This document shows, piece after piece, positions 1 through 64,000 of a DNA stretch of 64,000 nucleotides. The position numbers and the translations under genes are program-made. This stretch comes from Candidatus Nomurabacteria bacterium. Lineage in GTDB: Bacteria > Patescibacteriota > Minisyncoccia > Phycocordibacterales > UBA9973. The stretch is taken from assembly GCA_016699085.1 (NCBI GenBank), contig CP064958.1, positions 67,785 through 131,784 of the forward strand, in the 5' to 3' direction. The notes beneath the pieces are model-generated. The model was not told where the DNA came from. It saw only the letters and a list, made by a program, of their open reading frames with translations, and ran no database searches. The number at the start of each line of letters is the position of its first letter. Position 1 is the stretch's first letter.

Positions 1-392
1 CCAATGTATGAAAACGGAAATGGAAACATCGTAAACCAAATATCTTTGGCAACTTCGTGTATAAACGCAAAACGCTTGTGTCTCGGTACGTAGAGCGGTG
101 TCAAAAATGGCAAACTATGAATCTGATCGATCACGATGTCGAAGTTTTCTTTTTTGAATCTCGTAAACCAGAAAAATGGGGCGAGTAATTGCACACTCCA
201 ATAATAACCTCGACGGATTACGGTATACCCATCAACTATTTCTTCCCTAAGAGCGCCTTCAAAATGATTACAGAAGAGTGTCACCTGGTGGCCTTGATGT
301 ACTAACTCACGGAGAATGCCTTCGGTTAATACTTCAGCCCCACCGGCCTTAGGATTTTTCAAATCCATCCAATTGAACATTAAGATACGCAT
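1..392 (-). CDS. Glycosyltransferase family 4, N-terminal part. Partial: it runs off the window start.
   Basis: Reverse translation from ATG at 390-392 gives 'MRILMFNWMDLKNPKAGGAEVLTEGILRELVHQGHQVTLFCN...', a typical GT4 N-terminal Rossmann domain. No stop codon before position 1. Confidence 0.6.
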   Translation of the reverse strand, partial: MRILMFNWMDLKNPKAGGAEVLTEGILRELVHQGHQVTLFCNHFEGALREEIVDGYTVIRRGYYWSVQLLAPFFWFTRFKKENFDIVIDQIHSLPFLTPLYVPRHKRFAFIHEVAKDIWFTMFPFPFSYI

Positions 393-403
393 AGTAGTAA
401 AGA

Positions 404-466
404 GTGAATAGTTAATAGTGAATAGAAGGTCATAAAAGTAAATAGTGAATAGTGAATAGTGAATAG
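404..466. repeat. Tandem 7-bp repeat array (TGAATAG/TTAATAG/TAAATAG, about 8 units). It lies between the 3' end of the four-helix-bundle gene and the GT4 start codon.
   Basis: Direct reading: 'gtgaatag ttaatag tgaatag...taaatag tgaatag tgaatag tgaatag'. Confidence 0.7.
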
Positions 467-468
467 AG

Positions 469-822
469 CTACTTCTTAGTTGTTTTAATAAGACTAAGCA
501 ACATTTTCTGAATTTCAAATACTAATGATTCAGCTTTCATATATGAAATTTCTGGATACTGTCTTTTTGCAATAATTACTTGGGTTTCAAGTTCTGCAGC
601 CGAAGCAATCGCTATTGATAAAAATCTTCCAAATTCTGTCTGATAATTACGTGACCAACCTTCAGCAATATTTGATGGAATAGAAATCGCTGCACGAAGC
701 ATCTGTGAAGTTAGAGAAAATTGCTCACTTTTAGGAAATTTTTTTGTCATGACATATATTTCATTTACAAGATCAATACCCTTCTGCCAAACTATGAGAT
801 CTTTATAGGATTTTATTTCCAT
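469..822 (-). CDS. Four-helix-bundle protein (PF05635-like, '23S rRNA intervening-sequence protein' family).
   Basis: 117 aa. 'YKDLIVWQKGIDLVNEIY...RAAISIPSNIAEGWSR...GRFLSIAIASAAELETQ' matches the conserved motifs of this family. Confidence 0.8.
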   Translation of the reverse strand: MEIKSYKDLIVWQKGIDLVNEIYVMTKKFPKSEQFSLTSQMLRAAISIPSNIAEGWSRNYQTEFGRFLSIAIASAAELETQVIIAKRQYPEISYMKAESLVFEIQKMLLSLIKTTKK

Positions 823-824
823 AT

Positions 825-856
825 CTATTTACTGTTCACTATTTACTAATTTACTG
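825..856. repeat. 7-bp-periodic array CTATTTA/CTGTTCA/CTATTTA/CTAATTT. It is the reverse complement of the 404-466 array, forming an inverted pair around the four-helix-bundle gene.
   Basis: Direct reading. The array overlaps the GT2 stop codon and ends 3 bp from the four-helix-bundle start codon. Confidence 0.6.
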
Positions 857-1789
857 TCTCTTTGACTTCCTGACTACATACAACGGTCGATTGATAACTT
901 CAGTGTGAATGTTGGCGATATAGAGAGCGATGAGTCCCAAACATGACAGCACAATGCCGATCAAGAATAGCAGGATAACGGCGAGTATGGCGGTACCAGA
1001 GAAATTATAAAAATTTGTAAATATGTAGCGAGACAAAAACATGAAAATACCAAACGGCAAAGAGAAGACGATGATGAGGACTCCGGCATAGCCTGCAAGT
1101 TTGAGTGGAAATAAACTATGCGAAACGAAGCTCTTAATCGCAAGTCCTAAAAGCTTGGAGAAATTGTAGCTCGCAGCACCTGATCGTCGCTCTGGTGCGA
1201 TAAATGGAACTGTATCTCGGCGAAAACCCAGCCAGTCAATGAGGCCTCGAGTAATACGCTCACGCTCAGAGAATTTATTAAACTCATCGATCACGACACG
1301 GTCGATCAGACGGAAGTCAGTCGCATTCGAAAGAATTTCTGTATCAGATATAAGATTTGAAATCGAATAGTAGAGTCTAGAGCCGAGCCGTTTGATGAGA
1401 CCTTCTTTCGTATTGGAACGTCTAATGCCGATCACAATTTCTGCACCAGCTTCCCACTTTGCAATAAATTCTGGAATGAGTTCTGGCGGATGCTGCAAAT
1501 CTGCATCGAGCATGATAACCGCATCCCCTGTCGCTGCATGAATGCCTGCCGTCGTTGCCAATTCTTTGCCGAAATTCCTCGAGAATTCGATCAGTTTGAT
1601 ACGACTATTCGTTACCATGAGCTCTTCGATCGCTTGTACACTACGATCACTACTGCCATCATCAACAAAAATAATCTCACACGTATAGGCTGAGAGTTGA
1701 GTTAGCACCGGTAGTAACGCCGCCATAAGAGGACGAATATTCGCCGCCTCGTTGTACACAGGAATGATAATAGATAGTGATTTATTCAT
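851..1789 (-). CDS. Family-2 glycosyltransferase (polyprenol-phosphate sugar transferase, DPM1/ArnC-like) with C-terminal transmembrane helices.
   Basis: 'IIIPVYNEAANI', 'VDDGSSDRS' and 'DADLQHPPE' (DxD) motifs, plus a hydrophobic C-terminus. Confidence 0.8.
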   Translation of the reverse strand: MNKSLSIIIPVYNEAANIRPLMAALLPVLTQLSAYTCEIIFVDDGSSDRSVQAIEELMVTNSRIKLIEFSRNFGKELATTAGIHAATGDAVIMLDADLQHPPELIPEFIAKWEAGAEIVIGIRRSNTKEGLIKRLGSRLYYSISNLISDTEILSNATDFRLIDRVVIDEFNKFSERERITRGLIDWLGFRRDTVPFIAPERRSGAASYNFSKLLGLAIKSFVSHSLFPLKLAGYAGVLIIVFSLPFGIFMFLSRYIFTNFYNFSGTAILAVILLFLIGIVLSCLGLIALYIANIHTEVINRPLYVVRKSKRQ

Positions 1790-3050
1790 AACGGATATTT
1801 TTTTCTAAAAAGTAGAGGACAATACATGACATGAGTAAAATCGCGCTTGTACCAAGTGACACAAGCACAATCGCGATAATACTAGTATGGAAAATACTGA
1901 TGCCAATAATTTCGGCAAGAGCTAGTATAGATAACGGATAGATGAAGGTTTTGTGATGTGTAGCCAAGAAATACTGAATAAAAACGGTTGCCATAGATGA
2001 GAGTCCCATAGCTCCCGCAAAATAAACCAAGTATGGCGCACCGCCTAGGTATTCGGACCCAAACAGGAGCGATACAATATAGGTCGGAAATGTACCGAAA
2101 AGCACGACAAGAAAGATGCTCGCAAGCCCCACAATAGCAAGTGATAGTGCTAAAAGCTTGCCTGTTTTGCCATCACGAGCAGTGTGCGATGCAGAGGTCA
2201 TCGGGAAAAGCACGACGAGTACTGCCGCTGAACCATAGGTAATAATTTTGCCGAGCACCGAAAGCGCGGCATACTCACCTGCCATAAATGGTTCCAGATA
2301 GTGCTTGGCCAAGAGTGTGTCGACATTCACAAAAATCGCGAGTAGTAATGTCGCTAAAAAGGTAAAGCCGATGTAGTGTCGCTTATCACGAAACACATCA
2401 TACCAATTCGCCTCTGTACTACGCACAACCGCACGTGGCATGCGACGACGCAAAATTAACCAGCCATAGATAAATGCGAGCAAGCTCGCAATGATGAGTG
2501 CACACACAATGCCACCGATCGAAAGGCCTATGAGTACAAAGAGAATTGAAAATGCGAATTTCAAAAGTGCATTGATGACATTACTTATCGAAAGTGCCTT
2601 GAACGCTTGCAGGCCTTGCAAGAAACCATTATTGCTCGCAGTAAAAAATGACAACGGTAGCAATAAACTAAAGATAAGCATCGGCACGAGAGGCACATGC
2701 AAGTACGACGACAACGGCAATGCGAGAATAAGCGTGAGGATAAAGCTCCCAACACCGAGATAATACATCGGCACTCTCGTCGCACGACGAAGCGCACTAA
2801 CCGCATCAGTTTCGCCTTTGGCAATATGATCAGCAGTGTATTTGGATAAGATCATCGAAATCGTACCTCCCGGAACACTGACGATCACTAACAGTGTAAA
2901 CAGGGCGACGAGTTCACCATAGATTTCTGGCGGCAAGAGCCTACCCATGACGAGGTTGAATGCGTAGTTTAAGAAGTTCGCCGCAACCGAGCCAATAAAG
3001 ACAATGGTGCTCGCCTGCAAGAATCGGTTATTGAATAGCGTGCGAAACAT
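1782..3050 (-). CDS. Polysaccharide/oligosaccharide flippase (Wzx-like, MOP superfamily). The true start is probably the Met at 3050, not 3068.
   Basis: About 12 predicted transmembrane helices over the whole length. It overlaps the GT2 gene by 8 nt, consistent with an operon. Confidence 0.55.
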   Translation of the reverse strand: MFRTLFNNRFLQASTIVFIGSVAANFLNYAFNLVMGRLLPPEIYGELVALFTLLVIVSVPGGTISMILSKYTADHIAKGETDAVSALRRATRVPMYYLGVGSFILTLILALPLSSYLHVPLVPMLIFSLLLPLSFFTASNNGFLQGLQAFKALSISNVINALLKFAFSILFVLIGLSIGGIVCALIIASLLAFIYGWLILRRRMPRAVVRSTEANWYDVFRDKRHYIGFTFLATLLLAIFVNVDTLLAKHYLEPFMAGEYAALSVLGKIITYGSAAVLVVLFPMTSASHTARDGKTGKLLALSLAIVGLASIFLVVLFGTFPTYIVSLLFGSEYLGGAPYLVYFAGAMGLSSMATVFIQYFLATHHKTFIYPLSILALAEIIGISIFHTSIIAIVLVSLGTSAILLMSCIVLYFLEKNIRYE

Positions 3051-3080
3051 GTATATATAGTATAGCAAACATTACTTAAT

Positions 3081-3112
3081 GAATAAAAATAGCCGTATGT
3101 ATAGACGGCTAT
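3081..3112 (-). terminator. Rho-independent terminator for the 3121..3699 gene.
   Basis: Stem ATAGCCGT/ACGGCTAT followed by a T-run on the minus strand. Confidence 0.5.
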
Positions 3113-3120
3113 TGAATATA

Positions 3121-3699
3121 TTACATTTCTAAACTTATACAGAACAATCGATACGCCTGGAAATCGTATGAACTTACCGAGCCTTGATGATTTTCATTAA
3201 GGAAATATCTTAATACCCTCTCTCTGTCATCCAAACGTCTAGCTACGTTACTATCTAATTGGACTTCAAACATGATATCAATATAATTTTCCTTTTCACC
3301 GTCATATTTTTTTTGCTTAATATAAATATTTGTATCAAGCTCTTTCTTTCGCAAAAAAATTGGCAGGTCACTCCACTTATTAACTATGTCATCATGCCTT
3401 AGTGCATCATACTCTTTATGCACTCTGGAGATAACCAGCATTGATAGTGGGATCAGATCTTTTTTACCAGTCTGCATATCTTCCAAAATATCCAAAACAT
3501 TTGCCCAAAATATTGGGCCGGATTCAAGATCATCAATATCACGGGGTAATGGATAACGAATGGTACACTCTTCACTTGAAAAACTTAAGGTATTTTCAGC
3601 AAAAGCAATTCCTTTTTGCTCTGCTAAAATCATAAATTGCGTTTGTAGTTCGGTATAGGGTTTTACCTTTAATTCGTGACTTACCTGTTGGTCTACCAT
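3121..3699 (-). CDS. Hypothetical protein (192 aa), cytoplasmic and acidic.
   Basis: Long ORF with no recognisable motifs. Confidence 0.45.
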   Translation of the reverse strand: MVDQQVSHELKVKPYTELQTQFMILAEQKGIAFAENTLSFSSEECTIRYPLPRDIDDLESGPIFWANVLDILEDMQTGKKDLIPLSMLVISRVHKEYDALRHDDIVNKWSDLPIFLRKKELDTNIYIKQKKYDGEKENYIDIMFEVQLDSNVARRLDDRERVLRYFLNENHQGSVSSYDFQAYRLFCISLEM

Positions 3700-3916
3700 G
3701 GGAGAACGTTTTTAATAAAATAAAATATTTAATGAAAAAAGTCAAGGAAAATAAAAATCCGCCCCTACCGTAAATAGGGACGGATACTAACTGTTATCTC
3801 GTTTTTCGGCCCTCAATGCGTCGGCCAGATAACAGTAAAAAACTAAAAGATTAGTAATAGTTTAGTACGAAACAAATTTTTTGTCAAACAATCCTATCGC
3901 CTGCTATACTTGCCCT

Positions 3917-6900
3917 ATGTCGAAACCATTTACTCATCTCCATACCCATTCTCACTACTCACTCCTAGATGGGCTATCGAAGATAGATGATTTGGTCAAC
4001 CGCGCAAAAGAACATGGTATGGAAGCACTCGCACTTACCGATCATGGCAACATGTACGGTGCTATCGAATTCTACAAAGCCTGCAAAAAAGAAAATATCA
4101 AACCTATCATCGGCGTCGAAGCCTATGTCGCCGAGCGAACGAGGTTTGATAAAGATCCTAACATTGATGCCAAACGGTATCATCTAACTTTGCTTGCCCG
4201 AAACGAAACTGGTTACAAAAATCTCATGCGACTCGTCTCGAAAGCTAACATCGAAGGCTACTACTACAAGCCACGCATGGATCATGATCTACTCAAAGAA
4301 CATGCTTCCGGACTTATATGCCTCACAGGATGCCCTGCCAGTCGTTTCATTCACCATGTTAAAAATAATCAGATTGATGAAGCCAGGAAGCTCCTTCATT
4401 TCTACATCGATATATTTGGGAAAGAGCATGTGTTCGTCGAAGTCATGCATCATGATGATGTTGATTGGTATACACCACTGTTGCCTACTATCAAACAAAT
4501 CGCACAAGACCTCGATCTACCGATCGTCGGTACGTGGGATTCGCACTACCTCCACAAAGATGATGCGGAAGCACAAGATACACTCCTAGCAATTAACACT
4601 GGCTCAGATGTGGGAAGTAATAAGATATCAATGAAGTCTGGCGACTATTCATTTATTAGTTCAGACGAAGCCTATAAAATATTCCACGACATGCCCGAAG
4701 CCTGTGCGAATACACAAAAAGTTGTGGATCTCGTTTCTATAGAGCTCTCACTCGGAAACTGGTATTTCCCAAACTACGAAATCCCTGAGGGAACCACGTA
4801 TGACAGCGAACTGTCTAAATTCACCTACCTCGGGATGGAGACTCGCAATATCGAGAAGACACCAGAGCGACTCGAACGCATCGCGTATGAACTCGACGTT
4901 ATCAAGAATAAAGGCTACGCGCCCTACTTCCTCGTCGTTGCCGATCTGTTGAAATTCGCCCGTGAGCACAATATCGTCACCACAACGAGAGGCTCGGCCG
5001 CAGGATCAATGGTCTCGTACCTTAACTACATCACGACGGTTGATCCGATCGAATACAATTTGCCATTTGAAAGATTCTTGAACCCATACCGTCCATCGGC
5101 ACCTGATATCGATATGGATATAGCTGACAACAGACGCGATGAAATGATCGATTATGCCAAATTAAAATATGGCGCAGATAAAGTTGCTCAGATCGGAACA
5201 TTCGGTACCATGATGGCACGTGGTTCAGTGCGTGACGTAGCACGTGCACTCGGCTATCCATATAGCATCGGCGATCGTCTCTCAAAACTCATACCGATGG
5301 GTAGCCAAGGTTTCCCTATGACGATCGATCATGCCATGGAACTCGTACCAGAACTTCAAACAGCGTATGACAACGAGCGTGAGACAAAAGAAATTATTGA
5401 TCTCGCAAAAAAAATGGAAGGCTGTGCACGACATATCTCTGTGCACGCAGCAGGCGTCGTTATCGCACCTTCGGCTATCGAAGATTTTACCCCGATACAG
5501 TTTGACCCCAAAGGCGGCAAAATCATCACACAGTACGACATGTACACGATCGAAGAAGCGGGACTCCTCAAGCTCGACTTTCTCGGTATCAGAAACTTAG
5601 CCATCTTAGGAGATGCCATCGAACGCATCATGAAAATCAGAGGTATAAAGATCGATCTCGACGATCTGCCAAAGCAAGACAAAAAAACATTTGAAATGCT
5701 TGCCCGTGGTGAAACTGTTGGCGTCTTCCAGCTCGGCAATGACGGCATGACAAAAGCCGTCAAGAAACTAGAACCAACGACAATCGATGACTTGAATGTC
5801 ATGGTCGCACTCTATCGTCCAGGACCAATGGCGACGATCGATGAATACATTGCGAGAAAGCATGGCAAGAATAAGACGATTTACTATCATCCGAAAATGG
5901 AAAAGTTTTTGCACAAAAGTTTTGGACTCTTGGTCTATCAAGATGATCTCCTCTACACGGCGATCGAACTCGCTGGCTATGACTGGGAATCAGTTGATAA
6001 ATTCCGCAAAGCAGTCGGTAAAAAAATCCCAGAAGAAATGGCAAAGCAACATACCAAATTCGTCGATGGCTGCCAAAAATATTCTGCCATGTCAAAAAAA
6101 GATGCCGAGAAAATCTGGGAGCTCTTTGAACCATTCCAAGGCTACGGATTCAACAAAGCTCATGCCGCAAGTTACGGCAAAGTCGCCTACCAAACAGCGT
6201 ATTTGAAAGCTAACTTCCCTGCAGAATACATGAGTGCAGTATTGACTGCCGAGTCTGATGACCTCGAGCGAATCGCAGAAGTGATCGCTGAGTGTAAACG
6301 CATGGGCTTTGTTGTACTGCCACCTGATATTAATGAGAGCTTCTCTGACTTTACTGTCGTACTCGATGAACAAGGATCGGTAACAAACACAATTCGCTTC
6401 GGTCTTCGCAGTATTAAAAATTTCGGTGAAGAGATCGGTAAGGCAATTATTGGCGAGCGCAAAGCGCATGGAGCATTTGCATCACTCGTGAATTTCCTCG
6501 ATCGAGTCCATCACAAGAACCTGAACAAGAAATCACTTGAGGCACTCGTCATGTGCGGTGCGATGGATACGCTCGGTGAGCGCGGTACACTCATGCGGAA
6601 CATGGAAGTGTTGCTCGAATACAACAAGGAAAATGAAAAAATGCGTGGACAAGATTCATTGTTCGGAGGACTAACGAGCTATGATGGCGGTAGTCTTGAA
6701 CTAGTTCCCGGTGACACTGCGACACAAGCAGAAAAATTGCTTTGGGAGAAAGAACTGCTCGGTCTCTATGTCTCAGGTCATCCACTCGAACGCTGTCGCG
6801 CACAAATCGAGCAAAGCGGTATGCATATAGGCAAAATTAGAACTGATATTAAAAATGGCATGCCGGTTATTTTGGGCGCGATGATTACTGCTATCAAAAC

Positions 6901-7102
6901 AGTTACGACCAAAAATAATGACACGATGCTTTTTGTAACCCTCACTGACTTTGAAGGATCAATGGAGGCCGTCGTGTTTTCAAAAACGTATGCACAGCAC
7001 CGAGACTTATTTGTGATCGATACCTGCGTCGCCATCAAGGGCCGCGTGTCTATCAGAAATGATGAGAAGAGTATCATCATCGAAGGTATAAAAAAAATAT
7101 AA
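3917..7102 (+). CDS. dnaE: DNA polymerase III alpha subunit.
   Basis: N-terminal PHP motif 'FTHLHTHSHYSLLDG' and polymerase core motifs throughout. The start is probably the second Met (MSKPF...). Confidence 0.9.
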   Translation: MSKPFTHLHTHSHYSLLDGLSKIDDLVNRAKEHGMEALALTDHGNMYGAIEFYKACKKENIKPIIGVEAYVAERTRFDKDPNIDAKRYHLTLLARNETGYKNLMRLVSKANIEGYYYKPRMDHDLLKEHASGLICLTGCPASRFIHHVKNNQIDEARKLLHFYIDIFGKEHVFVEVMHHDDVDWYTPLLPTIKQIAQDLDLPIVGTWDSHYLHKDDAEAQDTLLAINTGSDVGSNKISMKSGDYSFISSDEAYKIFHDMPEACANTQKVVDLVSIELSLGNWYFPNYEIPEGTTYDSELSKFTYLGMETRNIEKTPERLERIAYELDVIKNKGYAPYFLVVADLLKFAREHNIVTTTRGSAAGSMVSYLNYITTVDPIEYNLPFERFLNPYRPSAPDIDMDIADNRRDEMIDYAKLKYGADKVAQIGTFGTMMARGSVRDVARALGYPYSIGDRLSKLIPMGSQGFPMTIDHAMELVPELQTAYDNERETKEIIDLAKKMEGCARHISVHAAGVVIAPSAIEDFTPIQFDPKGGKIITQYDMYTIEEAGLLKLDFLGIRNLAILGDAIERIMKIRGIKIDLDDLPKQDKKTFEMLARGETVGVFQLGNDGMTKAVKKLEPTTIDDLNVMVALYRPGPMATIDEYIARKHGKNKTIYYHPKMEKFLHKSFGLLVYQDDLLYTAIELAGYDWESVDKFRKAVGKKIPEEMAKQHTKFVDGCQKYSAMSKKDAEKIWELFEPFQGYGFNKAHAASYGKVAYQTAYLKANFPAEYMSAVLTAESDDLERIAEVIAECKRMGFVVLPPDINESFSDFTVVLDEQGSVTNTIRFGLRSIKNFGEEIGKAIIGERKAHGAFASLVNFLDRVHHKNLNKKSLEALVMCGAMDTLGERGTLMRNMEVLLEYNKENEKMRGQDSLFGGLTSYDGGSLELVPGDTATQAEKLLWEKELLGLYVSGHPLERCRAQIEQSGMHIGKIRTDIKNGMPVILGAMITAIKTVTTKNNDTMLFVTLTDFEGSMEAVVFSKTYAQHRDLFVIDTCVAIKGRVSIRNDEKSIIIEGIKKI

Positions 7103-7126
7103 CCCGAACCGATTAGGGTTTGGGTT
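7101..7126. terminator. Hairpin terminator between dnaE (+) and the 7137..7472 gene (-). Likely bidirectional.
   Basis: AACCCGAACC-gattag-GGTTTGGGTT, with a T-run on the minus-strand side. Confidence 0.5.
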
Positions 7127-7136
7127 ATATGTTCAG

Positions 7137-7472
7137 TTATTGGAAACTTCCGGAGACCTGAATACTCTCCTGAATTGAGAGGTACATTTGTACTCTACTT
7201 TTTGTATCTGACTGTGAAGTATACTGCTCAACGAACTCTAATCTTTTCCTGAAACGAGCCATCGAACGACTCGAAATAATGAGGTCGAGTAACTCTTCGC
7301 ATAAATCATCAATCTCTTTTTGATTGAGATCTGGTCGACATTCATTTTCATTCTGAATCTTTACCAGATCTCTGATTTCCTGTTTTTTCTGTCTGATTTT
7401 CATTGTAAGTGATGGAAATAAGAAAAAATAAAGCTTCACAGGAAAGTAGATAATCAATGGAAGTTTTTTCAT
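7137..7472 (-). CDS. Hypothetical protein (111 aa).
   Basis: ORF only. Confidence 0.35.
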   Translation of the reverse strand: MKKLPLIIYFPVKLYFFLFPSLTMKIRQKKQEIRDLVKIQNENECRPDLNQKEIDDLCEELLDLIISSRSMARFRKRLEFVEQYTSQSDTKSRVQMYLSIQESIQVSGSFQ

Positions 7473-7546
7473 AACGTATGGGTTTGGTTAAGGAAAATTA
7501 AATAAATTATACGCTATTTTACAGAAAATGCAAGCTACAACTGAAT

Positions 7547-9316
7547 TTGTCATATGGTATTATTGGGCTTATGCCTGAAGAAAAATTAAACCAAATCCGT
7601 CACACCCTTGCCCATCTCTTGGCTGCATCAATACGAACACTCTATCCCAATGCACAAAATTCCATTGGCCCTGCAATAGAAAATGGCTTCTATCAAGATT
7701 TCGATTTGCCTGAGACAATATCTGAAAAAGACTTCCCTGTGATCGAAGCAAAGATGAACGAACTCTTGATGACATGGAAAGAATTCACCAAGCGAGATGT
7801 AACACCTGACGAAGCCAAAAAAGAATTTGCATGGAATAAGTACAAAGTCGAACTCATAGAAGAATTCTCACAAAAAGGCGACCAGCTAACATTCTATACA
7901 GCTGGCGAATTTGTTGATCTCTGTCGCGGCGGCCATGTTGAACATCCACATACTGATATCGTGCCAGGTTCATGGAAGCTCGATCGAGTTGCGGGAGCGT
8001 ATTGGCGTGGCGATGAGAAAAATAAAATGCTTACTCGCATTTATGGACTTGCATTTGAATCAAAAGAAAAACTCGATGGTTATATCGCCATGCAAGAAGA
8101 AGCAAAGAAACGCGACCATCGTAAACTAGGTAAAGAACTCGGATTATTTTTATTCTCTGATCTTGTTGGACCAGGATTGCCATTATGGACACCCAAAGGC
8201 ACACTGTTGCGCGAGCTTCTCAATGACTATGTCTGGAGTCTTCGAAAAAAGTATGGGTACGAAAAAGTAACAATCCCGCACATTACGAAAAAAGAATTGT
8301 ATGAGACCTCTGGGCATTGGGCAAAATATGCTGATGATCTTTTTAAAATTCATACACGGGAAAATAAACTCTTTGCTATGAAGCCCATGAACTGCCCTCA
8401 TCACACGCAAATATTTGATTCTGAACCAAGAAGCTATCGTGATATGCCGCAGCGATATTGCGAAACAACAATGGTATATCGAGATGAACAATCAGGCGAA
8501 CTATCAGGTCTGTCGAGAGTGATATCGATTACCCAAGATGATGCTCACGTTTTTTGCCGTGAAAGCCAGATCGAGGAAGAATCATTAAAGATTTGGGATA
8601 TTATTGAAAAATTCTATGGTGCATTCGGCTTTGAGCTCACACCACGACTATCTCGACATGATCCTGATAATTTTGAAAAATATCTAGGCACAAAAGAAAC
8701 GTGGGAAAAAGCTGAAGGAGCGCTCAAAGATCTCATCGAGAAGAAAAATGCTGTCGCGATAGATGGCAAAGGAGAAGCAGCATTTTATGGACCAAAAATA
8801 GATTTCCTCGGCAAAGATTCACTTGGGCGAGAACACCAAGTGGGTACAATCCAGATAGATTTCGTCCAACCAAAAAACTTCGGTCTCACGTTTACAAATG
8901 AAAAAGGTGAGAAAGAAAATGTCGTCATGATTCACTGTGCAATCATGGGCTCTATCGAGCGATTTATGATGATCATGATCGAACATCTCGGCGGATCATT
9001 CCCAACCTGGCTCTCACCAGTACAAGTCGCAATTATTCCCGTTCGCGAAAATCATATAGAGTATGCAAAGAAAGTTGAAACAGATCTTGAAGAATCCGGC
9101 ATTCGGGCAAAAATGTATGATGCTAATGACAGCCTCGGCAAACGCATCCATGCTGCAAAAGGACAGAAAATCCCGTACGTCATTGTGATCGGTGATAAAG
9201 AAATGTCTTCAGGAAACCTCACCATCGAAAAGCGTGACGGAACAAAAGATGAGCAAACACTTGCAATCTTTATTGAAATGCTTAATGGAGAGGTCAAAAA
9301 CCGTTCATTAAATTAG
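7547..9316 (+). CDS. thrS: Threonyl-tRNA synthetase lacking the N-terminal TGS domain.
   Basis: 'HTLAHLLA' editing-domain His pair, 'RDHRKLGKELGLF', class-II motifs, 'FYGPKIDF', and a C-terminal anticodon-binding domain. Confidence 0.9.
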   Translation: MSYGIIGLMPEEKLNQIRHTLAHLLAASIRTLYPNAQNSIGPAIENGFYQDFDLPETISEKDFPVIEAKMNELLMTWKEFTKRDVTPDEAKKEFAWNKYKVELIEEFSQKGDQLTFYTAGEFVDLCRGGHVEHPHTDIVPGSWKLDRVAGAYWRGDEKNKMLTRIYGLAFESKEKLDGYIAMQEEAKKRDHRKLGKELGLFLFSDLVGPGLPLWTPKGTLLRELLNDYVWSLRKKYGYEKVTIPHITKKELYETSGHWAKYADDLFKIHTRENKLFAMKPMNCPHHTQIFDSEPRSYRDMPQRYCETTMVYRDEQSGELSGLSRVISITQDDAHVFCRESQIEEESLKIWDIIEKFYGAFGFELTPRLSRHDPDNFEKYLGTKETWEKAEGALKDLIEKKNAVAIDGKGEAAFYGPKIDFLGKDSLGREHQVGTIQIDFVQPKNFGLTFTNEKGEKENVVMIHCAIMGSIERFMMIMIEHLGGSFPTWLSPVQVAIIPVRENHIEYAKKVETDLEESGIRAKMYDANDSLGKRIHAAKGQKIPYVIVIGDKEMSSGNLTIEKRDGTKDEQTLAIFIEMLNGEVKNRSLN

Positions 9317-9337
9317 GAATGTGCTCGTCACACTTTT

Positions 9338-9372
9338 CTATTTACTAATTACTAGTCACTATTTACTACCCC
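9338..9372. repeat. Heptad array CTATTTA/CTAATTA/CTAGTCA/CTATTTA/CTACCCC directly abutting the ATG at 9373.
   Basis: Direct reading. Confidence 0.6.
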
Positions 9373-9567
9373 ATGTTTGAAAATAATGTATACAATTTGA
9401 TGATGCAAGTAACCGTCGAGCACGTATCGCTCTGGCGTATAAAAGATGACTACATGAAAGATGCCAAGAAATCTCCTGAGGTTAAGAAGTTCTGGATGAA
9501 AATGATTCATGACAAAGAATCTCAAATCAAAGAACTCAAGGCACTCATCAAGAAAGAAATGAAATAA
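9373..9567 (+). CDS. Small hypothetical protein (64 aa).
   Basis: ORF preceded by the heptad array and followed by a strong terminator. Confidence 0.4.
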   Translation: MFENNVYNLMMQVTVEHVSLWRIKDDYMKDAKKSPEVKKFWMKMIHDKESQIKELKALIKKEMK

Positions 9568-9570
9568 TAA

Positions 9571-9596
9571 AAACCCCTGCTATGCAGGGGTTTTTG
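9571..9596. terminator. Rho-independent terminator, bidirectional.
   Basis: CCCCTGC-tat-GCAGGGG followed by TTTTT. It is flanked by convergent genes. Confidence 0.75.
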
Positions 9597-9608
9597 ATTC
9601 AGTAGAAA

Positions 9609-10712
9609 CTATCTGATTCTAGCTCGTTCTTTGTTGCCATATTTTTTCTCCTCAGTGACTTCCTTGATCACTTTGATAAATGGCGGGAACTGTAATATAT
9701 GATTACGGTCGGTACCCTCCCATTCAAGTTGATACTCATCTGTCTCATCCAAAAATCTATCTACCTCAAAGTATTGATTGTTCCAGAGGAAACAGTAACG
9801 ATTTTTACGGATAGGTCGATAATTATGATCTGCTCGTTCTTCAATATATGTATAATAATCTCTTTCTGGAATCCGGTGTTGTATTTCAAAGCGATCACTT
9901 GAGCCTGGAATTGATGTTTTTCTGGTGAAATAATATGTTGACCCACCATCAAGCGTACGTCTACGAACACGTTCTTCTGAACCATCAGTCGTCGTGAGGT
10001 ATGTTTGTAATATGTGCACTTCTTTGTATGCAACAGAAACATCTTCTAGTGAAAAAGGTTTAATCAGAAATTTCCTCTCAGATTCTATCGGTACCGGTAT
10101 ACCTAGCAAGTCACAAATTTTTTGATACCCTTCGGTCATTTTCTGATCAAAGGTTTTACCTTCATTGGTAATACAACTCATGTGCTCATGTCCTATCCAA
10201 GCATCTTGTGTCAAATCATCTAAGCGACGTGCATCCTCAAGTGCCTCTGTTCTGGCTTTGTTATTTATTGTTGTATAAAACGCTTCCGCACCATACGCTG
10301 CAGTCTGCAGATAGATGACTGCATCCGACATACCCATAAGTTCCCCAGCAATTAATTTTTCTTCTAACAAAATTTTATTAAAAAGCTCAGGTTTAATGTA
10401 TGCCAATGCATCAAAGACTCCTCGATCATACATAATAAGTTTTTTCGAAGCAGTAGTTTTCGACATGATGGTGCGAATACGTGCATCTGATTCAAGTGTG
10501 TGTAAAAGAAGTTGCCTCTGAAATTCAGAATTATGTAATTCCCTATCCCATGGAGTAATGCCACCTAAAATAAAACGGGTAGCAATCTCATCACGGACAA
10601 AAACTTTGACCCCTTTATCTGACAACTTCTGTAGAATAAGGGATAGTAAGGTAGTTTTTCCAGAGCACGGACCTCCGGTAACTATTGCTTCATATATGTT
10701 TTGATTATTCAT
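9609..10712 (-). CDS. Two-domain protein: an N-terminal AAA_28/NadR-like P-loop nucleotide-kinase domain fused to a C-terminal CYTH (triphosphate tunnel metalloenzyme) domain.
   Basis: Walker A 'GGPCSGKTT'. The C-terminal half carries the CYTH hallmarks: 'ESERKF' (ExExK), an 'RRRT' Arg cluster and 'LEWEG'. Confidence 0.6.
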   Translation of the reverse strand: MNNQNIYEAIVTGGPCSGKTTLLSLILQKLSDKGVKVFVRDEIATRFILGGITPWDRELHNSEFQRQLLLHTLESDARIRTIMSKTTASKKLIMYDRGVFDALAYIKPELFNKILLEEKLIAGELMGMSDAVIYLQTAAYGAEAFYTTINNKARTEALEDARRLDDLTQDAWIGHEHMSCITNEGKTFDQKMTEGYQKICDLLGIPVPIESERKFLIKPFSLEDVSVAYKEVHILQTYLTTTDGSEERVRRRTLDGGSTYYFTRKTSIPGSSDRFEIQHRIPERDYYTYIEERADHNYRPIRKNRYCFLWNNQYFEVDRFLDETDEYQLEWEGTDRNHILQFPPFIKVIKEVTEEKKYGNKERARIR

Positions 10713-10810
10713 TTTGCAAGGATTTTCCTAAACGTAATCTTTATTACCTCTAAAGTCAATCAAGCTTGCAAGTTTTAGAAAAAATGCTATAAAGAAGAAA
10801 ATTTTAATTC

Positions 10811-11071
10811 ATGAAAATACTGGAAATAGGAGCCTATCTTCTGTCTGTTTTAGGTATGGCAACTCTTACATTTTATTTATCAAAATTATTTAAGGAAGAA
10901 TTCGGCTTAACACAAAGAACCAGCATGCATTCTAGCGTTTTCATTTATCTTGCTGCGTTTATATTTACGTATACAATTGTTTACGACAATAAAGATTTTC
11001 TATTTATGATAAGCACGGTAACAGGCATAATTCTTGGAGCAGTCATATGGATGCGAAGAAAGATATCTTAA
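10811..11071 (+). CDS. Small membrane protein (86 aa, 3 predicted transmembrane helices).
   Basis: Hydrophobic ORF. Confidence 0.4.
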   Translation: MKILEIGAYLLSVLGMATLTFYLSKLFKEEFGLTQRTSMHSSVFIYLAAFIFTYTIVYDNKDFLFMISTVTGIILGAVIWMRRKIS

Positions 11072-11074
11072 ACA

Positions 11075-11104
11075 AACCCCCTGCATTTATACAGGGGGTT
11101 TTAT
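11075..11104. terminator. Rho-independent terminator, bidirectional. It overlaps the gyrB stop codon.
   Basis: CCCCCTG-catttata-CAGGGGG followed by TTTT. Confidence 0.7.
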
Positions 11105-13173
11105 ATATCGAGTTCTGCCATTTTGGCATGGGTTTGAATAAATGATTTGCGAGGAGCGACATCAGAGCCCATCAACATATCGAACACTTTATCTGCCTCT
11201 TCTCCGTCATCGATGGTGACTTGCTTCAAGATTCTTCGTGTCGAATCCATCGTCGTTTCCCACAACTCTTCTGCGTTCATTTCGCCGAGACCTTTATAGC
11301 GCTGCACGTGAATTTTCTGAGTTCTACCTTTGATTGGCTTATCGCCTTCCTCTTCTTCTACTACTTCATCACCCATACTTTCTTCCCCATTTTCTTCACT
11401 ATCGAGCTCCGCTCCAACGTTCCCCGCAAAAGCTACTTTCTCGGCTTCATTATACGCATAGAAAATTTCTTTGCCTTTTTTTATTTTATAGAGCGGTGGC
11501 TGTGCGATATATATATGCCCAGCATCGAGGAGTGGTCGGAAGTATCGATACAATAGTGTGAGTATGAGAGTGCGAATGTGTGCGCCGTCAACGTCGGCAT
11601 CGGTTGCAATAATTACCTTGTGGTAGCGAAGCTTGGTTATGTCGAACGTATCACCAATCGCAGTGCCCATAGCGACAACGAGATTTTTGATCTGTTCAGA
11701 TGCGAGCATGCGATCAAGACGAGCGCGCTCAATGTTGAGAATTTTTCCTCGTAACGGCAATATTGCCTGCGTACGTCGGTCACGTCCCATTTTGGCGGTA
11801 CCGCCTGCAGAATCTCCCTCTACGATAAAGAGTTCTGCATCTTCAGCTTTGGTACCAGAGGCACAATCAGAAAGTTTACCGGGGAGTGTCATGCCTTCGA
11901 GTGCACCTTTTCGAAGTACTGAATCTTTGGCAGCTTTGGCAGCTTTACGAGCACGGACGGCTATGATGACTTTGTTAATGATCATCTTAGCTTCATCGGG
12001 ATTCTCTTCGAGGTAAGAAGTAAAGGCATCGCCGAAAACAGTCGCTACTGCACCCTGCGCCTCAACTGAACCGAGTTTACCTTTGGTCTGGCCTTCGAAC
12101 TGAATTTCACGGAGCTTGACCGAGACAACTGCTGTCAAACCTTCAAGGACATCTTCCCCAGTGAAGCCACCGTCTGCTTCTTTGATAATATTATTTTTCT
12201 TACCGTACGTATTTAAAATTCTCGTTAGTGCAGTCTTAAATCCTGTGATATGAGTTCCACCCTCTTGAGTATAAATGTTGTTAGCAAATGGTACGATCTT
12301 GGTCGTGATGTCATCGATGTACTGGAGTGCAATCTCAACACCCACGTCATCAACTTCTTTGTCAACATAGAAAATCGTATTATGCACGGCTTTCTGGTGC
12401 TTGTTGTAGAAGCGAATAAGTGATACCAGTCCACCTTCGAAATAAAAAGAGATCGACGGGAATTCTAGCGCAAGCTCACTAAAATAAAATACAGAATCTG
12501 TATCAAGCTTTGGCATATCGAGCGTCCTCGCATCGATCACAGTAATCTTGAGACCTTTGACCAAATAGGCCTGCTGGCGCAAATGGTTGACGATAGTATT
12601 GTAATCAAACTGGAGAGTTTTGAATATTTCCTGATCAGGTTCAAAGGTTATAATCGTCCCGTGTAATTTTGATGAAGCGATTTTTTTGACAGCTGCTTTT
12701 TTCTTGCCCTGTGAGTATTCTTGTCCATGGACTCCACCATCGCGGTGCACGATCGCTTTTGTATAGATCGACAGCGCATTAACAACTGACGCACCCACGC
12801 CGTGTAATCCACCGGAAACTTTGTAGCCAGATTCATCACCGCCGAATTTGCCTCCCGCATGGAGTGTTGTCATGACTGTCTCAAGTGCAGAAACTTTTGT
12901 TTTTGAATGTATATCGACTGGAATACCTCGGCCGTTATCTGCAACGCGGATACGGTTGTTCGGCAAGAGTACGACTTCGATTCGATTTGCATGGCCGGCC
13001 ATAGCCTCGTCACGAGAGTTATCAAAAATTTCCCAGACTAAGTGGTGTAGACCTTCTGGTCCTGTACCACCAATATACATACCTGGACGCTTCCTCACCG
13101 GCTCTAGTCCTTCGAGAACTGAGATCGAATCTGCTCCATATGACCCTTTCTTTTTTGCGTCGCTATCTGCCAT
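11101..13173 (-). CDS. gyrB: DNA gyrase subunit B, with an acidic insertion near the C-terminus.
   Basis: GHKL ATPase motifs ('EIFDNSRDEAMAGH', 'DNGRGIP'), a Toprim domain, and 'EESMGDEVVEEEEGD'. Confidence 0.9.
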   Translation of the reverse strand: MADSDAKKKGSYGADSISVLEGLEPVRKRPGMYIGGTGPEGLHHLVWEIFDNSRDEAMAGHANRIEVVLLPNNRIRVADNGRGIPVDIHSKTKVSALETVMTTLHAGGKFGGDESGYKVSGGLHGVGASVVNALSIYTKAIVHRDGGVHGQEYSQGKKKAAVKKIASSKLHGTIITFEPDQEIFKTLQFDYNTIVNHLRQQAYLVKGLKITVIDARTLDMPKLDTDSVFYFSELALEFPSISFYFEGGLVSLIRFYNKHQKAVHNTIFYVDKEVDDVGVEIALQYIDDITTKIVPFANNIYTQEGGTHITGFKTALTRILNTYGKKNNIIKEADGGFTGEDVLEGLTAVVSVKLREIQFEGQTKGKLGSVEAQGAVATVFGDAFTSYLEENPDEAKMIINKVIIAVRARKAAKAAKDSVLRKGALEGMTLPGKLSDCASGTKAEDAELFIVEGDSAGGTAKMGRDRRTQAILPLRGKILNIERARLDRMLASEQIKNLVVAMGTAIGDTFDITKLRYHKVIIATDADVDGAHIRTLILTLLYRYFRPLLDAGHIYIAQPPLYKIKKGKEIFYAYNEAEKVAFAGNVGAELDSEENGEESMGDEVVEEEEGDKPIKGRTQKIHVQRYKGLGEMNAEELWETTMDSTRRILKQVTIDDGEEADKVFDMLMGSDVAPRKSFIQTHAKMAELDI

Positions 13174-13284
13174 AGATTAATTAAAAATGTCCTTTGGTTA
13201 TAAGGATATTTTGTCTATTCTTATAAGTAAAGTATACCAAATTTTTCAGGCTTCTCCAAGTGTATAAAGAGTGTTTATTATCTC

Positions 13285-14985
13285 CTAGTTTGGAATATGA
13301 ATACGCACAATGCTATACGGTGCAATCATCACTGAAGCAATAGAATCGTAGCTACTCGGACCAGAAAGTACTATCTGAGAAGTAGTTGTATTCTGATCAC
13401 CTTTTGCGCCATAGGTCGCTCCTAGTGAATTTGCTAACATTGCCTCAGCAGTAAAACTAGTCTCACCGAAATCAAAACCATTGGTAAATTTGATTGACGA
13501 AAGTGGCAGTGCAACGCCTGAGCGATTGATAATAATTAAATCTTGTTGAGTGCCATTGGTAAATCCATACACTCGTACATCAGCCGGTATACTGCCTTGT
13601 ACTGTATAGGTAAGCGCGAGTAAGTGATGCTTGGCATCAAAAAGTCCTTCTAAAAGATGGAGTGCTTGCCATGATGCACGTTTTACAATACCACCAGTTT
13701 CTTTGACATTGCCGACATCTTCACTTGCTTTATCGAATTTGGATATTAAATTCCTATCACTTCCACTCATATTCATAAAGGTAGCAGCGGTGACTGGATT
13801 ATTATGATAGGCATTATACGTAGCAACGCCGCCTAAAATAAAATCAGCAGTGTGGATGGCTTGAAACATAGTATTTTGGTAAAGCGTATTGTTGTCAGAC
13901 GATGTATCATAATCTCCCGCCAACTTAATATTGTACTGACTGATAGCAATCTTTTTACCTGGGAATGCAGCGAGTGTTCCAGCAATTTGCGCCGGATACG
14001 TAGTATCAATAAATGTCTTTGAAACTTTATTCATACAGGAAAACTGCTGATCGACAGTACCTCCACAACTAGGGTCAACCTGAAGCCAAGAATAAATTAT
14101 TGTGCCATCAAAGAAATCATTCTGCAATGCAAGAGCAGCATTCCATTCACTGAGTCTTTTACCTGACTTATCATATGGTGCTGGATGAATATATATATCA
14201 ATATTGGGATATGCTGTCTTGATCGCCAGTGCAATCGGCTTAACTCTTTGTATATAGTTTTCTACTGTTGGGAAAATATCCTCATAACCACTGAGATAGC
14301 TTTCAACACCAAGCTGTACAGCCATGATGGCAACACCTTTTGATTTCATATCTGCGATCATGGCGAGGTTGTCTTTTGTTGCTAGATCAATACTTGCTTG
14401 ATCAAATCTGCCGAACCCAGGCGCAACCTGCGAAGATACATTAAGTGACGGAAAAGCTTTCGCCCCAGAAGCTTTGAGTAGTGAAACATATTTATCGTAA
14501 AATCGATAACTGAACTCTGTTGTCCACGCGGCTTCTTTTAGTTTTGTCGTGCCATTAGTATCACGATTGATTTCAGATTCAAGTATCCCCATGCCAGGTA
14601 AATACCAATTACTATAGTTTGCGTTGGTCCCAGGCGCATAATGAAGTACCTTGATACCACCATCGGTAATAACTGTCGTAAATGCACTAGTATCAGTATC
14701 AAATCCGCCAAAAGTACTATCTATACCAGAAGCAATAATAGCATCTGGTAGAACACTACCGATTGGGACTAACACAGGATTGATTACTACTGGTACCTCT
14801 GTCGGCATCTCGGTATCACTGGTATCACTACTGGTATCGGGAATATTTGTATTAGTCGTATTAGTCGTATTTATCTTATTCTCGTCTGCCAAACGTCTCT
14901 CGTTATATTGACCCAGCCACAACATACCACTAGCTAATACGATAGCGAGTAGCCATATATATATTGATTTGTGTTTACGACGCAT
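13285..14985 (-). CDS. Secreted, membrane-anchored hypothetical protein (566 aa) with an Asn/Thr-rich linker.
   Basis: N-terminal transmembrane/signal segment and low-complexity 'NTTNTTNTN...TSSDTSDT'. Confidence 0.45.
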   Translation of the reverse strand: MRRKHKSIYIWLLAIVLASGMLWLGQYNERRLADENKINTTNTTNTNIPDTSSDTSDTEMPTEVPVVINPVLVPIGSVLPDAIIASGIDSTFGGFDTDTSAFTTVITDGGIKVLHYAPGTNANYSNWYLPGMGILESEINRDTNGTTKLKEAAWTTEFSYRFYDKYVSLLKASGAKAFPSLNVSSQVAPGFGRFDQASIDLATKDNLAMIADMKSKGVAIMAVQLGVESYLSGYEDIFPTVENYIQRVKPIALAIKTAYPNIDIYIHPAPYDKSGKRLSEWNAALALQNDFFDGTIIYSWLQVDPSCGGTVDQQFSCMNKVSKTFIDTTYPAQIAGTLAAFPGKKIAISQYNIKLAGDYDTSSDNNTLYQNTMFQAIHTADFILGGVATYNAYHNNPVTAATFMNMSGSDRNLISKFDKASEDVGNVKETGGIVKRASWQALHLLEGLFDAKHHLLALTYTVQGSIPADVRVYGFTNGTQQDLIIINRSGVALPLSSIKFTNGFDFGETSFTAEAMLANSLGATYGAKGDQNTTTSQIVLSGPSSYDSIASVMIAPYSIVRIHIPN

Positions 14986-15056
14986 AGTAGAAGTTTAGCG
15001 CACTTCATGTCCATGTTCTACAAACGAAATATGGAGGTGCATTAATTATTTTTCTC

Positions 15057-16196
15057 TTATCGTATTGTCGCGTTGAATGTCTTTTGTGTTTCTTCTTCGA
15101 GGGTTTTGTGCATTTTATTTATCTCTTCATCAGTCAATGTCCGATCGAGTGATCGATACGTGATACGGTAGGCATAGCTTTTCTTACCAGAGCCGAATTT
15201 CTCAGCATTTTCATATTCATCAACAAGTGCCATTTCTTCTGCTAAATCCCCTACAACATCACGGACGAGATCAAAATAATTGTTCGGCGCAAAAGCTTCC
15301 GCATCGACAATAAAAGAAATATCTCGAATAATTGCTGGGTATTTACTAACCTCTTTGAATTTCTGACCAAGCTTCAACTGTTTCTTGACCCGATCATCCT
15401 CTGACCAGAGCAAACGAATATCTGGAAGTTCCATACCAATAATAGCGAGTCGTTCAAGTCCAAATCCGAAGGCCCAGCCATGGTAACCTTGGATACCAAA
15501 GTTTGCGAGCACTTCTTTCCTGGGCATGCCACCTCCTAATATTTCTATCCAATCACCATTGATTTGTACTTCAACTTCAAGTGATGGATCCGTATAAGGA
15601 AATGTATCTGGGTTAAAACGATAGACAACATCAGGACCAAACATTGTTTGCACTATGTCGGAAAGTGCATTTTTTAAATCATCAATCGTAAGTGACTCCT
15701 TTTCGTCAGCAACAAGATATAGCCCTCCCATTTGATGGAAAATATTCATGTGCTTGCGATCGATTTCATCTTTTCGATACACCTTACCGTAACAAATAAC
15801 TCCTATTGGTTCCTTAGTTTTTATTTTCTCCTGCACTTCAGGCAGTGTGAGGTAGTAATGCCACATGACTGTATCATGCGTGCGCAAAATATTTTTTGAA
15901 TCTACGTAGTACGTATCTGAAGTACTGCGAGCAGGATGGTCAGGCGCAAAATTAAATAAATCAAAGCTGATATCTGCAGGGACGATTTCAGGAATAATAA
16001 CGTTGTCAAAATCTTTAAGGAGCGGCATAGCCTTTACCTTTTCTACGATTTCAAATAGCGGACTCGTCGCTGTACGCGAAAGATCCAACATTGATAGGTA
16101 TCGTTTAATTCGAAGTGCTTCTGCATCATTGCGTGTCTCAAGAGCTTTGAGTAATGACTCCTCTTCTGTTGTATTTATTCGTATATCTTTTCCCAT
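15057..16196 (-). CDS. pheS: Phenylalanyl-tRNA synthetase with mitochondrial-type architecture: a PheS catalytic core fused to a C-terminal FDX-ACB anticodon-binding domain.
   Basis: Motif 1 'HPARSTSDTYY', motif 2/3 'FPYTDPSLEV' and 'GFGLERLAI'. C-terminal 'KYPAIIRDISFIVD...YAYRITYRSLDRTLTDEE' is an FDX-ACB domain, normally found in PheT or mtPheRS. Confidence 0.75.
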   Translation of the reverse strand: MGKDIRINTTEEESLLKALETRNDAEALRIKRYLSMLDLSRTATSPLFEIVEKVKAMPLLKDFDNVIIPEIVPADISFDLFNFAPDHPARSTSDTYYVDSKNILRTHDTVMWHYYLTLPEVQEKIKTKEPIGVICYGKVYRKDEIDRKHMNIFHQMGGLYLVADEKESLTIDDLKNALSDIVQTMFGPDVVYRFNPDTFPYTDPSLEVEVQINGDWIEILGGGMPRKEVLANFGIQGYHGWAFGFGLERLAIIGMELPDIRLLWSEDDRVKKQLKLGQKFKEVSKYPAIIRDISFIVDAEAFAPNNYFDLVRDVVGDLAEEMALVDEYENAEKFGSGKKSYAYRITYRSLDRTLTDEEINKMHKTLEEETQKTFNATIR

Positions 16197-16201
16197 ATAA
16201 T

Positions 16202-16432
16202 TTATTTTCGACTAAGTAGTATGTACACATAATTGCCTTTATACATCAGTGTAAACTGATGATTATCGTCATCTTCAAATTGGGCAGATTTCTTGTCATG
16301 TGCTTGGTTAAAGTAGACTTTAGCTTCAAGTGGCTCGATTTTACTTAGCAAATATGTAAGCCCGCTCTTGATATGAGCGTCTTCGGTATCATATTCAACC
16401 TTATGTTCATGGATATATTTATACGTTACCAT
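16202..16432 (-). CDS. Small hypothetical protein (76 aa).
   Basis: ORF only. Confidence 0.3.
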   Translation of the reverse strand: MVTYKYIHEHKVEYDTEDAHIKSGLTYLLSKIEPLEAKVYFNQAHDKKSAQFEDDDNHQFTLMYKGNYVYILLSRK

Positions 16433-16768
16433 AACGGAAAGTATAGCAAAAACAGGCCATTTTTGCGAAGATGTGATAAAATAACTCTATGTCAAAAACG
16501 ACGATCTATATCATTATTGCTTGTCTTATATTACTCATTGGGGGCTACTACATAGGCTGGCTCGACAATGGACCGCGAGAGCAAGAAGAAATAATAGACA
16601 TCAATAATCTCCCAAGCCGCCTTGATCCATAGAAATATATCCACAGAATGTAATAAATTAAAAATTTCGAAACGAACACTGTTTGAGCATTTCTATGGTA
16701 AAAACTGGCATGCGAGTTTGTGAGATGAGAAATTTTTAATTTATGAAATTTAAAAATTAAATATATTT

Positions 16769-17107
16769 CTACTTAAACATAAAAAAGATTTTCTCAAAAT
16801 TTTCAATTTTACCAGTCTTTGAGTCAACTTTGATTCCCTCTTGTTCATACAGTGCTAAACGTTTTACTCGATACTCTTCATTCGTCCACACTTTACCGTC
16901 AGTATAGACAATCCGATGAAATGGAACTTGCCCGCCTTTTTGGCGGGTTCGCTTTCTCTCTTCTTCATATTTACCTAGTATTGCCGTAATGCTTCGAGCT
17001 GCTTGTCCGCCTCCACCACAAGCCTTCGCTATTGCTCCATATGTCGTCACTTTGCCTTTGGGAATAAGGAGTGCAGCTTCGACAACGCGTTGTGAGAAAG
17101 TTTTCAT
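16769..17107 (-). CDS. Alkyltransferase-like protein: the MGMT DNA-binding domain without the catalytic Cys.
   Basis: 'TYGAIAKACGGGGQAARSI...VPFHRIV'. The canonical PCHRV Cys is replaced by Phe. Confidence 0.6.
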   Translation of the reverse strand: MKTFSQRVVEAALLIPKGKVTTYGAIAKACGGGGQAARSITAILGKYEEERKRTRQKGGQVPFHRIVYTDGKVWTNEEYRVKRLALYEQEGIKVDSKTGKIENFEKIFFMFK

Positions 17108-17108
17108 A

Positions 17109-20047
17109 TTATTTTACAAGTTCCTTTAGTTTACAGTACATACATTCTTTCTGGCCGAATTTTTGGTTGTAACATGGACGATTTACCCACTCACCGGATT
17201 CCAATGCTTCGACAAAATCATAAATATCCTTCTTCAGAAGCTCGATTTCTGCATTCGTAATCTTTGTTTCATAGAACCTGTTTTTATCATCGGCAGCGGA
17301 TTCTATAAATACAAGGCGTGAATTTGAAATCACTTTTTGGTCTTTCTGATGGCTGATGAGGTAGGCATACATTGCAAGTTGTCGAAGCTTATCGCCAAGC
17401 CGCCCCTCTTCATCCCGCTTCTCAATATCACGCTTAGCATATGCTCGCCCAGTCTTGAAGTCAGTAACTTGGATCGTCTCATCATCAAGTAATTCTACAA
17501 GATCGATCTTGCCTGTTATTGCTATATTTGTGAGCTCAGAATCTTGGTACACCAAAGGCACCTCCGTCCTTGTATTCTCGCTAAACTTTTTATACTCAAC
17601 GAGGAGTAACTGTGGCAACCATGTAACTGCATCTTTTTTGAAACGCGCCACGATTCTCTCGTCAAAGAGCTTCATCCTCTCAATTTCCTGATCTACTAAT
17701 GCAGGAATATCATCTGCAACTGATGGTTTTTTGAAATAATGATTGAGGCATGCGTGGATAAGATTACCAAAATCAAGACTCTCACTCTTGGCTTCCGGTA
17801 GTCGCAAAAAATTTCTGAAATACCACATCCATGGACAGCTGAAAAAATTATTCAAATGCGTAACAGCTAGTTTCATCGGGAAAGCTTCAGAACGCACCAG
17901 CTGTCGCACTTCTTCTATTGCATTTTTTTCTTCTCGTATGGGTTCGCTCGCCACGTATGCCTTTGGGTCATGGTCTAGAATTTGTTTTTCTGTTTCTTGT
18001 GCTGTTGTTTTTTGGAGCAATTCTTGCGGTAGCATGGCAATGATTTTTGCAAGCTCCTGATCACCTCCCGTGTATCCAGATACCGCATATGAGAATGTTG
18101 CAAATCGCTTGCCTCGAGTAAGTGCCACATAGAGCTCACGTCGCGCTGTCAGCTCATCCTTTTTCGAAACTTTTTCTGAAAGTTTTTCTGGTAATGTAAA
18201 ACCCATTTGTTTGCCTTTCATGAGCGAAGCTTCATCGAGATGCGCAATCCATACAAAGTCGAACTCCAAACCTTTTGAAGCATGCAATGTCATCACTCGC
18301 ACACCACTCGTAGCAGAAAAAACAGCCAATGGGATATCTTGACCATACGACGCAAGCCGATCTATAAAAGTGACGAATTCCTTAAGACTAATCTCTGGAT
18401 CCTTCTCCATTTGCGCAAGCGCAAGATGTAAAAAGGTCCTCACTATTTCGATTTTTTGGAGCAATGATTCAGTGGTGCTTGCGTGGCTAAAGAAAAATTT
18501 CTCGCCAAGGACTTGGATAAATGAATAGAGGTCTCTCTTTTCACCAATAAGCTCAAGCAGTACATCACCAAATATTTTTATTTCATCTTCACCTTGTACG
18601 AATTTCTCGACTGAAATTTTGTTGCCATGCTCTTTCAAAAACTTGTGCGCCATCATAACAGGCACACCAGAAATCGGATCAAGTAGTACAGATGCAACTG
18701 CATCTGTACTAAACGGAGCAATAATAACCCGAAGAAGCTTTACGAGTGACTGAGTTTCAGAAGCTAAAAAGAAATGTTTGTTGTTCCCGGCGGCAACAGG
18801 TAGTCCTAGATCTAAAAGTATTGGAATTGCGCTTCGTACCTGTGCATTTTTGGGCACTAGTACTACGCATTGCTCAGGCGAAACACCATCTTCAATCTTT
18901 TTCTTTATCGCAAGTCCGGCCGCAAGTATCTCATCACGAGGGAAAGCAGCTTCGACAAGCTCTATAGAATGATGCTCCTTACTCTGGCTTTGCAATTTGC
19001 TTGTGACAATACTACTCTTAAGTATATGATCTGCAACAGTTAAAATTTCAGTAGTCGATCTATAATTTTCTACAAGCGGAATAACTTTTGCTCCATTAAA
19101 AACAGTTCCAAAGTTTTCAAAATGTGATAGTGATGCTCCCCCAAAACCATAAATGAGTTGACGATCATCACCCACGACAAATACGTTTGGTTTCTCGACA
19201 GAGCCCCATACTTCAGCGAGAAATTCATTCTGTACACCAGAAGAATCCTGATGCTCATCGACTAGAACATATAAATATCGCTCGCGAATGCTATCTTTGG
19301 CATCTGATGAAATCTGTACGAGCCTGACCAAATATTCAAGTATGTCATCATAATCAGCAAGGCTCCGTTCTGCTTTTGTTTTTTCATACAAACTATAAAA
19401 ACTCGCCGCCTCTTTTGTCCGTTGTAGACGTATAATTTTTTCTGCAGTTTCTTTTTTCAGCTCGCCTTTTGTTGCCCCGCGTGAAGAAATATGTTCTGGA
19501 TTAGTTTTGAAAGATTGGATTTCTTGATCGATAGACTCTAATAAATCTTTTGGAGCCATACGCTCTCGCTTAGCGAGCGATATAAGTGATTTTAGATCTT
19601 TAAAATTATTAGCTCCACCGGAGCGAGGGCGCAAATATTCCCAATCATTTCCTTCGAGTAACTCATCAATTAAAATAACCGCATCGCGATCATCAATAAG
19701 CTTGGGCGCCTGAGATAGACCTAGTGCCTCATAGAATTCATCCAACACACCGCTTGCAAAGCTATGGAATGTAGATATTTTTACGCGTGACCCATCAGGG
19801 CCAATCAAGCGGAGCAAACGCTCTCGCATAGCTCGGACACCAGAATTGGTAAAGGTAAGGCAGAGTATACCATCAGCTGGCGTATCAGTTTTTTGTAAAA
19901 TATTTGCAATACGTAGCGTCAGTACCTGGGTTTTGCCAGTACCAGGGCCGGCGATCACCATCACTGGTCCCTCGATCGAATCCACAGCCTCCTTTTGAGC
20001 TTTATTTAATTTCTTATATGCTTCGTCAAACTCAAGTTTCATAAGCA
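17109..20047 (-). CDS. UvrD/PcrA-family helicase fused to a C-terminal PD-(D/E)xK nuclease with a 4-Cys (Fe-S-like) cluster. The start is probably the Met at 20047.
   Basis: Walker A 'AGPGTGKTQVL' and helicase motifs. C-terminus 'DLVELLDD...DFKTGR...YAYLI' plus Cys spacing C...C-x9-C-x2-C. Confidence 0.8.
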
Positions 20048-20131
20048 TAGTATATCGTATTTCTATACCTCTCGTACTTGACCAAAACGAAATAATCGAT
20101 ATACTAACACAAAACAAAATTCTTAAAAAAT

Positions 20132-20500
20132 ATGGCAAAGACAGCACAAAAACATCCGGCAGTAACGGCTTTTAAAGAATGCCGCATTCTGGCTAATGCC
20201 CAGAAAATTCTTGACCTTGTGCAACTACAAGGCGGTGATTATAAAAATATAACCGGTCTTTCACATACACTATTTAACGAAGCGGTGTATCTTGTTGTAA
20301 ACAAAGCACCAAAAGTTCGCGCCGCTTTCCAAGACTATCAAAATGAGCCAGGATGCGGAAATGCAAAGAAAATTTTAAAACTAATCAACAAAGGAGACAG
20401 TATGAGTTCTGATTTTGGTATTCCAGATAAAGTCATGGCACAAATCATGAATGCAACTATAAGTAAAACTTCCCAAAGGAAATTAGCTTTAAGAAAATAA
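20132..20500 (+). CDS. Hypothetical protein (122 aa).
   Basis: ORF divergent from the helicase gene. Confidence 0.35.
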   Translation: MAKTAQKHPAVTAFKECRILANAQKILDLVQLQGGDYKNITGLSHTLFNEAVYLVVNKAPKVRAAFQDYQNEPGCGNAKKILKLINKGDSMSSDFGIPDKVMAQIMNATISKTSQRKLALRK

Positions 20501-20502
20501 AA

Positions 20503-20535
20503 ATTCCCCCAACAAATTTTGTCGGGGGAAATTTA
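20503..20535. terminator. Hairpin terminator, bidirectional.
   Basis: TTCCCCC...GGGGGAA between convergent genes. Confidence 0.55.
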
Positions 20536-20549
20536 ATTTATAAGATATT

Positions 20550-21695
20550 TTAATTATTTACTTTAGCACCAATTCTTACTTGTTCTTCATAACTATTAAC
20601 AGAAGGGAGAAGACTTGCGACTTCAAATTTTTCTTTACCAGACTTGTCCCAAATAATTAGAGAATCATCGTCTGTATTGAAGCCAATCACGATACTATTG
20701 ATCGGACTTAACTTCCCTGATCCGAATACATCATCAACATCTTTCGCAAATGCAATGGCATTTTGTTTTGCTTGTTCTGTATTATAATCGTGTCCAGCGC
20801 AACCGAGATGAGGTTTCTCAGCTGAGAAATGATATGTCGCCAAAACAAGTGCTTCTCGGTCACGACCGAGAGAATACTGAAGCCATGCTTTTACTTTATC
20901 GTAAAGTGCTTTCCATCCAAGACTAAATTTCGCTCCCACATTTCTTATGGGTTGAATAATGCCAACTGGAGTTTCTGTTGCAAGTGAAAGATTTATTCTT
21001 CCATCCATGCATTTGAAAGCCATTATCTCAGTTGAAAAATTTCTTCTGTATTTTTCCCTTTCGAAATGTTTGTTAACAAACATACTGCTCTGCTCCTCAT
21101 TTCTTTTTAAGAGATATACTGTCATAGGATTATCCTCACTCTGTGCGTACCCTTTCTCACGAAAATACCGAAGTTGTGTCATATCAAGCCGTTGAAAATG
21201 ACGGTCATTTTCGTTCATAGTTCCAGCAATAAACTGCAATCCCATATCAAGTAATTTAGGATAGTTATCTTTTATAACTTGATATCCCAAGCAAATTAAA
21301 TCATCTGCTTTAAGTATTGCATGCTTATAGTCTGAACCACTTTCACGATATGGAGAAGAAACCATAAAAGTTAAGCCTCCTTCAGGTGTGATACCTCTTT
21401 TCTCTAGATTATCAGTAAGTACTTTTCCGGCTGTTTTGAGTGGTCCAATAGAATCAATGTCAAAGGGATTCAATATCAGAGCTAGATTTGGTTCATGTAG
21501 CCAGTCAAAACCGTTACCAAAACCAATAACCCTTTCTTGGTGATCAAAATCAATTGGACGATCAGAGGACCGTATAACGGAAATATGTTCCTTGTTTCCA
21601 CTAAGTAATCTTGCAAAGTCCCTGAGAACTTTCTCTGGCAAATCGGGGTAAAGGCAAGATATCTGCTGTGCAATTTTTTGATATTCGTGTTCCAT
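20550..21695 (-). CDS. Hypothetical protein (381 aa) with a beta-carbonic-anhydrase-like C-terminal domain.
   Basis: 'CMDGR' (CxDxR) then 'PIRNVG', then 'HLGCAG' (HxxC). These occur with the spacing seen in beta-carbonic anhydrase. Confidence 0.4.
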   Translation of the reverse strand: MEHEYQKIAQQISCLYPDLPEKVLRDFARLLSGNKEHISVIRSSDRPIDFDHQERVIGFGNGFDWLHEPNLALILNPFDIDSIGPLKTAGKVLTDNLEKRGITPEGGLTFMVSSPYRESGSDYKHAILKADDLICLGYQVIKDNYPKLLDMGLQFIAGTMNENDRHFQRLDMTQLRYFREKGYAQSEDNPMTVYLLKRNEEQSSMFVNKHFEREKYRRNFSTEIMAFKCMDGRINLSLATETPVGIIQPIRNVGAKFSLGWKALYDKVKAWLQYSLGRDREALVLATYHFSAEKPHLGCAGHDYNTEQAKQNAIAFAKDVDDVFGSGKLSPINSIVIGFNTDDDSLIIWDKSGKEKFEVASLLPSVNSYEEQVRIGAKVNN

Positions 21696-21774
21696 GTATG
21701 GTAGGTGATTTTATTTTAAAAATGAAAATTCAAAAGCTAGCATACCATATATGCCAGCTTTTTCAAATTTGTAG

Positions 21775-22464
21775 TTATAAACTTTTAGGAGTTTGATTTT
21801 CGCTAGATTGGATTGGTACTATTGGTTTTGTGACTTCAACCACTGGTTCCAAACGCTTAGCAAGTTCAACGTACATGTATGACAATGCAATAATCGACAC
21901 AGGAATAGAGATAAGCAATCCTACACCGAGCGCTATTGCACCCAAAATATTGATACCTGCAATCATAATCATAAAGAGCCATAGTTCCCCTTTTACGCCT
22001 TTCGTCATTCGTGCACTCTCGCGGAAAGCATCTCGAATCGAGAGGTCGTCTTTATCGATAACGAGGTATTTTGCAAATGAGAATTTGATCGCCCATATGA
22101 TACCTGGAATAATAAATAAAATAAGACCGAGGATTACGATCGCACCGTAGAGTATCGATACAGCCAAATAGCGAAGAATCATTCTCACTGAACGCAAAAT
22201 ATCACTCGAATGAGGCTCGCTGCCACGGACAACTTTTATCGTGACGTAGATAATTCCTACACTGAGTACTATTTGGTACAACACACTAGAGATGGAAAAG
22301 ACAGCAGCCAAAAGTGGCATTGAATGTTCAGTAGCCTTTTGTGCGTTTTGAAATACGATCGTGATCCCAAATAAAAGTACACAGAAAATTATGTAGAACA
22401 AATATTCCTTTTTAAATGCCTGCCAGCCAAATCGCAATGCCTCCCGCTTTGGTAATTGTGCCAT
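21775..22464 (-). CDS. Polytopic membrane protein (229 aa), DUF975-like.
   Basis: About 5 hydrophobic helices. Confidence 0.45.
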   Translation of the reverse strand: MAQLPKREALRFGWQAFKKEYLFYIIFCVLLFGITIVFQNAQKATEHSMPLLAAVFSISSVLYQIVLSVGIIYVTIKVVRGSEPHSSDILRSVRMILRYLAVSILYGAIVILGLILFIIPGIIWAIKFSFAKYLVIDKDDLSIRDAFRESARMTKGVKGELWLFMIMIAGINILGAIALGVGLLISIPVSIIALSYMYVELAKRLEPVVEVTKPIVPIQSSENQTPKSL

Positions 22465-22469
22465 ATAGA

Positions 22470-23705
22470 CTAGAGTTCTTCGGTTGCTGAAGTCACAGGT
22501 GTTTCCACAGCATTATCTAATAATTGTGCTGCGACTGATTCGAGGAGCATAGCCTCATGTGCGACAAATGCACTTATTGAATCAAATGATCCTACGTTTA
22601 TAGTGCCTTCTTTCAGCTCTGCAACAGAATCTCGGAGACTATCGCTTGTTTTGTATGTTGGACTTTTCTTCATTAAAAACTTATACCATGGTGCTCGCAC
22701 TTCGACACCATTGTTGGTATTGTCGACAATAATCCGCTGGATCACATACGTCTTTGCAAAACCGAGGAACTTAGCGTTGGCTGCATAGGATATTTCGGTC
22801 ATATCTTTATTCATGACAATCTTTTTGATTCGATCATTGTCTCTCATTAATGTTTCAGCATAAAGTTTGAGATCTTCAAGTGTTGCTACACTTGTGGCAC
22901 GATCAATTCGGACAGTTTCCAAAGTTGTAGGCCCGAGTTCACTTCGGTTAATAGTGAGAGAAAGATCAGCTGCTTCTGGCGCTTGGTCACCTTGGGCTAC
23001 GTAACTTTTATTTTCATCCCAGTTAGTCTTAAAACTAGCGAATGATGCTTGGATGTTTTGGAAGTGACTATCAGCACTAACTCCAGGTAGTCCACGCAAA
23101 CACGAGAGTACTCGTGCGTTGAACGCAATTAAATTCTCAACTCTATTCATATCTGGACCTGCAGATTTACCGAGTTCATGGATAACTTCAACTAATACTG
23201 AACGGAAAATGGTTTTTAGACGGCTTTGGGCAACATCACTATTGCCTATAAGATCAAGTTCACTAGACATAGCCATTTGCAAGGCACGTTCCTTGGTGTA
23301 CAAATCTTTCTGCACTTGTGACACTTCGTCGGCTGGAGTTGCTAGAACACTATAGCTATCGACATTCCAAGCAAAACTAGATCGGTCGGCCTCACTAGCT
23401 CCCAAAAATGTACTATCGATCGCACTACAAAATGATTCAGTGTCAGTATCAGGAATACTTTTAGTACCGATATCACTAACGAGATTATCAACGATATAGG
23501 TAAGGTATCCAGAAGTCTTTGGGAGTGCAGTTGTTGTCGGAGCCTTCAATCCATCTGATGAAATTTCTGTTTCTGGTAATGCCGCAAAGATACTCGATGC
23601 GTAAAATAAGCTGATAATACTAAGCGTACTGACGAGCATAGAAGCTCTAGTGTGTGTTTTCATCCCGGTAGTATACCACCTGTAACCTAACTGTAAAATT
23701 GACAA
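22470..23705 (-). CDS. Secreted hypothetical protein (411 aa).
   Basis: N-terminal signal peptide 'ISLFYASSIFA'. Confidence 0.45.
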   Translation of the reverse strand: MSILQLGYRWYTTGMKTHTRASMLVSTLSIISLFYASSIFAALPETEISSDGLKAPTTTALPKTSGYLTYIVDNLVSDIGTKSIPDTDTESFCSAIDSTFLGASEADRSSFAWNVDSYSVLATPADEVSQVQKDLYTKERALQMAMSSELDLIGNSDVAQSRLKTIFRSVLVEVIHELGKSAGPDMNRVENLIAFNARVLSCLRGLPGVSADSHFQNIQASFASFKTNWDENKSYVAQGDQAPEAADLSLTINRSELGPTTLETVRIDRATSVATLEDLKLYAETLMRDNDRIKKIVMNKDMTEISYAANAKFLGFAKTYVIQRIIVDNTNNGVEVRAPWYKFLMKKSPTYKTSDSLRDSVAELKEGTINVGSFDSISAFVAHEAMLLESVAAQLLDNAVETPVTSATEEL

Positions 23706-23762
23706 TAATAAATTAAGTGTCGGAGTTTATATCTTTATGAAGACAGGATTCTCAAAAAAACG

Positions 23763-24335
23763 TTACCTAGATTTATACCGGAAACAATTCGTTGTATGAT
23801 CGTGCACCATGCCGATGCCTTGCATGAATGCATAGCAAATGGTCGAGCCGACAAATTTGAATCCTCGCTTTTTCAAGTCTATACTCATTGCATCAGATAT
23901 AGCCGATGTCGGGGGAAGCTTTTTGTTAGGACTAAAAGAATGATGGATCGTTTTGCCTCCAGTAAAGCTCCAAATATATTTAGAAAAACTACCGAATTCT
24001 TTTTGAATAATTAGAAAACTTTTAGCATTGGTAATCGTTGATTCTATTTTCAGACGATTGCGGATAATGCCGGCATTTTGCATAAGCTTAGTAACATCAC
24101 GCTTCCCCATCTGAGCAACTTTAGTCGCATCAAAATCATGGAAAGCTTTAGCAAAATTATCTCTTTTGTGGAGTATACATTTCCATGACAAACCCGCCTG
24201 ATGCGTATCGAGCACGATGGCTTCGAAAATATCTTGATCTTTTCTCTTCGGTACTCCCCAAACCGTATCGTGATATTCCTGCATTCTCAGGTCGTCCTCC
24301 ACCCATGCACAACGGATTTTTTCTTTGCTTTTCAT
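23763..24335 (-). CDS. tag: DNA-3-methyladenine glycosylase I.
   Basis: 'YHDTVWGVPKRKDQDIFEAIVLDTHQAGLSW' Tag signature, plus Zn-site residues. Confidence 0.85.
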   Translation of the reverse strand: MKSKEKIRCAWVEDDLRMQEYHDTVWGVPKRKDQDIFEAIVLDTHQAGLSWKCILHKRDNFAKAFHDFDATKVAQMGKRDVTKLMQNAGIIRNRLKIESTITNAKSFLIIQKEFGSFSKYIWSFTGGKTIHHSFSPNKKLPPTSAISDAMSIDLKKRGFKFVGSTICYAFMQGIGMVHDHTTNCFRYKSR

Positions 24336-24396
24336 TCCTCTACTATAGCAAAAACGGTCTTAAAAGACCGTTTATTATTTTCAATAAATTTGATAT

Positions 24397-24639
24397 CTAA
24401 AAAAGAATTTCACTTGCTCCTACTGCAAAACCGAACAAAAATATTACTGCTGCATAAATTAAATTGATATACCTTTCGAGATTTGCACCGAATTTTTGTT
24501 TCAAGTTCCCATCCCATTTTTCAATTCTACTCGTGAAATTAAACACGAATGAATCCTCTGGAAAAGCCGGAATAGGTGGCATTGCATTTTTGGTGGCATT
24601 TGATTTATCAACTGTTACACCAATAGATAGATTGTTCAT
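24397..24639 (-). CDS. Small hypothetical protein (80 aa).
   Basis: ORF only. Confidence 0.3.
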   Translation of the reverse strand: MNNLSIGVTVDKSNATKNAMPPIPAFPEDSFVFNFTSRIEKWDGNLKQKFGANLERYINLIYAAVIFLFGFAVGASEILF

Positions 24640-24750
24640 GAGTACAGATTTTTCAAACTATACTACGTACTACTAGAAACCACAATCATAAATCAAAAAG
24701 CAAAGATCGCTCTCTGCTTTTCGTCTGTTACTATTTATTAGTTACAATTT

Positions 24751-25197
24751 TTACATCCATGCACCCAATATCGCACCGAAAATCAAAAGTGACACGAGCA
24801 TATAGCCAGCATTGATAAAGAATAATCTCCATGCCATTTTGCGAGGGCGATTGCTCCACATGGCACCACTAGCAGATAGTGGCATTGCAAATCCTAGCCA
24901 CACCCAAAACGCTGTTGAAACACCTGACATAGCTCCAGTTGTGCCAAAGTATGCCATACCCATCACAATAATATGAGAGAGGACATATAACTCGATCAAC
25001 AAGAGCACAAACTGCGTGAGATATAATTTCCACATACCTTTCTGAATCTCTTTCATTTTCTCTGGTGGCATGTTCATATCCATACCAGAAGCTTCCATGA
25101 ATGCTACTCCAAAAAGGATTTTTGAATGCCACAGGAAACCTATAAACATTCCTACAAGTCCACACACTAATATCGCTACATAATTTACTGGGATCAT
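24751..25197 (-). CDS. Membrane protein (148 aa).
   Basis: 4 hydrophobic helices. The start codon is abutted by a heptad array. Confidence 0.45.
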   Translation of the reverse strand: MIPVNYVAILVCGLVGMFIGFLWHSKILFGVAFMEASGMDMNMPPEKMKEIQKGMWKLYLTQFVLLLIELYVLSHIIVMGMAYFGTTGAMSGVSTAFWVWLGFAMPLSASGAMWSNRPRKMAWRLFFINAGYMLVSLLIFGAILGAWM

Positions 25198-25203
25198 ATA
25201 TAT

Positions 25204-25231
25204 AGTAAACAGTGAGTAGTAAATAGTATAC
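25204..25231. repeat. Heptad array TAGTAAA/CAGTGAG/TAGTAAA/TAGTATA, 6 bp upstream of the 24751..25197 start codon.
   Basis: Direct reading. Confidence 0.5.
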
Positions 25232-25276
25232 GACTATTTAAAACTAACTACTTATAAATTAAACTAATAATTTCGA

Positions 25277-25819
25277 CTACTGATTTTTAATAACGAAATC
25301 TCCAAATACTTTCAAATCTTCACTCGATATCGAGTTTCGAGCGCTCGTATGTGCAACCCATGTCCGGTAACCATTGAGACATGTAAACGCAGAGACCCCC
25401 GGGACGAATGGTCCGTATTGATCTAGGGTACATGCTGACCAAGCTGGCGGATTGCCCCAATGGTCACCCCAGATAATTACCATATCATGATCAGGTGGCA
25501 TGGTTCCTCGAAAAGTAGGAATTGCATCTGCAGTAAGCGCCTGCGGATCCATAGGAACAGCACTTGTATCTGAATAATATTCAATAATATTCATCTCTTG
25601 GGGATAATAGAAACCAAATGTAGGCGACTTGAGCCATCCGTCAGGAATCGATTCAATACTAGGATCAGCTGTATTGCTTGTTTCAATTTGTCCAGGCAAT
25701 ATTAAATTTTTATCTACATATCCTTCTTCTTTTTTCTCAGTAATAAGCCAGATGATAATACCTAGAAGCACCAGCACGGCCACAATGAGCCCTTTATTTA
25801 TTTTTGAAGTATTTTGCAT
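25277..25819 (-). CDS. Secreted hypothetical protein (180 aa) with an N-terminal transmembrane anchor.
   Basis: ORF plus an N-terminal hydrophobic segment. Confidence 0.4.
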   Translation of the reverse strand: MQNTSKINKGLIVAVLVLLGIIIWLITEKKEEGYVDKNLILPGQIETSNTADPSIESIPDGWLKSPTFGFYYPQEMNIIEYYSDTSAVPMDPQALTADAIPTFRGTMPPDHDMVIIWGDHWGNPPAWSACTLDQYGPFVPGVSAFTCLNGYRTWVAHTSARNSISSEDLKVFGDFVIKNQ

Positions 25820-25949
25820 GTTATTTATTTTTATTTTTTATATCTATGTAAACGTTGCCCATCGCTTGATACGTTCCTTTCTGGACTCTTGCTTCTCAGA
25901 AACTGTAGCAATATTTTGCCACTCTTTAAAGTTTTCCATTACTTACTTA

Positions 25950-26201
25950 TTATTGAGTGTTTAATTGATCAACATTGATGAAATGCGTACCATCAGGAGT
26001 CACGCATTGCTCTGGATATGATTCGAGGATAGGATGGCCAGCAAGAGCACAGTCCGCAAACGTGGTTATCTCTGTTTTTGGAGGAATAACATCAGGTAGT
26101 GTATTAGTTTTTCGCATTTCAAAATATCGTCCTAAAAATGCAGCCCCAATAATAAAAACTACGATACCGATCGCGAGCCCTCTAGGTAGTTTTTCTTTCA
26201 T
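25950..26201 (-). CDS. Small membrane-anchored protein. The start is probably the internal Met 'MKEKLP'.
   Basis: The ORF-track start overlaps a terminator hairpin, so the start was moved to the Met at 26201. Confidence 0.35.
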   Translation of the reverse strand: MKEKLPRGLAIGIVVFIIGAAFLGRYFEMRKTNTLPDVIPPKTEITTFADCALAGHPILESYPEQCVTPDGTHFINVDQLNTQ

Positions 26202-26256
26202 GCCTACATTGTACCCTATATAGAAATATATTCTAGAGATGCATGTGCAAAAAATA

Positions 26257-26278
26257 AAACCCACATATGTGGGTTTTT
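26257..26278 (-). terminator. Rho-independent terminator for the 26280..27170 gene.
   Basis: AAAACCCACATATGTGGGTTTT palindrome followed by a T-run on the minus strand. Confidence 0.6.
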
Positions 26279-26279
26279 A

Positions 26280-27170
26280 CTATACCTGTTTGATAACAAA
26301 TGATGGAGTTGACGCACAGATTAGCGGCACAACCCAATCATCTAATTTCATCGAGATATGAATACTTTTCTTGGTTTGGAGAGCAAATTGATCAAAGGTT
26401 ACATTTCTTTCTTGCGATAGTAAATTTCGCTTTATAAAAGTTTTCACTAATTCAGTAAACTCTTCAGTACATTCCTTTGAAAGATACAATTTTTTCACAT
26501 TATCTCGAATCATTTTTTGTGTATTGATGATCATGTGAAAATTAGCCCCAGTAATTTTGATGTCATTTTTGAGTGTGATATCTATATTATTCACCAAAAT
26601 CGACATTTCCGAAGGTATAACGGTATACACATCAGGTGCCCAGGGCCAAATACTATAGACGTCTCCCGGATACAGTAATTTATGATCTGTATGACGTAAT
26701 ACAATCTTTCTTTCTGGAACAACAAATTTGGACCAGTCACTCATGAAGAAGACGAGCTCGAAAAATATGCAGCCAATTGAAACTTGAATTAATCGCATCT
26801 CTCCTGCACTAAATGAAGTACCCATATTCGAACAAACTATAATCGGCAAAAAGAACATCACTACGAATGATAAACCCTTGGCAATGCTAGAAAAAAAGGA
26901 TACCAATCTGTTCCAAATAGAGCTTTCTTTATAATTTCTATTTAAAAATTGGTGATTTTTTTCAATACCATAATAAGATACGCTGGTGAAAAATAATAGC
27001 ATTGCAATACTTACCAAAAGTATTGCTCCAACCTCGCTTAGAGATTGCGGCCAAATATTTTGATGACCTGAGTACGGTCCATCTACTAAATTCAAGAGCA
27101 ACAGTATCCAAGGAAATACCAGAGCAAATGTTACTACGTAAGTAAAATTCTTTGCATTTTTTGTTTTCAT
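26280..27170 (-). CDS. Polytopic membrane protein (296 aa).
   Basis: Hydrophobic helices. Confidence 0.45.
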   Translation of the reverse strand: MKTKNAKNFTYVVTFALVFPWILLLLNLVDGPYSGHQNIWPQSLSEVGAILLVSIAMLLFFTSVSYYGIEKNHQFLNRNYKESSIWNRLVSFFSSIAKGLSFVVMFFLPIIVCSNMGTSFSAGEMRLIQVSIGCIFFELVFFMSDWSKFVVPERKIVLRHTDHKLLYPGDVYSIWPWAPDVYTVIPSEMSILVNNIDITLKNDIKITGANFHMIINTQKMIRDNVKKLYLSKECTEEFTELVKTFIKRNLLSQERNVTFDQFALQTKKSIHISMKLDDWVVPLICASTPSFVIKQV

Positions 27171-27231
27171 AACAATGAAATTTGAGATTACTATACAGTA
27201 TTTCTATAGAAAATCAAGTTCATCTACTAAA

Positions 27232-27259
27232 CAAAAAAGACCTTACATAGGTCATTTTT
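27232..27259 (-). terminator. Terminator for the 27269..28366 gene.
   Basis: GACCT-tacat-AGGTC followed by TTTTTT on the minus strand. Confidence 0.5.
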
Positions 27260-27268
27260 GTTTGTATT

Positions 27269-28366
27269 TTATTCGTCAATTGTGAACGTCTTCATTTCCC
27301 CACCAGGGATTGTATACTCAAGTGTCTTATCATCAATCCATTTTGGCTTATGCCAAAATGTCGTATCACCCGTTCGATCAAGAAGAATTTTTTCTTTCGT
27401 TATTACATTGTAGACATAAAAAGATACCTGCATATTTTTAGATGTCCATTCTGCTTGATATTCGGCATCGAATTCTTTTGTGCCTGTCCAGGGCGGGCCG
27501 TCATCATAGGTTACCCACGCATTTTCAATATTAAATGGATCACCTTCCATGGTTCCTGTTGGAGCATCAAATAATTGCCAGTTACCTGAAGAAACATCAA
27601 CTTTCACAAATGCTAGCGTATCAGCACCGTCAAATAATCGAAACCAATAGTATTGACTATCTTTTGTCCAACCTATGAGACTAATGTCGCCACTAGCGCC
27701 CGGATATTTTGCAAATATATCTTGCATTGGAATAGCAACAACATCTTCACCGGAATCAATTGATTTGATAATGAATGAATAATCTTCGCTGCCAACATAT
27801 CCTTTTATTAAATTAATGTATTTTTCGTGTGGATCGATATCAAAAGAAGTTTGATATATTAAAGTTGGTTTATTACTTTTTATATCAGTAAATGTAAAGT
27901 TTGATTCTGGATTTTTATCTATATATGAGTATTTCCAAACTTCAAATCTGTAATCTGGTAAGATTTGAAAGTTGCTGTAATCAAACCCCCAATATCTCAA
28001 AACATACATTGCGCAATCCCTTATTTTATAGACCTCTTGATTTGGAGGAACATTGTCAATTACAAATGAATTAATTTGTGTATTTTGACTATCAGTTATT
28101 TTTACTTCCATGGGGATAAGTGGTCGATCAAGACCATTCACCGCTTTTTCTCCATCTCGGGGGAAATTAATTTGTAATCCATCTGACTGACATTTTTCTA
28201 TATTATTTGTTGCCATACTATCCCATACATCAGTAGGTGCCGGGATTACATCTTTTAGAAATTTAAAGTAGTAGAGAATAAATATAGTCAAAAAACCCAC
28301 AATGATTATGAGTACAGCATGGAATATCTTTCGATGTGAATTAGAAGTCATACGAGAGTATTCCAT
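27269..28366 (-). CDS. Membrane-anchored extracytoplasmic protein (365 aa).
   Basis: N-terminal transmembrane segment. Overlaps the upstream giant gene by 26 nt, consistent with an operon. Confidence 0.45.
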   Translation of the reverse strand: MEYSRMTSNSHRKIFHAVLIIIVGFLTIFILYYFKFLKDVIPAPTDVWDSMATNNIEKCQSDGLQINFPRDGEKAVNGLDRPLIPMEVKITDSQNTQINSFVIDNVPPNQEVYKIRDCAMYVLRYWGFDYSNFQILPDYRFEVWKYSYIDKNPESNFTFTDIKSNKPTLIYQTSFDIDPHEKYINLIKGYVGSEDYSFIIKSIDSGEDVVAIPMQDIFAKYPGASGDISLIGWTKDSQYYWFRLFDGADTLAFVKVDVSSGNWQLFDAPTGTMEGDPFNIENAWVTYDDGPPWTGTKEFDAEYQAEWTSKNMQVSFYVYNVITKEKILLDRTGDTTFWHKPKWIDDKTLEYTIPGGEMKTFTIDE

Positions 28367-31298
28367 TTGATGTTAAGAGAGCTAGTATAGACATACCGCT
28401 CTTATCATACACCTCTTCTGGCAAATTTGGCTTTGTTACAACTATATGAGTTAGATTCGTTGTTGCATTATACGTCGCAACAACTTTAAAAGCATCTTTA
28501 ACCTTTATCGTTTGAGTCAGCTTTTTATATGATCCATCATTGGCCAGATTCCATTTATACTCAATCGTTGTATGTGGAAATTTAATTTTTGGATTAGCAT
28601 TATAGCTAATATCTTTAACTCTTAGATTAATCGGAGAAATACCAGGGACAAAAGGTGCAGCATCGCTAACTAGATTGAGCTTTGTTGTATTACCTGATAC
28701 ATCAGCAATCGTATAGGTAAGATTTTCCTTCGTTGTTGAAGTTGGACTTTCTTCATCTACTCCAATAATACTTAGATCTTTATTGTCTTGATCAAATGCG
28801 ATAAATACTTCGGGAGCTGTAATATCAGGAACATTTACTTGCTCTAATATAGTTTCACCCGTACCATTTATCGTGTCATATGTCGCAATAAACGAATCAA
28901 CTTGCCCATCTGTAATACTACCTGTAGATTGACTTTGCGAATCATTACCAGATCCATCAAAAGAAGTAGCCGCAATAGTGTACGTACCTGCACCTGTGCC
29001 CGTAACCTTGAGAGTATAGTCCCCTACACTAGGTGTTGGAATGTACGCTATTTTCCAAGTATGTTCAGCTCCATTACCATCAGGATCATCATACATTTCA
29101 TTAACATAACTGGCATTGGGAATATCAGCAAAAGTCTCATCAGTAGATGGATCATAGCCAAGTTTGTTACCTGCTGGATCTGTTATAACAATATCGGCAG
29201 GAGATGCAACATTAAATGCAAGGTACACAGTTGCAACTCCAGTCGGATTTGGTTTGAAAAGTCTTAGTCCTGCAAATTGCTTACTGTATGCGCGGACATG
29301 CTCAGTAGTATTTGTTTCTGATTCATTGAGGGTTTTAGTGTTGTAAAATGCCGGATCTTTTACTTCATAATTATTGGATGAGAGCTTATTTGCAAGAACT
29401 ATAAAATGTGTGTGGGTTTTAGTATTTTTTATATACTGCACTTTTGCAATAACTGGCCGGTTGAGATCTAAATAACTATTGGCAAGACTGTAATTAGTTT
29501 CCGAGAAATCTCCAGAGTTTGCATCATAGGCTAATTGATTATCGGTGTATTGTGCTACTTTATACCAACTCATAGCACCACCAGGATAATAGCCCATATT
29601 GTTTTTTAACCAAGAATTTAATGTTAGTGGCGTTACATCATTTGCTTGTATATTTGTGATTCCATAATACCTAGCTACCATTACAGCAGAGACCATAGCG
29701 CAACCACAACTTGCAATTGTTATCCCACAACCAGTATTCCCAATACCATACGCATAATCTTGATTAAACCATGAAGAAGTTTCAGCAATACCGGGATAAG
29801 GTGATTGATTTTGTGTATACAGTGGTACATTTTGAATAACAAAATCAATATTATTTGTTATCCCAAATTCACTCCATGGGGATTTGTTATTTTGTGCATC
29901 CACTGCCCTGGCACGCCAGTGATACGAATCATCAGTATTCCCCTCACTCTTTATGCTAACTACTTCACCATCATTTACAGAGCCTGATATTAGTAAATTA
30001 GAACCGTCAAAAACTACATCATTAGGTTTAATTTCAACCTCCATAGAAGCCGTTCCTCCATCTGGCACATGCAACGTTCCTTTGAGGATAATTGTATCAC
30101 CCGTATTAAGCCCCCCTTCTGCAAGTGAGTAGCTACCATCAGATTTGAATTGAGTAAGTAAATCAATACTGGGGCCACTAGTGCCAGCAAATGGATCAGT
30201 AGATAACCATGGAGAAAATGAAGAAAGATATTGAATGTCCGCAGTATCTCCTTGTCCTGTAGGATTCACCAATTCATCATAAGGGCCACTTGGATCACCC
30301 CACCAATTATTAGTTAAGTCAGGTATAGTACCACCTATGATAAAAGCAACAGTATTCCCAGAAAAAGAACTTTGGTGGACACTAAATACCCCATGCTCTG
30401 TTCCCCGCATACCAATTGCATTATTAAGTATTTGGGAATTCGTCATTGTTAATACTTCATCATCGGGGCCCAATAGTTTGAAACCACCCTCTGAAGATAC
30501 ATTGTCAACTGCAATTTCAGAAAAATTTTTTATCACAACTGAATCAAGTGTAATATTTGTTCCTAATCCATAATATCGAATACCAGCTTTCCCAGTATCA
30601 AAAATACAATTTGTGCAACTAAGAGACGAATCGTAGGCAACAATAGCCGCATAGGTAGTGGTGTTTATTTCAGTAAAATCAGTTAAATAAACTTGAGAAG
30701 TGAAGCCACTAAAAATACCCAGCACACTATCAGCTATATCAATGTTCGTTGCTGTTATTGTTGCATGATCTGCATATATATCTCTATGATTGTGATTAAA
30801 GGAAATATGATCAATAGAGGCCGTAACACTATGGTAATAAAGCGCATTTACTGCATATGAAAAATCAACAAAAGCAAGTGCTGATGTTGCATTAAAAATT
30901 TTGATTCCTCCCCAGTCATCATATCCAGGAGATGTCAAACTACCATCATTATTAGAATCCCCGCTAACACTATCATCCAGATACGAAGTAAATATAATTG
31001 GATTTGAAGCCTCCCCGACCGCATGCAATGTGCCTTTGACAGAAAGTAGAGGTGGATCTTCATCATCGGGATCATCGGGGCCATAACTTTTAATTACAAC
31101 TCCGGGTTGGATAGTCAATATGACACCTAATGCAACATCTATCGGAGAAGTTATAATATAAGGGCTACCTCCGACATCCCATGTTGTATTGCTTGTAATA
31201 TTATTCGTAATAATAGTACTTGCATGAAGTTTGTTGTTTGGAGCAAGTACAATGATGGTAATAAGTACCATCACAATAAAAATATATTGCTTGTACAT
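28341..31298 (-). CDS. Large cell-surface protein (about 985 aa) with a signal peptide, a beta-helix-like region, a C39-like cysteine peptidase domain and C-terminal Ig-like domains. The true start is the Met at 31298.
   Basis: 'GNTGCGITIASCGCAMVSAVMVARYYG' (Cys box), then 'THTHFIVL' (His), then 'KDPA' (Asp), matching the peptidase C39/C39-like signature. The ORF-track N-terminal extension is a translated palindrome. Confidence 0.65.
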   Translation of the reverse strand: MYKQYIFIVMVLITIIVLAPNNKLHASTIITNNITSNTTWDVGGSPYIITSPIDVALGVILTIQPGVVIKSYGPDDPDDEDPPLLSVKGTLHAVGEASNPIIFTSYLDDSVSGDSNNDGSLTSPGYDDWGGIKIFNATSALAFVDFSYAVNALYYHSVTASIDHISFNHNHRDIYADHATITATNIDIADSVLGIFSGFTSQVYLTDFTEINTTTYAAIVAYDSSLSCTNCIFDTGKAGIRYYGLGTNITLDSVVIKNFSEIAVDNVSSEGGFKLLGPDDEVLTMTNSQILNNAIGMRGTEHGVFSVHQSSFSGNTVAFIIGGTIPDLTNNWWGDPSGPYDELVNPTGQGDTADIQYLSSFSPWLSTDPFAGTSGPSIDLLTQFKSDGSYSLAEGGLNTGDTIILKGTLHVPDGGTASMEVEIKPNDVVFDGSNLLISGSVNDGEVVSIKSEGNTDDSYHWRARAVDAQNNKSPWSEFGITNNIDFVIQNVPLYTQNQSPYPGIAETSSWFNQDYAYGIGNTGCGITIASCGCAMVSAVMVARYYGITNIQANDVTPLTLNSWLKNNMGYYPGGAMSWYKVAQYTDNQLAYDANSGDFSETNYSLANSYLDLNRPVIAKVQYIKNTKTHTHFIVLANKLSSNNYEVKDPAFYNTKTLNESETNTTEHVRAYSKQFAGLRLFKPNPTGVATVYLAFNVASPADIVITDPAGNKLGYDPSTDETFADIPNASYVNEMYDDPDGNGAEHTWKIAYIPTPSVGDYTLKVTGTGAGTYTIAATSFDGSGNDSQSQSTGSITDGQVDSFIATYDTINGTGETILEQVNVPDITAPEVFIAFDQDNKDLSIIGVDEESPTSTTKENLTYTIADVSGNTTKLNLVSDAAPFVPGISPINLRVKDISYNANPKIKFPHTTIEYKWNLANDGSYKKLTQTIKVKDAFKVVATYNATTNLTHIVVTKPNLPEEVYDKSGMSILALLTSNGILSYDF

Positions 31299-31396
31299 AT
31301 AGTATAAGTATATGCTTTGACTTTTTACTCGCAATATTGTAAAAATTTTTCTGTGGAAAACTTTTATATAAAAAACTTTTATGATATAAGGTTTTT

Positions 31397-31450
31397 TCAA
31401 ACTAAAATAATATATATACACGGCCGTGTATATATATTATTTTAGTTTGA
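31397..31450. promoter_or_regulatory. 54-bp perfect palindrome (putative operator) upstream of the surface-protein gene. It overlaps the stop codon of the PaaX-like gene.
   Basis: TCAAACTAAAATAATATATATACACGG|CCGTGTATATATATTATTTTAGTTTGA. Confidence 0.6.
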
Positions 31451-31982
31451 AAAATTGTTTTAGATTTTTATCGTCGCTTATAAAATCAACAATCATATAC
31501 CTGACATTTTTACCAAAGACATAGTGAGTTTTCAAAAGCTCTATATAATCCTCGCACGCAAAAGGATACACCCATACACTCTGCTGCAGTTGTATAAAAC
31601 CAATTTCTTTTAATTCATGTCTTAGTAGATCTCTCTTGGTCCGATTGCGCTCAAATATATCAAAGCAAACAACGCGCCATTTACCATCCCAATTTTTATT
31701 TTGTATATATCTATATTTCTTTAATTTCCAAAGAAATATCTTACCCATTTCTGATAGTTGATATGTGTTACTTTTATTAATTCTTTCTAGATACCCCTTA
31801 TTGAGTAGGATTTCTATTTTTTTATTTACATACTGTCGTTTACTGTTGCGAAATAATTTACTCCTATCTATCATTTCATTTTTTTCAAAAAGCATATCCA
31901 AAGTAATCGAACCAAGTTCTGAAACAGCAAACAAAAGGTTCCCAGTTACTTTACCTAATCGTAATAATTTATTATTTATCAT
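31437..31982 (-). CDS. PaaX-like winged-helix transcriptional regulator. The start is probably the Met at 31982.
   Basis: N-terminal wHTH. C-terminal 'WDGKWRVVCFDIFERNRTKRDLLRHELKEIGFIQLQQSVWVYP' is the PaaX_C-like signature. Confidence 0.55.
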   Translation of the reverse strand: MINNKLLRLGKVTGNLLFAVSELGSITLDMLFEKNEMIDRSKLFRNSKRQYVNKKIEILLNKGYLERINKSNTYQLSEMGKIFLWKLKKYRYIQNKNWDGKWRVVCFDIFERNRTKRDLLRHELKEIGFIQLQQSVWVYPFACEDYIELLKTHYVFGKNVRYMIVDFISDDKNLKQFFKLK

Positions 31983-31995
31983 ATATACCTTGTTA

Positions 31996-32027
31996 TAATT
32001 TATATACACGACCGTGTATATAAATTA
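31996..32027. promoter_or_regulatory. Second copy of the palindrome core (15-bp arms, one substitution at the centre), 14 bp upstream of the regulator start codon.
   Basis: TAATTTATATACACG-ac-CGTGTATATAAATTA. Confidence 0.55.
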
Positions 32028-32082
32028 TCTAGACAATATAATGTTAATAATACATAACGGTACAGAATTTTATACGAATCGT

Positions 32083-32352
32083 TTATTGTTTATCCTTAAA
32101 CTTCCACCAGGCGACTTTGGTAATATTTCGCTCGCCGGTTTTTGCCATATAGACGAGCGAGCGGAGTACATAGAGCATACAGCGGTCGACGTGAGTACCA
32201 GCAAGTTTTTCAAGCTCTGCATATAGTTTGTCAGGATTTTTATTCTTGAGATCACTTACCTTCTGAATCCCAATCGAATAGAGATCCTCTGCAACCGCCG
32301 GTCCGACATTCGGCAATATTTGGAGTTCTTGTAAGATTGCTTGTTTATCCAT
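32083..32352 (-). CDS. Helix-hairpin-helix DNA-binding protein (89 aa).
   Basis: 'LPNVGPAVAEDLYSIGIQKVSDL' HhH motif. Confidence 0.5.
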   Translation of the reverse strand: MDKQAILQELQILPNVGPAVAEDLYSIGIQKVSDLKNKNPDKLYAELEKLAGTHVDRCMLYVLRSLVYMAKTGERNITKVAWWKFKDKQ

Positions 32353-32387
32353 ATACCAAAGAAAACCCTTGCGGGTTTTCTAGAATC

Positions 32388-33056
32388 TTATTGGTGTATT
32401 TCATGCTTCGTGCAGCCATTTTTGCACATCTCACAGTTATCACAAGTCGACATATTGCTGCCGCAGGCTTTACAGTCGCATCCACAAGAAGCTGCGCTCG
32501 TCATCATGCACGTACAGTCACCACCCTTGCACATATTGCACGCACAATTCTTGCCGCCACAATTCGTTGATCCACAGAACATATGGCACGCACAGCCAGT
32601 TGATTTACATTTACCACCTCGACAGCACGGACAAATCTTTGGACCGAGCGCAAATATGCCAGGTCCAGCAAATGAAATACAAAGTGACGCAGCAAGCAGC
32701 AAGAGTTCGAACTCATAGCCTTTTGCACCAGTAAGCCCACCGACAAGTTTGAGCTTGAAGATCGCTACTGCCATGATAATAGCAAACAAGTAGCCAGTAA
32801 GTTTCGTACCCACACCAAGCACAAATGCAATACCACCGATAAATTCAACCCATGCGGTAACGTACGCTAAAAATGCTGGCAAGCCGAGAGATGCAAAGAA
32901 CCCAACCGTACCTGCCATATTATCAATCTTCTGCCAACCGTGAGCGATAAAGATTACACCAATAACGACACGGAGTATGAGGAGTCCCCACGCACGACAG
33001 TTATAATGTTTCATCATATGAATAACGTATTTATAGTAATACGAGTAGTATATCAC
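32388..33056 (-). CDS. DoxX-family membrane protein with a C-terminal metallothionein-like Cys-rich tail (about 80 aa).
   Basis: DoxX N-terminus 'LLILRVVIGVIFIAHGWQKI'. The tail has 21 Cys in about 78 residues ('CPCCRGGKCKSTGCACHMFCGSTNCGGKNCACNMCKGGDCTC...'). Confidence 0.7.
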   Translation of the reverse strand: MIYYSYYYKYVIHMMKHYNCRAWGLLILRVVIGVIFIAHGWQKIDNMAGTVGFFASLGLPAFLAYVTAWVEFIGGIAFVLGVGTKLTGYLFAIIMAVAIFKLKLVGGLTGAKGYEFELLLLAASLCISFAGPGIFALGPKICPCCRGGKCKSTGCACHMFCGSTNCGGKNCACNMCKGGDCTCMMTSAASCGCDCKACGSNMSTCDNCEMCKNGCTKHEIHQ

Positions 33057-33066
33057 GCACTATTAC

Positions 33067-34272
33067 CTAGTATCCAGACGTAAGTACGAATACTGTTATT
33101 TCAGGCCGCATACCCACACGTCCAGGGAAACCAAGCGCTCCTAGACCTCGATTGACATAGAGATACTGACTGCCGATATGGTATAAACCTGCCCAATGTG
33201 GATAGACATATTTGATAGGACTCCATTTTATTTGCTTTGTTTCAATACCAAACTGCATACCATGCGTATGACCTGATAGCGTCAGAGTAATCCATGGGTA
33301 CATCGTATTCACCTCTTTATCAAAATGTGAAGGATCATGTGAGAGCAGTATAGTAAACAGATTTTGGTCAATATCGCTCGTGGCTTTGGCAAGATCGCCG
33401 TACTTTGTAAAATGCATTTTTGAACTCCAATTTTCTACACCAATCAAATTAATTTGTGCATCATTCTTTTGAATACTTACATGTTCATTGAGAAGTAAAT
33501 TCCAACCTAGCTCCTTTTGATATTTTTTCAGTTGCAATAGATTGGCAATTTTTTCTTCAGGAGTTTTCCAAGACACATAGTCACCATAGTCGTGGTTGCC
33601 AAGTATAGAAAAAATACCAGATGGTGCCTTGAGCTTTTTGAGTTCTAGTATATATGGTAATACTTCTTCAACGCGATTATTTACCAAATCTCCGGTAAAG
33701 AAAACACAATCCGGCTGTTGTGTATTAATTAGAGCCACTGCTTTTTTAATCGGAAGAATGGATGTATAGGTACCACTATGAATATCTGAAATCTGCACAA
33801 ATCGAAAGCCATTAAAGGCTTTGGGAATTTTCGCATCTACAATTTGTATCGTTTTGATACTTATGTGAGCAAGGCCGCGAAGCATGCCATACATAAACAC
33901 AGAGAAAAGTACCAGTCCGAACATAAGCCCACTACCGATAGCCCACATGATAAGTTGAGATCCTACTACAAAAGGAGTGAGGCTCAACAAAAATACAAAG
34001 CTCAGCAATATACCACTAACAAAAACTGCCGCCAGGCTTGCGAAAAGTATAGTGACAAAGAGTGCTCGGCCATATACCTCACAAAAATGCCAACGGTTGC
34101 CAAATTTACTTACTTCAAATATATAGACCAAGGCAAATTCGATAGATGCAATACTTATCGAACCAAGTACGGAAAGCTCTTTATGAAAGATAAAAGCAAC
34201 TTCTAGCCAAAATATGGCGAGTATAAATATACACCCAATGATAGTGATACCAATCGAAAGAAATTTTTTCAT
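33067..34272 (-). CDS. Membrane-anchored calcineurin-like metallophosphoesterase.
   Basis: 'VQISDIHSG', 'GDLVN', 'GNHDYGD', 'GHTHG', preceded by an N-terminal polytopic region. Confidence 0.75.
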   Translation of the reverse strand: MKKFLSIGITIIGCIFILAIFWLEVAFIFHKELSVLGSISIASIEFALVYIFEVSKFGNRWHFCEVYGRALFVTILFASLAAVFVSGILLSFVFLLSLTPFVVGSQLIMWAIGSGLMFGLVLFSVFMYGMLRGLAHISIKTIQIVDAKIPKAFNGFRFVQISDIHSGTYTSILPIKKAVALINTQQPDCVFFTGDLVNNRVEEVLPYILELKKLKAPSGIFSILGNHDYGDYVSWKTPEEKIANLLQLKKYQKELGWNLLLNEHVSIQKNDAQINLIGVENWSSKMHFTKYGDLAKATSDIDQNLFTILLSHDPSHFDKEVNTMYPWITLTLSGHTHGMQFGIETKQIKWSPIKYVYPHWAGLYHIGSQYLYVNRGLGALGFPGRVGMRPEITVFVLTSGY

Positions 34273-34275
34273 ATA

Positions 34276-34671
34276 CTATTCTTTTTTCTCAAAATCAATC
34301 GAACACGAATTAACACAGAAATGTTTCCCTGATGGCGCGTGCTCATCATCAAAGAGATACCCCAAGTGTGATTTGCATTTTGAACAAACTACTTCGGTCC
34401 GGTGCATACCCATCGTATTATCTTCGACATATTCGACACTGCCCGCTATTGCATCATCGAAAGCCGGCCAACCACGAAGTCCGAGTGGACCCTCAGCAGA
34501 GTTTAACTTGGTGTCAGATGCAAAAAGCTTTTGTCCGCAGATTTTGCAGGCATACATGCCTGCATCGTTCGTCTTCCAGTATTCGCCTGAATACGGCGCC
34601 TCAGTCCCCTTTTCTTGGGTTACATGGAATTCTGTCTCATTTAGTTTTTTCTTGAGTTCATCTTTGTCCAT
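34276..34671 (-). CDS. msrB: Peptide-methionine (R)-S-oxide reductase.
   Basis: Two CxxC Zn motifs and 'HLGYLFDD...HFCVNS'. Confidence 0.85.
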   Translation of the reverse strand: MDKDELKKKLNETEFHVTQEKGTEAPYSGEYWKTNDAGMYACKICGQKLFASDTKLNSAEGPLGLRGWPAFDDAIAGSVEYVEDNTMGMHRTEVVCSKCKSHLGYLFDDEHAPSGKHFCVNSCSIDFEKKE

Positions 34672-34676
34672 ACTTT

Positions 34677-35003
34677 TTAGTTTTTCTGTAGCATTACAGC
34701 AAAACGGGTGGCGTCATTATCATTTGCTTTTATTTCGAGTCCGCTATTTTTGAATATTTTTACTAAATCATCAAAGTAATCACCAGACACATTAATCGGT
34801 ATACTATTTTTTGCTTGTGGAAATGCACGAGCAATAATCTGCTGCCCTTTCCAAACTTGTATTAAATTATCTTCAGACTCAATCTTAAATTGCTTGTTTT
34901 TCTGATTAGCGACAAAAGCATTAAAAACATTCTCAATTTCTATTGGAATTGGAATGTCTTGGTCAATTATTGCTTTATTTTGTGCACGTTCAATTCCTAA
35001 CAT
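34677..35003 (-). CDS. Hypothetical protein (start uncertain).
   Basis: ORF. The upstream extension overlaps the glnN promoter region. Confidence 0.3.
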   Translation of the reverse strand: MLGIERAQNKAIIDQDIPIPIEIENVFNAFVANQKNKQFKIESEDNLIQVWKGQQIIARAFPQAKNSIPINVSGDYFDDLVKIFKNSGLEIKANDNDATRFAVMLQKN

Positions 35004-35089
35004 ATAAAAAGTATACCACAATAAAGCTCCAAAAAAGTTTGTTTGACATAGATATATATATACTTTAGTATGAGGCAAACGTTATTCAC

Positions 35090-37243
35090 ATGTCAAAAGA
35101 AAACCAAACTAGCAAAAGCAAAAAAATCTCTGATTATTTTGCTGAAAATGTATTTACTGAGGAAGCAATGAAAAGCTACCTCAGCGAAGATGCCTTTCAA
35201 GGCGTAATGTCAGCTACAAAAACTGGACAAAAAATTGACCGGAAAACAGCAGACCAAGTCGCTGCGACCATGAAGTCCTGGGCAATTTCCAAAGGTGCCA
35301 CTCATTACACGCATTGGTTCCAACCACTTACAGGTGCAACAGCAGAGAAACATGACGCCTTTTTCCAACTCACTGATGAAAACAAAGGAGCAGAAAAATT
35401 CGACGGGAGTGCATTAGTGCAACAAGAACCTGATGCCAGTAGCTTCCCAAGCGGTGGACTTAGAAACACGTTCGAGGCTCGCGGATATTCGGTTTGGGAT
35501 CCGTCTTCACCTGCTTTTATTATGGAAATCGGAAGTGGAAAAACACTTTGTATTCCTACCATTTTTGTTTCCTACAATGGCGAAGCACTTGACTATAAGG
35601 CACCCTTGCTGAAATCTCTCCATGCACTCGAAACTGCTGCAGTAGAAGTGTGTCATTACTTTGATAAGAATGTTACCAAAGTGGTGCCTACACTCGGATG
35701 GGAACAGGAATATTTTGCGATTGATGAAGCACTGTTCGAAGCACGACCTGATCTGGTATTTTGTGGCAGAACATTATTCGGCCATAGTCCAGCAAAGGGG
35801 CAACAGTTAGAAGACCACTATTTTGGTTCGATCCCGGAACGGGTCTATGCATTTATGCTGGATTTTGAAACCGAATCCTTCAAACTTGGTATACCATTAA
35901 AGACGCGCCACAATGAAGTGGCTCCTGGGCAATATGAAGTGGCGCCAATTTTTGAAGAAGTAAATGTGGCCGTTGACCACAATCAATTATTGATGGATGT
36001 GATGCAACGGGTAGCGAGGCGCCATAAATTACGGGTACTACTTCATGAAAAACCCTTTGCCGGCATCAACGGAAGCGGCAAGCACAACAACTGGAGTATG
36101 GCCACTGATACCGGAAAGAATCTACTCTCACCGGGACGCACGCCAAAAAATAATTTACAGTTTCTTACCTTTTTTATCAACGTGATTAAAGCGGTAAGTG
36201 AAGGAGCCGATTTACTTCGCGCTTCCATTGCCTCTGCTGCCAACGACTTTCGTTTGGGAGCAAATGAAGCTCCTCCGGCAATTATTTCCGTTTTCATTGG
36301 CTCGTACATGACTAAAATTCTGGACGAAATCGAAACGAAAGTGGAAAGTGGAAAGTTTACTGAAGAAAGTGAGCAAAGTCTGCGTTTAGAAATTCATAAT
36401 AAGATTCCGACTTTGTTTCAAGATAATACCGACAGGAACCGTACTTCTCCCTTTGCATTCACGGGAAATAAATTTGAGGTACGCGCTGTAGGTTCATCAC
36501 AAAACTGCTCTTCCACAATGACAGTATTGAACACCATTGTTGCAGATCAGTTGATTAACTTCAAAAAAGAAGCTGATGGTTTAATTGCTAAAGGTAAGAA
36601 TCGCGAAGTTGCCATCATGGAAATACTAAAGCGTTACATTACCGAAAGCAAAAAGATTTGTTTTGAAGGTAACAACTACTCCAAAGAATGGGAAGAGGAA
36701 GCAGCACGCCGCGGATTGAGTAATGTAAAAAACACACCCCGCGCCCTCGATTTCATGATGGCCAAAAAAGGAATCGATCTATTTGTCCGAAATCAGGTTT
36801 TCACCAAAGAAGAAATTCATGCACGCCATGAAATTGAATTAGAAAAATACATCAAGATTGTTCAGATCGAAGGCCGTATTATTGGCGAACTGGCAGTGAA
36901 CCAAATCATTCCTGCAGCCATTCAGTATCAGAATGAACTGATCAATAACATAAAAGGGTTCCGGGAAATCGGGCTGGATGAACGTCATACCGAAGCACAA
37001 AAGAACCTGGTTACGGAAATCAGTGAACATGTGAATGCCATTCTGAAGATGGTTCATGAAATGACGGAAGCCCGAAAATCCGCTAATAACACAGAGGATA
37101 TCCGTGACCGGGCCATTGCCTATTGTGATACCGTTAAACCATTCTTTGATGAAATCCGCTACCGGACCGATAAGCTGGAACTGCTGGTGGATGATAAGGT
37201 TTGGCCCTTACCAAAATATCGAGATTTACTATTTTTGAAGTAA
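35090..37243 (+). CDS. glnN: Glutamine synthetase type III.
   Basis: About 717 aa. The N-terminus 'FAENVFTEEAMKSYLSEDAFQGV...THYTHWFQPLTG' and overall length match type-III GS. Confidence 0.85.
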   Translation: MSKENQTSKSKKISDYFAENVFTEEAMKSYLSEDAFQGVMSATKTGQKIDRKTADQVAATMKSWAISKGATHYTHWFQPLTGATAEKHDAFFQLTDENKGAEKFDGSALVQQEPDASSFPSGGLRNTFEARGYSVWDPSSPAFIMEIGSGKTLCIPTIFVSYNGEALDYKAPLLKSLHALETAAVEVCHYFDKNVTKVVPTLGWEQEYFAIDEALFEARPDLVFCGRTLFGHSPAKGQQLEDHYFGSIPERVYAFMLDFETESFKLGIPLKTRHNEVAPGQYEVAPIFEEVNVAVDHNQLLMDVMQRVARRHKLRVLLHEKPFAGINGSGKHNNWSMATDTGKNLLSPGRTPKNNLQFLTFFINVIKAVSEGADLLRASIASAANDFRLGANEAPPAIISVFIGSYMTKILDEIETKVESGKFTEESEQSLRLEIHNKIPTLFQDNTDRNRTSPFAFTGNKFEVRAVGSSQNCSSTMTVLNTIVADQLINFKKEADGLIAKGKNREVAIMEILKRYITESKKICFEGNNYSKEWEEEAARRGLSNVKNTPRALDFMMAKKGIDLFVRNQVFTKEEIHARHEIELEKYIKIVQIEGRIIGELAVNQIIPAAIQYQNELINNIKGFREIGLDERHTEAQKNLVTEISEHVNAILKMVHEMTEARKSANNTEDIRDRAIAYCDTVKPFFDEIRYRTDKLELLVDDKVWPLPKYRDLLFLK

Positions 37244-37244
37244 A

Positions 37245-37278
37245 ACAAAACCCTGAGTGACACAGGGTTTTTATTTTT
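37245..37278. terminator. Rho-independent terminator, bidirectional.
   Basis: AAAACCCTG-agtgaca-CAGGGTTTT followed by TATTTTTT. Confidence 0.7.
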
Positions 37279-37879
37279 TCCTATGCTTAATAATTTGAAA
37301 AATTGGCGGAATAAATGATACTACAAACACACCTATAATAATGGGTAGTATGTAGCGATCAATACCTGGTATTGTCTCTCCTAAGAAAAACCCGAGCAGT
37401 GACAGTGAGAACACCCAAAATATACCACCGATAATGTTGTACGTTAAAAATACTCCATAATTCATTTGTGTGGCACCAGCAAGTATTGGCGCAAACATCC
37501 GAATACCAGCCAGAAATCGTCCAATAATAATCGTCTTCTTACCATGTTTGTCGTAGAATTTTTTGGCTTGCTCAAGATAACGTTTCTTAAACAAGAAAGA
37601 ATCATCACGAACAAAAAGCCGTGGACCGAGTTTCCTGCCGAACCAATACCCAACCGAATCACCAAGGATTGCAGCTATTGAACCAAAAGCAAGTAACAAC
37701 CAAAGATTGATATATCCTTTGGAGGCAAGCAACCCAGCAGTAATCAAAAGCGTATCTCCTGGAAGTATAAAGCCCAAGAATGTGCCTGATTCTGCAAAGA
37801 GAATAGCAATAACACCTATTAGACCAAAGGTTGAAATAATAGTCTTAGGATCTAGGAGAGAAAACAAGTGTGAGATCAT
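37271..37879 (-). CDS. DedA/SNARE-associated family membrane protein.
   Basis: 'GFILPGDTLLITAGLLASKG' DedA motif. Confidence 0.75.
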   Translation of the reverse strand: MISHLFSLLDPKTIISTFGLIGVIAILFAESGTFLGFILPGDTLLITAGLLASKGYINLWLLLAFGSIAAILGDSVGYWFGRKLGPRLFVRDDSFLFKKRYLEQAKKFYDKHGKKTIIIGRFLAGIRMFAPILAGATQMNYGVFLTYNIIGGIFWVFSLSLLGFFLGETIPGIDRYILPIIIGVFVVSFIPPIFQIIKHRKK

Positions 37880-37999
37880 AACACTCGAAGTGTAACATAC
37901 ATAAAGCTTTATTTATGAAGTCTATTTATTTACAATATTGAGTATATATTTGCTATACTATAAGTACGCCTTTTTCTTATTAATAATAATCTATAATTT

Positions 38000-39064
38000 A
38001 TGGAATTTTTCAGAGATCAATCATATAACTCAGCCAAGGTATTTTTCCTCTTGGCGCTCATCATAGGTTCGGGTATGTTTATTATGTATGGCGGCGGCAA
38101 TGGTGACAATAGTTTACTAGGTCGTGTATTTAATAAAAAAAACACTACATATAATCCACTTAATAATAATATTCAGACTGGAATCAATATTGTCGTTCCA
38201 GGAAGTAATGTAGCAAGTACTAGTAACTGCACAGCGGCAAATGCTGGTTTCCCCGGATCGGTTCGTTATTGTAATGAAATTTTTAGCCAGTTAGATATTC
38301 CAGAACCTTCAGTATCAGCGGGCACTTCGGGAATAGTCTTTTCGTCTACATATGGTCTTAAGTTTGATGTCTATACTCCACCACTTTCTGACACAGCAAC
38401 AAATCGAGCTGCGGTCATACATTTTCACGGAGGTGGTGGTGATGAGACTAGCGCTGGACCATGTAAACAATATGCAAGCTTTGGGTATGTATGTTTTTCT
38501 GGAGATTATCGAAATGATGATGCTGTAAAAGGATTTAGCTCAGCAGAACAGAAACATGCCACATCTGATGCGCAAGCAGCTCTACGCTATATCCGAATTC
38601 ATGCGAGTGAGTATGGCATTGATCCAAATCGGATAATGTTAAGTGGTATATCTGCAGGAGGTACTGTTGCACTAGAAGCTGCTGTTTCTGGAAATAACCT
38701 TGACAATGTCAACTGGTTCTCATCTAGTGATCTTGAAGTTAACAGAGACAATCAATTTGGTATTGTGTCTTCAAAAAGCTGCGTAGCAACAAGTAATTCT
38801 GGCGCTCCAATGGTTTCTACCAATAGTTTAATTGATGCTGGAGATCCACCCACATCATTATTTCTAGGAGAAAATGATCTCAGTCATGGATGGACATGTA
38901 ATACAGGGCAAGTATTCACTGATGCCATGACACTTATCGGTATTCCAAGTTATTTCCAGTGTTTTCCAGATACTGGCCACTCACTCAACCAAGGCCCAGC
39001 AATAGATGCTGTTGTCATCCCAATGGTATATAAAGAAATGATTGTTGAAAGCTGCACATTATAA
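38000..39064 (+). CDS. Secreted alpha/beta-hydrolase (esterase/lipase-like).
   Basis: N-terminal transmembrane/signal segment, 'HFHGGGG' oxyanion-hole motif, 'GISAGG' (GxSxG), and a C-terminal 'DTGHS'. Confidence 0.6.
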   Translation: MEFFRDQSYNSAKVFFLLALIIGSGMFIMYGGGNGDNSLLGRVFNKKNTTYNPLNNNIQTGINIVVPGSNVASTSNCTAANAGFPGSVRYCNEIFSQLDIPEPSVSAGTSGIVFSSTYGLKFDVYTPPLSDTATNRAAVIHFHGGGGDETSAGPCKQYASFGYVCFSGDYRNDDAVKGFSSAEQKHATSDAQAALRYIRIHASEYGIDPNRIMLSGISAGGTVALEAAVSGNNLDNVNWFSSSDLEVNRDNQFGIVSSKSCVATSNSGAPMVSTNSLIDAGDPPTSLFLGENDLSHGWTCNTGQVFTDAMTLIGIPSYFQCFPDTGHSLNQGPAIDAVVIPMVYKEMIVESCTL

Positions 39065-39079
39065 TATCATGTAGACACT

Positions 39080-39106
39080 AAAAATCCCGGAATTCCGGGA
39101 TTTTTA
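39080..39106 (+). terminator. Rho-independent terminator.
   Basis: Perfect palindrome AAAATCCCGGAATTCCGGGATTTTT. Confidence 0.7.
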
Positions 39107-39272
39107 ATTGCGAGATATTTTTTTTTCGGTATTCATTGTGCAAAATTCGAACCTTTTTTGAAAGCAATCCTGATGAAGAAATCTGAAAAATGCGGACTCG
39201 GTTTTGCGAAACAATTTTGCGGAAGGAATGCAGGGCGGGGATTTCGGAATTTTGGCGGGTAAGATTAGAAGA

Positions 39273-40121
39273 TTACAACTCTGTTTTTTTGATTACAAAG
39301 TTTTTTGCCAAACTATGTTTCCAAATAGTTGCCTTCCGTTTATTTTTAGTAATTATCATTTTAGGTCTTTTGGAAAAAGACAACATCTTTTTAAACTCAT
39401 TCTTCTCATTTTCTCCGAACGAAGAACTATTTTTGAAAAGAGTATCTATTTCTGTCATCGTGTTTTTGTCGTATCTTGTCGTTATTATATAATCACCAAT
39501 AACACAAAGATTATCTGTCATCGGTACACCGATCTTCTCATTTATACTTATCTGGATATTTGCTTTCGCAAATCGAGTTTTAAAATCTTTAGCAAAAAGC
39601 GTGTTGGCACCTAATGTTATCAGAACTTTGTTTTTCTTTTTTAAAGATTTTTTATATAAATACATTTCCGAATGAGGACTGTCATGTATAAACCAGCTAT
39701 GATGGTTAAAGAAAAAGAACGGTTTATCGTTGAATCGTTCGGAAAGGGCAAGGAATAAATGTCCCCAATATATATTCAACGCATCCATGTCTTTGAAAAC
39801 AATAACTTTGCGTCCCGTAAAAGATTCTTCAAGAAAAGGCAGGGCGACACCAAGATTTTGTTCACTTTCTTCTACGAAATCTTTGAGACGCGAAAGCCAG
39901 ACTTTATTCAAAGTAAAGAGTTTTTTCTCTTTTATGATTACCTCATCTCGCATAAGCTCGCGTAGCGCTTTATATAAGCCCTGTTTCGAAACAGATAGTT
40001 TTATATTTACTTGTTCTAAGAGGTTTACTCCATCTATAGGACCTTTCGTAAGAATGTCCAAAATTCCCTGTCGGACAAGGGAAATAACTGGTATTCCTGT
40101 AAACTTGTGGTTTACTAGCAT
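39273..40121 (-). CDS. Hypothetical protein with an N-terminal winged-helix domain (possible regulator).
   Basis: 'GILDILTKGPIDGVNLLEQVNIKLSVSKQGLYKALREL' HTH-like segment. Confidence 0.4.
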   Translation of the reverse strand: MLVNHKFTGIPVISLVRQGILDILTKGPIDGVNLLEQVNIKLSVSKQGLYKALRELMRDEVIIKEKKLFTLNKVWLSRLKDFVEESEQNLGVALPFLEESFTGRKVIVFKDMDALNIYWGHLFLALSERFNDKPFFFFNHHSWFIHDSPHSEMYLYKKSLKKKNKVLITLGANTLFAKDFKTRFAKANIQISINEKIGVPMTDNLCVIGDYIITTRYDKNTMTEIDTLFKNSSSFGENEKNEFKKMLSFSKRPKMIITKNKRKATIWKHSLAKNFVIKKTEL

Positions 40122-40205
40122 ATAAATATCATATACTTTTTTTACTATATGTCAAGGGTGAGATAGAGTATCGGTAGATAAATTGTAAATTAAAAACTAA
40201 AAATC

Positions 40206-40811
40206 ATGAAAAAAATATTAAAAGAATTTCGCGTTAGTGACGTATTTCGTCATGACGACTCAAAATGTATTCCCCAGAAATGGGCACGAGGAGCAAAAGT
40301 CATAGCCTTTGATCATAACGAGAAGTGCATTATTTCTCCTGACATCTTAAAAGGTAAGTTCTTAACATTTCCTTTTTCAGAGGGGAATTTCGCTCCCTTA
40401 AACACAAGTTTGTCGTCTATCGGTAACAGCTTACTCTCTGAAGATATTTTCTTTATCCTTTTGTACTTGTTTATTATAGAACCAAAAATGGGAAAGGAGT
40501 TATTGGGATTTGAATTTGAGAAAGAAGTGTGTTATTTATTTCCAGTCTTGTTTAGGAAATCCTATAAAAGGCTTTTTGCTACGTCATTAGACAGAACTAT
40601 TTTCAGTGTTATTTGGAGTAAACAAGAATCTCCAATATCAACTTGGAATATAGAAACAGCGGAAGATAGATGGGAAGAAAGTGCTGGTTGGGGTCAACAA
40701 AGGGTATGGAGGAAATATCCAAAAGAAAGTATTATTATTTCTTTTAAACCAGACCCGGAGCCAGACCCTTGGATTGTAATATATCCTGAAAAAAATCTCA
40801 TTGCGAAATGA
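40206..40811 (+). CDS. Hypothetical protein (201 aa).
   Basis: ORF followed by a terminator. Confidence 0.4.
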   Translation: MKKILKEFRVSDVFRHDDSKCIPQKWARGAKVIAFDHNEKCIISPDILKGKFLTFPFSEGNFAPLNTSLSSIGNSLLSEDIFFILLYLFIIEPKMGKELLGFEFEKEVCYLFPVLFRKSYKRLFATSLDRTIFSVIWSKQESPISTWNIETAEDRWEESAGWGQQRVWRKYPKESIIISFKPDPEPDPWIVIYPEKNLIAK

Positions 40812-40827
40812 GTTGAGTGATCTCAAT

Positions 40828-40860
40828 AGTCCCCGTGATTTATTTCATGGGGATTTTTTA
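40828..40860 (+). terminator. Rho-independent terminator.
   Basis: TCCCCGTGA-tttatt-TCATGGGGA followed by TTTTTT. Confidence 0.6.
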
Positions 40861-40966
40861 TATAAGTTCCGCCCGCCAAAAAACGAAATCGGATTTTAGA
40901 GCCGAAATGGGGTCACACCTTCGTGCCGACCATATTTTTGGTTCGGAAACCCTTTTCGAAAAATTG

Positions 40967-41053
40967 CGGAGGGTAAGAGATTTGAACTCTTGATGCTCTT
41001 TCGAGCATACCGCCTTTCCAAGGCGGCGCACTAGACCACTATGCGAACCCTCC
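40967..41053 (-). tRNA. tRNA-Ser (anticodon GGA), with a long variable arm and no encoded CCA.
   Basis: Manual cloverleaf: acceptor GGAGGGT/ACCCTCC, D-stem GCA/TGC, anticodon stem CCGCC/GGCGG with loop TTGGAAA, variable arm ATGCTC-gaaa-GAGCAT, T-stem AAGAG/CTCTT with loop TTCAAAT, discriminator G. Confidence 0.85.
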
Positions 41054-41197
41054 ATTGCCTCCGCACGTAGGCGGAGGCAGGCAATCCCGCCCCGCATGCG
41101 CGGGGCTTGGGATACCTTCGGTGGAAAATATAAATATTCCCACCTTAATCGAAAGAACATCCACTCTTATACTATCCATAATTAAAAATGTTGCAAC

Positions 41198-41230
41198 AAA
41201 AAAAGTCTGCGATAATCTGCAGACTTTTAA
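41198..41230 (-). terminator. Terminator for the 41234..41845 gene.
   Basis: AGTCTGC...GCAGACT followed by a T-run on the minus strand. Confidence 0.5.
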
Positions 41231-41233
41231 CTA

Positions 41234-41845
41234 TTATCCCCAAATGATATTTCCACCACCATCTCTTTCTGGACGAGGGAGTGGCGGCTGGGTATTGAAA
41301 TTCATTCCTTGTTCTTCTACCCACCCAATGTTGAACCATTTTTCGATAATAGGACTAAGAAGTATAAACGGCGTACTTGCAAGCAAATTGATACCAGTAA
41401 ATACAATCTGACCCATGATAATTTCTTGCCAGGTTACCGCATGAGGAGCAAAAAGCATTAAAGTACATGTAACAATATCAAAAATGACTAAGCCACCTAT
41501 CCCGAATGTTAGGTAAAATCGCAACTTACTCACATACGATTTGCGCCTACGAATCTTTTTCCTTGCATACATATACGCTATACCCATACCAATGAGACCA
41601 TACAATACTGAGTACATACAGTTCGTCCCTAAGTCGAGTGCGAGTGTATGATGAATATACGGCGCAATTATATTGAATAAAAATACACTACATGCACCAA
41701 AGAAAAAAACATGCCATTTGCTGAGTTTCCCTGCTGGCATTTGGAATGCCATGATGGGATTACCAGGAATATACGGCAAACTCGTAAGGAGTCTGTACGC
41801 AAGTGTTACAACAGCAAGCGTAAGTAATTTGAGATTATTTTTCAT
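41234..41845 (-). CDS. Polytopic membrane protein (203 aa), possibly an ECF-transporter S component.
   Basis: About 5 transmembrane helices. Confidence 0.4.
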   Translation of the reverse strand: MKNNLKLLTLAVVTLAYRLLTSLPYIPGNPIMAFQMPAGKLSKWHVFFFGACSVFLFNIIAPYIHHTLALDLGTNCMYSVLYGLIGMGIAYMYARKKIRRRKSYVSKLRFYLTFGIGGLVIFDIVTCTLMLFAPHAVTWQEIIMGQIVFTGINLLASTPFILLSPIIEKWFNIGWVEEQGMNFNTQPPLPRPERDGGGNIIWG

Positions 41846-42049
41846 TTCAAAGAAGTTTAGATTTCTATCATATCGAAATTAGATAAAAATGCAAGTTGAC
41901 TAGATGCGTGAAATACGTGTTACTTAATCATCTTAAAACCAAACCCCTTTGGTTTAAAAAGTTCTTCAGGAATAGAATAAGAAGTTGTTTTTATATCCTC
42001 AATCATGGATTATTTATAGCATGTATTTTTTAGATTCGATATCATAGCG

Positions 42050-43756
42050 TTACAGTAACTTTTTCAGTCTTTTTTCAATATACATATCTATCTCGTCTAT
42101 ATTTTTCTGTAGTGTAGTAAAGATAACTTTTTCTTTCTTGTTTAACACACGGTCAATTTTTATTGCTTCAAGTGATAGTAATTGCTTTGCTAAGTCTTCT
42201 TTTACTGACACCAGTTCATTATGGATTTTAGTGATGGTTTCTTTCAACTCGCGTTCAATCTTTCTTTTTGTGCCAAAATATTTATGCCATCCAATATAGC
42301 AAACAATGAGTAAGCCGACTGAACAAAGAATTATACATAAGAGCCAGAGCATGGTAATGGTTACTTGTGCAACACTTGTCTGATTTACTTTTACAAATAT
42401 TTTTTCTGAGGGCTGGCTTTTAACCTCATCGGAAAGAATATTTGTACCGTAGATACTCAGTATTCCTACCTTTTTTATCTTATCTGTAGTAAAACTGAAA
42501 GTTCCATCCGTAGACGTTACCTCAGTATATTCCTTAATAATTTTGCCATCTAGTTGGACAGTTATGACAACAGGTGTGTCGGGATAATCGCTTTGCCCGG
42601 AAATAATGACTGATTCTCCTTTCACTATTTCTGTAGCATCAATAGATAGTACTGGTGCAGTTATATAAGAACTTTCATATAACAATTCTGACGTTGTGTA
42701 ATTACCCGCCCTGTCGTATGCCGTCACTACTAAACTATGATTTCCTTGATTCAACACTGGAAGTGAGTATTGTTCATCTATCAATGTATCACTCTTCACC
42801 AGTAACGGTTCTGCCGAATCAATTTTTATTGTGTAGTAGTCTATTCCTGAGGTCACATCTTCCGCATTTAATGTGAGTAGGTTCTTATAATCTACAGTAT
42901 GTACGACAGGAACAAATTCTTTTGGCGGTGTTGCATCTATCTTGATTTTATAATGCGCAGTTGGACTACTACCACCTGCACTGCTATATGAAAGATGGAA
43001 ATAATGTATACCGTCCACGATATTAGTAAGAGTCTTTTCTGAGACAGAACTATCATAGACTAGAGTGGGTGTTGCATTTGAGATCTTATTCAAAAGAGTT
43101 TTAAGAGAACTAACCCCATCTGGCACTTTCCAATTAAAGGAGGCAGTATTATTTGCATACCAGATTTCCTGATTTGGATGAGTACTGGAGTAAATCTGAG
43201 GTTTTACTAATGATGAACTTGAAGTATCTTCAGTGGTAGTTGCATCCTCTAGAATTCCTATAGCAACAACACTTCCTGATTTTGAAATTAAAATATTTGT
43301 ACCTAACCCATCATTTTCTCTAACCGCCGCATCAGAGTACACAATTGATGCTGTGCCTACCTTTTTAGCTTTAAATGTAATAGTTGCAATCGTACCACTA
43401 CCACCTTTATAACCAGGATTTACAATACCTCCATTATAGGAGATTACGCCTGTGGTGTTCGAAAAAGTTGGTTCTTCTACCCATAAAGTAAAAATAGAAT
43501 TACTCTTGCTTATTGATACTACCTGAAGTAAATCTACGGGAAATAAAATTTCCCCGTCAGAATTGTTTATATATTTTCCTGACGTGTTCGCAATAACGCT
43601 AATAGAAAACGTATTTCCAACACTCGTGGTGATAGTACTAGGTAAAAGCGAGAGTGTTGCGGAAAAAACAATAGTGGGTAGTAGGAAAAAAATTACTACA
43701 CTGCACGCGACAAAACTATATGTCTCAAGTATCGATTTATAGAGTAGTTTGTGCAT
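42050..43756 (-). CDS. Type-I membrane protein with an N-terminal cohesin-like domain, Ig-like domains, a C-terminal transmembrane helix and a cytoplasmic coiled-coil tail.
   Basis: Signal peptide; 'ILFPVDLLQVVSISKSNSIFTLWVEE...GTIATITFKAKKVGTASIV' cohesin-like beta-sandwich pattern; C-terminal transmembrane 'ITMLWLLCIILCSVGLLIV'. Confidence 0.5.
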   Translation of the reverse strand: MHKLLYKSILETYSFVACSVVIFFLLPTIVFSATLSLLPSTITTSVGNTFSISVIANTSGKYINNSDGEILFPVDLLQVVSISKSNSIFTLWVEEPTFSNTTGVISYNGGIVNPGYKGGSGTIATITFKAKKVGTASIVYSDAAVRENDGLGTNILISKSGSVVAIGILEDATTTEDTSSSSLVKPQIYSSTHPNQEIWYANNTASFNWKVPDGVSSLKTLLNKISNATPTLVYDSSVSEKTLTNIVDGIHYFHLSYSSAGGSSPTAHYKIKIDATPPKEFVPVVHTVDYKNLLTLNAEDVTSGIDYYTIKIDSAEPLLVKSDTLIDEQYSLPVLNQGNHSLVVTAYDRAGNYTTSELLYESSYITAPVLSIDATEIVKGESVIISGQSDYPDTPVVITVQLDGKIIKEYTEVTSTDGTFSFTTDKIKKVGILSIYGTNILSDEVKSQPSEKIFVKVNQTSVAQVTITMLWLLCIILCSVGLLIVCYIGWHKYFGTKRKIERELKETITKIHNELVSVKEDLAKQLLSLEAIKIDRVLNKKEKVIFTTLQKNIDEIDMYIEKRLKKLL

Positions 43757-44654
43757 TGTATTTCCATCGTAGTATCAGTTTAATGAACGCATATAAACAA
43801 ATAATAATGAGTACTGACACAACTATTGCTACCCAGTTAATTGGCTCTTTTGATACTACTGTTGCAGTTTGAAAGTTTCCTGCTTTGTCATACGCCAACA
43901 CTGTCACATCCACATCCTGGGTTTGGTTTATAAGAACGTAATGACTGCCGCTTCTAACGCCAGGATTTGTTCCTTCTCTTACCTCGTAATAACTAATTCC
44001 TGATTGTCCATCAGTGGTCTCAAAAGAGAGAAATTTCTTACCATCATATAGATAACTATCTTGCAATACTTCTACAGTGAAAGCCTCTGGGGGTATATTG
44101 TCATTAGAAATAATTTCCTGCCATTTATCTATATTACTTTCATTTGCAACTCTAACTGAAATTATTGATATATCTTTCACTACCGTGCTTGGTGTACCTA
44201 ATCCATCATTGAGATACGCAGTGACACTACTTGGCTTTATAGTAAAATCGCCGGGTTGGTTTATTTTCACAATTACTTTAAAAAGTAATAACTTATCCCC
44301 AGATACCCCACCTGGAAGTCCACCGACAAAATTAATATTTCCCTCTTCGAGCGATGGTTTACGTGGCCACAGGGTGAAAACCGAATTAACAACACTTAAA
44401 TCCTTTATTTCAAAATTGCCATTGTGGGTATCACTTAGGGTAAGTGAACCATCCACTGAATTAATCTGCTCCCCTTCTGTATCCAGATAAATATCAATAA
44501 TGCTAGTATCCCCAGCCACCAAGGCGCTATTTGATGAGGCACGAATAGCTACTGCATAACTTGTGACAGGTAGAGCAAAGGAGGTAATGAACAAAGTTAC
44601 CGTAATAAAATATAAAAGTGCTCCTTTATTTCTTTTTAAAAATTGTTTTTTCAT
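43737..44654 (-). CDS. Type-I membrane protein with an N-terminal cohesin-like domain and a C-terminal transmembrane anchor.
   Basis: Signal peptide; 'IIDIYLDTEGEQINSVDGSLTL...FTLWPRK...LLLFKVIVKINQPGDFTI' cohesin-like pattern; C-terminal transmembrane helix. Overlaps neighbours by 4 and 20 nt. Confidence 0.5.
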   Translation of the reverse strand: MKKQFLKRNKGALLYFITVTLFITSFALPVTSYAVAIRASSNSALVAGDTSIIDIYLDTEGEQINSVDGSLTLSDTHNGNFEIKDLSVVNSVFTLWPRKPSLEEGNINFVGGLPGGVSGDKLLLFKVIVKINQPGDFTIKPSSVTAYLNDGLGTPSTVVKDISIISVRVANESNIDKWQEIISNDNIPPEAFTVEVLQDSYLYDGKKFLSFETTDGQSGISYYEVREGTNPGVRSGSHYVLINQTQDVDVTVLAYDKAGNFQTATVVSKEPINWVAIVVSVLIIICLYAFIKLILRWKYNAQTTL

Positions 44655-46570
44655 TTAGGTTTTGTTCCCCACTGATACAGCATAATAGAAAAATCAATTG
44701 AATCAACTTTTTGATCAAGATTGACATCTACGCAAGGATTAGAAAAGGTGGGTGATTGCTTCCAAAAGAACAGTAATATGGAAAAGTCTACTGAATCTAC
44801 AAGACCACTAGAGTTGAAATCGGCCCCATTACACTCACTTGTATCTGCGTCGTCACTTGAGCCGGAAGCTCCCCCTCCTCCTCCACTACCTCCACCTCCT
44901 CCTCCAGCCTGCTCCTCACTCACCTCAGTCACAGTGAACACTCTAGATGCACCAGAACTATCTGTCCCGAAGTAAACAACCAATTTAAAATAATAGGTTC
45001 CAATTGAAGCCACACTTGCTGTGAGATTTGTGTTCCAATCTTCGCTAGGATTTATAAATTTTGCTGCCGATGCATAGTATGCGTCATCATTCCCACCGCA
45101 TTCATTATCTAAATCAGTAACCACACACCATTCATAGTCATATTCATATCCACTAAGACCTTCGTTAGTGATAGTTACATTTCCCAACACCGAACTTATA
45201 CTAGACGCTGTCACAGAATTTATCAATACCTGTGCGGGTGAACCTGAAACTTCCCAATAATCATTTGTCTGGATCGTCTTTCCACTTTCAACTTCTGTTG
45301 AGGCAACTGTTTCCCATAAGCCCTGAGAGGCGCCTGAAGCGACAGTATATGTATATTCATACACACCTGTACTCACCAGTGTCATGGGTACAGCGGAGAC
45401 AACCGCATTACGGTTTGCATCATATACAGTTACTGTGGGCACTGAAGCAGGCGCTGTTGGTGTAGCGCTACTATTTAAAATATATACTTTAGTTCTATAT
45501 ACATATCCAGCTTGAATTCTCTCTAGATTACTCATCCTTACTGACCACCCTGTAATTGATGAAATAGTGCCATCCAAATTGGTCGCAATTTGGGCCCCGA
45601 TTGATCCGACAGCAACAAGTGAATCGGAAAGTACGTTCCACACATCCGCAGCAGTAATATCATTACCATAGTTTGTAAGTGTCCTCGTTGCATTTGCCCA
45701 GACAGCAGTAGCTATGGAGGAAGTGGAGTAATCTGTGAGCGTGCGGGTAGCAGATGCCCACACATCAGCAGCGGTAAGATTACTAGTACCCCGACTAGAT
45801 ACTTCCACATCGAGATTATCCACAATCTTTTTCCCGATAGTACCCGATGTTGTTAATCCTGATGTAGCGACATCCCAAATTCCTTGTTTTGAAGCAGTGG
45901 AGAGTTCTACCGTACCACTATTAATCGATCGAGTACCGTATCCCCAAACATCCGCAGCAGTAATATTATTTAGCGCATTGATTAAGGTTCGATTTGTTTC
46001 AATTTCTGTAACTATTGTATTTTTTGCAGTATCAATATAACTCTCCGTTGCAAGCGATCCTCCCCCGGTCAATGTTTTATCTGTTAAACGCCTCACTGAA
46101 GCGTATGTATCATTCCACACATCAGCAGCTAGTGAACCGAATGCAGTCAGTGTACGATCACCATTGGCCCACACACTTGTCGCAATAGAACTATCGGTAA
46201 GAGTAGCTGTTTTAACAATAAATGTCTTGTCAACCTTAACAAGATCACCAGCAAGTGCCGTACCACAAGACATAAATGAAGCATATTTCCCGTTTGTAAC
46301 GGGGGCAACATAATCGTAATGATGCCATCCGTTTGCATCGGCGGTCATTACTACCTCATTCACCAGAGTTGTTCCATTCGGGCTATATATAGAGATGGTA
46401 CAGTCACTCGTATTTGCCGTGAAATCATCGTTGTATACAAATTCTCCTACAGTGATCGTATCACCAGGTGCGTATACAGTCTCTGATGCAAGCGTTACAG
46501 GTGCATTGCTAAAAAAAGTTACTAGCAGTACAACAAATAAATATTTTCCAAAGTAAGAACGAAAAATCAT
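44651..46570 (-). CDS. Secreted protein (639 aa) with 'AADVW...TRTLT' repeats, a Gly-rich linker and a C-terminal tandem dockerin-like module.
   Basis: Sec signal peptide; 'GGGGGGSGGGGGASGSS' linker; C-terminus 'DFNSSGLVDSVDFSILLFFW' plus 'DVNLDQKVDSIDFSIMLYQW', a duplicated Ca-binding dockerin-type segment. Confidence 0.6.
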   Translation of the reverse strand: MIFRSYFGKYLFVVLLVTFFSNAPVTLASETVYAPGDTITVGEFVYNDDFTANTSDCTISIYSPNGTTLVNEVVMTADANGWHHYDYVAPVTNGKYASFMSCGTALAGDLVKVDKTFIVKTATLTDSSIATSVWANGDRTLTAFGSLAADVWNDTYASVRRLTDKTLTGGGSLATESYIDTAKNTIVTEIETNRTLINALNNITAADVWGYGTRSINSGTVELSTASKQGIWDVATSGLTTSGTIGKKIVDNLDVEVSSRGTSNLTAADVWASATRTLTDYSTSSIATAVWANATRTLTNYGNDITAADVWNVLSDSLVAVGSIGAQIATNLDGTISSITGWSVRMSNLERIQAGYVYRTKVYILNSSATPTAPASVPTVTVYDANRNAVVSAVPMTLVSTGVYEYTYTVASGASQGLWETVASTEVESGKTIQTNDYWEVSGSPAQVLINSVTASSISSVLGNVTITNEGLSGYEYDYEWCVVTDLDNECGGNDDAYYASAAKFINPSEDWNTNLTASVASIGTYYFKLVVYFGTDSSGASRVFTVTEVSEEQAGGGGGGSGGGGGASGSSDDADTSECNGADFNSSGLVDSVDFSILLFFWKQSPTFSNPCVDVNLDQKVDSIDFSIMLYQWGTKPK

Positions 46571-46659
46571 TGTCTATAAATTAGCTAGCACTTCATTAAT
46601 AAATAAGTCTAATTCCATAAAGCATTACGGGTGTACAAACCTTTTACAGCATCAAAAAA

Positions 46660-46836
46660 TTACCTTTTGTTACCCAATGATTTTAGAGAATTACCACTTG
46701 ATTGCTTAAAAGCACCAATGACACTTCGTATTGCATCAAGAAAACTCTTTGTCATTTTTGGAATTCTTTGTGCACTAAAAAGAAAAAATATTACCAACAC
46801 TATTATTACTACCTCCTTTCCACCGAGCCCAAACAC
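46660..46836 (-). CDS. tatA: Sec-independent translocase TatA/E-like (59 aa, GTG start). Not in the ORF track.
   Basis: Reverse translation 'FGLGGKEVVIIVLVIFFLFSAQRIPKMTKSFLDAIRSVIGAFK': transmembrane helix, then 'FG', then an amphipathic helix. Confidence 0.6.
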   Translation of the reverse strand: MFGLGGKEVVIIVLVIFFLFSAQRIPKMTKSFLDAIRSVIGAFKQSSGNSLKSLGNKR

Positions 46837-46845
46837 ATCGAAATA

Positions 46846-47004
46846 TTATTTCTTCTTTATATCATCGTCAGACTTAAATGCTCCTGTTATGTGCTTAATC
46901 GCATCAACAAGACTTTTTGCTAATTCGGGTATTTTTTTAGCCCCAAAAAGAACTACAAGAATAACTGCAATGATAATTATTTCTTTTGTACCTAGTCCAA
47001 ACAT
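46846..47004 (-). CDS. tatA: Sec-independent translocase TatA/E (53 aa). Not in the ORF track.
   Basis: Reverse translation 'MFGLGTKEIIIIAVILVVLFGAKKIPELAKSLVDAIKHITGAFKSDDDIKKK'. Confidence 0.7.
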   Translation of the reverse strand: MFGLGTKEIIIIAVILVVLFGAKKIPELAKSLVDAIKHITGAFKSDDDIKKK

Positions 47005-47015
47005 ATATGTAAATG

Positions 47016-47750
47016 TTATTTTATAATTAAACTATGACGACTTTTAAAACTTGAATTAACCAGTATGGTCAACTCATAAATCAAGACCATGGGCAATGCC
47101 ATTAAGACTAATGATAGACCATCAGTGGGTGGAAGTAAAGAAACGAGAATAAATATAAAAACAATCGCATGGCGTCGCTTGGAGCGCAGGTAGCGCACGG
47201 TAGTAAAACCAGTTCTAATGAGAAAGGTAATGACTATGGGGAATTCAAACACAAGTCCGAGGAGTGATGCAGTAAGTACAATCTCTGAGACAAATCGTGT
47301 AATATCCCAGTAATTTACAATACCAAGTGTTGTGTTGAGGTGGGCAATCGTTTCAATCGCAAAATAAAGTATTGCGAATCCATAGCCAAATCCTAAAAAA
47401 AAGAGCGGGATAGATACAGGTATTAATGCAATAAATAATTTTTTTTCAAGTTTTAATAAACCTGGACTCAGAAATGCATATAAATGATAGACGAAAAATG
47501 GTGTTACGACGACACTGGCAAGAAAGAACCCTGCACTCATAGCAAGATTTATAAGTTGAAAGGGTGCCGTAGTAACTATCAGCACATCTTTTATTGCAAG
47601 ATGCTTAATAAATAACTTTATGAGCGGACTTGTAGTAAAAAATCCAATGATAAATACAAGTGCAAAAATTCTTAAGAGAGATAGGAGTCGCCACTGTAAT
47701 TCATTAAAATAATTACTATATTGATGGAGATATTGATGCAAGCCATCCAT
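47016..47750 (-). CDS. tatC: Sec-independent translocase TatC.
   Basis: 6 transmembrane helices; 'LSPGLLKLEKKL', 'FEFPIV', 'LRSKRRHAIVFIFILVSLLPPTDGLSLVLMALPMVLIYEL' TatC signatures. Confidence 0.9.
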   Translation of the reverse strand: MDGLHQYLHQYSNYFNELQWRLLSLLRIFALVFIIGFFTTSPLIKLFIKHLAIKDVLIVTTAPFQLINLAMSAGFFLASVVVTPFFVYHLYAFLSPGLLKLEKKLFIALIPVSIPLFFLGFGYGFAILYFAIETIAHLNTTLGIVNYWDITRFVSEIVLTASLLGLVFEFPIVITFLIRTGFTTVRYLRSKRRHAIVFIFILVSLLPPTDGLSLVLMALPMVLIYELTILVNSSFKSRHSLIIK

Positions 47751-47754
47751 AATA

Positions 47755-48621
47755 TTATGGTAATTTCTTCTTAGGCTTCGGCTTTACCATATTAATACTA
47801 GGATCTTGTACAGGTGCGATGGGTATTACTTCTATTGAACTTGTGGGTAGTTCTGGTTCAGGCACTGGGGTCGATTCGTCTGGTTCTGGCTCAACAATTG
47901 GCACGACTGGTGCTTCTTTTGGTACTTCAGAGTTTGTCACAGGCGAGTCAGATGGCTCATCATGAGAAATAGGTGGGCTTACAATATTGACACGATGATC
48001 ATTAAGCCAATCTGCAACTGCATCGACACCATCACTCCATGATGGATAGGTTCTCGTATCCACTCCATTATTACCGACATTACCAGGGTTATTGGTTTTA
48101 GCCCCAATACCAAGAGTGCCAAAAACAGAATCAAGTTCTATGAGTGCCATCATCAATCGGACATCAATATTGTATTTTACACCTGAATCAAAAATCATTT
48201 GCCCAGTAAGCGGACTTTCAACAGCAGTAAATCTGACATACTGCTCAATTTCTTCTGCTGAACTCATGGTGCCCATTTTTTCTAGGATACTCTGAATCTT
48301 TTTTTCATGATCAGGATCTACTGCATACGAAGTAATATCATATTCAAGCAAACATTTTGTAGCATCTGTTATCGTCGTAGGATTAAACGCAGCTTCAATA
48401 CCCTTCTTTACTACATCAGCTTCTGAAAAGGGAGTATTCACTGCCGTCTCTTCAATACTAGAGAGTAATTTTAATTTGGAAACTGTATTTTGCACATCAA
48501 GAATTTCAGCATCTACTGCCACAATCCTCTCCAAATCACCTGACTGGAAAGCCTGATCTTTCGCAAGGGTCAAGCCATTTAATCTATTCGTCAATAATTG
48601 TATTAAATAATCTATATTCAT
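47755..48621 (-). CDS. Coiled-coil protein with a possible glucosaminidase-like (peptidoglycan hydrolase) segment and a Pro-rich C-terminus.
   Basis: 'MALIELDSVFGTLGIGAKTNNPGNVGN' resembles FlgJ/GH73-type motifs. C-terminus 'PVVPIVEPEPDESTPVPEPELP'. Confidence 0.35.
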   Translation of the reverse strand: MNIDYLIQLLTNRLNGLTLAKDQAFQSGDLERIVAVDAEILDVQNTVSKLKLLSSIEETAVNTPFSEADVVKKGIEAAFNPTTITDATKCLLEYDITSYAVDPDHEKKIQSILEKMGTMSSAEEIEQYVRFTAVESPLTGQMIFDSGVKYNIDVRLMMALIELDSVFGTLGIGAKTNNPGNVGNNGVDTRTYPSWSDGVDAVADWLNDHRVNIVSPPISHDEPSDSPVTNSEVPKEAPVVPIVEPEPDESTPVPEPELPTSSIEVIPIAPVQDPSINMVKPKPKKKLP

Positions 48622-48627
48622 AAATAA

Positions 48628-51477
48628 TTAAAAGAAAAGAAGCATTCGCCACATTTCAGCTCCAGTATGACGCATTACGTACAAATATTTCAATCCGTCT
48701 GTGGTCTCTATTATTTCCATTCTATTACCAATAATTGCTGTGGAATGACCATATGGAATTGTTCCTAAAGATTTTACTTCATTTGTAGAAAAATTATATG
48801 CATAGATTCTACCTGTAGCATTTTTAGTAAAATAAATAGTATTTTCTCCATCATATGCATACATAGACCCCGTCGTAAGAGTTTCTGCTTGTGGTGAAAA
48901 GAAATACCCATACGTCCACCGGGAAGTGGTTATGTCATAAATATCAGCTGTATTAGAGGCACCACCTCTCGGTAAAAAAATATATTTACCTTTCGTTGCA
49001 CTATCACTATTTCCCCAAACCCACAATAATTGCATTCCGGCACCTCTTGCTGGAATACCCAAGATCGCATACGTAGAAGTTGTGTCTGTCAGAGTAAGTG
49101 CTGCTGTGGTAAGTGCGGTTGCAGTATTTGAAGTAATGGTTGCCTCCTGACCAAGCGCTGTTCCTCCTGTAATACGCAACCTCTTACCGGCCCACATATT
49201 TGTAGTCCAGTTTTTTGTGGTTGTCTCTGTGACTGGTGTTGTTGTACCACCAGCTGTTATTAAACCCCAACTATCTGCTATTTCATAATGGGTAGTACTA
49301 TCAGGAGTAAAAGATTGAGTAGCATAAGTAAGAGTGGTACTAGTATTTGAAACAACAGAAATAATACCACTTGCAAAACCTGTGCCTGCTTCTATTCGAA
49401 GCTTATATCCTGCCCAGCAGTTGGTCACCCAACTCTTTGATGAATCAACGAGTGTCGTGGTCGACCCCCCTGACGCATGTCCCCAGTTTTGCATATTTGC
49501 AGGTTTAAACTGATTGTCAGTGCCAAAAACTTTTGAATCATAAATTGCGTATCTTGAAGTTCCATTCACACCCGCTACAATAGTCGCCACCGTTAATGTA
49601 GTAGCAGTGTTCGCAGTAATCCATCGTGTCTGACTAGTAGGTGCAGTACCAGCAACTGATAGATGTACCAACTTTCCAACATGTTCATTTGTTGTCCATG
49701 CTTTTGATGCATCTACAATTAACGTCGTTGACTGAGAACTATTTGCAGCCATACTTGCAGTTGCAGTAGTAGCTACATCAAAAGTAGTTGTACTTCCAGC
49801 ACCTAATATAGTATGGGCTGTATTATAAGCTGCTTCAGAGCACCCAGCGAAAGTCACTGAGTCTCCTGTTTTAAACCAGTTCGCTGTGGGTGTTGTAATC
49901 AGACAAGTTACCCCTACTGAAGTTATTTCAATAGTACAACCAGATCCTGTGCCACCCGTAGTCGCCTTACCTGTACCAGTAGTAAATCCAGTAACCGTGC
50001 CAGAAGCAACAAGCTCTATCGCAGTAACAACACCAGTAGAACCTGAAAAAGTAGTAGCTGTAACAATAACACGGGCACCTGTGCCTCCTACTGAGCACGT
50101 CAAAATATCTCCGACTAAATATCCTGTCCCACCTGCTGTAGGTGTTGAGTTTACTGCTGTCACACCAGCTGCAATTCTTGCACCACTTGTCACACCAAGT
50201 GCATCCCAACCATTCATCTTTACCGATATATTTGTTGTAACTCCGTAATCAAAATTTTGACCTTGCATCCAGAAATCATTTTCAGGTGAATATGCGTACA
50301 TTGCACCAGCCGCACCTCCTGCTAGAAACATTTTGTCATAATCGCCCCACACTTCATAAAGAGAAGTTGCGTCTGGATTTGTATCCCATGGTTTAACTAC
50401 AGTAAACACCGTCGCTGTATTACAGACAATCCTTCGGTGTTGCCCCATTCCTGTGCCCCCAGTGATACGAATACGATAATTAACATATCTATCTACTGTC
50501 ATTGTTTGTGTGGAATCAGTCAAAGTTCTCGCAGCGCCAGCCGTAGCAGTAGAAGAAACAAATGCTGTACCTGTTTTTGCCAATCGTTCAACGGAACAAT
50601 CAGTACCTAGTGCTGCTTGTATTAAACCTTGATTACAAGTCTTTGTTTGCCAAGAATCATGTAAAATATCGTAATATTGTAGAGTAAAAAATGGTGCCGA
50701 TGCCGCAGACGACAAAACATAAATCCCTCCAGTGGTTGTTGTAAAATACGAAGTATAATCTGGTGTGACATCCCAAGTAGATACGGTGTATGTGTGGGAT
50801 AAAATTTGGAAATGTGCCTGAGAACCAGCAGTGGTAACAGGAAGCGCATAAGGTGCTACCGCTACGAAGGGTTGGTTGTTCCAAGATTCGTGTGGTTGTA
50901 AGTTTACATCATATATATAGAGAGTGGTTGCATCATTATATAAAATCTTCTTATATTGTGTCGCATCTGTACCGAACGTAATACCTACAAGATAGCCTGA
51001 CCATTGATTAAATTTCCACTTTTTAGTGGAATCAGCCAAAGTTGAAGTAGTAGTACCCGTAATCACACCTGCATCGTGAATGGTCTCACTGGTATACGTG
51101 AGTACTTTTTCTTGACCAGCACCTGTGCCGGTTAATATTTTTAATGTTTTACCATTGAGAGTGGGCCCACGAAGCCCCGCTATTTGAATAGTTGTTGCTG
51201 TCGCACTGAGTACCCGACCATGATAGCCACGGAAACCAGTATAGCGTGCAGACAAAGTGGTTACAGGAGTAGTGTTTGGCGTTGAGAGTTGTTGCCAAGT
51301 ATCAGCATAGGTATCATATCTATACAGTGTGGCAGTAGAAATATAATACAGGAATCGAGCAGATCCATCATCAGATGTAGCAAGCCCTGAAAGTGCAGCA
51401 GTGTTGGTGGGGGCAAAACGACACCACTCCCAGACTGGTAAATCAACCTGTGCTTTTAAATTATTGGTGACTGCCAT
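48628..51477 (-). CDS. Giant Thr/Gly-rich protein (949 aa) with at least six internal 45-aa repeats and no obvious signal peptide.
   Basis: Repeats of the form 'T.xDSxKxWxTNxWAGxxLRIxxGTGxGQxxxIxSNTATxLT', seen 6 times. Confidence 0.5.
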   Translation of the reverse strand: MAVTNNLKAQVDLPVWEWCRFAPTNTAALSGLATSDDGSARFLYYISTATLYRYDTYADTWQQLSTPNTTPVTTLSARYTGFRGYHGRVLSATATTIQIAGLRGPTLNGKTLKILTGTGAGQEKVLTYTSETIHDAGVITGTTTSTLADSTKKWKFNQWSGYLVGITFGTDATQYKKILYNDATTLYIYDVNLQPHESWNNQPFVAVAPYALPVTTAGSQAHFQILSHTYTVSTWDVTPDYTSYFTTTTGGIYVLSSAASAPFFTLQYYDILHDSWQTKTCNQGLIQAALGTDCSVERLAKTGTAFVSSTATAGAARTLTDSTQTMTVDRYVNYRIRITGGTGMGQHRRIVCNTATVFTVVKPWDTNPDATSLYEVWGDYDKMFLAGGAAGAMYAYSPENDFWMQGQNFDYGVTTNISVKMNGWDALGVTSGARIAAGVTAVNSTPTAGGTGYLVGDILTCSVGGTGARVIVTATTFSGSTGVVTAIELVASGTVTGFTTGTGKATTGGTGSGCTIEITSVGVTCLITTPTANWFKTGDSVTFAGCSEAAYNTAHTILGAGSTTTFDVATTATASMAANSSQSTTLIVDASKAWTTNEHVGKLVHLSVAGTAPTSQTRWITANTATTLTVATIVAGVNGTSRYAIYDSKVFGTDNQFKPANMQNWGHASGGSTTTLVDSSKSWVTNCWAGYKLRIEAGTGFASGIISVVSNTSTTLTYATQSFTPDSTTHYEIADSWGLITAGGTTTPVTETTTKNWTTNMWAGKRLRITGGTALGQEATITSNTATALTTAALTLTDTTSTYAILGIPARGAGMQLLWVWGNSDSATKGKYIFLPRGGASNTADIYDITTSRWTYGYFFSPQAETLTTGSMYAYDGENTIYFTKNATGRIYAYNFSTNEVKSLGTIPYGHSTAIIGNRMEIIETTDGLKYLYVMRHTGAEMWRMLLFF

Positions 51478-51481
51478 ATAA

Positions 51482-52195
51482 CTATGAAAAAACTAAATTA
51501 CTTCTAATTCCATTTGCTGAGGCATTTCTTGCTGTATCAATATACAGATAACGTCCATCAACGCCTCCTAATGCCACGAGATTGGTTGCTGATGTAAGTG
51601 TCGAGACAGTAGTTACCGTTGTTACGGTTCCCACAGTAGTGACAGTACCAAGTGTAAGTGAAGCCGAAATTGCATCAAGGGTGATTTTTTGTCTTTGTGC
51701 TGTATCAACGACTGCCAACGAGTCTACTTGTTTTACCAATCTACGCAGAAGCATTGCACTATCATCAGTTGCGGGATTTACTTGGGTGCTTGTAGTGTCT
51801 TTTACCGTAACACTGCTCGTTCCTCCAGTGGAAGCAGTAAGTAGGTTATTACTCCCATCAAAGGTAAGGTTTGCTGTTTTTGCTTGAATGAGAGCGAGGG
51901 TAGTCTCAGTGGCAGGATCGATCCGTACATTAGAGATATTTTTTACTCCAACAACACTTGAAGATGGAGTACTTCCCATGATCAACGCCTCGGCTTTTTT
52001 AGGCAACAATTGTGACGCTACCAAACCGACACCGGCAATGCCGGCAACTTTTAGAAAATTTCTTTTACCGTTATCAGTCTCTAATGAATGTTTATTATTT
52101 CCATTTCGCGCACTACCTGAGCCTGGTTTTACAATACTACTTAATGTATTTCTAGAAATTAATTTGAAGGAATATTTGATTGGAATGATATACAT
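51482..52195 (-). CDS. Exported Thr-rich repeat protein (237 aa) with a twin-arginine-like (KR) signal peptide.
   Basis: 'NGKRNFLKVAGIAGVGLVASQLLPKKAEA' is a Tat-type n-region plus h-region plus AxA cleavage site. C-terminus 'TVGTVTTVTTVSTLTS'. Confidence 0.5.
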   Translation of the reverse strand: MYIIPIKYSFKLISRNTLSSIVKPGSGSARNGNNKHSLETDNGKRNFLKVAGIAGVGLVASQLLPKKAEALIMGSTPSSSVVGVKNISNVRIDPATETTLALIQAKTANLTFDGSNNLLTASTGGTSSVTVKDTTSTQVNPATDDSAMLLRRLVKQVDSLAVVDTAQRQKITLDAISASLTLGTVTTVGTVTTVTTVSTLTSATNLVALGGVDGRYLYIDTARNASANGIRSNLVFS

Positions 52196-52268
52196 AGATT
52201 CGTAAATTTATTATATGTTATATTTTATCTTTTGCAATCACGAAAATGAGTCAGAAAAATTTCCTGTG

Positions 52269-53150
52269 CTATTTATTGAGCAACGCTTTCACGCGATCCT
52301 CCATCGGCGGATGTGTCATCCAGAGTTTTGCAAAACTGCTGGTCTTACCTTTTGGATCTGCAACGTAGAGATGAGCTATAGCGTTGGATTGACGTGCCAT
52401 GGGTGTACTGTACTGACTGATCTTGGTCAGTGCATTTGCCAAACCTTCAGGATAGCGTGTCAAAAGTGCACCGGATGCATCTGCTAAATATTCACGTTTC
52501 CTTGATATCGCAAGCTGTATGAGCGTAGCAAAAATCGGTGCAAGGATTGCGAGCACAATACCAATAATCATAAAAAAGTTTCCCCCACCTTCCCTATCTC
52601 TACCACGACCGCCAAATAGTTGTGCCCGCAAAAACATATCCGCAACGATAGAAATAAATCCCGCTAGTACAACAGCAACCGTCGCGACCAAAATATCACG
52701 ATTGCCAACATGTGAGAGCTCATGCGCAATCACCCCTTCTAACTCACTTCGATCTAGTATTGCCAAGATGCCTGTCGTTACCGCTATTGCTGCATGCTCT
52801 TTATTGCGACCAGTAGCAAATGCATTGGGCGCAGGATCGTTGATGACATAGAGCTTGGGTTTCGGCAGGCCGGCAGTAATAGAGAGATTCTCAACAATAC
52901 TATGAAGCTCTCGGTATACGCTTGGATCAGCTGGTTTAGCACCTGCAAGTTTAATCGCAATCTTATCTGAGTACCAATAGCCAATAATATTCATGACAAT
53001 ACTAAAGAAAAAGAAAGCGTAGAGGATCGTAGGATTCTGGTAGACTTGTGCAAACACAAAACCAATACCGACCACGAGCACAAGGAAAACACTCATGAGG
53101 AGCCAGGTCTTCGTGACATTTTTGGATTGTTGGGTATAGAGCGTTGCCAT
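52269..53150 (-). CDS. htpX: Zinc metalloprotease HtpX (peptidase M48).
   Basis: N-terminal transmembrane helices and 'HELSHVGNRD' (HExxH). Confidence 0.85.
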   Translation of the reverse strand: MATLYTQQSKNVTKTWLLMSVFLVLVVGIGFVFAQVYQNPTILYAFFFFSIVMNIIGYWYSDKIAIKLAGAKPADPSVYRELHSIVENLSITAGLPKPKLYVINDPAPNAFATGRNKEHAAIAVTTGILAILDRSELEGVIAHELSHVGNRDILVATVAVVLAGFISIVADMFLRAQLFGGRGRDREGGGNFFMIIGIVLAILAPIFATLIQLAISRKREYLADASGALLTRYPEGLANALTKISQYSTPMARQSNAIAHLYVADPKGKTSSFAKLWMTHPPMEDRVKALLNK

Positions 53151-53192
53151 GTAGGTATTTTAGCAAATTTTAGACACATTTGCGCTAAAAAT

Positions 53193-53221
53193 AAAACTAC
53201 CCTTTTTGGGGGTAGTTTTTT
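53193..53221 (-). terminator. Terminator for the 53220..53423 gene.
   Basis: ACTACCC-tttttgg-GGGTAGT with flanking T/A runs. Confidence 0.5.
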
Positions 53222-53423
53222 ACTGTTTAGCAGCGAGTATAAATAGCTTCTGCCGGAATTCATCGGGAGAAAGCTTTTCTTGTCTAAATTCATCTTTAAG
53301 TGTTTGGTACTCTGGAGTATCCTTTGCTTTACGAACAAGACTCCAAATTGACAATTCACCGCTAGATTTTTTTAAAACTTGAAGCTTCTGCTTTTTTTCG
53401 GTGTTATTATTTGTCGTTTCCAT
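53220..53423 (-). CDS. Small hypothetical protein (67 aa).
   Basis: ORF only. Confidence 0.3.
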   Translation of the reverse strand: METTNNNTEKKQKLQVLKKSSGELSIWSLVRKAKDTPEYQTLKDEFRQEKLSPDEFRQKLFILAAKQ

Positions 53424-53442
53424 TTGATTTTATAATAGCACT

Positions 53443-54624
53443 CTAAGCAACAGCTGTCAATATATGACGCTCCTTTAAGGATATACGATTCTTGTATGCC
53501 TTAGCAAAAGTGATATTTTTATCTACGATTACTGAACTAATTTTATGTGCCCTAGCAATATTACCTAGAGGGATTTTTTCATCAATCGTGTCTTGTGATA
53601 ACTCATGTTTCCCTGCCCAAATTTCAAGTAGCTTTAAATGTTCATCGTATTTAGGATCATCGGCTATATTAAACAATTGATGTGCATCACGGGATCGCAC
53701 TAATGTAGCTAACTCATCAATTGAAAAATCAGCTTCAACCTCATGTAAATAGTCCAAGATGAGCGTGTCTGTAATTTCTATTTCTTTTAATTTTTCTATA
53801 TTTTGGTCCAAAAAATATACCCCGAAGTAGCCATATTTTTCATGAAGTGCATTGAGTAATTGTATTCTTTTTTCGATAATTGCTTCCTGGTTTGCTTCAA
53901 TAAATGCTTCATTAGCATTTTTAAATGCATGAGCTTGGCTGTATATATCCAAAGAATCAATATATTCTTGATGAGCATATTCGCTTGCGTGACGTTCATT
54001 TGGATCGATTACCCCACGTTTTACCTGAACCAATATTACTTCTAATATTTCATTTGAGAAAGGTTCAGAAATTATCTGAACAAGATCTATTTTATGTTTT
54101 ACATCGAGAGTATTATTTGTTCCTATAATACTATCCATCCCTTTATATTGCTCATTCCCATTAAATGATGAATTCATTTCCTCAACTACTTCTGCAACCT
54201 TCTCAACACCGAGCATCATCCCTTCTATATATTGCTGGACGTTTCTTGTGGCTTCGGGTTCTATTTCATCTTTTTTATTTTTATTCTTTTCTTCAACAAA
54301 ATATCTTGTATAGTCTGAAACAAAACGAGGAAGATTATTAAGCTTATTATTCACCACCAGCTCAAGTATACGATTTTGGAATACAACCTCTGGCAGATAC
54401 AAAGTTCGACGGTCTGGGTCATCATTTTTTGTAAATTTTCGAATAGTTTCTATCGTTCTTGCATCTAGACCATTCACATGAATTGCAGCAATTTTTCTAA
54501 AAAATGCTTCTTGTTCTTCAATCTTTAGTCCTGGCACAATGCTTAAATCATTTATATTTTCTTGTCGATATTCAGTCTGACTGTTTTTTTTCTTATCTTT
54601 CCCAACAAATAGTGAAAATTCCAT
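53443..54624 (-). CDS. Hypothetical cytoplasmic protein (393 aa).
   Basis: ORF only. Confidence 0.4.
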   Translation of the reverse strand: MEFSLFVGKDKKKNSQTEYRQENINDLSIVPGLKIEEQEAFFRKIAAIHVNGLDARTIETIRKFTKNDDPDRRTLYLPEVVFQNRILELVVNNKLNNLPRFVSDYTRYFVEEKNKNKKDEIEPEATRNVQQYIEGMMLGVEKVAEVVEEMNSSFNGNEQYKGMDSIIGTNNTLDVKHKIDLVQIISEPFSNEILEVILVQVKRGVIDPNERHASEYAHQEYIDSLDIYSQAHAFKNANEAFIEANQEAIIEKRIQLLNALHEKYGYFGVYFLDQNIEKLKEIEITDTLILDYLHEVEADFSIDELATLVRSRDAHQLFNIADDPKYDEHLKLLEIWAGKHELSQDTIDEKIPLGNIARAHKISSVIVDKNITFAKAYKNRISLKERHILTAVA

Positions 54625-54662
54625 ATCTATATTATACCATACTAATAAGTATTTAGCAAAAT

Positions 54663-55160
54663 CTACTGAAATACAACTGGAATTTTGATTGACTTGTCAT
54701 GCTCAGGTAATCCGGATGCATTGTCAGCTCGAATCACAATATAGCCAGGACCAGGTGCAATGCCAATAAGGTCAAGGGCGGAAGTAAACGTTACAGGTCC
54801 TATTGTCATCCATTCTGTTATCGCCATCCCATGTGTTTGTTTTAGGATATTCCCTGCTGTGTCTTCTATCGTAATGCCAATATTGCCTTCAAAGAAATAA
54901 GCACCTTGCACTGTCGCTAATAGGATCACCTCCCCACCAATACTGTCGCCTGGTTTAATAGAGCTAAACACGAGATCATCTTTATTTCCCGAAACCTCAA
55001 GTGGTACGGGTTGATAATCAGGTTCATCAGTATTACCTATGGTCTGGGTCTCACCATCTGGCCCCACAGGAGCTCGCACGGGAACATTTTTGACTATAAA
55101 CAAGAGCGCCAGGAGTAGGATAATAACAACTACAAGAATAATCAGATTCTTTGTCTTCAT
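54663..55160 (-). CDS. Secreted or membrane-anchored hypothetical protein (165 aa).
   Basis: N-terminal transmembrane segment. Confidence 0.4.
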   Translation of the reverse strand: MKTKNLIILVVVIILLLALLFIVKNVPVRAPVGPDGETQTIGNTDEPDYQPVPLEVSGNKDDLVFSSIKPGDSIGGEVILLATVQGAYFFEGNIGITIEDTAGNILKQTHGMAITEWMTIGPVTFTSALDLIGIAPGPGYIVIRADNASGLPEHDKSIKIPVVFQ

Positions 55161-55162
55161 CT

Positions 55163-55750
55163 TTATTGGAATTTAACTGAAGCTAAATCGATAAATGCAG
55201 CCGTTGTTGCATTAACTTTGTTCTTGACTGTTATAACAATTGCGCCACCAGAAGTATTTTGGAGGATGAATGTTGTACTACCAGGCTGTACTGCTGAGTA
55301 ACATTTTGTATATAAATTATTACCAAAGACGGCAGGACCATCCACTGTAACAGCACCCGGAACTGCACAAGCTGTCTCTGGTGTAATGCCTTTTGCGTAG
55401 CTAATTACATCGACTTCATCGAGACCACCAGAATTGTAACCACGGACTGCGTACGTACCCTTTGGACTTGCTTGTTCAACAACAGTTGAAGCGAGTGGAT
55501 ACTGGAATGAAAAATCAGCCGACATAAATGTCTGAGTTACATTTGTAGGAGTAGGTGTTGTATTATTTGTATTCTCGTTATTTTCTGTATTTTGTGGCAA
55601 AACACTATTGTTATCATCAATAACAGGAGAGCCTATATATCCATCATCACTTTTACGACCAAAATCACCGATGGCAAATATACCAATGGCAACAATAGCC
55701 AAAATAACGATTATGAGTAATGCTTTACCTGTAGGTTGTTTATTTTCCAT
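55163..55750 (-). CDS. Secreted or membrane-anchored hypothetical protein (195 aa).
   Basis: N-terminal transmembrane segment and an Asn/Thr-rich linker. Confidence 0.4.
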   Translation of the reverse strand: MENKQPTGKALLIIVILAIVAIGIFAIGDFGRKSDDGYIGSPVIDDNNSVLPQNTENNENTNNTTPTPTNVTQTFMSADFSFQYPLASTVVEQASPKGTYAVRGYNSGGLDEVDVISYAKGITPETACAVPGAVTVDGPAVFGNNLYTKCYSAVQPGSTTFILQNTSGGAIVITVKNKVNATTAAFIDLASVKFQ

Positions 55751-55903
55751 ATAATTTTAAATTATGACTAATGACTTAAGTATACGCCTATTTAGTGTGA
55801 TTGTCGCCTGTTTACAATATCTCACAATAGATAGCTACGATTAATTACAATTCAAATTATTTCGGAATGTTTTTAATTAAATAATTATTTTTCATAAAGT
55901 AAG

Positions 55904-56650
55904 TTACTTCTTAATAAATCCTTCGAGAGCTTTCAATGTTTCTACAGGCACCATGTAGACGACCGTATTTGATTGGTCAGATGACATATCATTGATCGAC
56001 TGAAGGGTGCGCAAATGAAGCGCCCCAGGAGCAGACGCTAGCATTTCAGCAGCTTTGGCCATATTGGCAGACGCTGCTAACTCTCCTTCAGATGTGATAA
56101 TCACTGCTCGCTTCTCGCGTTCAGCTTCAGCTTGTTTGCCGATCGTGCGTTCCATTTCAAGCGGCAAGCTCACGTCTTTGAGTTCAACATTTTGGACTTT
56201 GAGCCCCCAAGCATCAGTCTCTTTATCCACTGTCTCACGTATTCGATCCGCGATCTGATCTCGTTCGGCCAAAAGCTCATCGAGTGTTACTGACCCGACA
56301 ATGTTACGCATTGTAGTCTGTGCATACTGTGAAATCGCATGCTGGAAATTTTCAACTTCGATCACCGCTTTGGCTGCGTCGCTCACTTTGTAGTAAATAA
56401 CAGCATTTACTTTGACAGATACATTATCCCGAGTGATGGCATTCTGATCTGGCACATCAACAGCTTTGATACGAATATCAACTTTTTGAAATGATTGAAA
56501 TATCGGAATGATGAGGCGCCACCCAGGATTCATGAGCCCACTATAGCGACCCAAAGTAAAGCGCACGCCGCGCTGGTATTGATTGATCTGCTTGATACTA
56601 GCGATCAAAATAAAGAAGACAACAAGTAAAAGGATGTAGATAAGTGTCAT
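55904..56650 (-). CDS. SPFH/band-7 (stomatin/prohibitin-like) membrane protein.
   Basis: N-terminal transmembrane segment plus an SPFH domain with a C-terminal coiled coil ('EAEREKRA'). Confidence 0.8.
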   Translation of the reverse strand: MTLIYILLLVVFFILIASIKQINQYQRGVRFTLGRYSGLMNPGWRLIIPIFQSFQKVDIRIKAVDVPDQNAITRDNVSVKVNAVIYYKVSDAAKAVIEVENFQHAISQYAQTTMRNIVGSVTLDELLAERDQIADRIRETVDKETDAWGLKVQNVELKDVSLPLEMERTIGKQAEAEREKRAVIITSEGELAASANMAKAAEMLASAPGALHLRTLQSINDMSSDQSNTVVYMVPVETLKALEGFIKK

Positions 56651-56690
56651 AAAATTTAATTAATTTCTACTAGAGTTACATTTCTAAATA

Positions 56691-57251
56691 CTACGAAGAT
56701 GCAATATCTATCGTCAAAATCTTGGCTTCACCATATGTTTTGCCAGCATCACTTTCTCCAACTAGACGATAATTATACGTTGTGCCTGCCGTAATACCAT
56801 AGATTATCTCACTAATATTGCCTTCAGCGGTATTTTGAGTTTTGCGCGGTGTTGACTGGATGGCGCCTTTAATACCATTACTATCAACAGTCCAGTATTC
56901 GAACCAACTCACCACATATGCACCGTTTGCTTTAAATGTGCCATTAACGATCACTTTCGCAGGAGGTGTATCAGTACATGGTGCTGCACCTGCTACCGGT
57001 AGCCCACAACCATAGCCGCTATAGGTGTATGACAGTGTAGTAATAGTTGGTTTCTTTACTTGGGAAGTCGGTGCAGTAGGATTTTGAGTGCCTGTAGTAT
57101 CTTCTGTTGTATTTACAATTTCTGCTGGGACTGTCGCATTAACATTGTCAACTATATTTTTAGATTTACACATAACCCCAATACTTATCCCAATAAGCAG
57201 AATAAATACGCCTAATATCCCAACAATAATTTTCTGTTTAGTGTCTGTCAT
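56691..57251 (-). CDS. Membrane-anchored extracytoplasmic hypothetical protein (186 aa).
   Basis: N-terminal transmembrane segment. Confidence 0.4.
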   Translation of the reverse strand: MTDTKQKIIVGILGVFILLIGISIGVMCKSKNIVDNVNATVPAEIVNTTEDTTGTQNPTAPTSQVKKPTITTLSYTYSGYGCGLPVAGAAPCTDTPPAKVIVNGTFKANGAYVVSWFEYWTVDSNGIKGAIQSTPRKTQNTAEGNISEIIYGITAGTTYNYRLVGESDAGKTYGEAKILTIDIASS

Positions 57252-57286
57252 ATAAAATAGATGTTTTAATTAATAAAAAATAATTT

Positions 57287-57844
57287 TTAAAATTTCACTT
57301 CCACCGTCTGCTGTGCAACATCGTTATCAGGCAAATCAAAGAATTCCATTTTCTTGAATGAAAACATGTTGGCAACAATATTACTTGGCACAGATTCAAT
57401 CTTGATATTGAGATCTCGGACATTAGTATTATAAAATCTCCGAGCGGCTTGAATTTTGTTTTCAGTATCAGAGAGCTCACGCTGAAGTTCAAGGAAGTTT
57501 ACATTAGCCTTGAGATCTGGATACGCTTCGGCAATACCAAAGAGTCCGGTCACCGCACCAGCAAGCATTGCTTCGCCTTTAGCGTGTTCTCCAACAGTTT
57601 TAGCGCCCATCGCAGCAGCGCGAGCTTGAGTGACTTTTTCAAATGCACTGGATTCGTGGGCAGCATAACCTTTAACCGTGCTCACGAGGTTAGGGATAAG
57701 ATCATAGCGGCGCTTGAGTTGAACTTCGATATCTGCCCAAGCTTCTTTAGTACGATTGCGTAATGTAACAAAACTGTTGTACATGACAACCAAACTCACA
57801 ACAAGTAGTGCAATGATTATTAATATAATAATTCCTGTAGACAT
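57287..57844 (-). CDS. LemA-family protein. The start is probably the Met at 57844.
   Basis: 'LVVMYNSFVTLRNRTKEAWADIEVQLKRRYDLIPNLV' LemA signature. Confidence 0.8.
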   Translation of the reverse strand: MSTGIIILIIIALLVVSLVVMYNSFVTLRNRTKEAWADIEVQLKRRYDLIPNLVSTVKGYAAHESSAFEKVTQARAAAMGAKTVGEHAKGEAMLAGAVTGLFGIAEAYPDLKANVNFLELQRELSDTENKIQAARRFYNTNVRDLNIKIESVPSNIVANMFSFKKMEFFDLPDNDVAQQTVEVKF

Positions 57845-57872
57845 AGTAGTAGTAAAAAGTGAATAGTAAATT
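57845..57872. repeat. Heptad array TAGTAGT/AGTAAAA/AGTGAAT/AGTAAAT directly abutting the LemA start codon.
   Basis: Direct reading. Confidence 0.55.
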
Positions 57873-57968
57873 GAGGACCAGACGACATTGTAAGTATAGC
57901 AAAGAATCAAGGATTATTCCCTGTTTGACTTTATTTATTTTTTGTTCTAAAGTAATAAAAACATACAA

Positions 57969-58382
57969 ATGGAAGAATATACACTGAGCATACATGACGT
58001 AAGAGAATTCGCTGCTGGAGGGCTACGAAAAACTATCCCCCAGCTTGTTGGGTCGATTACTGAGACTCTAGACAAGATCAGGCTATATACCGAAAAAAAA
58101 GATATTAACCTAAAGGATCTTTTCAAAGGTATAGAGAAAGCAGACCGGAATTGCGGAAAAATAATAGCTTTTGTAACATATGCTGAGAACGAAAAATTAT
58201 ATGGTATAACCAATGCAAGGAAGGTCGAAATACATACTTTACTTACTACAGTTTGTGACTTGTATACACAATTTCTAAAGTATATTCAAATAAAAACTGA
58301 AACCAACAAAGAAATATTAGATGTTATGTTGCCTCAAACCTCCCAAAATATTGCAACGGTAAGAATAATGTTAGATATTTAA
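57969..58382 (+). CDS. Hypothetical protein (137 aa).
   Basis: ORF followed by a terminator. Confidence 0.35.
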   Translation: MEEYTLSIHDVREFAAGGLRKTIPQLVGSITETLDKIRLYTEKKDINLKDLFKGIEKADRNCGKIIAFVTYAENEKLYGITNARKVEIHTLLTTVCDLYTQFLKYIQIKTETNKEILDVMLPQTSQNIATVRIMLDI

Positions 58383-58389
58383 AAAAAAT

Positions 58390-58422
58390 TAAAAAACCAC
58401 ATATGAATGTGGTTTTTCTTTT
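58390..58422. terminator. Rho-independent terminator, bidirectional.
   Basis: ACCACAT-atga-ATGTGGT followed by TTTTT. Confidence 0.65.
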
Positions 58423-58430
58423 TGATAGAT

Positions 58431-59354
58431 TTAATTTTTCCCAATCCTTTCTCGGCGCTTTCGGGAATAATTTTCCCAGGTAACCAAGAGTGGTGAAGCC
58501 AAGAATATACTCGAGTACGTTCCGAAAAACATTCCCGCTGTAAGCATAATAGCAAAATAGCGAGTTGATGAAGGTCCAAAAAAGACAAGCGCCAAAAGGA
58601 CAAGAATAACAGTAAGCGACGTACTGATAGATCGAGTAAATGTCTGCCTGATACTTGTTCCAACAATATGCTCAAATGACTCATTATCCTTATGCTCTTT
58701 ACTCAAGTTTAGATTTTCTCGAATACGATCAAAGACTACGATAGTATCTGAGACTGAAAGTCCTAAAATTGTGAGTACAGCTACGATAATAAGTGTATCA
58801 ACTTCAATGCCTTGATAGTGGGCAACAATAGCAAAAATACCAGTCGGAATAAGGACATCATGAAGCAAAGTCGCAATAGCGATCAAACCATATTTCCATG
58901 ACTGGATAGGTTTTGAAACTTTACGAAAAGCATACGTGATGAAAAACACAATACCAAGCGAGACTAATATTATTGAGACGATTGACTTGTGCTTGAGCTC
59001 TTTGCCGACTGAAGGGCCAATAGAATTAAATGAGATTTCAGCGAGCTTGCCACTGCTTGCTTTTGATAATGTGGCCAAGAGTTCTTGGTGTTCAGGCTCT
59101 GACAGGCTTCGAGTTTTAATAATAAGACCGGTTTCTTCTGTTGGTTGAAGCAGTGCCTCAATATCACTAGCACGCAAGGCTTCCTGCAACACAACGACAT
59201 CTGGTCGATCGGCACTGTATAGCACCTCAGTAATTGATCCGCCACGGAAATCAATACCGAAATTAAGCTTGAAAATAAAAAGTGAGATGATTGATGCAAT
59301 CACCAAAAGAATCGAGAAGCCTATGAAGAAATTTTTGTGTTTAATAATAAACAT
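58431..59354 (-). CDS. secF: Protein translocase subunit SecF.
   Basis: 6 transmembrane helices and SecF motifs ('GPSVGKEL', 'DTIVVFDRIREN'). Confidence 0.9.
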   Translation of the reverse strand: MFIIKHKNFFIGFSILLVIASIISLFIFKLNFGIDFRGGSITEVLYSADRPDVVVLQEALRASDIEALLQPTEETGLIIKTRSLSEPEHQELLATLSKASSGKLAEISFNSIGPSVGKELKHKSIVSIILVSLGIVFFITYAFRKVSKPIQSWKYGLIAIATLLHDVLIPTGIFAIVAHYQGIEVDTLIIVAVLTILGLSVSDTIVVFDRIRENLNLSKEHKDNESFEHIVGTSIRQTFTRSISTSLTVILVLLALVFFGPSSTRYFAIMLTAGMFFGTYSSIFLASPLLVTWENYSRKRRERIGKN

Positions 59355-59366
59355 AATATGTAATGA

Positions 59367-60785
59367 TTATGAATGAGTAGTTTTTCTTGCAGACGTAATC
59401 CCCGAACCAAATAAGAATCCAGAAAGTTTGGTGGTCTTTGTAATATTTAGTGCATACAAAAACAATCGTGTAAATGAAATAGCTGATAGTAATGACACCA
59501 ATACGCCGAGTCCAAATGTAAGCGCAAACCCTTTGACGAGTGATGTACCAAACCAAAAGAGAATAATCGCTGTAATTATGCTTGAAAGATTTGAATCACG
59601 AATCGAAAACCATGCACGAGAGAAACCCACTTTAATTGCTTCATCTAGTGATCGTCCATGAAGACGGATTTCTTCTTTGATTCTTTCAAAAATAAGCACA
59701 TTGGCATCCACTGCAATACCGATTGATATGACAAACCCAGCAATACCAGCCGCAGACAACGTCACTGGCAAGAGCTTGAAGATTGCAAGCATGATTGAAA
59801 TATAGAGTAGAAGTGCAATTACAGAAATCACACCCGGCAATCGATACCAGAATATGAGAAAGAGTGCGATAGCCAGAAAACCAATAACACCCGCTCGAAC
59901 TCCATCTGCTGCTGCCTCGGCACCAAGTGTCGCACCAATAGTTTGTGTAGAAATAAGTTCAATAGGTACAGGCAATGCACCAGAATTCAATCGGCCAACT
60001 AATTGCTTGGCTTCTTGTGGGGTGAAATTGCCACTGATTTGAGCCTGACCATTTGGGATAGCTTCTTGAACTGTTGGTGCAGACAATAGTGCCCCATCCA
60101 AGAATATTGCAACAGTTTTACCAACATTATCAGCGGTGATTTGTGCAAATAATTCTGTGCCTTTTTCATCAAACTGCAGCGAAACAATCGGCACTTGTGT
60201 TGTTGGATTAAATTCTAGTGTTGCGTGTTTCAAATACCGACCTGTGAGTTCGGTTGCAATAAATTGGCTATCTGTTAGCTCATCGGAAGAAGCAACTGGA
60301 ATCTTTATCTCTCCGTTTACTGCTTGACTTGGATCAATTTCAACTGACGTTGTACCACCTTCTGGATTTTCAACTTTAAATTCCAAAAGTGGTGTCTGTC
60401 CGATAAGTTCGATTGCTTGATGAATATCGGTAACTCCTGGCAAGTCAATCAAGAGGCGCTCTTCGCCTTGGTTAGCAAAATTACCTTCTTGGACTTGAAC
60501 AACAGGTTCAGAGACACCAAAGAGATTCACTCGTCGCTCTATGACATCACGAAGTGCATCCATGGAGTCTTTGACATCTGCAGATTCTAATTGTGATATG
60601 TCTGCGCGATAGACTAGGTGTGATCCACCTGAGAGATCAAGACCTAACTTGAAAGGATAGTTGATAAACCATGACGGGACACCAATAGAACGATTTTCTT
60701 TAGCGATCGTGGAACCATACACGAAATACCCGACAAGGATGCCGGCTAATAAAACGAGTATAGCGATAATGCGTGTTTTCCACAT
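59367..60785 (-). CDS. secD: Protein translocase subunit SecD.
   Basis: Periplasmic domain plus a C-terminal 6-transmembrane region ('VDANVLIFERIKEE'). Confidence 0.9.
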   Translation of the reverse strand: MWKTRIIAILVLLAGILVGYFVYGSTIAKENRSIGVPSWFINYPFKLGLDLSGGSHLVYRADISQLESADVKDSMDALRDVIERRVNLFGVSEPVVQVQEGNFANQGEERLLIDLPGVTDIHQAIELIGQTPLLEFKVENPEGGTTSVEIDPSQAVNGEIKIPVASSDELTDSQFIATELTGRYLKHATLEFNPTTQVPIVSLQFDEKGTELFAQITADNVGKTVAIFLDGALLSAPTVQEAIPNGQAQISGNFTPQEAKQLVGRLNSGALPVPIELISTQTIGATLGAEAAADGVRAGVIGFLAIALFLIFWYRLPGVISVIALLLYISIMLAIFKLLPVTLSAAGIAGFVISIGIAVDANVLIFERIKEEIRLHGRSLDEAIKVGFSRAWFSIRDSNLSSIITAIILFWFGTSLVKGFALTFGLGVLVSLLSAISFTRLFLYALNITKTTKLSGFLFGSGITSARKTTHS

Positions 60786-60827
60786 AATTTACTGCCCTAT
60801 TCTAGCGATTTATAGGAAAAATGCAAC

Positions 60828-61139
60828 CTAGTTCTCTTTTTTGTCTTGAGGAAAATGGTCACGAATGTCTGTAATGGAGACAGGCACTGTCTGACTTGCA
60901 GGATTATCAACACCTAGTAACGGAAAGACATCAACTTGCAATTGAGAAGGATATTTCGAGGCAACAATACCTTTTTCAAGATTACCAGCAGAAGTACCAT
61001 CTGAATTCGTAATTTTGTAGACTACTATCTCACCGACCTGTATGGCATTGAAATATTCAACATCTACTATTTCATACGGACGACCATGTTTATTTATTTT
61101 GCTATTTAAAGAATCCAATGGATTTTTTCGATTTTCCAT
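60828..61139 (-). CDS. Hypothetical protein (103 aa).
   Basis: ORF only. Confidence 0.35.
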   Translation of the reverse strand: MENRKNPLDSLNSKINKHGRPYEIVDVEYFNAIQVGEIVVYKITNSDGTSAGNLEKGIVASKYPSQLQVDVFPLLGVDNPASQTVPVSITDIRDHFPQDKKEN

Positions 61140-61144
61140 ATAAA

Positions 61145-61870
61145 TTATTTTTCTACTTTTGTAATAGCGTCGATGAATGCTGCCAAAGGTTGTGCTCCAT
61201 TAATGAGCGTTGTTCCTATGATAACTGATGGTGTTCCATTGATACCAAAACTTTGACCTTCAATATAATCTGCCTGAATGCTAGCTTTATACGCATCTAT
61301 ATTTGCATCAACAGCAGCAGATACTTTACTTTGGTCAATGCCAGAAATCCCTTGAGTAACATCTTCAATACTTGTCCTATCTCCAAATCCTTCACCACCT
61401 TCCTCATCTTGCATTGCATACATCGCTTCGCGCCAAGTAAAATATTGCTCAGGGTAAAGTTCCCACACTGCCCGATCAAATAAGGCAGCTTCTATCGAGT
61501 CGGGACCCAAGAATACAAAGTCTTTAAACACAATTTTCATTTTACCTGTATCGACATAATCACGCTTGAGTGTTGGCAATACTTCTGTTTCAGTTTTTTT
61601 ACAAAATGGACATTGATAATCACTCCAGTAGACCATCGTTATGGGTGCATTTGATACACCAATAAATGGATCCTCTCTTACTTCGACATTTTTAATATCA
61701 ACCTCTTGGAGAGTCGGTTCTGCAGGGTTTGGTTTTGGTGTCGCTGTTTTTGGAGTACCATTTATGCCAGTAAAATAAATAGTGAGCGATATCATAACTC
61801 CAGCAATAAGAATTGATGCAGGAATCGATAGCTTCATTTTTGATTTTTCATTTGATAGTTGTTCTTCCAT
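61145..61870 (-). CDS. DsbA-like thiol:disulfide oxidoreductase, membrane-anchored.
   Basis: N-terminal transmembrane segment and a 'YQCPFC' CxxC active site. Confidence 0.75.
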   Translation of the reverse strand: MEEQLSNEKSKMKLSIPASILIAGVMISLTIYFTGINGTPKTATPKPNPAEPTLQEVDIKNVEVREDPFIGVSNAPITMVYWSDYQCPFCKKTETEVLPTLKRDYVDTGKMKIVFKDFVFLGPDSIEAALFDRAVWELYPEQYFTWREAMYAMQDEEGGEGFGDRTSIEDVTQGISGIDQSKVSAAVDANIDAYKASIQADYIEGQSFGINGTPSVIIGTTLINGAQPLAAFIDAITKVEK

Positions 61871-61928
61871 ACATATATATTACAGTTAATAGTTTAACTT
61901 TGGTAGTATACCACAGTGTATAAAGGAT

Positions 61929-62516
61929 CTATTTTAATCCACCAAAAGCAACCATGTGCTTTATTTTCGGCCGTAAAAAATAATATACACTATAGGCAAT
62001 ACTGCCACCGAGCACATACCCTGCGAGTATATCGATCGGATAATGAATACCAGAAGCTATACGTGCAAGACCAATCAATAATGCTCCTAGCATAAAAAGA
62101 TACCCGATTGGTTTATGGTAGATATACAATGCAACTGCAAGTCCCGCAAAAATGGTTGCATGACCCGAAGGAAATGAGTCATGGATCCCGGATATGGTGA
62201 TAAGAGTCTGCAGGGTTGTATCTGTGATAAATGGCCTCGCCTCGCCAAAAATAACTTTAAGCAGCATCACAATACCCCACGACAAAAGACCAGTGCATAT
62301 AATACTGCCTATTTCAATCATTTTTCTACGTATGGCATACCATGTCAGTGGAGCTGCGTCGCGATCTTTATGCACGAGTATAAACAGGAAAATACCTAAG
62401 CAAAAAACAAATGGGAATAAATCTGCAAAAAATATTATAGTCGTATCAAGCGACGTATATCTAAAACTAAACGCATGGATATAGGCAAATACTATATTAT
62501 TAATTTCCGCGATCAT
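61929..62516 (-). CDS. PAP2-family phosphatase (undecaprenyl-diphosphatase-like).
   Basis: 'KVIFGEARP', 'PSGHA', 'SGIHYPIDILAG' PAP2 motifs. Confidence 0.75.
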   Translation of the reverse strand: MIAEINNIVFAYIHAFSFRYTSLDTTIIFFADLFPFVFCLGIFLFILVHKDRDAAPLTWYAIRRKMIEIGSIICTGLLSWGIVMLLKVIFGEARPFITDTTLQTLITISGIHDSFPSGHATIFAGLAVALYIYHKPIGYLFMLGALLIGLARIASGIHYPIDILAGYVLGGSIAYSVYYFLRPKIKHMVAFGGLK

Positions 62517-63324
62517 ATGTTGCTGCTAAAAGTAAATTACGAAATAAAATCGCAATAGTTATAGGACCTATACCCCCTGGAACTGGTGTAAAAATACCTG
62601 CCAAAGAACTGCAAGCTTCATCAATGTCCCCTTGAATGATACCACCTTCTTCACTTGTACCTGCATCAAGCAGTATGACTCCTTGTTTAATCATGTCTGG
62701 CTTGATCAGTGAAGGACTGCCGGCACCTGAAATAATAATGTCTGCGTTTCGTATTGTGTCGTTAAAATCTAAACTATCACGAGTAAGAATTGTAGGACTA
62801 AGACCTTTTGATTCTAACCAGTACGAGATCGGTAACCCAACTAATTTCCCTTTGCCTATAATAACAATCTTTTTGTCTACAAGATCCACGTGCTCCTGAT
62901 TGAAAATTTCTGCAACCGCTCCAACAACAGGTGGCAAGTACGACTGTACACCTTTGCGTAGATTTTCAAGTCCGTGTGAAGATAAAACATCTACGTCTTG
63001 CTCGACTGGCACGTTCTCCAACACCTTACTAGTATCAATATGTTCTGGTAGTGGCAGTTGGACAATAATACCTGTAGCATGAGTATGAGTTTGGATAGCC
63101 TCAATAAGCATGTCAGTTGTTGTGGCCTGTGGTAATTTAATAACGTTAGTATGAACACCAATAGCCGACCCAAATTTTTCTTTATACTTAATAAAAATAT
63201 CAATAACTGAATTTTCCCCTACATAAAAAATGACGAGTTCTGGGCGTACAGAAAAAGCTTTGACTTCTTCGATAAGTGCAAGTTTGATGGTATCTCGTAT
63301 TTGCTTGCCATCGATTCTGCGCAT
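62500..63324 (-). CDS. folD: Bifunctional methylene-THF dehydrogenase/cyclohydrolase.
   Basis: 'IDGKQI', 'PGGIGPITIAILF' FolD signatures. Confidence 0.85.
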   Translation of the reverse strand: MRRIDGKQIRDTIKLALIEEVKAFSVRPELVIFYVGENSVIDIFIKYKEKFGSAIGVHTNVIKLPQATTTDMLIEAIQTHTHATGIIVQLPLPEHIDTSKVLENVPVEQDVDVLSSHGLENLRKGVQSYLPPVVGAVAEIFNQEHVDLVDKKIVIIGKGKLVGLPISYWLESKGLSPTILTRDSLDFNDTIRNADIIISGAGSPSLIKPDMIKQGVILLDAGTSEEGGIIQGDIDEACSSLAGIFTPVPGGIGPITIAILFRNLLLAATYDRGN

Positions 63325-63998
63325 TATATGCTTTGCAATAATACTGCTATTGCTTTTTCTAGCTCCTCCTTTGGTTCCCAGCCCAAAAGCTCTTTTGCAA
63401 GTGTTATATCTGCACAGCTGTCTTTGGCTTCTGGTCGAGCTGGTAATGATGTCGTATCGCCGCCAAAAATCTTTGCTAGTGCTTGTATCGAGATACTTTG
63501 ACCACCGCCAACATTTATCACTTCCCCTTTCCCAACATTAACAGAATCCATAGCGAGCAGATTAGCTCGAACAACATCATAGACATGAGTAAAATCTCTG
63601 GTTTGAGTTCCATCACCTATAATCGGTAGTGGTTGGCCTTCTTTGGTTAGCTTGGCAAATTTGGCAATGACACCTGCGTAAGATCCATTTGGATCTTGGC
63701 GTGGGCCATAAATATTGAAGTAACGAAGTGAGACTGTTTGTAAGCCATAGATGGAACTAAAGATGCGACAATATAATTCACCAACATACTTCTGAATTCC
63801 ATATGGATGTAATGGTTTAGCTTCAAAACTTTCCTTCATCTTTGGAGCCTGCTGTTCACCATATGCTGAACTCGATGCAGAGTAAATAACTCGACGGACA
63901 CCTGCCTTATGAGCAGCGTGAAGCACAGTGAGTGTGCCAGTGATGTTAGCATGGTTGGTTTCCAATGGATGTTCAATAGACAATGGCACTCGCGGCAA
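63324..63998 (-). CDS. NAD-dependent sugar epimerase/dehydratase, C-terminal part. The N-terminus lies beyond the window end.
   Basis: 'YSASSSAYG' (catalytic Sx) and a 'YxxxK'-region; the ORF is open at the window edge. Confidence 0.65.
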   Translation of the reverse strand: MPRVPLSIEHPLETNHANITGTLTVLHAAHKAGVRRVIYSASSSAYGEQQAPKMKESFEAKPLHPYGIQKYVGELYCRIFSSIYGLQTVSLRYFNIYGPRQDPNGSYAGVIAKFAKLTKEGQPLPIIGDGTQTRDFTHVYDVVRANLLAMDSVNVGKGEVINVGGGQSISIQALAKIFGGDTTSLPARPEAKDSCADITLAKELLGWEPKEELEKAIAVLLQSI

Positions 63999-64000
63999 TG

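Follow-up and report, generated by a model that had tools for sequence, protein, structure and literature searches.

The 23S rRNA intervening sequence (IVS) of Coxiella carries an S23p open reading frame, which is preceded by two or three GACAGAT heptamers lying within a 28-bp stem cut by RNase III (PMC4990558). The TAACTGA repeats of marine Beggiatoaceae, cyanobacteria and Bacteroidetes consist of 2-6 heptamers that stop about 1 nt short of a start codon devoid of a Shine-Dalgarno (SD) sequence, at many unrelated genes; the paper describing them draws no link to a flanked gene and mentions neither S23 nor four-helix proteins (MacGregor 2015, PMC4679880). Other tandem heptanucleotides, including the cyanobacterial STRR, the Nostoc heptamers and the Xanthomonas GGGAATC repeat, often occur in convergent inverted pairs, 70 of which are found in X. 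campestris pv. campestris (PMC4692102; 10.1101/2022.06.06.494920). The Nostoc heptamers lie within 30 nt of start codons, and a protein binding to them has been postulated (10.1101/2022.06.06.494920).

Here, we describe heptad arrays in a 64-kb stretch of a Candidatus Nomurabacteria genome (the whole stretch analyzed, hereafter the window). A preliminary description had reported five TAGTRAA/TTYACTA arrays; all five exist, at coordinates that were right to within a few bases, and the chance level is approximately zero. When the 64-kb window was scanned for three heptads in a row that match TAGTRAA at 17 or more of 21 positions, only the five named loci and one borderline site were detected, versus 0-2 matching windows, mostly 0, in each of 30 dinucleotide-type shuffles. 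Tandem Repeats Finder called period 7 at 395-466 and 9334-9368. All are copies of a single heptanucleotide-repeat element, whose unit is TAGNNAW, or the complementary WTNNCTA, here TAGTRAA/TTYACTA. The features are as follows.

823-870, minus strand: 5' (left) arm, TAG-type sense-strand heptads GACAGTAAA TTAGTAAA TAGTGAA CAGTAAA TAGAT
469-822, minus strand: four-helix-bundle (4HB) gene, 117 aa, 23S rRNA intervening-sequence protein family
427-468, minus strand: 3' (right) arm, CTA-type sense-strand heptads CTCTATTCA CTATTCA CTATTCA CTATTTA CTTTTATGACCTTC
393-425, minus strand: second right-arm copy, CTATTCA CTATTAA CTATTCA CTCTTTA CTACT, up to the GT4 ATG (390-392)
9334-9372, plus strand: orphan right-arm copy, from after the ThrRS stop (9314-9316) to the ATG (9373) of a 64-aa ORF (orf64)
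24727-24747, no strand assigned: possible degenerate sixth copy (17/21, borderline), just 3' of the DUF1761 stop
25198-25227, minus strand: orphan right-arm copy, ACTATTTACTACTCACTGTTTACTATATAT, up to the DUF1761 ATG (25195-25197)
25233-25253, minus strand: vestigial TAG-type left arm, AAGTAGTTAGTTTTAAATAGT, pairing with 25198-25227 over a 5-nt loop
57845-57873, minus strand: orphan right-arm copy, CAATTTA CTATTCA CTTTTTA CTACTACT, up to the LemA ATG (57842-57844)
57893-57901, minus strand: predicted extended -10 box, TGCTATACT, 48 nt 5' of the LemA ATG

The arrays 393-425, 823-850, 9334-9372, 25198-25227 and 57845-57873 each abut an ATG, in agreement with the earlier claim of start-codon adjacency. 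As also described before, four of them share one orientation, with CTATTYA reading in the direction of the ATG that follows, and 823-850 is inverted. The region 404-466, previously taken as one array, does contain the repeats but is not a single unit: it covers 427-468, which pairs with 823-870, and the separate copy 393-425.

On sequence grounds, 823-870 and 427-468 are the inverted arms of one 4HB gene cassette, not independent leaders, and the complete window cassette consists of the left arm 823-870, the gene 469-822 and the right arm 427-468. The left arm reaches the 4HB ATG (820-822), and its bases 851-870 double as the last codons and stop of GT2. The 4HB protein matches the profiles PF05635 (2.2e-34) and TIGR02436 (7.6e-35) and has the PDB relatives 2GSC and 2RLD. 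The two arms pair in both the MFE and the centroid folds, with a duplex energy of -34.5 kcal/mol (z = -5.5), and the right arm folded alone has an MFE of 0 kcal/mol. Among 82 right arms, the best partner of this left arm was its own. The cassette is inserted co-directionally, from the GT2 stop to the GT4 start. At the same junction in the related contig L001, the 4HB cassette (~460 bp) is missing: 1 nt separates the GT2 stop from the GT4 ATG, and the 393-425 copy is also absent. Comparison of the junctions shows a strain-variable cassette, present in some strains and absent from others.

Across bacterial phyla, TIGR02436/PF05635 4HB genes are in general flanked by TAGNNAW-class inverted arms, as shown by a survey of 82 homologous 4HB loci. 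At least three in-phase TAG were present upstream of 51% of these loci versus 1.2% of 167 control ORFs, and at least three in-phase CTA were present downstream of 44% versus 0%; the result was unchanged in the 41 4HB loci outside the sdh site. In an unbiased lag analysis, trinucleotide self-matches at lag 7 numbered 571 upstream and 653 downstream, versus 60-170 at other lags, and the top lag-7 words were TAG and CTA. The cassettes sit within operons: in 52 of 77 loci, both neighbors are co-directional and no more than 120 nt away (median gaps, 36.5 and 41 nt). The arm duplex energy was -27.4 kcal/mol for cognate pairs versus -19.4 kcal/mol for non-cognate right arms, and the inverted-repeat score was at least 15 in only 33% of the cassettes. 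A wobble test on 56 alignable cassettes counted 43 G·U, 62 A·C and 167 transversion mismatches between the arms, with no wobble signature; the G·U and A·C counts therefore do not support a selected sense-strand RNA stem. The arm complementarity could stem from a common origin or from inter-arm conversion.

The remaining arrays were shown, by alignment, to be homologs of the cassette right arm. The five right-arm copies have an ordered core in common (CTATTYA-CTAWTWA-CTANTCA-CTNTTTA-CTA; alignment A1), confirming the suggestion of a small dispersed repeat family. The ThrRS/orf64 site is dimorphic, with a 4HB cassette in L001, L002 and L206 and an orphan array in L207 and L208. The arms of the cassettes at this site are AGTATGA/TCATACT, and since these heptads differ from those of the window, neither form is a simple derivative of the other. 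The spacer with the orphan array shows 2 differences in 56 positions in the diverged strain L207, compared with 10 in 55 for the coding sequence next to it. At the DUF1761 locus, 25198-25253 forms an ORF-less imperfect hairpin, in which an 8-bp perfect stem is followed by an imperfect extension and whose fold energy by itself is not significant (z = -0.26). The array 25198-25227 is identical in L003, and a TATACT box (25225-25230) lies 27 nt upstream of the DUF1761 ATG. The LemA array is identical in L004 and L005, and orthologous arrays occupy the same place in L209, L212 and L214, three related Paceibacteria-like species. The predicted -10 box lies upstream of the LemA array, so this array is probably transcribed as a leader. 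The N-terminal over-extension of ORF calls noted earlier is evident here, since the mechanical ORF 57287..57910 begins at TTG and reads MILCYTYNVVWSSIYYSLFTTTM...

A strict array scan of 140 kb, comprising the window and the related loci L001, L209, L212 and L214, found 13 arrays versus 0.45 expected, none of them from L001. Eight of the 13 stop 4-13 nt short of a same-strand ATG, and one is the 393-425 copy at the GT4 ATG; two end 5 nt upstream of a tRNA gene, and two lie at convergent gene ends. The clade arrays were shown to run up to the 5' end of the next gene. The bias toward gene 5' ends is strong in position and orientation within the clade, but absent from a broad metagenome sample, where heptad arrays within 10 nt of start codons numbered 5/86 forward and 3/86 reverse, with no bias. 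The statement that no SD sequence intervenes is true but uninformative, as an SD-like core occurs in 4 of 60 window genes versus 3.4 by chance. The absence of SD sequences is genome-wide rather than peculiar to the array sites, and many genes look leaderless; a -10 box of the same type as that upstream of LemA lies 6-8 nt before the ATG in 8 of 61 window genes. Taken together, the preliminary interpretation is partly supported: the repeats are dispersed and, in the clade, biased toward gene 5' ends, but the cassette arms were missed.

The whole explanation that we favor, and hold to be rather probable, is that the arrays are arms of 4HB (IVS-protein) cassettes together with orphan right arms, the arms forming an RNase III stem. 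The cassette would be transcribed together with its host operon, and its arms would pair as a stem of ~45 bp that RNase III may cut, by analogy with the homologous Coxiella 23S IVS. The cut would separate the 4HB message from the downstream gene, which would keep a short leader, and orphan right arms may have been retained as harmless or useful leaders. Since the orphan arms lack G, they contain no ATG, GTG or TTG and form no stable structure, and such a G-free leader suits this genome, because it uses no SD and is largely leaderless. A search for an RNase III signature in the 64-kb window, a part of the genome too small to be informative, found none. The candidates for how the arrays work are thus an RNase III stem, a binding site for the 4HB protein, or a leader.

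The last of these has a reasonable, though lesser, chance of being the primary role. The arrays would then be SD-independent translation leaders, in which ribosomes would load on, or slide along, a G-free, start-free, unstructured track until the first AUG. Either S1, the ribosomal protein, or post-termination 70S scanning could be involved, and the 4HB link would be secondary, with cassettes inserting into or mimicking host leaders. The four orphan arrays, all G-free (G fraction ~0) and unstructured, face the next ATG at a distance of 0-5 nt, and nine of the 13 arrays in the clade scan likewise face an ATG. The mean MFE over -40 to +18 is -2.0 kcal/mol at array starts versus -5.3 kcal/mol at other genes. 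LemA and SecF arrays are retained at orthologous sites between species, the L207 spacer has changed less than the adjoining coding sequence, and similar proposals exist for the TAACTGA repeats (PMC4679880) and the Nostoc heptamers (10.1101/2022.06.06.494920). However, a translation enhancer has no role at the two arrays that are followed by tRNA genes, and these, like the two at convergent gene ends, also count against the RNase III explanation. In addition, most window genes have no array, SecF, which has one in L209 and L214, is preceded in the window by a gap of just 12 nt, only 15 of 82 cassette right arms are G-poor, and the start-codon bias disappears in the broad metagenome sample.

It is less likely that the heptads are binding sites of a ring-shaped (pentameric) 4HB protein, which would contact single-stranded RNA or DNA with one subunit per UAG, every 7 nt, in the manner of HutP and TRAP. 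By occupying the left arm beside its own AUG, the protein would regulate its own synthesis, with the orphan arrays acting as decoys or as targets in trans. Across phyla, the TAG and the A at position 6 are conserved and positions 4-5 drift with genome composition. Lag-7 pairs at 4HB loci comprise 87 TAG versus 20 TAA and 2 TGA, a preference that neither a stem nor a "three-frame stop" would require. Four or five heptads per arm are the commonest, and 2GSC and 2RLD each have five chains in a single PDB entry. The 4HB family is related to Avd, a nucleic acid-binding accessory protein of diversity-generating retroelements (PMC10053308), and a heptamer-binding protein was postulated in both PMC4679880 and 10.1101/2022.06.06.494920. 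On the other hand, the orphan arrays present CUA, not UAG, in the mRNA, and array length varies from 2 to 11 heptads. Most arrays also have no 4HB gene nearby: of the first 80 metagenome loci containing the window heptad, only 3 adjoin such a gene, a search of the other 40 gave no match, and none was found in the related loci L209-L215. This rarity also counts against the favored explanation, as the arrays could be primary and the 4HB cassette secondary.

Neutral, functionless simple sequence repeats (SSRs), arising by local replication slippage in AT-rich spacers and perhaps seeded by a TATACT -10 box beside a leaderless start codon, are improbable. Heptameric SSRs are over-represented in bacteria (PMC4692102), TTTACT resembles TATACT, and three of the four upstream TATACT are in heptad register with the TTYACT units (27, 48 and 55 nt to the ATG, that is, 6+7n); however, the L209 LemA array is off register, at 56 nt. 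Moreover, the heptad variants follow the same order at five loci, and the tail of this series is found at other genes in related species, which indicates copying, not independent slippage. The array copy number is also constant among strains, and in L207 the array has diverged less than the coding sequence beside it. Equally improbable are promoter modules of leaderless transcripts, with the last unit TTTACT 6 nt before the ATG, this genome's place for a -10 box: TTTACT does lie 5 nt before the ATG at 9373, 6 nt before those at 25197 and 57844 and similarly at the L209, L212 and L214 sites, the array next to a tRNA gene has a perfect TATAAT at its end, 8 nt from the tRNA, and the L001 cassette right arm has two TATACT and a CATACT 7 nt before the ATG, but TTTACT has neither the essential A at -11 nor a TG extension, canonical TGnTATACT lies upstream of 25198-25227, 57845-57873 and the LemA orthologs, and a consensus scan of the arrays gave no promoter.

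Among known systems, REP/REPIN-RAYT elements have a small gene between inverted copies of a short repeat, with orphan or hairpin copies dispersed intergenically, and this architecture matches the 4HB cassette with its dispersed orphan arms. RAYTs are HUH nucleases and REPs are palindromes, not heptad arrays; unlike RAYTs, the 4HB protein has, to our knowledge, no catalytic domain. The HutP and TRAP rings bind NAG triplets at fixed spacing on single-stranded RNA wrapped around the ring, HutP recognizing UAG every 7 nt (UAG-N4) and TRAP recognizing GAG/UAG repeats at sites that can overlap start regions. In contrast, the 4HB fold is unrelated, the arrays occur in both strands and orientations, and binding by the 4HB protein is putative.

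The window arrays resemble the TAACTGA repeats as mostly intergenic tandem heptamers (PMC4679880), but differ in the unit and in the strand, since in BOGUAY (Orange Guaymas "Maribeggiatoa") the strand with the stops faces the gene, whereas in the window orphans it is the complementary strand, free of stops and of G. The STRR, Nostoc and Xanthomonas repeats are likewise intergenic tandem heptanucleotides (PMC4692102; 10.1101/2022.06.06.494920), but are G-rich, lack the TAG core and have been proposed to form G-quadruplexes, which are impossible for the G-free window arrays.

The 23S IVS differs in residing in rRNA helix 25 or 45, whereas the cassettes are hosted by protein-coding operons (GT2-GT4, ThrRS-orf64 and, in Bacteroidota, sdhA-sdhB). 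In the related locus L214, the 23S rRNA contains an insertion of 102 nt that forms a heptad hairpin including G·U pairs (z = -7.5). Unlike those of the IVS, the cassette arms consist of heptads throughout, with TAG as the core, single orphan arms are dispersed in front of other genes, and excision of the window cassette by RNase III is a step that we infer, unlike the cutting in Coxiella. In other respects, the cassette is like the ORF-containing 23S IVS of Coxiella burnetii and Leptospira (PMC4990558): the protein family is the same (S23p = PF05635/TIGR02436), the ORF is enclosed by terminal inverted repeats, which form a stem, the start codon has tandem heptamers directly upstream, and the whole is a selfish-looking insertion that varies among strains.

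All five heptad arrays that the preliminary description placed at start codons are present. Scanning the window for TAGTRAA (three consecutive heptads, at least 17 of 21 matches) returned only these five and one borderline site at 24727-24747, shuffled windows (n = 30) contained 0-2 matching windows, mostly none, and Tandem Repeats Finder reported period 7 at 395-466 and 9334-9368. The arrays and the start codons that they abut are as follows:

823-870, minus strand: left arm of the cassette, abutting the four-helix-bundle (4HB) gene (469-822) at its ATG, 820-822
427-468, minus strand: right arm of the cassette
393-425: orphan array (right-arm copy), abutting the GT4 start, ATG 390-392
9334-9372: orphan array, abutting the start of the 64-aa ORF, ATG 9373
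25198-25227: orphan array, abutting the DUF1761 start, ATG 25195-25197
57845-57873: orphan array, abutting the LemA start, ATG 57842-57844

The common orientation described for four arrays also holds, since CTATTYA faces the gene in four and the array at 823-850 is inverted. Chance or an AT-rich low-complexity word, the alternative raised in the preliminary description, is ruled out by the shuffles and by ordered heptad variants common to several loci. An Rfam search of the window showed no overlap of the arrays with a known RNA family. The over-extended N-termini of ORF calls are explained as well, because the sense strand of the orphan arrays has no stop codon in any frame; in practice, such arrays make gene callers over-extend N-termini in genomes lacking Shine-Dalgarno (SD) sequences. 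The observation itself is confirmed, and its interpretation as a whole is supported in part.

What had been overlooked is that the arrays at 823-870 and 427-468 are inverted copies around the gene at 469-822. The left arm consists of five AG-phased heptads, the last of which ends at the 4HB ATG. The encoded protein matches PF05635 ('23S rRNA intervening-sequence protein', 2.2e-34) and TIGR02436 ('four helix bundle protein', 7.6e-35; 119 bits versus a cut-off of 24) and has solved relatives (2GSC and 2RLD); its exact sequence matched no existing record on look-up. When 385-870 was folded on the strand of the gene, the two arms were paired in both the predicted MFE and centroid structures, with a calculated duplex energy of -34.5 kcal/mol (z = -5.5).

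The cassette lies between a GT2 and a GT4 gene. In L001, a contig of a related strain with ~93% identical flanks, the GT2 stop lies 1 nt from the GT4 ATG with neither gene nor array between them, so the ~460 bp segment of the window is an indel polymorphism. Another 4HB gene, 39% identical, is found in L001 between ThrRS and the 64-aa ORF, with inverted arrays of a different heptad on either side (AGTATGA ... TCATACT). The corresponding site holds only the orphan array 9334-9372 in the window, an orphan in L207 and L208, and a cassette in L002 and L206. A short stretch outside the repeats, ttttATGaccttc, occupies 426-437 (minus strand) between the right arm of the cassette and the second right-arm copy and contains an ATG of its own; counting this internal one, all five right-arm copies have an ATG 0-7 nt after them. 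Candidate target-site duplications of the start codon (ATGTC at LemA, ATGT at the 64-aa ORF and TATG at GT4) are too short to tell from chance.

Alignment of the five right-arm copies revealed an ordered core common to all, CTATTYA-CTAWTWA-CTANTCA-CTNTTTA-CTA, indicating that the orphans and the cassette arm are copies of one ~30 nt sequence and not independent slippage products. A strict scan (at least three exact CTA at period 7) of 140 kb, made up of the window, L001, L209, L212 and L214, found 13 arrays against 0.45 expected, with no contribution from L001. An ATG on the same strand follows eight of the 13 at a distance of 4-13 nt, and a tRNA gene follows two others at 5 nt; a further two are situated where genes converge, and the remaining one, the 393-425 copy, runs on in degenerate heptads as far as the GT4 start. 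In the two species concerned, the array before the tRNA gene (L212:10321-10351 and L214:13821-13851) reads CTATTCC CTATAAC CTACCAA CTATAAT CTA, its last unit being a perfect TATAAT. The association with start codons thus holds as a positional rule within the clade, but not as a universal one, since metagenome loci with the same heptad showed no bias toward start codons.

LemA homologues bear Paceibacterota and Patescibacteria names, and the window therefore probably derives from a CPR bacterium. The orphan at LemA is kept across species: in three related species a CTA-type array lies between a TGnTATACT box and the LemA ATG, with a varying number of heptads. The LemA leader array of L214 is interrupted by a GC-rich insertion of ~64 nt (L214:9915-9980, cgcccgaacccagcccgag...ctcgtccttcagtcgggcagg) that resembles a MITE or a small hairpin. 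L003, L004, L005 and L208 have arrays identical to those of the window, and copy number did not differ among the few close strains compared, as it would in a phase-variable SSR. The orphan spacer of L207 differs at 2 of 56 positions with its length unchanged, and the adjacent coding sequence at 10 of 55, which hints at constraint or recent conversion. The segment 25198-25253 contains no ORF and is predicted to form an imperfect hairpin.

The related loci searched (L209-L215) contained no 4HB gene, and of the metagenome loci that share this heptad, the first 80 include 3 that adjoin a 4HB gene, and the other 40 gave no 4HB match. These counts rule out that every TAGTRAA array stands next to a 4HB gene. 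Orphans consequently far outnumber cassettes, much as MITEs, which are miniature derivative elements, outnumber their parent transposons. Many of the metagenome loci are ORF-less inverted pairs or adjoin arrays of other heptads; in L092, L126, L136, L143 and L164, TAGTGAA-type arrays are often directly beside long arrays of TAACTCT, CAGTTAT/CAGTCAT, TAATCAC or GGATTAA, and several heptad families evidently coexist in some organisms.

The lack of an SD sequence at the arrays is not a special property of theirs, because the whole window is without SD: an SD-like core occurs in 4 of 60 window genes (3.4 expected), and the genome appears not to use such sequences. The box TGnTATA[CAG]T lies 6-8 nt before the ATG in 8 of 61 window genes, the geometry of leaderless mRNAs, which suggests that such mRNAs may be widespread in this genome. 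Examples of the SD-less, extended -10 context are found at 3051-3068, 3899-3916, 16433-16450, 23664-23680, 24336-24352, 35004-35020 and 54625-54640. For DUF1761 and LemA the box is 27 and 48 nt upstream of the ATG, respectively, which makes the arrays of these two genes predicted 5' leaders. Array-preceded starts are computed to be nearly structure-free (mean -2.0 versus -5.3 kcal/mol) and are also G-free, and hence devoid of ATG, GTG and TTG. That the arrays are sigma-70 promoters is contradicted by a negative consensus scan within them and by TTTACT lacking the A at -11. A '6+7n' register from the upstream TATACT to the ATG, true in three of four cases and failing in L209, is an unexplained hint. 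Upstream of LemA (57845-57892, minus strand), the TGCTATACT box is followed after 4 nt by an ATG; if transcription begins at that ATG, a 22-codon leaderless uORF would run through the array and overlap the LemA start out of frame. This uORF is absent as a conserved feature in L209 and L212. In addition, ATGTC is present at both ends of an inserted-looking segment upstream of LemA.

We fetched 80 genomic loci encoding relatives of the window protein, from Doudnabacteria, Saccharibacteria, Flavobacteriales, Cytophagales, Chloroflexi, Planctomycetota, Zixibacteria, Actinomycetota and other groups; the comparison set comprised 82 loci. Inverted arrays were visible by eye in nearly all of the fetched loci. 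At least three in-phase TAG at period 7 were present in the 70 nt upstream of 51% of the 82 4HB loci, versus 1.2% of 167 control ORFs drawn from the same loci, and at least three in-phase CTA downstream of 44%, versus 0% of the controls. In a motif-free lag analysis, trinucleotide self-matches at lag 7 numbered 571 upstream and 653 downstream, with 60-170 at lags 3-12. The top words at lag 7 were TAG upstream (87 pairs versus 2.5 at neighbouring lags) and CTA downstream (86 versus 6.2), the consensus unit is T-A-G-N-N-A-W, and the most frequent arm length is 4-5 units. The 4HB genes are embedded in operons: of 77 loci, 52 have both neighbours in the same direction, and the median gaps are 36.5 and 41 nt, which means that the arms make up essentially the whole spacer. 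Predicted pairing was stronger between cognate arms (-27.4 kcal/mol) than between left arms and the right arms of other genes (-19.4 kcal/mol), with z below -2 for 70% of the cognate pairs.

Half of the sample, 42 loci, represents one orthologous site in Bacteroidota, and the period-7 statistics are equally good in the 41 loci outside it. At this site (L015, L018-L020, L024, L026, L028-L031, L034, L037 and 30 more; e.g. L029:2980-3357), the cassette lies between the flavoprotein (sdhA/frdA) and iron-sulfur (sdhB/frdB) genes of succinate dehydrogenase/fumarate reductase in 42 genomes, and the heptad sequences vary from genus to genus. From CPR bacteria through Bacteroidota, the 4HB gene thus typically lies between inverted TAGNNAW arrays.

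By homology with the intervening sequences (IVSs) of rRNA, the cassette would be co-transcribed, its arms would pair, and RNase III would excise it. An IVS-like mechanism is favoured by heptad hairpins in the 23S genes of related Paceibacteria-like contigs. In L214, a helix loop near model position 1765 of the 23S rRNA contains a 102-nt insertion consisting of a heptad hairpin with G·U pairs (z = -7.5); a second hairpin of this kind is present in the same gene, which has two additional insertions, of 144 and 215 nt, and the L209 23S gene has one hairpin as well (L214:372-450, L214:1636-1730 and L209:520-610; heptads AGTTACG/TAATTCG and AATTACG/AATTAAG). Arm mismatches in 56 alignable cassettes comprised 43 G·U, 62 A·C and 167 transversions, showing no wobble signature of selection on a sense-strand stem; RNA-level stem selection, judged by an excess of G·U over A·C, is unsupported. 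The window showed no RNase III signature, a negative that carries no weight for a stretch of 64 kb.

The lag-7 pairs (TAG 87, TAA 20 and TGA 2) weaken the explanation of TAG as a stop codon of any kind in all three frames. The strong preference for TAG over TAA and TGA, with the conserved A at position 6, speaks for recognition of a specific sequence and not just for a stem or for stops in three frames, and keeps alive the reading in which the pentameric 4HB protein itself would bind the heptads, by analogy with HutP and TRAP. In full, this reading is a speculative one that we consider unlikely: TIGR02436/PF05635 4HB proteins would be the partners that bind the heptanucleotide repeats of bacteria, reading UAG (or TAG) every 7 nt as a pentameric ring; the gene with its inverted arrays would make up a mobile, self-contained module of the IVS type in rRNA and mRNA operons; and the orphan arms would be a network scattered beside the 5' ends of genes. 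If true, the long-sought partner of heptanucleotide repeats would have been found.

Among known systems, a diversity-generating retroelement fits poorly, as the Avd equivalog NF033474 scored 27 bits against a cut-off of 80 and the adjacent genes encode glycosyltransferases and not a reverse transcriptase. The cassette resembles REP/RAYT in having a gene between inverted repeats and orphan copies dispersed in the same genome, but the flanked gene matches only four-helix-bundle families, not a nuclease or transposase, and gave no PADLOC hit. TAACTGA heptamers of Beggiatoaceae, cyanobacteria and Bacteroidetes end ~1 nt before SD-less start codons, and the paper describing them makes no mention of the 4HB family (PMC4679880). 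Like them, the window arrays are intergenic, have at least two tandem 7-nt units and lie a few nt before an SD-less start codon; unlike them, their unit is TTYACTA and the gene-facing strand of the orphans is stop-free. Heptamers of Xanthomonas (PMC4692102) and Nostoc (10.1101/2022.06.06.494920) are without explanation, and neither function nor partner protein is given for the repeats of cyanobacteria (Calothrix), Xanthomonas, Beggiatoaceae and Nostoc (PMC4692102, PMC4679880, 10.1101/2022.06.06.494920). The same lack of explanation applies to the '23S rRNA IVS protein' family, which is abundant. The searched literature, which largely excluded subscription journals, yielded no paper in which heptad arrays flanking TIGR02436 genes are described outside rRNA.

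The Coxiella 23S rRNA IVS encodes a protein of the 4HB family and has two to three GACAGAT heptamers, in strain-dependent copy number, directly upstream of the start, within a 28-bp terminal stem cut by RNase III (PMC4990558). The window cassette shares with such S23p-ORF IVSs a PF05635/TIGR02436 protein, terminal inverted repeats predicted to form a stem, and heptamers upstream of the ORF start. In contrast to them, it is not in 23S helix 25 or 45 but is flanked by GT2 and GT4 in a window without rRNA, according to Rfam. Taken together, the window locus and the 82-locus comparison tie heptanucleotide repeats to the IVS protein family; the arrays are best filed as a variant of ORF-bearing IVS elements and of start-codon-proximal heptanucleotide repeats, two kinds that this locus suggests are one and the same system.

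Follow-up and report, generated by a model that had tools for sequence, protein, structure and literature searches.

In the literature searched, single-chain PheRS is regarded as exclusively mitochondrial and as "the only known monomeric class II" enzyme (PMC3275996; PMC11580382); reviews call the monomeric form peculiar to mitochondria and without parallel among class II synthetases (PMC3275996). Human FARS2 and yeast MSF1 (TIGR00469; "PheRS-M" of AARS Online; structures 3CMQ and 3TUP) carry an alpha catalytic module and a B8/FDX-ACB domain on one chain. Two other groups of proteins share this layout. SrmL, the "PheS-related mystery ligase" of Bacteroidota (NF051887), has the same PF01409 plus PF03147 domains and a similar size (344 aa), and genes of the same architecture and about 350 aa (P0136/P0279 and P0145) sit among phage-like genes on huge-phage- or giant-virus-like contigs of 160-341 kb with 27-31 % GC. 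Neither a bacterial monomeric PheRS nor SrmL is described in the literature searched.

Here we describe a gene of this architecture on the chromosome of a Candidatus Nomurabacteria (Paceibacteria, CPR). It lies in a 64-kb window, by which we mean the whole stretch of DNA analysed, and has the following parts.

15057..16196, minus strand: complete single-chain PheRS gene (from the ORF list; 379 aa, ATG start, TAA stop)
16074..16196, minus strand: N-terminal helical segment, residues 1-41 (AF2 helices 10-20 and 25-35; no PF02912)
15378..16073, minus strand: class II catalytic core PF01409, residues 42-273 (Pfam E 3e-55)
15060..15347, minus strand: FDX-ACB (B8-type) anticodon-binding domain PF03147, residues 284-379 (Pfam E 9e-23)

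The original prediction that a PheS core and an FDX-ACB domain share one chain is borne out by Pfam, by profiles and by the predicted structure. The C-terminal peptide that it had assigned to the FDX-ACB domain does fall in the PF03147 match at 284-379, which spans the whole profile (1-94 of 94), and the structural model gives this domain a beta-alpha-beta-beta-alpha-beta fold. It corresponds by homology to the final domain of PheT: the C-terminal region aligns to positions 690-798 of 798, the last 109, of the PheT model TIGR00472, and a sequence search of solved structures aligns the FDX-ACB domain to the C-termini of PheT chains. The catalytic core is homologous to that of the canonical (alpha-beta)2 PheRS, with 33 % identity to E. 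coli PheS and the same class II motifs. The long N-terminal coiled coil of PheS is absent, as had also been claimed. Ahead of the core, where bacterial PheS has a coiled-coil arm of ~100 residues, lie about 41 residues that include two short helices; PF02912 has no Pfam match in the 379-aa protein, and E. coli PheS, whose core begins near residue 108, aligns only from its residue 71 on. Compared with canonical PheS/PheT the protein is without the PF02912 arm, B1, B3/4 (editing), B5 and B6/7. The catalytic module followed by FDX-ACB on one polypeptide, with no editing domain (Pfam, Foldseek), is the PheRS-M architecture, and like the FARS2-type enzymes the protein has neither an editing domain nor a long coiled coil.

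The AlphaFold model of the protein has a pLDDT of 96.7 and a pTM of 0.92. The six best Foldseek matches are all human mitochondrial PheRS, with the closed form at TM 0.79-0.81, and 3CMQ superposes over the full length (TM 0.80 over 386 columns). The tRNA-bound open form 3TUP reaches a TM of 0.59, and the resting state of the protein is predicted to resemble the closed human crystal form. Canonical PheS chains match the core only (TM ~0.53 of the query), and the viral structure library BFVD contains no equivalent of the single-chain PheRS. Human FARS2, to which alignment had been proposed as a check, is the best solved-structure match by sequence (E 7e-60) as well as by fold. The C-terminal two-thirds of the window protein aligns to the human enzyme at 172 bits; FARS2 has an insertion between motifs 1 and 2 which splits the alignment in two stretches and which the window protein does not have.

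The protein had been called mitochondrial-type, which is right for architecture and fold but not for clade. In a neighbour-joining tree with bootstrap, a crude method rooted here on E. coli PheS as single outgroup, the window clade falls inside a cellular group B (98 % bootstrap) that is sister to a mitochondrial/viral group A (82 %), and not inside the mitochondrial clade. Group B also takes in relatives from code-25 Patescibacteria and an Oligoflexia MAG. The phage- and virus-like genes belong to group A, and SrmL groups with it via P0147. The window clade stands beside the mitochondrial/viral group as its bacterial sister, not within it.

On the curated profiles the window protein scores 231.3 bits against a cut-off of 258.35 for pheS_mito (TIGR00469), 171.3 against 237.45 for pheS (TIGR00468) and 234.9 against 300 for SrmL (NF051887), which is nevertheless its top-scoring NCBIfam model. 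TIGR00469 is passed by the nearest outgroup P0121 (264.3 bits) and by most clade A proteins, including P0136/P0279 and P0145; named SrmL proteins also pass it, and score 306-336 bits on their own model. Because the window protein stays below every curated NCBIfam cut-off, the identical NCBI entry IPF86_00405 (Candidatus Nomurabacteria bacterium) is labelled "hypothetical protein".

To estimate how strongly the gene is conserved we used two syntenic neighbours as yardsticks; neither is part of the enzyme.

11101..13173, minus strand: gyrB (from translation; synteny in loci L003, L008 and L009)
7547..9316, plus strand: thrS, encoding ThrRS (from Pfam; synteny)

Orthologs of the single-chain gene occur in at least 558 species-level GTDB genomes. 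In the same genome pairs, identity is 69-75 % for the PheRS, 68-71 % for GyrB, 59-63 % for ThrRS, 63 % for the helicase and 53 % for DnaE. The single-chain PheRS is conserved like an essential gene, level with GyrB and above ThrRS. The PheRS-GyrB-ThrRS-DnaE neighbourhood recurs in relatives (loci L003, L008 and L009), and the synteny with bacterial housekeeping genes holds across species that are 59-79 % identical; rplT and infC are not present in the 64-kb window.

Unlike canonical PheS/PheT, the single-chain gene has no separate beta subunit in its neighbourhood, and one sub-lineage keeps B2 as a small upstream gene. Six species have a stand-alone PF01588 gene on the same strand, 8-69 nt upstream of the ortholog. 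Its product is most similar to PheT segment B2 (TIGR00472 positions 41-151, 102-114 bits), and the relatives of this B2-like protein all stand alone, with full-length PheT absent among the 120 matches listed. The PF01588 gene looks like a free-standing PheT-B2 remnant, and its position supports a link of the single-chain gene to tRNA-Phe charging.

The absence of pheT from the window, also part of the original prediction, agrees with our searches: PheT is not among the ten largest ORFs, and tblastn of the window with E. coli PheT and PheS gives the 15057-16196 gene as sole match. Since the window is ~8 % of an 808 kb contig, this absence carries little weight. Canonical pheS and pheT were likewise not found in 1.23 Mb flanking the orthologs in 80 species, ~2 % of each genome, and across the window and these flanks no pheT partner adjoins the gene as it usually does a canonical pheS. 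The E. coli PheT probe matches just the C-terminal region of the single-chain gene itself in the Paceibacteria window and flanks. A Yanofskyibacterium MAG (Paceibacteria), for which all 866 features are listed, has canonical pheS and pheT and no single-chain form; the complementarity of the two forms rests on this one genome.

Taken together, these results suggest, with a probability of about 60 %, that the product of the gene serves this Paceibacteria lineage as its working PheRS, and probably as its only one, where the absence of pheST and the specificity for Phe and tRNA-Phe are what we infer. We favour a sole PheRS because of the essential-like conservation, the breadth of species, the housekeeping neighbourhood, the very small genomes and the PheT-B2 remnant gene. 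As a general argument, two enzymes for one job would rarely be kept in genomes of ~0.6-0.9 Mb. By analogy with human mitochondrial PheRS, the protein would function as a monomer that is closed at rest and whose FDX-ACB domain would swing out and bind the GAA anticodon of tRNA-Phe; the core would make Phe-AMP and then transfer Phe to the tRNA.

An alternative that we consider rather unlikely, and that survives better than the others, is that the gene is an accessory, SrmL-like ligase beside an ordinary pheS/pheT, with a job other than bulk charging of tRNA-Phe, for example as a back-up or inhibitor-resistant PheRS or in charging a special tRNA or other acceptor. The single-chain form does not by itself imply a sole enzyme, nor the loss of the beta subunit and its editing domain that the original prediction had raised, since the same architecture occurs as an accessory paralogue in SrmL and an Oligoflexia MAG lies in group B; this MAG probably has a normal pheST. 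SrmL combines this architecture with an ordinary active site (HTS...QxE), unlike the window protein, and is patchily distributed in Bacteroidota genomes of 4-7 Mb. To our knowledge, large-genome Bacteroidota all carry ordinary pheS/pheT, and SrmL presumably coexists with a normal pheST, judging from its host taxa and the curators' name for it. SrmL being the top-scoring model for the window protein also speaks for an accessory ligase, as does canonical pheST in another Paceibacteria lineage, and the pheT search covered the window and the ortholog flanks. Yet the window protein reaches only 235 bits against the SrmL cut-off of 300 and lies in a different clade at 98 % bootstrap. The one SrmL copy examined adjoins a transposase gene in a non-housekeeping setting, whereas the window gene sits in the conserved GyrB/ThrRS/DnaE neighbourhood and is conserved like GyrB, and at least 558 species of bacteria with reduced genomes carry it. 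Finally, the Yanofskyibacterium MAG, with its canonical pheST, has no single-chain gene.

The following active-site elements were located in the core.

15861..15884, minus strand: substrate loop R105-T-H107-D108-T109-V-M111-W112, replacing the usual R-T-H-T-S-A-H-Q (column statistics)
15723..15782, minus strand: class II motif 2, VYRKDEIDRKHMNIFHQMGG (alignment, translation)
15591..15602, minus strand: F199-P-Y201-T202, the aromatic wall lining the Phe pocket (F232-P-F234-T235 in the human enzyme), with FPYT shared by the whole clade without exception
15450..15479, minus strand: class II motif 3, G240-W-A242-F-G-F-G-L-E-R249, fully conserved (alignment, translation)

The motifs are those of a class II PheRS-type module (VYR141KDEIDRKHMNIFHQ and GWAFGFGLER249), with both invariant Arg present, and the catalytic residues are all intact. 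The conserved residues of motif 2 (R141, D143, E144, D146, H149, F153, H154 and Q155) are invariant in 120 close homologs, as are GWAFGFGLER of motif 3, F199, T202 and A242. With roles assigned after PMC3275996, the aromatic pair and the pocket floor are both in place (F199, Y201, T202 and A242, corresponding to F258/F260/V261/A314 in Tth and F232/F234/T235 in human); Tyr for the second Phe of the pair is a conservative change and is also found in eukaryotic cytosolic PheRS (PMC3275996). The substrate loop is another matter. D108 and W112 are lineage-specific by column statistics (the human counterparts in the loop, counted off the alignment, are H119, T120, S121 and Q124), and in motif 2 G157 takes the place of the usual Glu/Asp (human Glu159). 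The pocket thus has D108/W112/G157/Y201 against T120/Q124/E159/F234 in human.

The position of the acid follows a simple rule. Of the orthologs from 71 species, 54 are acidic at 108 alone, 15 at 157 alone and two at both; none lacks an acid at both positions. P0054 and P0107 group as sisters in just 1 % of bootstraps, which indicates at least three independent 108/157 switches. Apart from these positions, sister lineages that retain the ancestral T108/D157 state hardly differ from the window clade.

In this remodelled synthetic site the carboxylate that motif 2 normally supplies (FHQxE) has moved to the T-H-x-T loop as D108, motif 2 now carrying G157, and the neighbouring Gln has become Trp112. 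Without a B3/B4 editing site, the enzyme would owe its accuracy entirely to the synthetic site. Human mitochondrial PheRS has no editing either and binds m-Tyr, a toxic near-cognate amino acid, just 5-fold worse than Phe; the hydroxyl of m-Tyr is held there by hydrogen bonds from Glu159 and Gln124 (PMC3275996). Judging from these human contacts, the pocket change would keep alpha-amino binding and remove contacts favouring hydroxylated analogues, and the loss of m-Tyr-favouring contacts may partly compensate for the missing editing.

The same residues (D108, W112, G157 and Y201) could instead have shifted specificity from Phe to another aromatic or non-standard amino acid. Three or four pocket positions are unlike those of all characterised PheRS and the protein reaches none of the curated PheRS cut-offs, but the aromatic pair and pocket floor are retained. 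A carboxylate is always present at 108 or 157, which indicates that alpha-amino-acid binding has been kept, and the FDX-ACB domain, itself highly conserved, closely resembles that of FARS2. The near-identical T108/D157 sister lineages argue for drift within one function, and these genomes would still require a PheRS if this protein were not one. We regard a shift in specificity as improbable.

Contamination or recent transfer from a eukaryote (FARS2-like), giant virus or huge phage, suggested by the mitochondrial best matches among solved structures and by related single-chain genes on phage- or virus-like contigs, is so improbable that we reject it on synteny with bacterial housekeeping genes across species 59-79 % identical and on the split from the mitochondrial/viral group (98 % and 82 % bootstrap), and the GC of the gene (0.40) is ordinary for the window.

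It is conceivable, as a more speculative extension of the sole-PheRS reading, that a major Paceibacteria branch took apart the heterotetrameric PheRS and now depends solely on a monomeric fusion of alpha core and B8, with a free-standing B2 in one sub-lineage. Its pocket would have been re-engineered, by relocation of the carboxylate and by the Gln to Trp change, to do without post-transfer editing, and monomeric PheRS, rather than being a novelty of eukaryotes, would be a bacterial invention acquired by mitochondria and huge phages. The latter suggestion comes from group B (Paceibacteria, code-25 Patescibacteria and Oligoflexia) being the sister of the mitochondrial/viral group. The combination is doubtful as a whole.

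The class of enzyme is known from mitochondria; a bacterial Paceibacteria clade with a remodelled pocket is undescribed in the literature searched. If a bacterial lineage does run on a single-chain PheRS, it would make the smallest known aaRS available as a free-standing model in bacteria and provide a natural experiment in translation accuracy without an editing domain, with D108, W112 and G157 as testable residues, and would reopen the question of the origin of mitochondrial PheRS. It would also explain an annotation gap, in which a protein that fails all curated PheRS models is labelled "hypothetical". The pheS and pheT profiles belong to standard bacterial marker sets. They would then read as missing in these genomes, which would bias completeness estimates and phylogenomic alignments.

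A 76-aa ORF upstream of the gene (16202-16432) was considered as a partner and rejected, as it has no homolog upstream in relatives. The exact protein is also present on a 6.3 kb Logan contig and on a 199 kb JGI contig.

The single-chain phenylalanyl-tRNA synthetase (PheRS) lies in the window at:

15057-16196, minus strand: single-chain PheRS gene, ATG start, TAA stop, 379 aa

The ORF coordinates confirm the length originally given, and no pheT is found among the window genes, as had been noticed, nor is a second pheS. The PheS core (PF01409, residues 42-273) is preceded by just two short helices, in about 41 residues, and Pfam detects no PF02912 arm, in agreement with the claim that the long N-terminal coiled coil is missing. 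The C-terminal domain is, as proposed, an FDX-ACB domain (PF03147, residues 284-379); it aligns in a profile search with the final 109 positions of bacterial PheT and also with the C-termini of solved PheT chains. An AlphaFold2 model built from an alignment of 76 sequences is very confident (pLDDT 96.7, pTM 0.92), and in a Foldseek search of the PDB human mitochondrial PheRS takes the six top places, aligned at full length (3CMQ: TM 0.80, rmsd 2.9 A, 386 columns), the likeness to human FARS2 that was to be checked. The tRNA-bound open form (3TUP) reaches a TM of only 0.59 because its anticodon-binding domain is rotated, and canonical PheS chains match the core only (TM about 0.53). The domain, N-terminal and fold results therefore make the original prediction right in every particular of its observation. 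A 76-aa ORF (16202-16432) stops 5 nt ahead of the PheRS start codon; it is kept in the same species only (contigs L001 and L003) and was rejected as a conserved partner of the PheRS gene, the small ORFs at that position in relatives L008 and L009 being unrelated.

NCBI lists the identical protein as 'hypothetical protein IPF86_00405' of a Candidatus Nomurabacteria bacterium, on a contig of 808,221 bp. This label results from scores below the cut-offs of all NCBIfam PheRS models: SrmL (234.9 vs 300), pheS_mito (231.3 vs 258.35), pheS (171.3 vs 237.45) and pheT (67.3 vs 402.65). SrmL, which we read as an acronym of 'pheS-related mystery ligase', is a 344-aa protein of the same two-domain architecture found in large-genome Bacteroidota (Adhaeribacter, Sphingobacterium, Chryseobacterium, Myroides). 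Unlike the window protein, true SrmL members clear both the SrmL and pheS_mito cut-offs.

Searched exhaustively with HMMER, 1.84 billion representatives gave 226 clusters at E <= 1e-30. The catalytic cores were placed in a neighbour-joining tree, rooted on E. coli PheS and crude as a distance method with one outgroup and 230 columns, which divides the single-chain proteins into two groups. The long proteins of mitochondrial type fall in group A (82 % bootstrap), along with many of about 350 aa and, through homolog P0147, SrmL. Group B (98 %) is cellular and consists of the Paceibacteria clade (100 %) with P0121 as nearest outgroup, the Oligoflexia homolog P0124, and P0126/P0129. Placement in group B of this crude tree suggests that the window protein is a bacterial sister of the mitochondrial type and not a member of it; the term 'mitochondrial-type' thus holds for architecture and fold and fails for the clade.

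The P0129 gene (L007, 8001-9371) has UGA at two invariant glycines of motif 3, indicating genetic code 25 (UGA=Gly), and in-frame TGA codons are numerous in each gene checked on the 18 kb contig. This indicates a Gracilibacteria- or Absconditabacteria-type Patescibacterium, and the 13 'W' residues at TGA codons of the database protein (table 4 translation) are probably Gly. The window uses the standard code. The Oligoflexia MAG GCA_019694465.1 (50 % GC, non-CPR) encodes a 414-aa group B homolog (L002, 10001-11245), labelled hypothetical by NCBI, with Gln for the His of the T-H-T-S loop, like E. coli PheS. Single-chain PheS plus FDX-ACB genes above the pheS_mito cut-off also occur on a 340,874 bp ENA scaffold (L005, 8001-9047) and a 160,460 bp Logan contig (L006, 8001-9065). 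Both have low GC (27-31 %), dense small same-strand ORFs and a few phage-like Pfam matches (PhageMetallopep, PcfJ, SNF2, dCMP deaminase, eIF-1a), and resemble genomes of huge phages or giant viruses; no equivalent is present in BFVD, a library of viral structures.

The 90 % cluster database holds thousands of close homologs (69-79 % identity), all about 377 aa long and with the same two domains. When GTDB was scanned with one genome for each species, at least 558 genomes contained a relative; names among the best 80 span the former Parcubacteria (Nomura-, Zambryski-, Kaiser-, Taylor-, Jorgensen-, Giovannoni-, Staskawicz- and Harrisonbacteria, besides Minisyncoccia), and a closed 808 kb chromosome is among them. 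The PheRS-GyrB-ThrRS-DnaE neighbourhood is found again in relatives 71-75 % identical, which argues for vertical inheritance. Between the same genome pairs, identity is 69-75 % for the window protein, 68-71 % for GyrB, 59-63 % for ThrRS, 63 % for the helicase and 53 % for DnaE. The protein is thus held by purifying selection at the level of a core essential gene.

Neither the window nor the 1.23 Mb searched around the ortholog in 80 species contains a canonical pheS or pheT; this is weak evidence, the flanks being about 2 % of each genome. PheRS-beta can occur in CPR bacteria generally (PMC5370408). Ca. Yanofskyibacterium parasiticum, of class Paceibacteria, has adjacent canonical pheT (B3/4, CLM, B5, FDX-ACB) and pheS (PF01409, PF02912), with no second PF01409 or PF03147 protein among all 866 listed features of its MAG (PMC10936435), so the one completely inspected genome has the canonical form and not the single-chain one. 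In 6 of the 80 species, the single-chain PheRS gene is preceded, 8-69 nt upstream and on its own strand, by a gene of 136-196 aa with a PF01588 tRNA-binding domain:

Locus L033, 9566-9976: stand-alone PF01588 (tRNA_bind) gene
Locus L038, 9502-9993: the same
Locus L067, 4763-5173: the same
Locus L071, 9510-9932: the same
Locus L079, 9345-9935: the same
Locus L090, 2920-3366: the same

No such gene is present in the window or at the other 74 loci. Of the curated models, PheT fits this gene best, over its B2 segment (TIGR00472 positions 41-151, 102-114 bits), and outranks YtpR, TapR, CsaA and MetRS-C. The family has 754 proteins, the best 120 of which are all stand-alone and named 'PheRS beta chain' by the JGI pipeline. 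With B8 in the PheRS itself, two beta-subunit modules thus survive at the locus in this sub-lineage, without editing, B5 or catalytic-like modules. Genomes of 0.6-0.9 Mb seldom retain redundant enzymes. Taken together, the flanks, Yanofskyibacterium, the B2-like gene and the small genomes make it most likely, with a probability of about 0.6, that the single-chain PheRS is the sole housekeeping PheRS.

We consider it rather unlikely that the protein is an accessory paralogue, a reading favoured by the canonical genes within Paceibacteria and by SrmL, whose Bacteroidota hosts presumably have ordinary pheST, so that architecture alone is no proof that the heterotetramer is absent. However, the window gene combines a conserved housekeeping neighbourhood with GyrB-level conservation, whereas the SrmL gene of Adhaeribacter radiodurans (CP055153.1; L091, 8001-9035) has an rve transposase gene as its neighbour and a non-housekeeping context, in a 6.8 Mb genome. 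In architecture this SrmL is like mitochondrial PheRS, and its active site is that of an ordinary PheRS.

All class II catalytic residues of the window protein are invariant in 120 close homologs, as are the pocket residues listed:

Motif 2: R141, D143, E144, D146, H149, F153, H154, Q155
Motif 3: G240-WAFGFGLE-R249
Phe pocket: F199 and T202 (aromatic wall), A242

The second aromatic of the pocket is Tyr (Y201), a Phe in mitochondrial and bacterial enzymes; eukaryotic cytosolic PheRS has the same change (PMC3275996). The remaining differences lie on the polar wall of the pocket. A changed amino-acid specificity seems improbable. The usual loop R-T-H-T-S-A-H-Q becomes R-T-H-D-T-V-M-W, and motif 2 reads FHQMGG vs FHQxEG in other PheRS. 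D108, W112 and G157 correspond to human T120, Q124 and E159 (chain positions counted in the alignment to the human enzyme).

Positions 108 and 157 are coupled. Among 216 full-length proteins of the first survey, 118 combine HDT with QxG and 2 combine HGT with QxD; the remaining lineages have a non-acidic 108 with E or D at 157, the single exception (P0146) matching the query over about 144 residues only. Across 71 species-level orthologs, the acid is at 108 only in 54, at 157 only in 15, at both in 2 and at neither in 0. Only 1 % of bootstraps pair the two reverted sequences of the close clade as sisters, which implies at least three switches. Judging from these alignments, one pocket carboxylate is evidently indispensable and either position will do.

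Human mitochondrial PheRS has no editing and binds m-tyrosine only five-fold worse than Phe, Gln124 and Glu159 hydrogen-bonding the meta-hydroxyl of m-tyrosine (PMC3275996, a Safro-laboratory review). The window clade has Trp and Gly in place of both side chains. With both hydroxyl-binding groups lost, the synthetic site would accept m-Tyr and Tyr less readily, as would suit an enzyme that lacks an editing domain. The relocated Asp (D108) would keep the contact to the substrate's amino group, which, from Thermus structures and the review's general description, we take to be made by the polar wall.

Reviews (PMC3275996) and the AARS Online classification describe the monomeric form as mitochondrial, and no bacterial monomeric PheRS was found in the literature searched. 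The kind of enzyme is already known; what is novel is a strongly conserved, lineage-wide bacterial gene, together with its apparent place as sister of the mitochondrial group and the shift of the pocket carboxylate.

The window also encodes dnaE, thrS, gyrB, an AddA-like helicase, secD and one tRNA-Ser. Four large ORFs have no Pfam match at E 1e-5:

28341-31421: 1026 aa
48628-51477: 949 aa
42050-43756: 568 aa
13285-14985: 566 aa

The 566-aa ORF separates PheRS from gyrB in the window and in the same-species contigs L001 and L003; L008 and L009 lack it there. A type III glutamine synthetase (35090-37243; GSIII_N, Gln-synt_C and Gln-synt_C-ter) is encoded in this small, otherwise metabolically sparse genome.

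Follow-up and report, generated by a model that had tools for sequence, protein, structure and literature searches.

Matching palindromes bracket a PaaX-like gene family in Patescibacteria and are candidate cognate sites of the enclosed proteins

Why should a small regulator gene be enclosed between two near-copies of one palindrome? This layout is found in a 64,000-nt stretch of DNA from Candidatus Nomurabacteria (contig CP064958.1 of assembly GCA_016699085.1, positions 67,785–131,784 of the forward strand), hereafter called the window, where a PaaX-like gene is followed on the same strand by a gene for a large secreted protein (Table 1). A preliminary description of this DNA had taken the two palindromes as operators of the regulator, one serving autoregulation and the other bringing the surface-protein operon under its control. 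The other genes neighboring the regulator in the window encode Cdd1/TfoX_C and DoxX proteins.

Table 1. Coordinates of the features discussed, as positions in the window.
Feature	Position	Strand	Remarks
3' bracket site	31393..31454	no strand	perfect 62-bp palindrome, center CGGCCG
5' bracket site	31995..32028	no strand	34-bp palindrome, 16+2+16, center CGACCG on + strand
PaaX-like regulator, 181 aa	31437..31982	-	QQR50388.1, Candidatus Nomurabacteria
Promoter-like TTGCGA-16-TATACT	31307..31334	-	consensus scan; just upstream of surface-protein start
985-aa secreted protein gene, Peptidase_C39_2-like domain	28341..31298	-	ATG 31298
365-aa gene, no family match	27269..28366	-	last gene of the block
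Bidirectional terminator-like hairpin closing the block	27229..27263	no strand	in the window and L089, missing in L094
4.86-kb block: bracketed regulator, 985-aa gene, 365-aa gene, terminator	27220..32082	no strand	missing from close relatives

The palindrome at the 3' end of the gene is perfect, as first described, but longer than the 54 bp (31397–31450) originally given: its two 31-nt arms (31393–31423 and 31424–31454) are 100% complementary with a spacer of 0, making 62 bp in all. The stop codon of the regulator (31437–31439) and its final six codons lie inside this palindrome, in agreement with the overlap first claimed. The recurrence of the core, reported at 31996–32027, was confirmed as the 5' site, whose 16-nt arms around a 2-nt center are also 100% complementary, and which is identical at 31 of 34 positions to 31407–31440, the part of the 3' palindrome common to both sites. 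The outer arms of the 3' palindrome (31393–31406 and 31441–31454) are an extension particular to this lineage, and one of them encodes the final residues of the regulator together with its stop codon. The 5' site does lie close to the regulator start, with its edge 12–13 nt ahead of the ATG (31982) and not 14 bp as first given; both NCBI and JGI gene calls place the start of the 181-aa protein at this ATG. The longer frames 'MYINY...' and 'MYIYY...' are mechanical ORFs that begin inside the palindromes, and were rightly called spurious. A search of the whole window for a 22-nt core, allowing up to 3 mismatches, found the two bracket sites and nothing else, and 100 dinucleotide-preserving shuffles of the window yielded 0 matches.

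Folded as single strands, the 62-bp and 34-bp sites reached -24.5 and -9.9 kcal/mol, respectively (z = -13.0 and -7.1). Both are AT-rich. The two copies differ by a mirrored change, T...A in the 5' site versus A...T in the 3' site, so symmetry has been kept in each copy. Moreover, both sites are conserved among relatives about 93% identical in DNA: the 5' site is kept in L001 and L089–L093 except for the center dinucleotide and one arm base, and in L089 all 62 bp of the 3' palindrome are still perfect by virtue of a mirrored A>G / T>C change. As the palindromes were found in independent NCBI, JGI and Logan assemblies of relatives, they are not an assembly artefact. A GT/AC 'flip' of the center between close relatives was not taken as proof of a hairpin flip-flop, as two independent C>T transitions from CGGCCG explain it equally. 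Among known RNA families, the bracket sites matched only eukaryotic miRNA hairpin models at sub-threshold scores, as expected of any long hairpin, and a tandem-repeat search gave nothing relevant.

The protein encoded between the palindromes consists of a winged-helix domain followed by a Cas2-like PaaX_M domain. The preliminary assignment as a PaaX-like winged-helix protein was borne out by the match to Pfam PaaX_M (PF20803; E 8e-21, 74 bits, cut-off 24) and by the structural search described below. No match was found to PaaX_C, the C-terminal helical domain of PaaX, the protein stopping at residue 181, and the TIGR02277 score was 32 bits against a cut-off of 264.55. In the AlphaFold2 model (pLDDT 76.5), helices at residues 13–23, 28–33 and 42–61 are followed by a beta hairpin at 65–76. 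With this model as query, Foldseek ranked PaaX from E. coli (8a39) first, in an alignment spanning 180 columns, and then Rv0674 and Cas2 structures, with a probability of about 1.0 for several of the latter. The family profile matched PaaX residues 57–114 (E 0.0023), and sequence alignment of the Cas2-like half to solved structures gave nothing useful.

As in Cas2 and VapD, the C-terminal half adopts the Cas2 ferredoxin-like fold with an acidic residue ending its first strand, as part of an FD pair that is invariant in the family, and as in Cas2 the protein is associated with palindromic repeats. The family differs from Cas2 in its fusion to a winged helix, in scores below the Cas2 family cut-offs (PF09827, 18.9 versus 23.8; TIGR01573, 19.4 versus 24.5), in the lack of an adjacent cas1 among the neighbors examined, with no Cas1 in the listed neighbor families of homologues, and in repeats that lie 380–800 bp apart and enclose the gene itself. 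PADLOC returned weak Cas2 matches only, with no defense system indicated, and no family in PHROGs matched the regulator.

Homologues were confined to Patescibacteria in what was sampled, and they make up a large family, so far uncharacterized (1,216 clusters at 50% identity with E ≤ 1e-30), for which no description, nor any of the bracket, was found in full-text searches of the literature. Within Patescibacteria the bracket is the standard layout of these proteins, a hallmark of the family. Agreement between the 5' and 3' flanks reaches 15 of 16 nt or better at 48 of 77 homologue loci (62%), compared with 6 of 231 mismatched-partner controls (3%); at a threshold of at least 14 of 16 nt the figures are 88% of the 77 loci and 11% of the controls. 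About 40 loci carry clear matched palindrome pairs, in which the centers of the 5' sites precede the start codon by a median of 36.5 bp and those of the 3' sites follow the stop codon by a median of 39.5 bp; the two lie a median 631 bp apart (380–800 bp), enclosing the regulator gene. Half of the long palindromes in 593 kb fall within 250 bp of the gene, a zone that accounts for about 14% of the sequence. Both the dyad symmetry and the identity between 5' and 3' copies fade some 14–16 nt from a 6-bp center, which is CGRYCG or CTATAG, giving a site unit of about 34–38 bp with arms of about 14–16 nt.

Genes neighboring the homologues are mutually unrelated and for the most part of housekeeping type; they were grouped into 116 clusters and represent 76 Pfam families. 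The 25 most frequent of these 76 families (59 neighbors of homologues) all have housekeeping functions, and no paa enzyme was present among them. The gene that follows the 3' site is convergent at 18 loci and co-directional at 21. Within some lineages the gene is in stable synteny (L014/L017; L026/L030/L058).

The sequence of the sites differs from locus to locus, even between paralogues in one MAG or contig, where each paralogue has its private site (L028/L058 on one contig, L038/L068 and L013/L017/L074). Half-site similarity correlated with winged-helix identity when Cas2-like identity was controlled (partial r 0.15, permutation p 0.018), and the reverse test, with Cas2-like identity as the variable and the winged helix controlled, gave r 0.00 and p 0.49; site similarity tracks the divergence of the winged-helix domain, not that of the Cas2-like domain. 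The N-terminal domain diverges faster, with a mean identity of 31% versus 54% for the Cas2-like domain. Agreement of center class (CGRYCG or CTATAG) with that of the nearest protein relative was also tried and proved uninformative (23 of 34, with about 19 expected by chance).

In base composition the sites resemble bidirectional intrinsic terminators, with an A-tract, a GC-richer stem and a T-tract: GC content averages 48% over the inner 7 nt and 18% over the outer arms, and of the left outer arms 52 are A-rich and 12 T-rich. The palindromes could therefore be structural hairpins only, acting as bidirectional terminators or stabilizers of mRNA ends that the protein does not recognize, their copies being alike through local duplication and gene conversion. 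Besides the A-rich arm, GC-richer stem and T-rich arm, the mirrored (compensatory) differences would fit such a role, as would the ordinary terminators of this genome, which are also loop-less perfect palindromes (for instance 26256–26277 and 39077–39108). However, bracket sites depart from bidirectional terminators in having long AT-rich loop-less stems and matching copies on both sides of one gene, and the terminator scan called neither of the window's sites, which are AT-rich. Hairpins alone would moreover leave unexplained that about 60–88% of the 77 independent loci have like copies while the sequence varies between loci, that site similarity follows the DNA-binding domain, and that the 6-bp center is limited to two types. 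We consider this explanation highly improbable.

The dyads are very likely cognate sites of the regulator, as the preliminary description proposed, since homologues across Patescibacteria have, at equivalent positions, matched pairs that are specific to each locus. The explanation we favor, and hold to be somewhat probable, goes one step further: the palindromes are the predicted cognate sites of the enclosed protein within a self-contained, autoregulated cassette, the standard layout of the family. The protein would dimerize through its Cas2-like domain, which would set its two winged helices apart by about three turns of the DNA helix, and one dimer could then read one dyad of about 34–38 bp, much as PaaX of E. 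coli acts on TGATTC-N27-GAATCA. The latter operator spans 39 bp, and E. coli PaaX represses its own promoter (PMC9493321). The two have in common an N-terminal winged helix, a Cas2-like central domain and a long dyad. On the other hand, this family is devoid of the PaaX_C domain, which implies no known phenylacetyl-CoA sensing; paa genes were not found nearby and the TIGR02277 score is far under the cut-off; the sites are continuous perfect palindromes where PaaX has two short half-sites; and they flank the gene on both sides, with a specificity that changes paralogue by paralogue.

Judged by its position, the 5' site likely overlaps the promoter or 5' end of the regulator gene, where binding would produce negative autoregulation. 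This part of the preliminary model is in keeping with the family as a whole, in which the 5' site is centered at the median distance before the start codon given above. TATAAT-like hexamers occur to the right of the dyad in 28 of 37 5' sites and in 22 of 37 3' sites, frequencies so similar that they do not demonstrate that the former overlap promoters. The 3' site, just after the stop codon, may form a loop of about 590 bp with the 5' site or serve as a protein-reinforced barrier, and the bidirectional terminator anatomy of both sites would insulate the cassette transcriptionally from its neighbors. According to this scheme the 3' site of the window would lie upstream of the surface operon by chance, with a possible influence on it that would not be the reason for its presence.

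Several observations sit uneasily with a regulator and its operators. When the four half-sites of each locus were compared, 21 of the 48 variable positions proved to be mirrored differences, which point to hairpin or cruciform pairing, or to symmetrization by template switching, and are not required by a dimer on duplex DNA; they count against a simple operator reading. A perfect palindrome of 62 bp far exceeds the need of any operator, and this also counts against that reading. L011 and L015 encode the Cas2-like domain only, with the winged helix missing and the bracket kept. Finally, a regulator with itself as sole evident target is of no obvious benefit for the cell.

A target other than itself was provided by the preliminary description, in which autoregulation is left to the 5' site and the 3' site serves as a further operator, bringing the surface operon under the regulator. 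The regulator and the operon are indeed co-directional and adjacent, and both belong to a 4.86-kb block missing from L094, so a local effect on the operon is possible. The distance of roughly 100 bp first given from the 3' site to the surface gene is in fact 95 bp to the operon start codon; this start, at 31298, was correctly placed, as the L089 gene call begins at the equivalent position, and the ORF extension to 31421 is spurious. Promoter-like hexamers (TTGCGA-16-TATACT) follow the 3' palindrome at a distance of about 60 bp and include the one promoter-like -35 that was detected for the surface gene, and the whole stretch between site and gene, hexamers included, is almost invariant in L089–L091. 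In Campbellbacteria-like strains, too, a homologue heads a strain-variable stretch of genes downstream of rpsG. Against a dedicated operator, however, stands the presence of the 3' site throughout the family whatever follows, be it one of the 18 convergent or of the 21 co-directional genes, and the genes downstream of the homologues are mutually unrelated. Moreover, some 90 bp separate the dyad center from the predicted -35 downstream of it, a distance too great for simple occlusion. As the 3' site is about equally common before convergent and co-directional genes and its neighbors are unrelated, it is a cassette feature, constant at the 3' end of the regulator gene, and not an operator built for the surface-protein operon. 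Control of the operon through a purpose-made second site thus seems to us possible, if unlikely.

The block itself, headed by the cassette, is a strain-variable segment. At its position L094 has an unrelated 418-aa gene and L096–L098 an AAA_15 ATPase gene, and the proteins flanking the block are 96–100% identical to those of L094. GC content is 0.34–0.36 within it versus about 0.40 around. Its last gene overlaps the end of the 985-aa gene and encodes a product 91% identical to the L089 homologue; the terminator that had been placed at about 27232–27259 is present as a terminator-like hairpin of slightly greater extent (Table 1). The block boundaries do not coincide with the palindromes, a further point against the surface-operon proposal, and no repeats linking the two boundaries, direct or inverted, were found at 12 of 14 nt or better.

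Palindromes of the same type also occur alone, in the form of identical 34-bp solo copies on four different metagenome contigs. In one pair (L083) the enclosed genes are those of a HicA toxin and two UPF0150-type (HicB-like) proteins, and a PaaX_M gene is missing. At L011, five copies of one palindrome are found at gene boundaries along with two truncated gene copies. A 101-bp palindromic segment with flanking AATTAA repeats is present in L100 and L103 and cleanly absent from the near-identical strains L101 and L102, the flanks being otherwise identical. The solo copies, the HicA bracket and this presence/absence difference suggest DNA elements with a life of their own. The palindromes might then mark the ends of a mobile or recombining element, or be its recognition hairpins, and the protein might mobilize or process them by means of its Cas2-like domain, in a manner similar to REP/RAYT (REPIN) or as a cassette system based on a novel type of enzyme. 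Such a reading would also accommodate the mirrored differences, which imply intrastrand pairing, the several paralogues per genome with a private site each, the better conservation of the Cas2-like half with its invariant FD, and the location of cassettes amid unrelated housekeeping genes, one of them, with an extra ORF (L052), between rpsG and fusA.

In REP/RAYT systems a single RAYT gene lies between two clade-specific palindromic REP copies, and REP repeats, which have terminator-like anatomy, are also found alone in intergenic DNA. The family shares with them a gene between two copies of its own clade-specific palindrome, solo repeats and terminator-like anatomy. The protein here, however, is not an HUH/Y1 (IS200/IS605-like) transposase, no match to such enzymes being found in Pfam, NCBIfam, PADLOC or PHROGs; there are two copies in 64 kb, compared with tens to hundreds of intergenic REP copies per genome; and the evidence for mobility consists of the one ambiguous 101-bp case, which a deletion by slippage between direct repeats of 6 bp would explain equally well. 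Integron attC cassettes and the pdif modules of Acinetobacter (XerC/D) are likewise short gene modules between palindromic recombination sites, and the brackets resemble them in enclosing short modules, in the 6-bp center and in the other cargo that some contain (the toxin-antitoxin genes of L083, the extra ORF of L052). They differ in that no tyrosine recombinase gene is associated with them, that the sites track one protein family, and that the arms vary between sites of the same genome, a diversity that one host recombinase could not accommodate.

Other findings also weigh against mobility. Known transposase or recombinase domains are absent from the protein, and the 154 neighbors of homologues included no recurrent recombinase. 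Beyond the two copies in the window, most 8-kb loci have no palindrome other than the bracket, extra copies being restricted to L011, L050 and L052. The strain-variable block of the window is not bounded by the palindromes, and synteny is stable in the two lineages mentioned above. No empty site for the whole cassette was found, and in a comparison of filled and empty sites no flanking gene of the solo-site contigs L082 and L085–L087 matched any gene of 80 homologue loci at the cassette position. Homologues were not found in IMG/VR viral contigs or PLSDB plasmids; together with the lack of a PHROGs family, this led us to reject a phage or plasmid origin. A mobile or recombining element is in our judgment distinctly unlikely. 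A more specific proposal, which we offer as speculation with a small chance of being right, is that the cassettes are the patescibacterial counterpart of REP/RAYT or MITE elements built on a different enzyme: the protein would recognize its private hairpin palindrome, perhaps nick it at the CGRYCG or CTATAG center, and spread, maintain or symmetrize the copies. This would explain the mirrored substitutions, the over-long palindromes, the solo copies, the toxin-antitoxin bracket and the 101-bp polymorphism.

If the sites are cognate operators, as in the autoregulated cassette that we favor, each locus is a matched protein/DNA-site pair; collected by the hundred, these pairs would make a natural data set on how winged helices read DNA, and would offer a first way into the transcriptional control of Patescibacteria, which are unculturable alone. 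The private specificities found side by side in a genome imply selection against cross-talk between regulators, and such regulators would be useful as orthogonal parts for synthetic biology. If, instead, the palindromes are mobile or their hairpins are processed by the Cas2-like domain, they would represent a new type of repeat/protein partnership, with a bearing on the origin of Cas2 and of palindromic CRISPR repeats; as a REP/RAYT counterpart, the protein would be a free-standing Cas2 relative acting on palindromic repeats outside CRISPR.

Perfect palindromes also break assemblies and seed spurious ORF extensions, and awareness of this improves the annotation of these genomes. At L099, a candidate for an empty site that was rejected, the apparent loss of the gene, with one palindrome seemingly kept, turned out to be a run of Ns introduced by the scaffolder exactly at the 3' palindrome.

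The 181-aa regulator gene is bracketed by two palindromes of closely related sequence (Table). The preliminary description had noted a perfect palindrome at the 3' end of the gene and a second site before its start; both are present, although the first extends over 62 bp rather than 54 bp and the second is bounded by 31995 and 32028 instead of 31996 and 32027. The 3' palindrome takes in the regulator stop codon (31437-31439) together with the gene's last six codons, and the 5' site is identical to 31407-31440 at 31 of 34 positions. A search for further copies of the 22-nt core, as had been proposed, detected these two sites only in the 64-kb window with up to three mismatches, and none in 100 dinucleotide-preserving shuffles of it. 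Single-strand folding gave -24.5 kcal/mol (z = -13.0) for the 3' site and -9.9 kcal/mol (z = -7.1) for the 5' site. ORF extensions starting within the palindromes are purely mechanical and, as suggested earlier, spurious; both NCBI and JGI call the regulator as a 181-aa protein with its ATG at 31982, and the start assigned to the surface gene (31298) is backed by a gene call in a relative.

Table. Coordinates of the features discussed (L handles denote other loci or contigs compared; all other positions are those of the window)
Feature	Position	Strand	Description
Regulator gene	31437-31982	-	181 aa
3' palindrome	arms 31393-31423 and 31424-31454		perfect 62-bp inverted repeat, no spacer
5' site	31995-32028		16-nt arms, 2-nt centre
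Promoter-like TTGCGA-16-TATACT	31334-31307	-	only -35 candidate found for the surface gene
Strain-variable block	27220-32082, 4.86 kb		regulator first, then 985-aa surface protein and 365-aa protein; also in L089
Replacement region	L094 5277-6700		one unrelated 418-aa gene
Replacement region	L096 3406-3781		AAA_15 (OLD/Gabija-like) ATPase gene
HicA/UPF0150 bracket	L083 6890-6911 and 8214-8235; same region, L084 2103-2124		window's core TATATACACGATCGTGTATATA with cactaccc/gggtagtg extension
L011 palindrome copies	1759, 2575, 3904, 4291, 4754		five, AAATTTCACGATCGTGAAATTT and variants, at successive gene boundaries
101-bp segment	L103 1816-1916, L100 359-459		empty at L102 ~1016, L101 ~259
~72-bp repeated segment	L100 4661-4735, 6152-6209; L101 4496-4570, 5312-5383; L052 5757-5779		different palindrome, GAAATTTTGC-n3-GCAAAATTTC
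Centre switch	32011-32012; L001 171-172; L100 3869-3870 vs L101 3704-3705		GT/AC

In Pfam, the regulator product matched PaaX_M (8e-21), which is the Cas2-like domain in the centre of PaaX. No PaaX_C domain was detected in it by the Pfam search, its score against the PaaX equivalog (32 bits) was far below the cut-off of 264, and it also scored under the Cas2 family cut-offs. In its AlphaFold2 model (pLDDT 76.5) a winged helix precedes a ferredoxin-like domain; E. coli PaaX (8a39) is the first structural match, then come Rv0674 and a series of Cas2 structures. The PaaX_M and 8a39 matches uphold the earlier assignment as PaaX-like. As it shares two of the three PaaX domains and lacks the ligand-sensing domain and the association with paa genes that are features of PaaX, the regulator counts as PaaX-like, not as an orthologue of PaaX; neither is it the Cas2 of a CRISPR system. 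The exact sequence corresponds to QQR50388.1, encoded on an 808-kb Candidatus Nomurabacteria contig. When 1.84 billion representatives were searched with a profile, 1,216 clusters passed E <= 1e-30, almost all of them 170-215 aa in length; the homologues found belong to Patescibacteria throughout, and searches of IMG/VR viral contigs and PLSDB plasmids returned none. Full-text literature searches turned up neither the family nor the bracket layout.

The bracket is the rule for this family. Flanks were inspected at 80 homologue loci from different genomes, and 61 of the 123 palindromes whose arms reach 12 nt or more in these 593 kb lie within 250 bp of a homologue gene, a zone that makes up about 14% of the sequence. 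At many loci, one palindrome directly precedes the start codon and its match directly follows the stop codon; the sequence is locus-specific, yet both copies of a locus agree. A match of 15 or more of 16 nt between the 5' and 3' flanks occurred in 48 of the 77 loci with enough flank (62%), compared to 6 of 231 controls (3%) in which the 5' flank of one locus was paired with the 3' flank of another; for at least 14 of 16 nt these values were 88% and 11%. In about 40 clear pairs, the median dyad centre lies 36.5 bp before the start at the 5' site and 39.5 bp after the stop at the 3' site, with a median spacing of 631 bp. Dyad symmetry and 5'/3' identity both extend ~14-16 nt to each side of a 6-bp centre and then fall jointly to background, and therefore the predicted functional unit measures ~34-38 bp; the 62 bp of the window is an outlier. 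The centre is CGRYCG or CTATAG, with a purine beside it, A-rich positions 6-9, and variable positions 2-5 and 10-11.

Several observations tie the sites to the protein encoded between them. Paralogues within one genome or one contig have differing palindromes (homologue loci L028/L058, on one contig, L038/L068 and L013/L017/L074). Over 496 locus pairs, half-site similarity correlated with winged-helix identity when Cas2-like identity was controlled (partial r 0.15, permutation p 0.018), and the reverse test gave r 0.00 (p 0.49); the winged-helix half is the faster-diverging one (mean identity 31% vs 54%). It is very improbable that the palindromes are hairpins unrelated to the protein. E. coli PaaX represses its own promoter, and its operator, TGATTC-N27-GAATCA, spans 39 bp (PMC9493321), similar to the 34-38 bp of the family's sites. 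We lean towards a self-contained autoregulated cassette as the best-supported reading. Here, a short PaaX-type dimer would recognise a private ~36-bp dyad on either side of its own gene, with the 5' copy at the promoter or 5' end of the regulator gene and the 3' copy at the transcript end, and both copies might double as bidirectional terminator-like hairpins.

The 3' site had also been proposed to control the surface operon, formed by the 985-aa surface gene (28341-31298) and the 365-aa gene that follows, and this claim was not supported in that form. The 80 loci have 154 immediate neighbours, which form 116 clusters by sequence, and 76 Pfam families occur among 59 neighbours of palindrome-bearing loci, including SecA, UvrD, KsgA, topoisomerase, AlaRS, GatB, IMP dehydrogenase and ribosomal protein S7. 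Downstream neighbours are co-directional in 42 loci and convergent in 36 (21 and 18 at clear-pair loci); as it lies between two stop codons in nearly half of the cases, the 3' site cannot in general serve a downstream promoter as its operator. Its dyad centre in the window is ~90 bp upstream of the -35 of the surface gene's sole promoter-like hexamers. Operon control may still apply locally, compatible with the self-contained cassette, and the location of regulator and surface operon within one strain-variable block makes a local link possible; however, a shared block by itself demonstrates no link, and we regard this model as doubtful.

Close relatives L089-L093 have the surface-protein genes as well as the regulator with both its palindromes, and in L089 a mirrored A>G / T>C change has left the 62-bp palindrome perfect. 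In L094, whose flanking proteins are 96-100% identical to those of the window, an unrelated gene takes the place of the entire segment that begins directly behind the Cdd1 stop (32082) and reaches to about 27220, and therefore the regulator is the first gene of a strain-variable block. L096-L098 carry the ATPase gene at the same place, with its own 24-bp near-palindrome ahead; the site following the Cdd1/TfoX_C gene is a hot spot of strain variation. The GC content of the block is 0.34-0.36 vs about 0.40 around it, its ends do not coincide with the palindromes, and no repeats were found at the two block boundaries checked. The surface gene corresponds in L089 to two ORFs of 435 and 495 aa (5685-6992 and 7154-8641) about 160 bp apart, being either interrupted or variable in its middle part.

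A plain operator model leaves unexplained the mirrored differences, the terminator anatomy, the solo sites, loci L011 and L052, and a presence/absence case. Among the four half-sites per locus, 21 of 48 varying positions are mirrored, each site being symmetric while the two differ, which needs either selection for intrastrand pairing or symmetrising mutation (template switching in quasi-palindromes). GC averages 48% in the inner 7 nt of the sites and 18% in the outer arms, with an A-rich left outer arm in 52 sites and a T-rich one in 12. The window's ordinary terminators have GC stems and some are also loop-less palindromes. Those at 26256-26277, 39077-39108, 9569-9595 and 58392-58417 are A-tract/GC-stem/T-tract hairpins, apparently bidirectional, the first two being perfect or near-perfect palindromes with no loop.

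A metagenome scan with the window's core detected identical 34-bp copies that stand alone on four contigs, the surrounding 3-4 kb being free of homologues, and also a palindrome pair bracketing a HicA toxin gene and two UPF0150-type (HicB-like) genes, with no PaaX_M gene between the two copies on contig L083. A second two-gene pair, putatively toxin-antitoxin-like by eye, adjoins this bracket. L011 encodes two 107-aa proteins and L015 a similar one of 109 aa, all reduced to the Cas2-like half, with the winged helix gone and the bracket retained. The most interesting alternative to the autoregulated cassette is that the Cas2-like domain would serve in mobility or in hairpin processing, in the manner of REP/RAYT; a gene between its own palindromes resembles the RAYT-between-REPs layout, but RAYT enzyme class and REP copy number do not fit, and we consider this role unlikely.

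At L052 the bracket contains the regulator plus a 235-aa ORF and is located between rpsG and fusA. Immediately before fusA (L052 5863-5923) there is a further palindrome, AT-rich, near-perfect and 61 bp long with 28-nt arms, whose sequence is unrelated to that of the bracket sites. Among strains sharing an identical S7 protein, L100 and L103 hold a 101-bp segment that is cleanly missing in L101 and L102, with flanks otherwise identical. It contains a 56-bp palindrome of the bracket type (centre ACGACCGT) with AATTAA direct repeats on both sides. The difference could stem from an insertion that duplicated a 6-bp target or from deletion by slippage. In the rpsG-fusA region, the repeated ~72-bp segment lies between the strain-variable genes downstream of the regulator, a layout that looks like exchangeable cassettes.

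Perfect palindromes of this kind systematically break short-read assemblies, so that genes seem absent. Contigs end inside or exactly at a palindrome centre (L001, end 773; relatives L092 and L093), and scaffolder 100-N gaps cover palindromes in L099 (1811-1910 and 5293-5392). The central two bases switch between GT and AC, which are reverse complements, in relatives 93-99% identical with unchanged arms, and all four R-Y forms occur across the family; the switch is either a hairpin-loop flip or the product of repeated C>T transitions from CGGCCG, as expected for a site that were cytosine-methylated.
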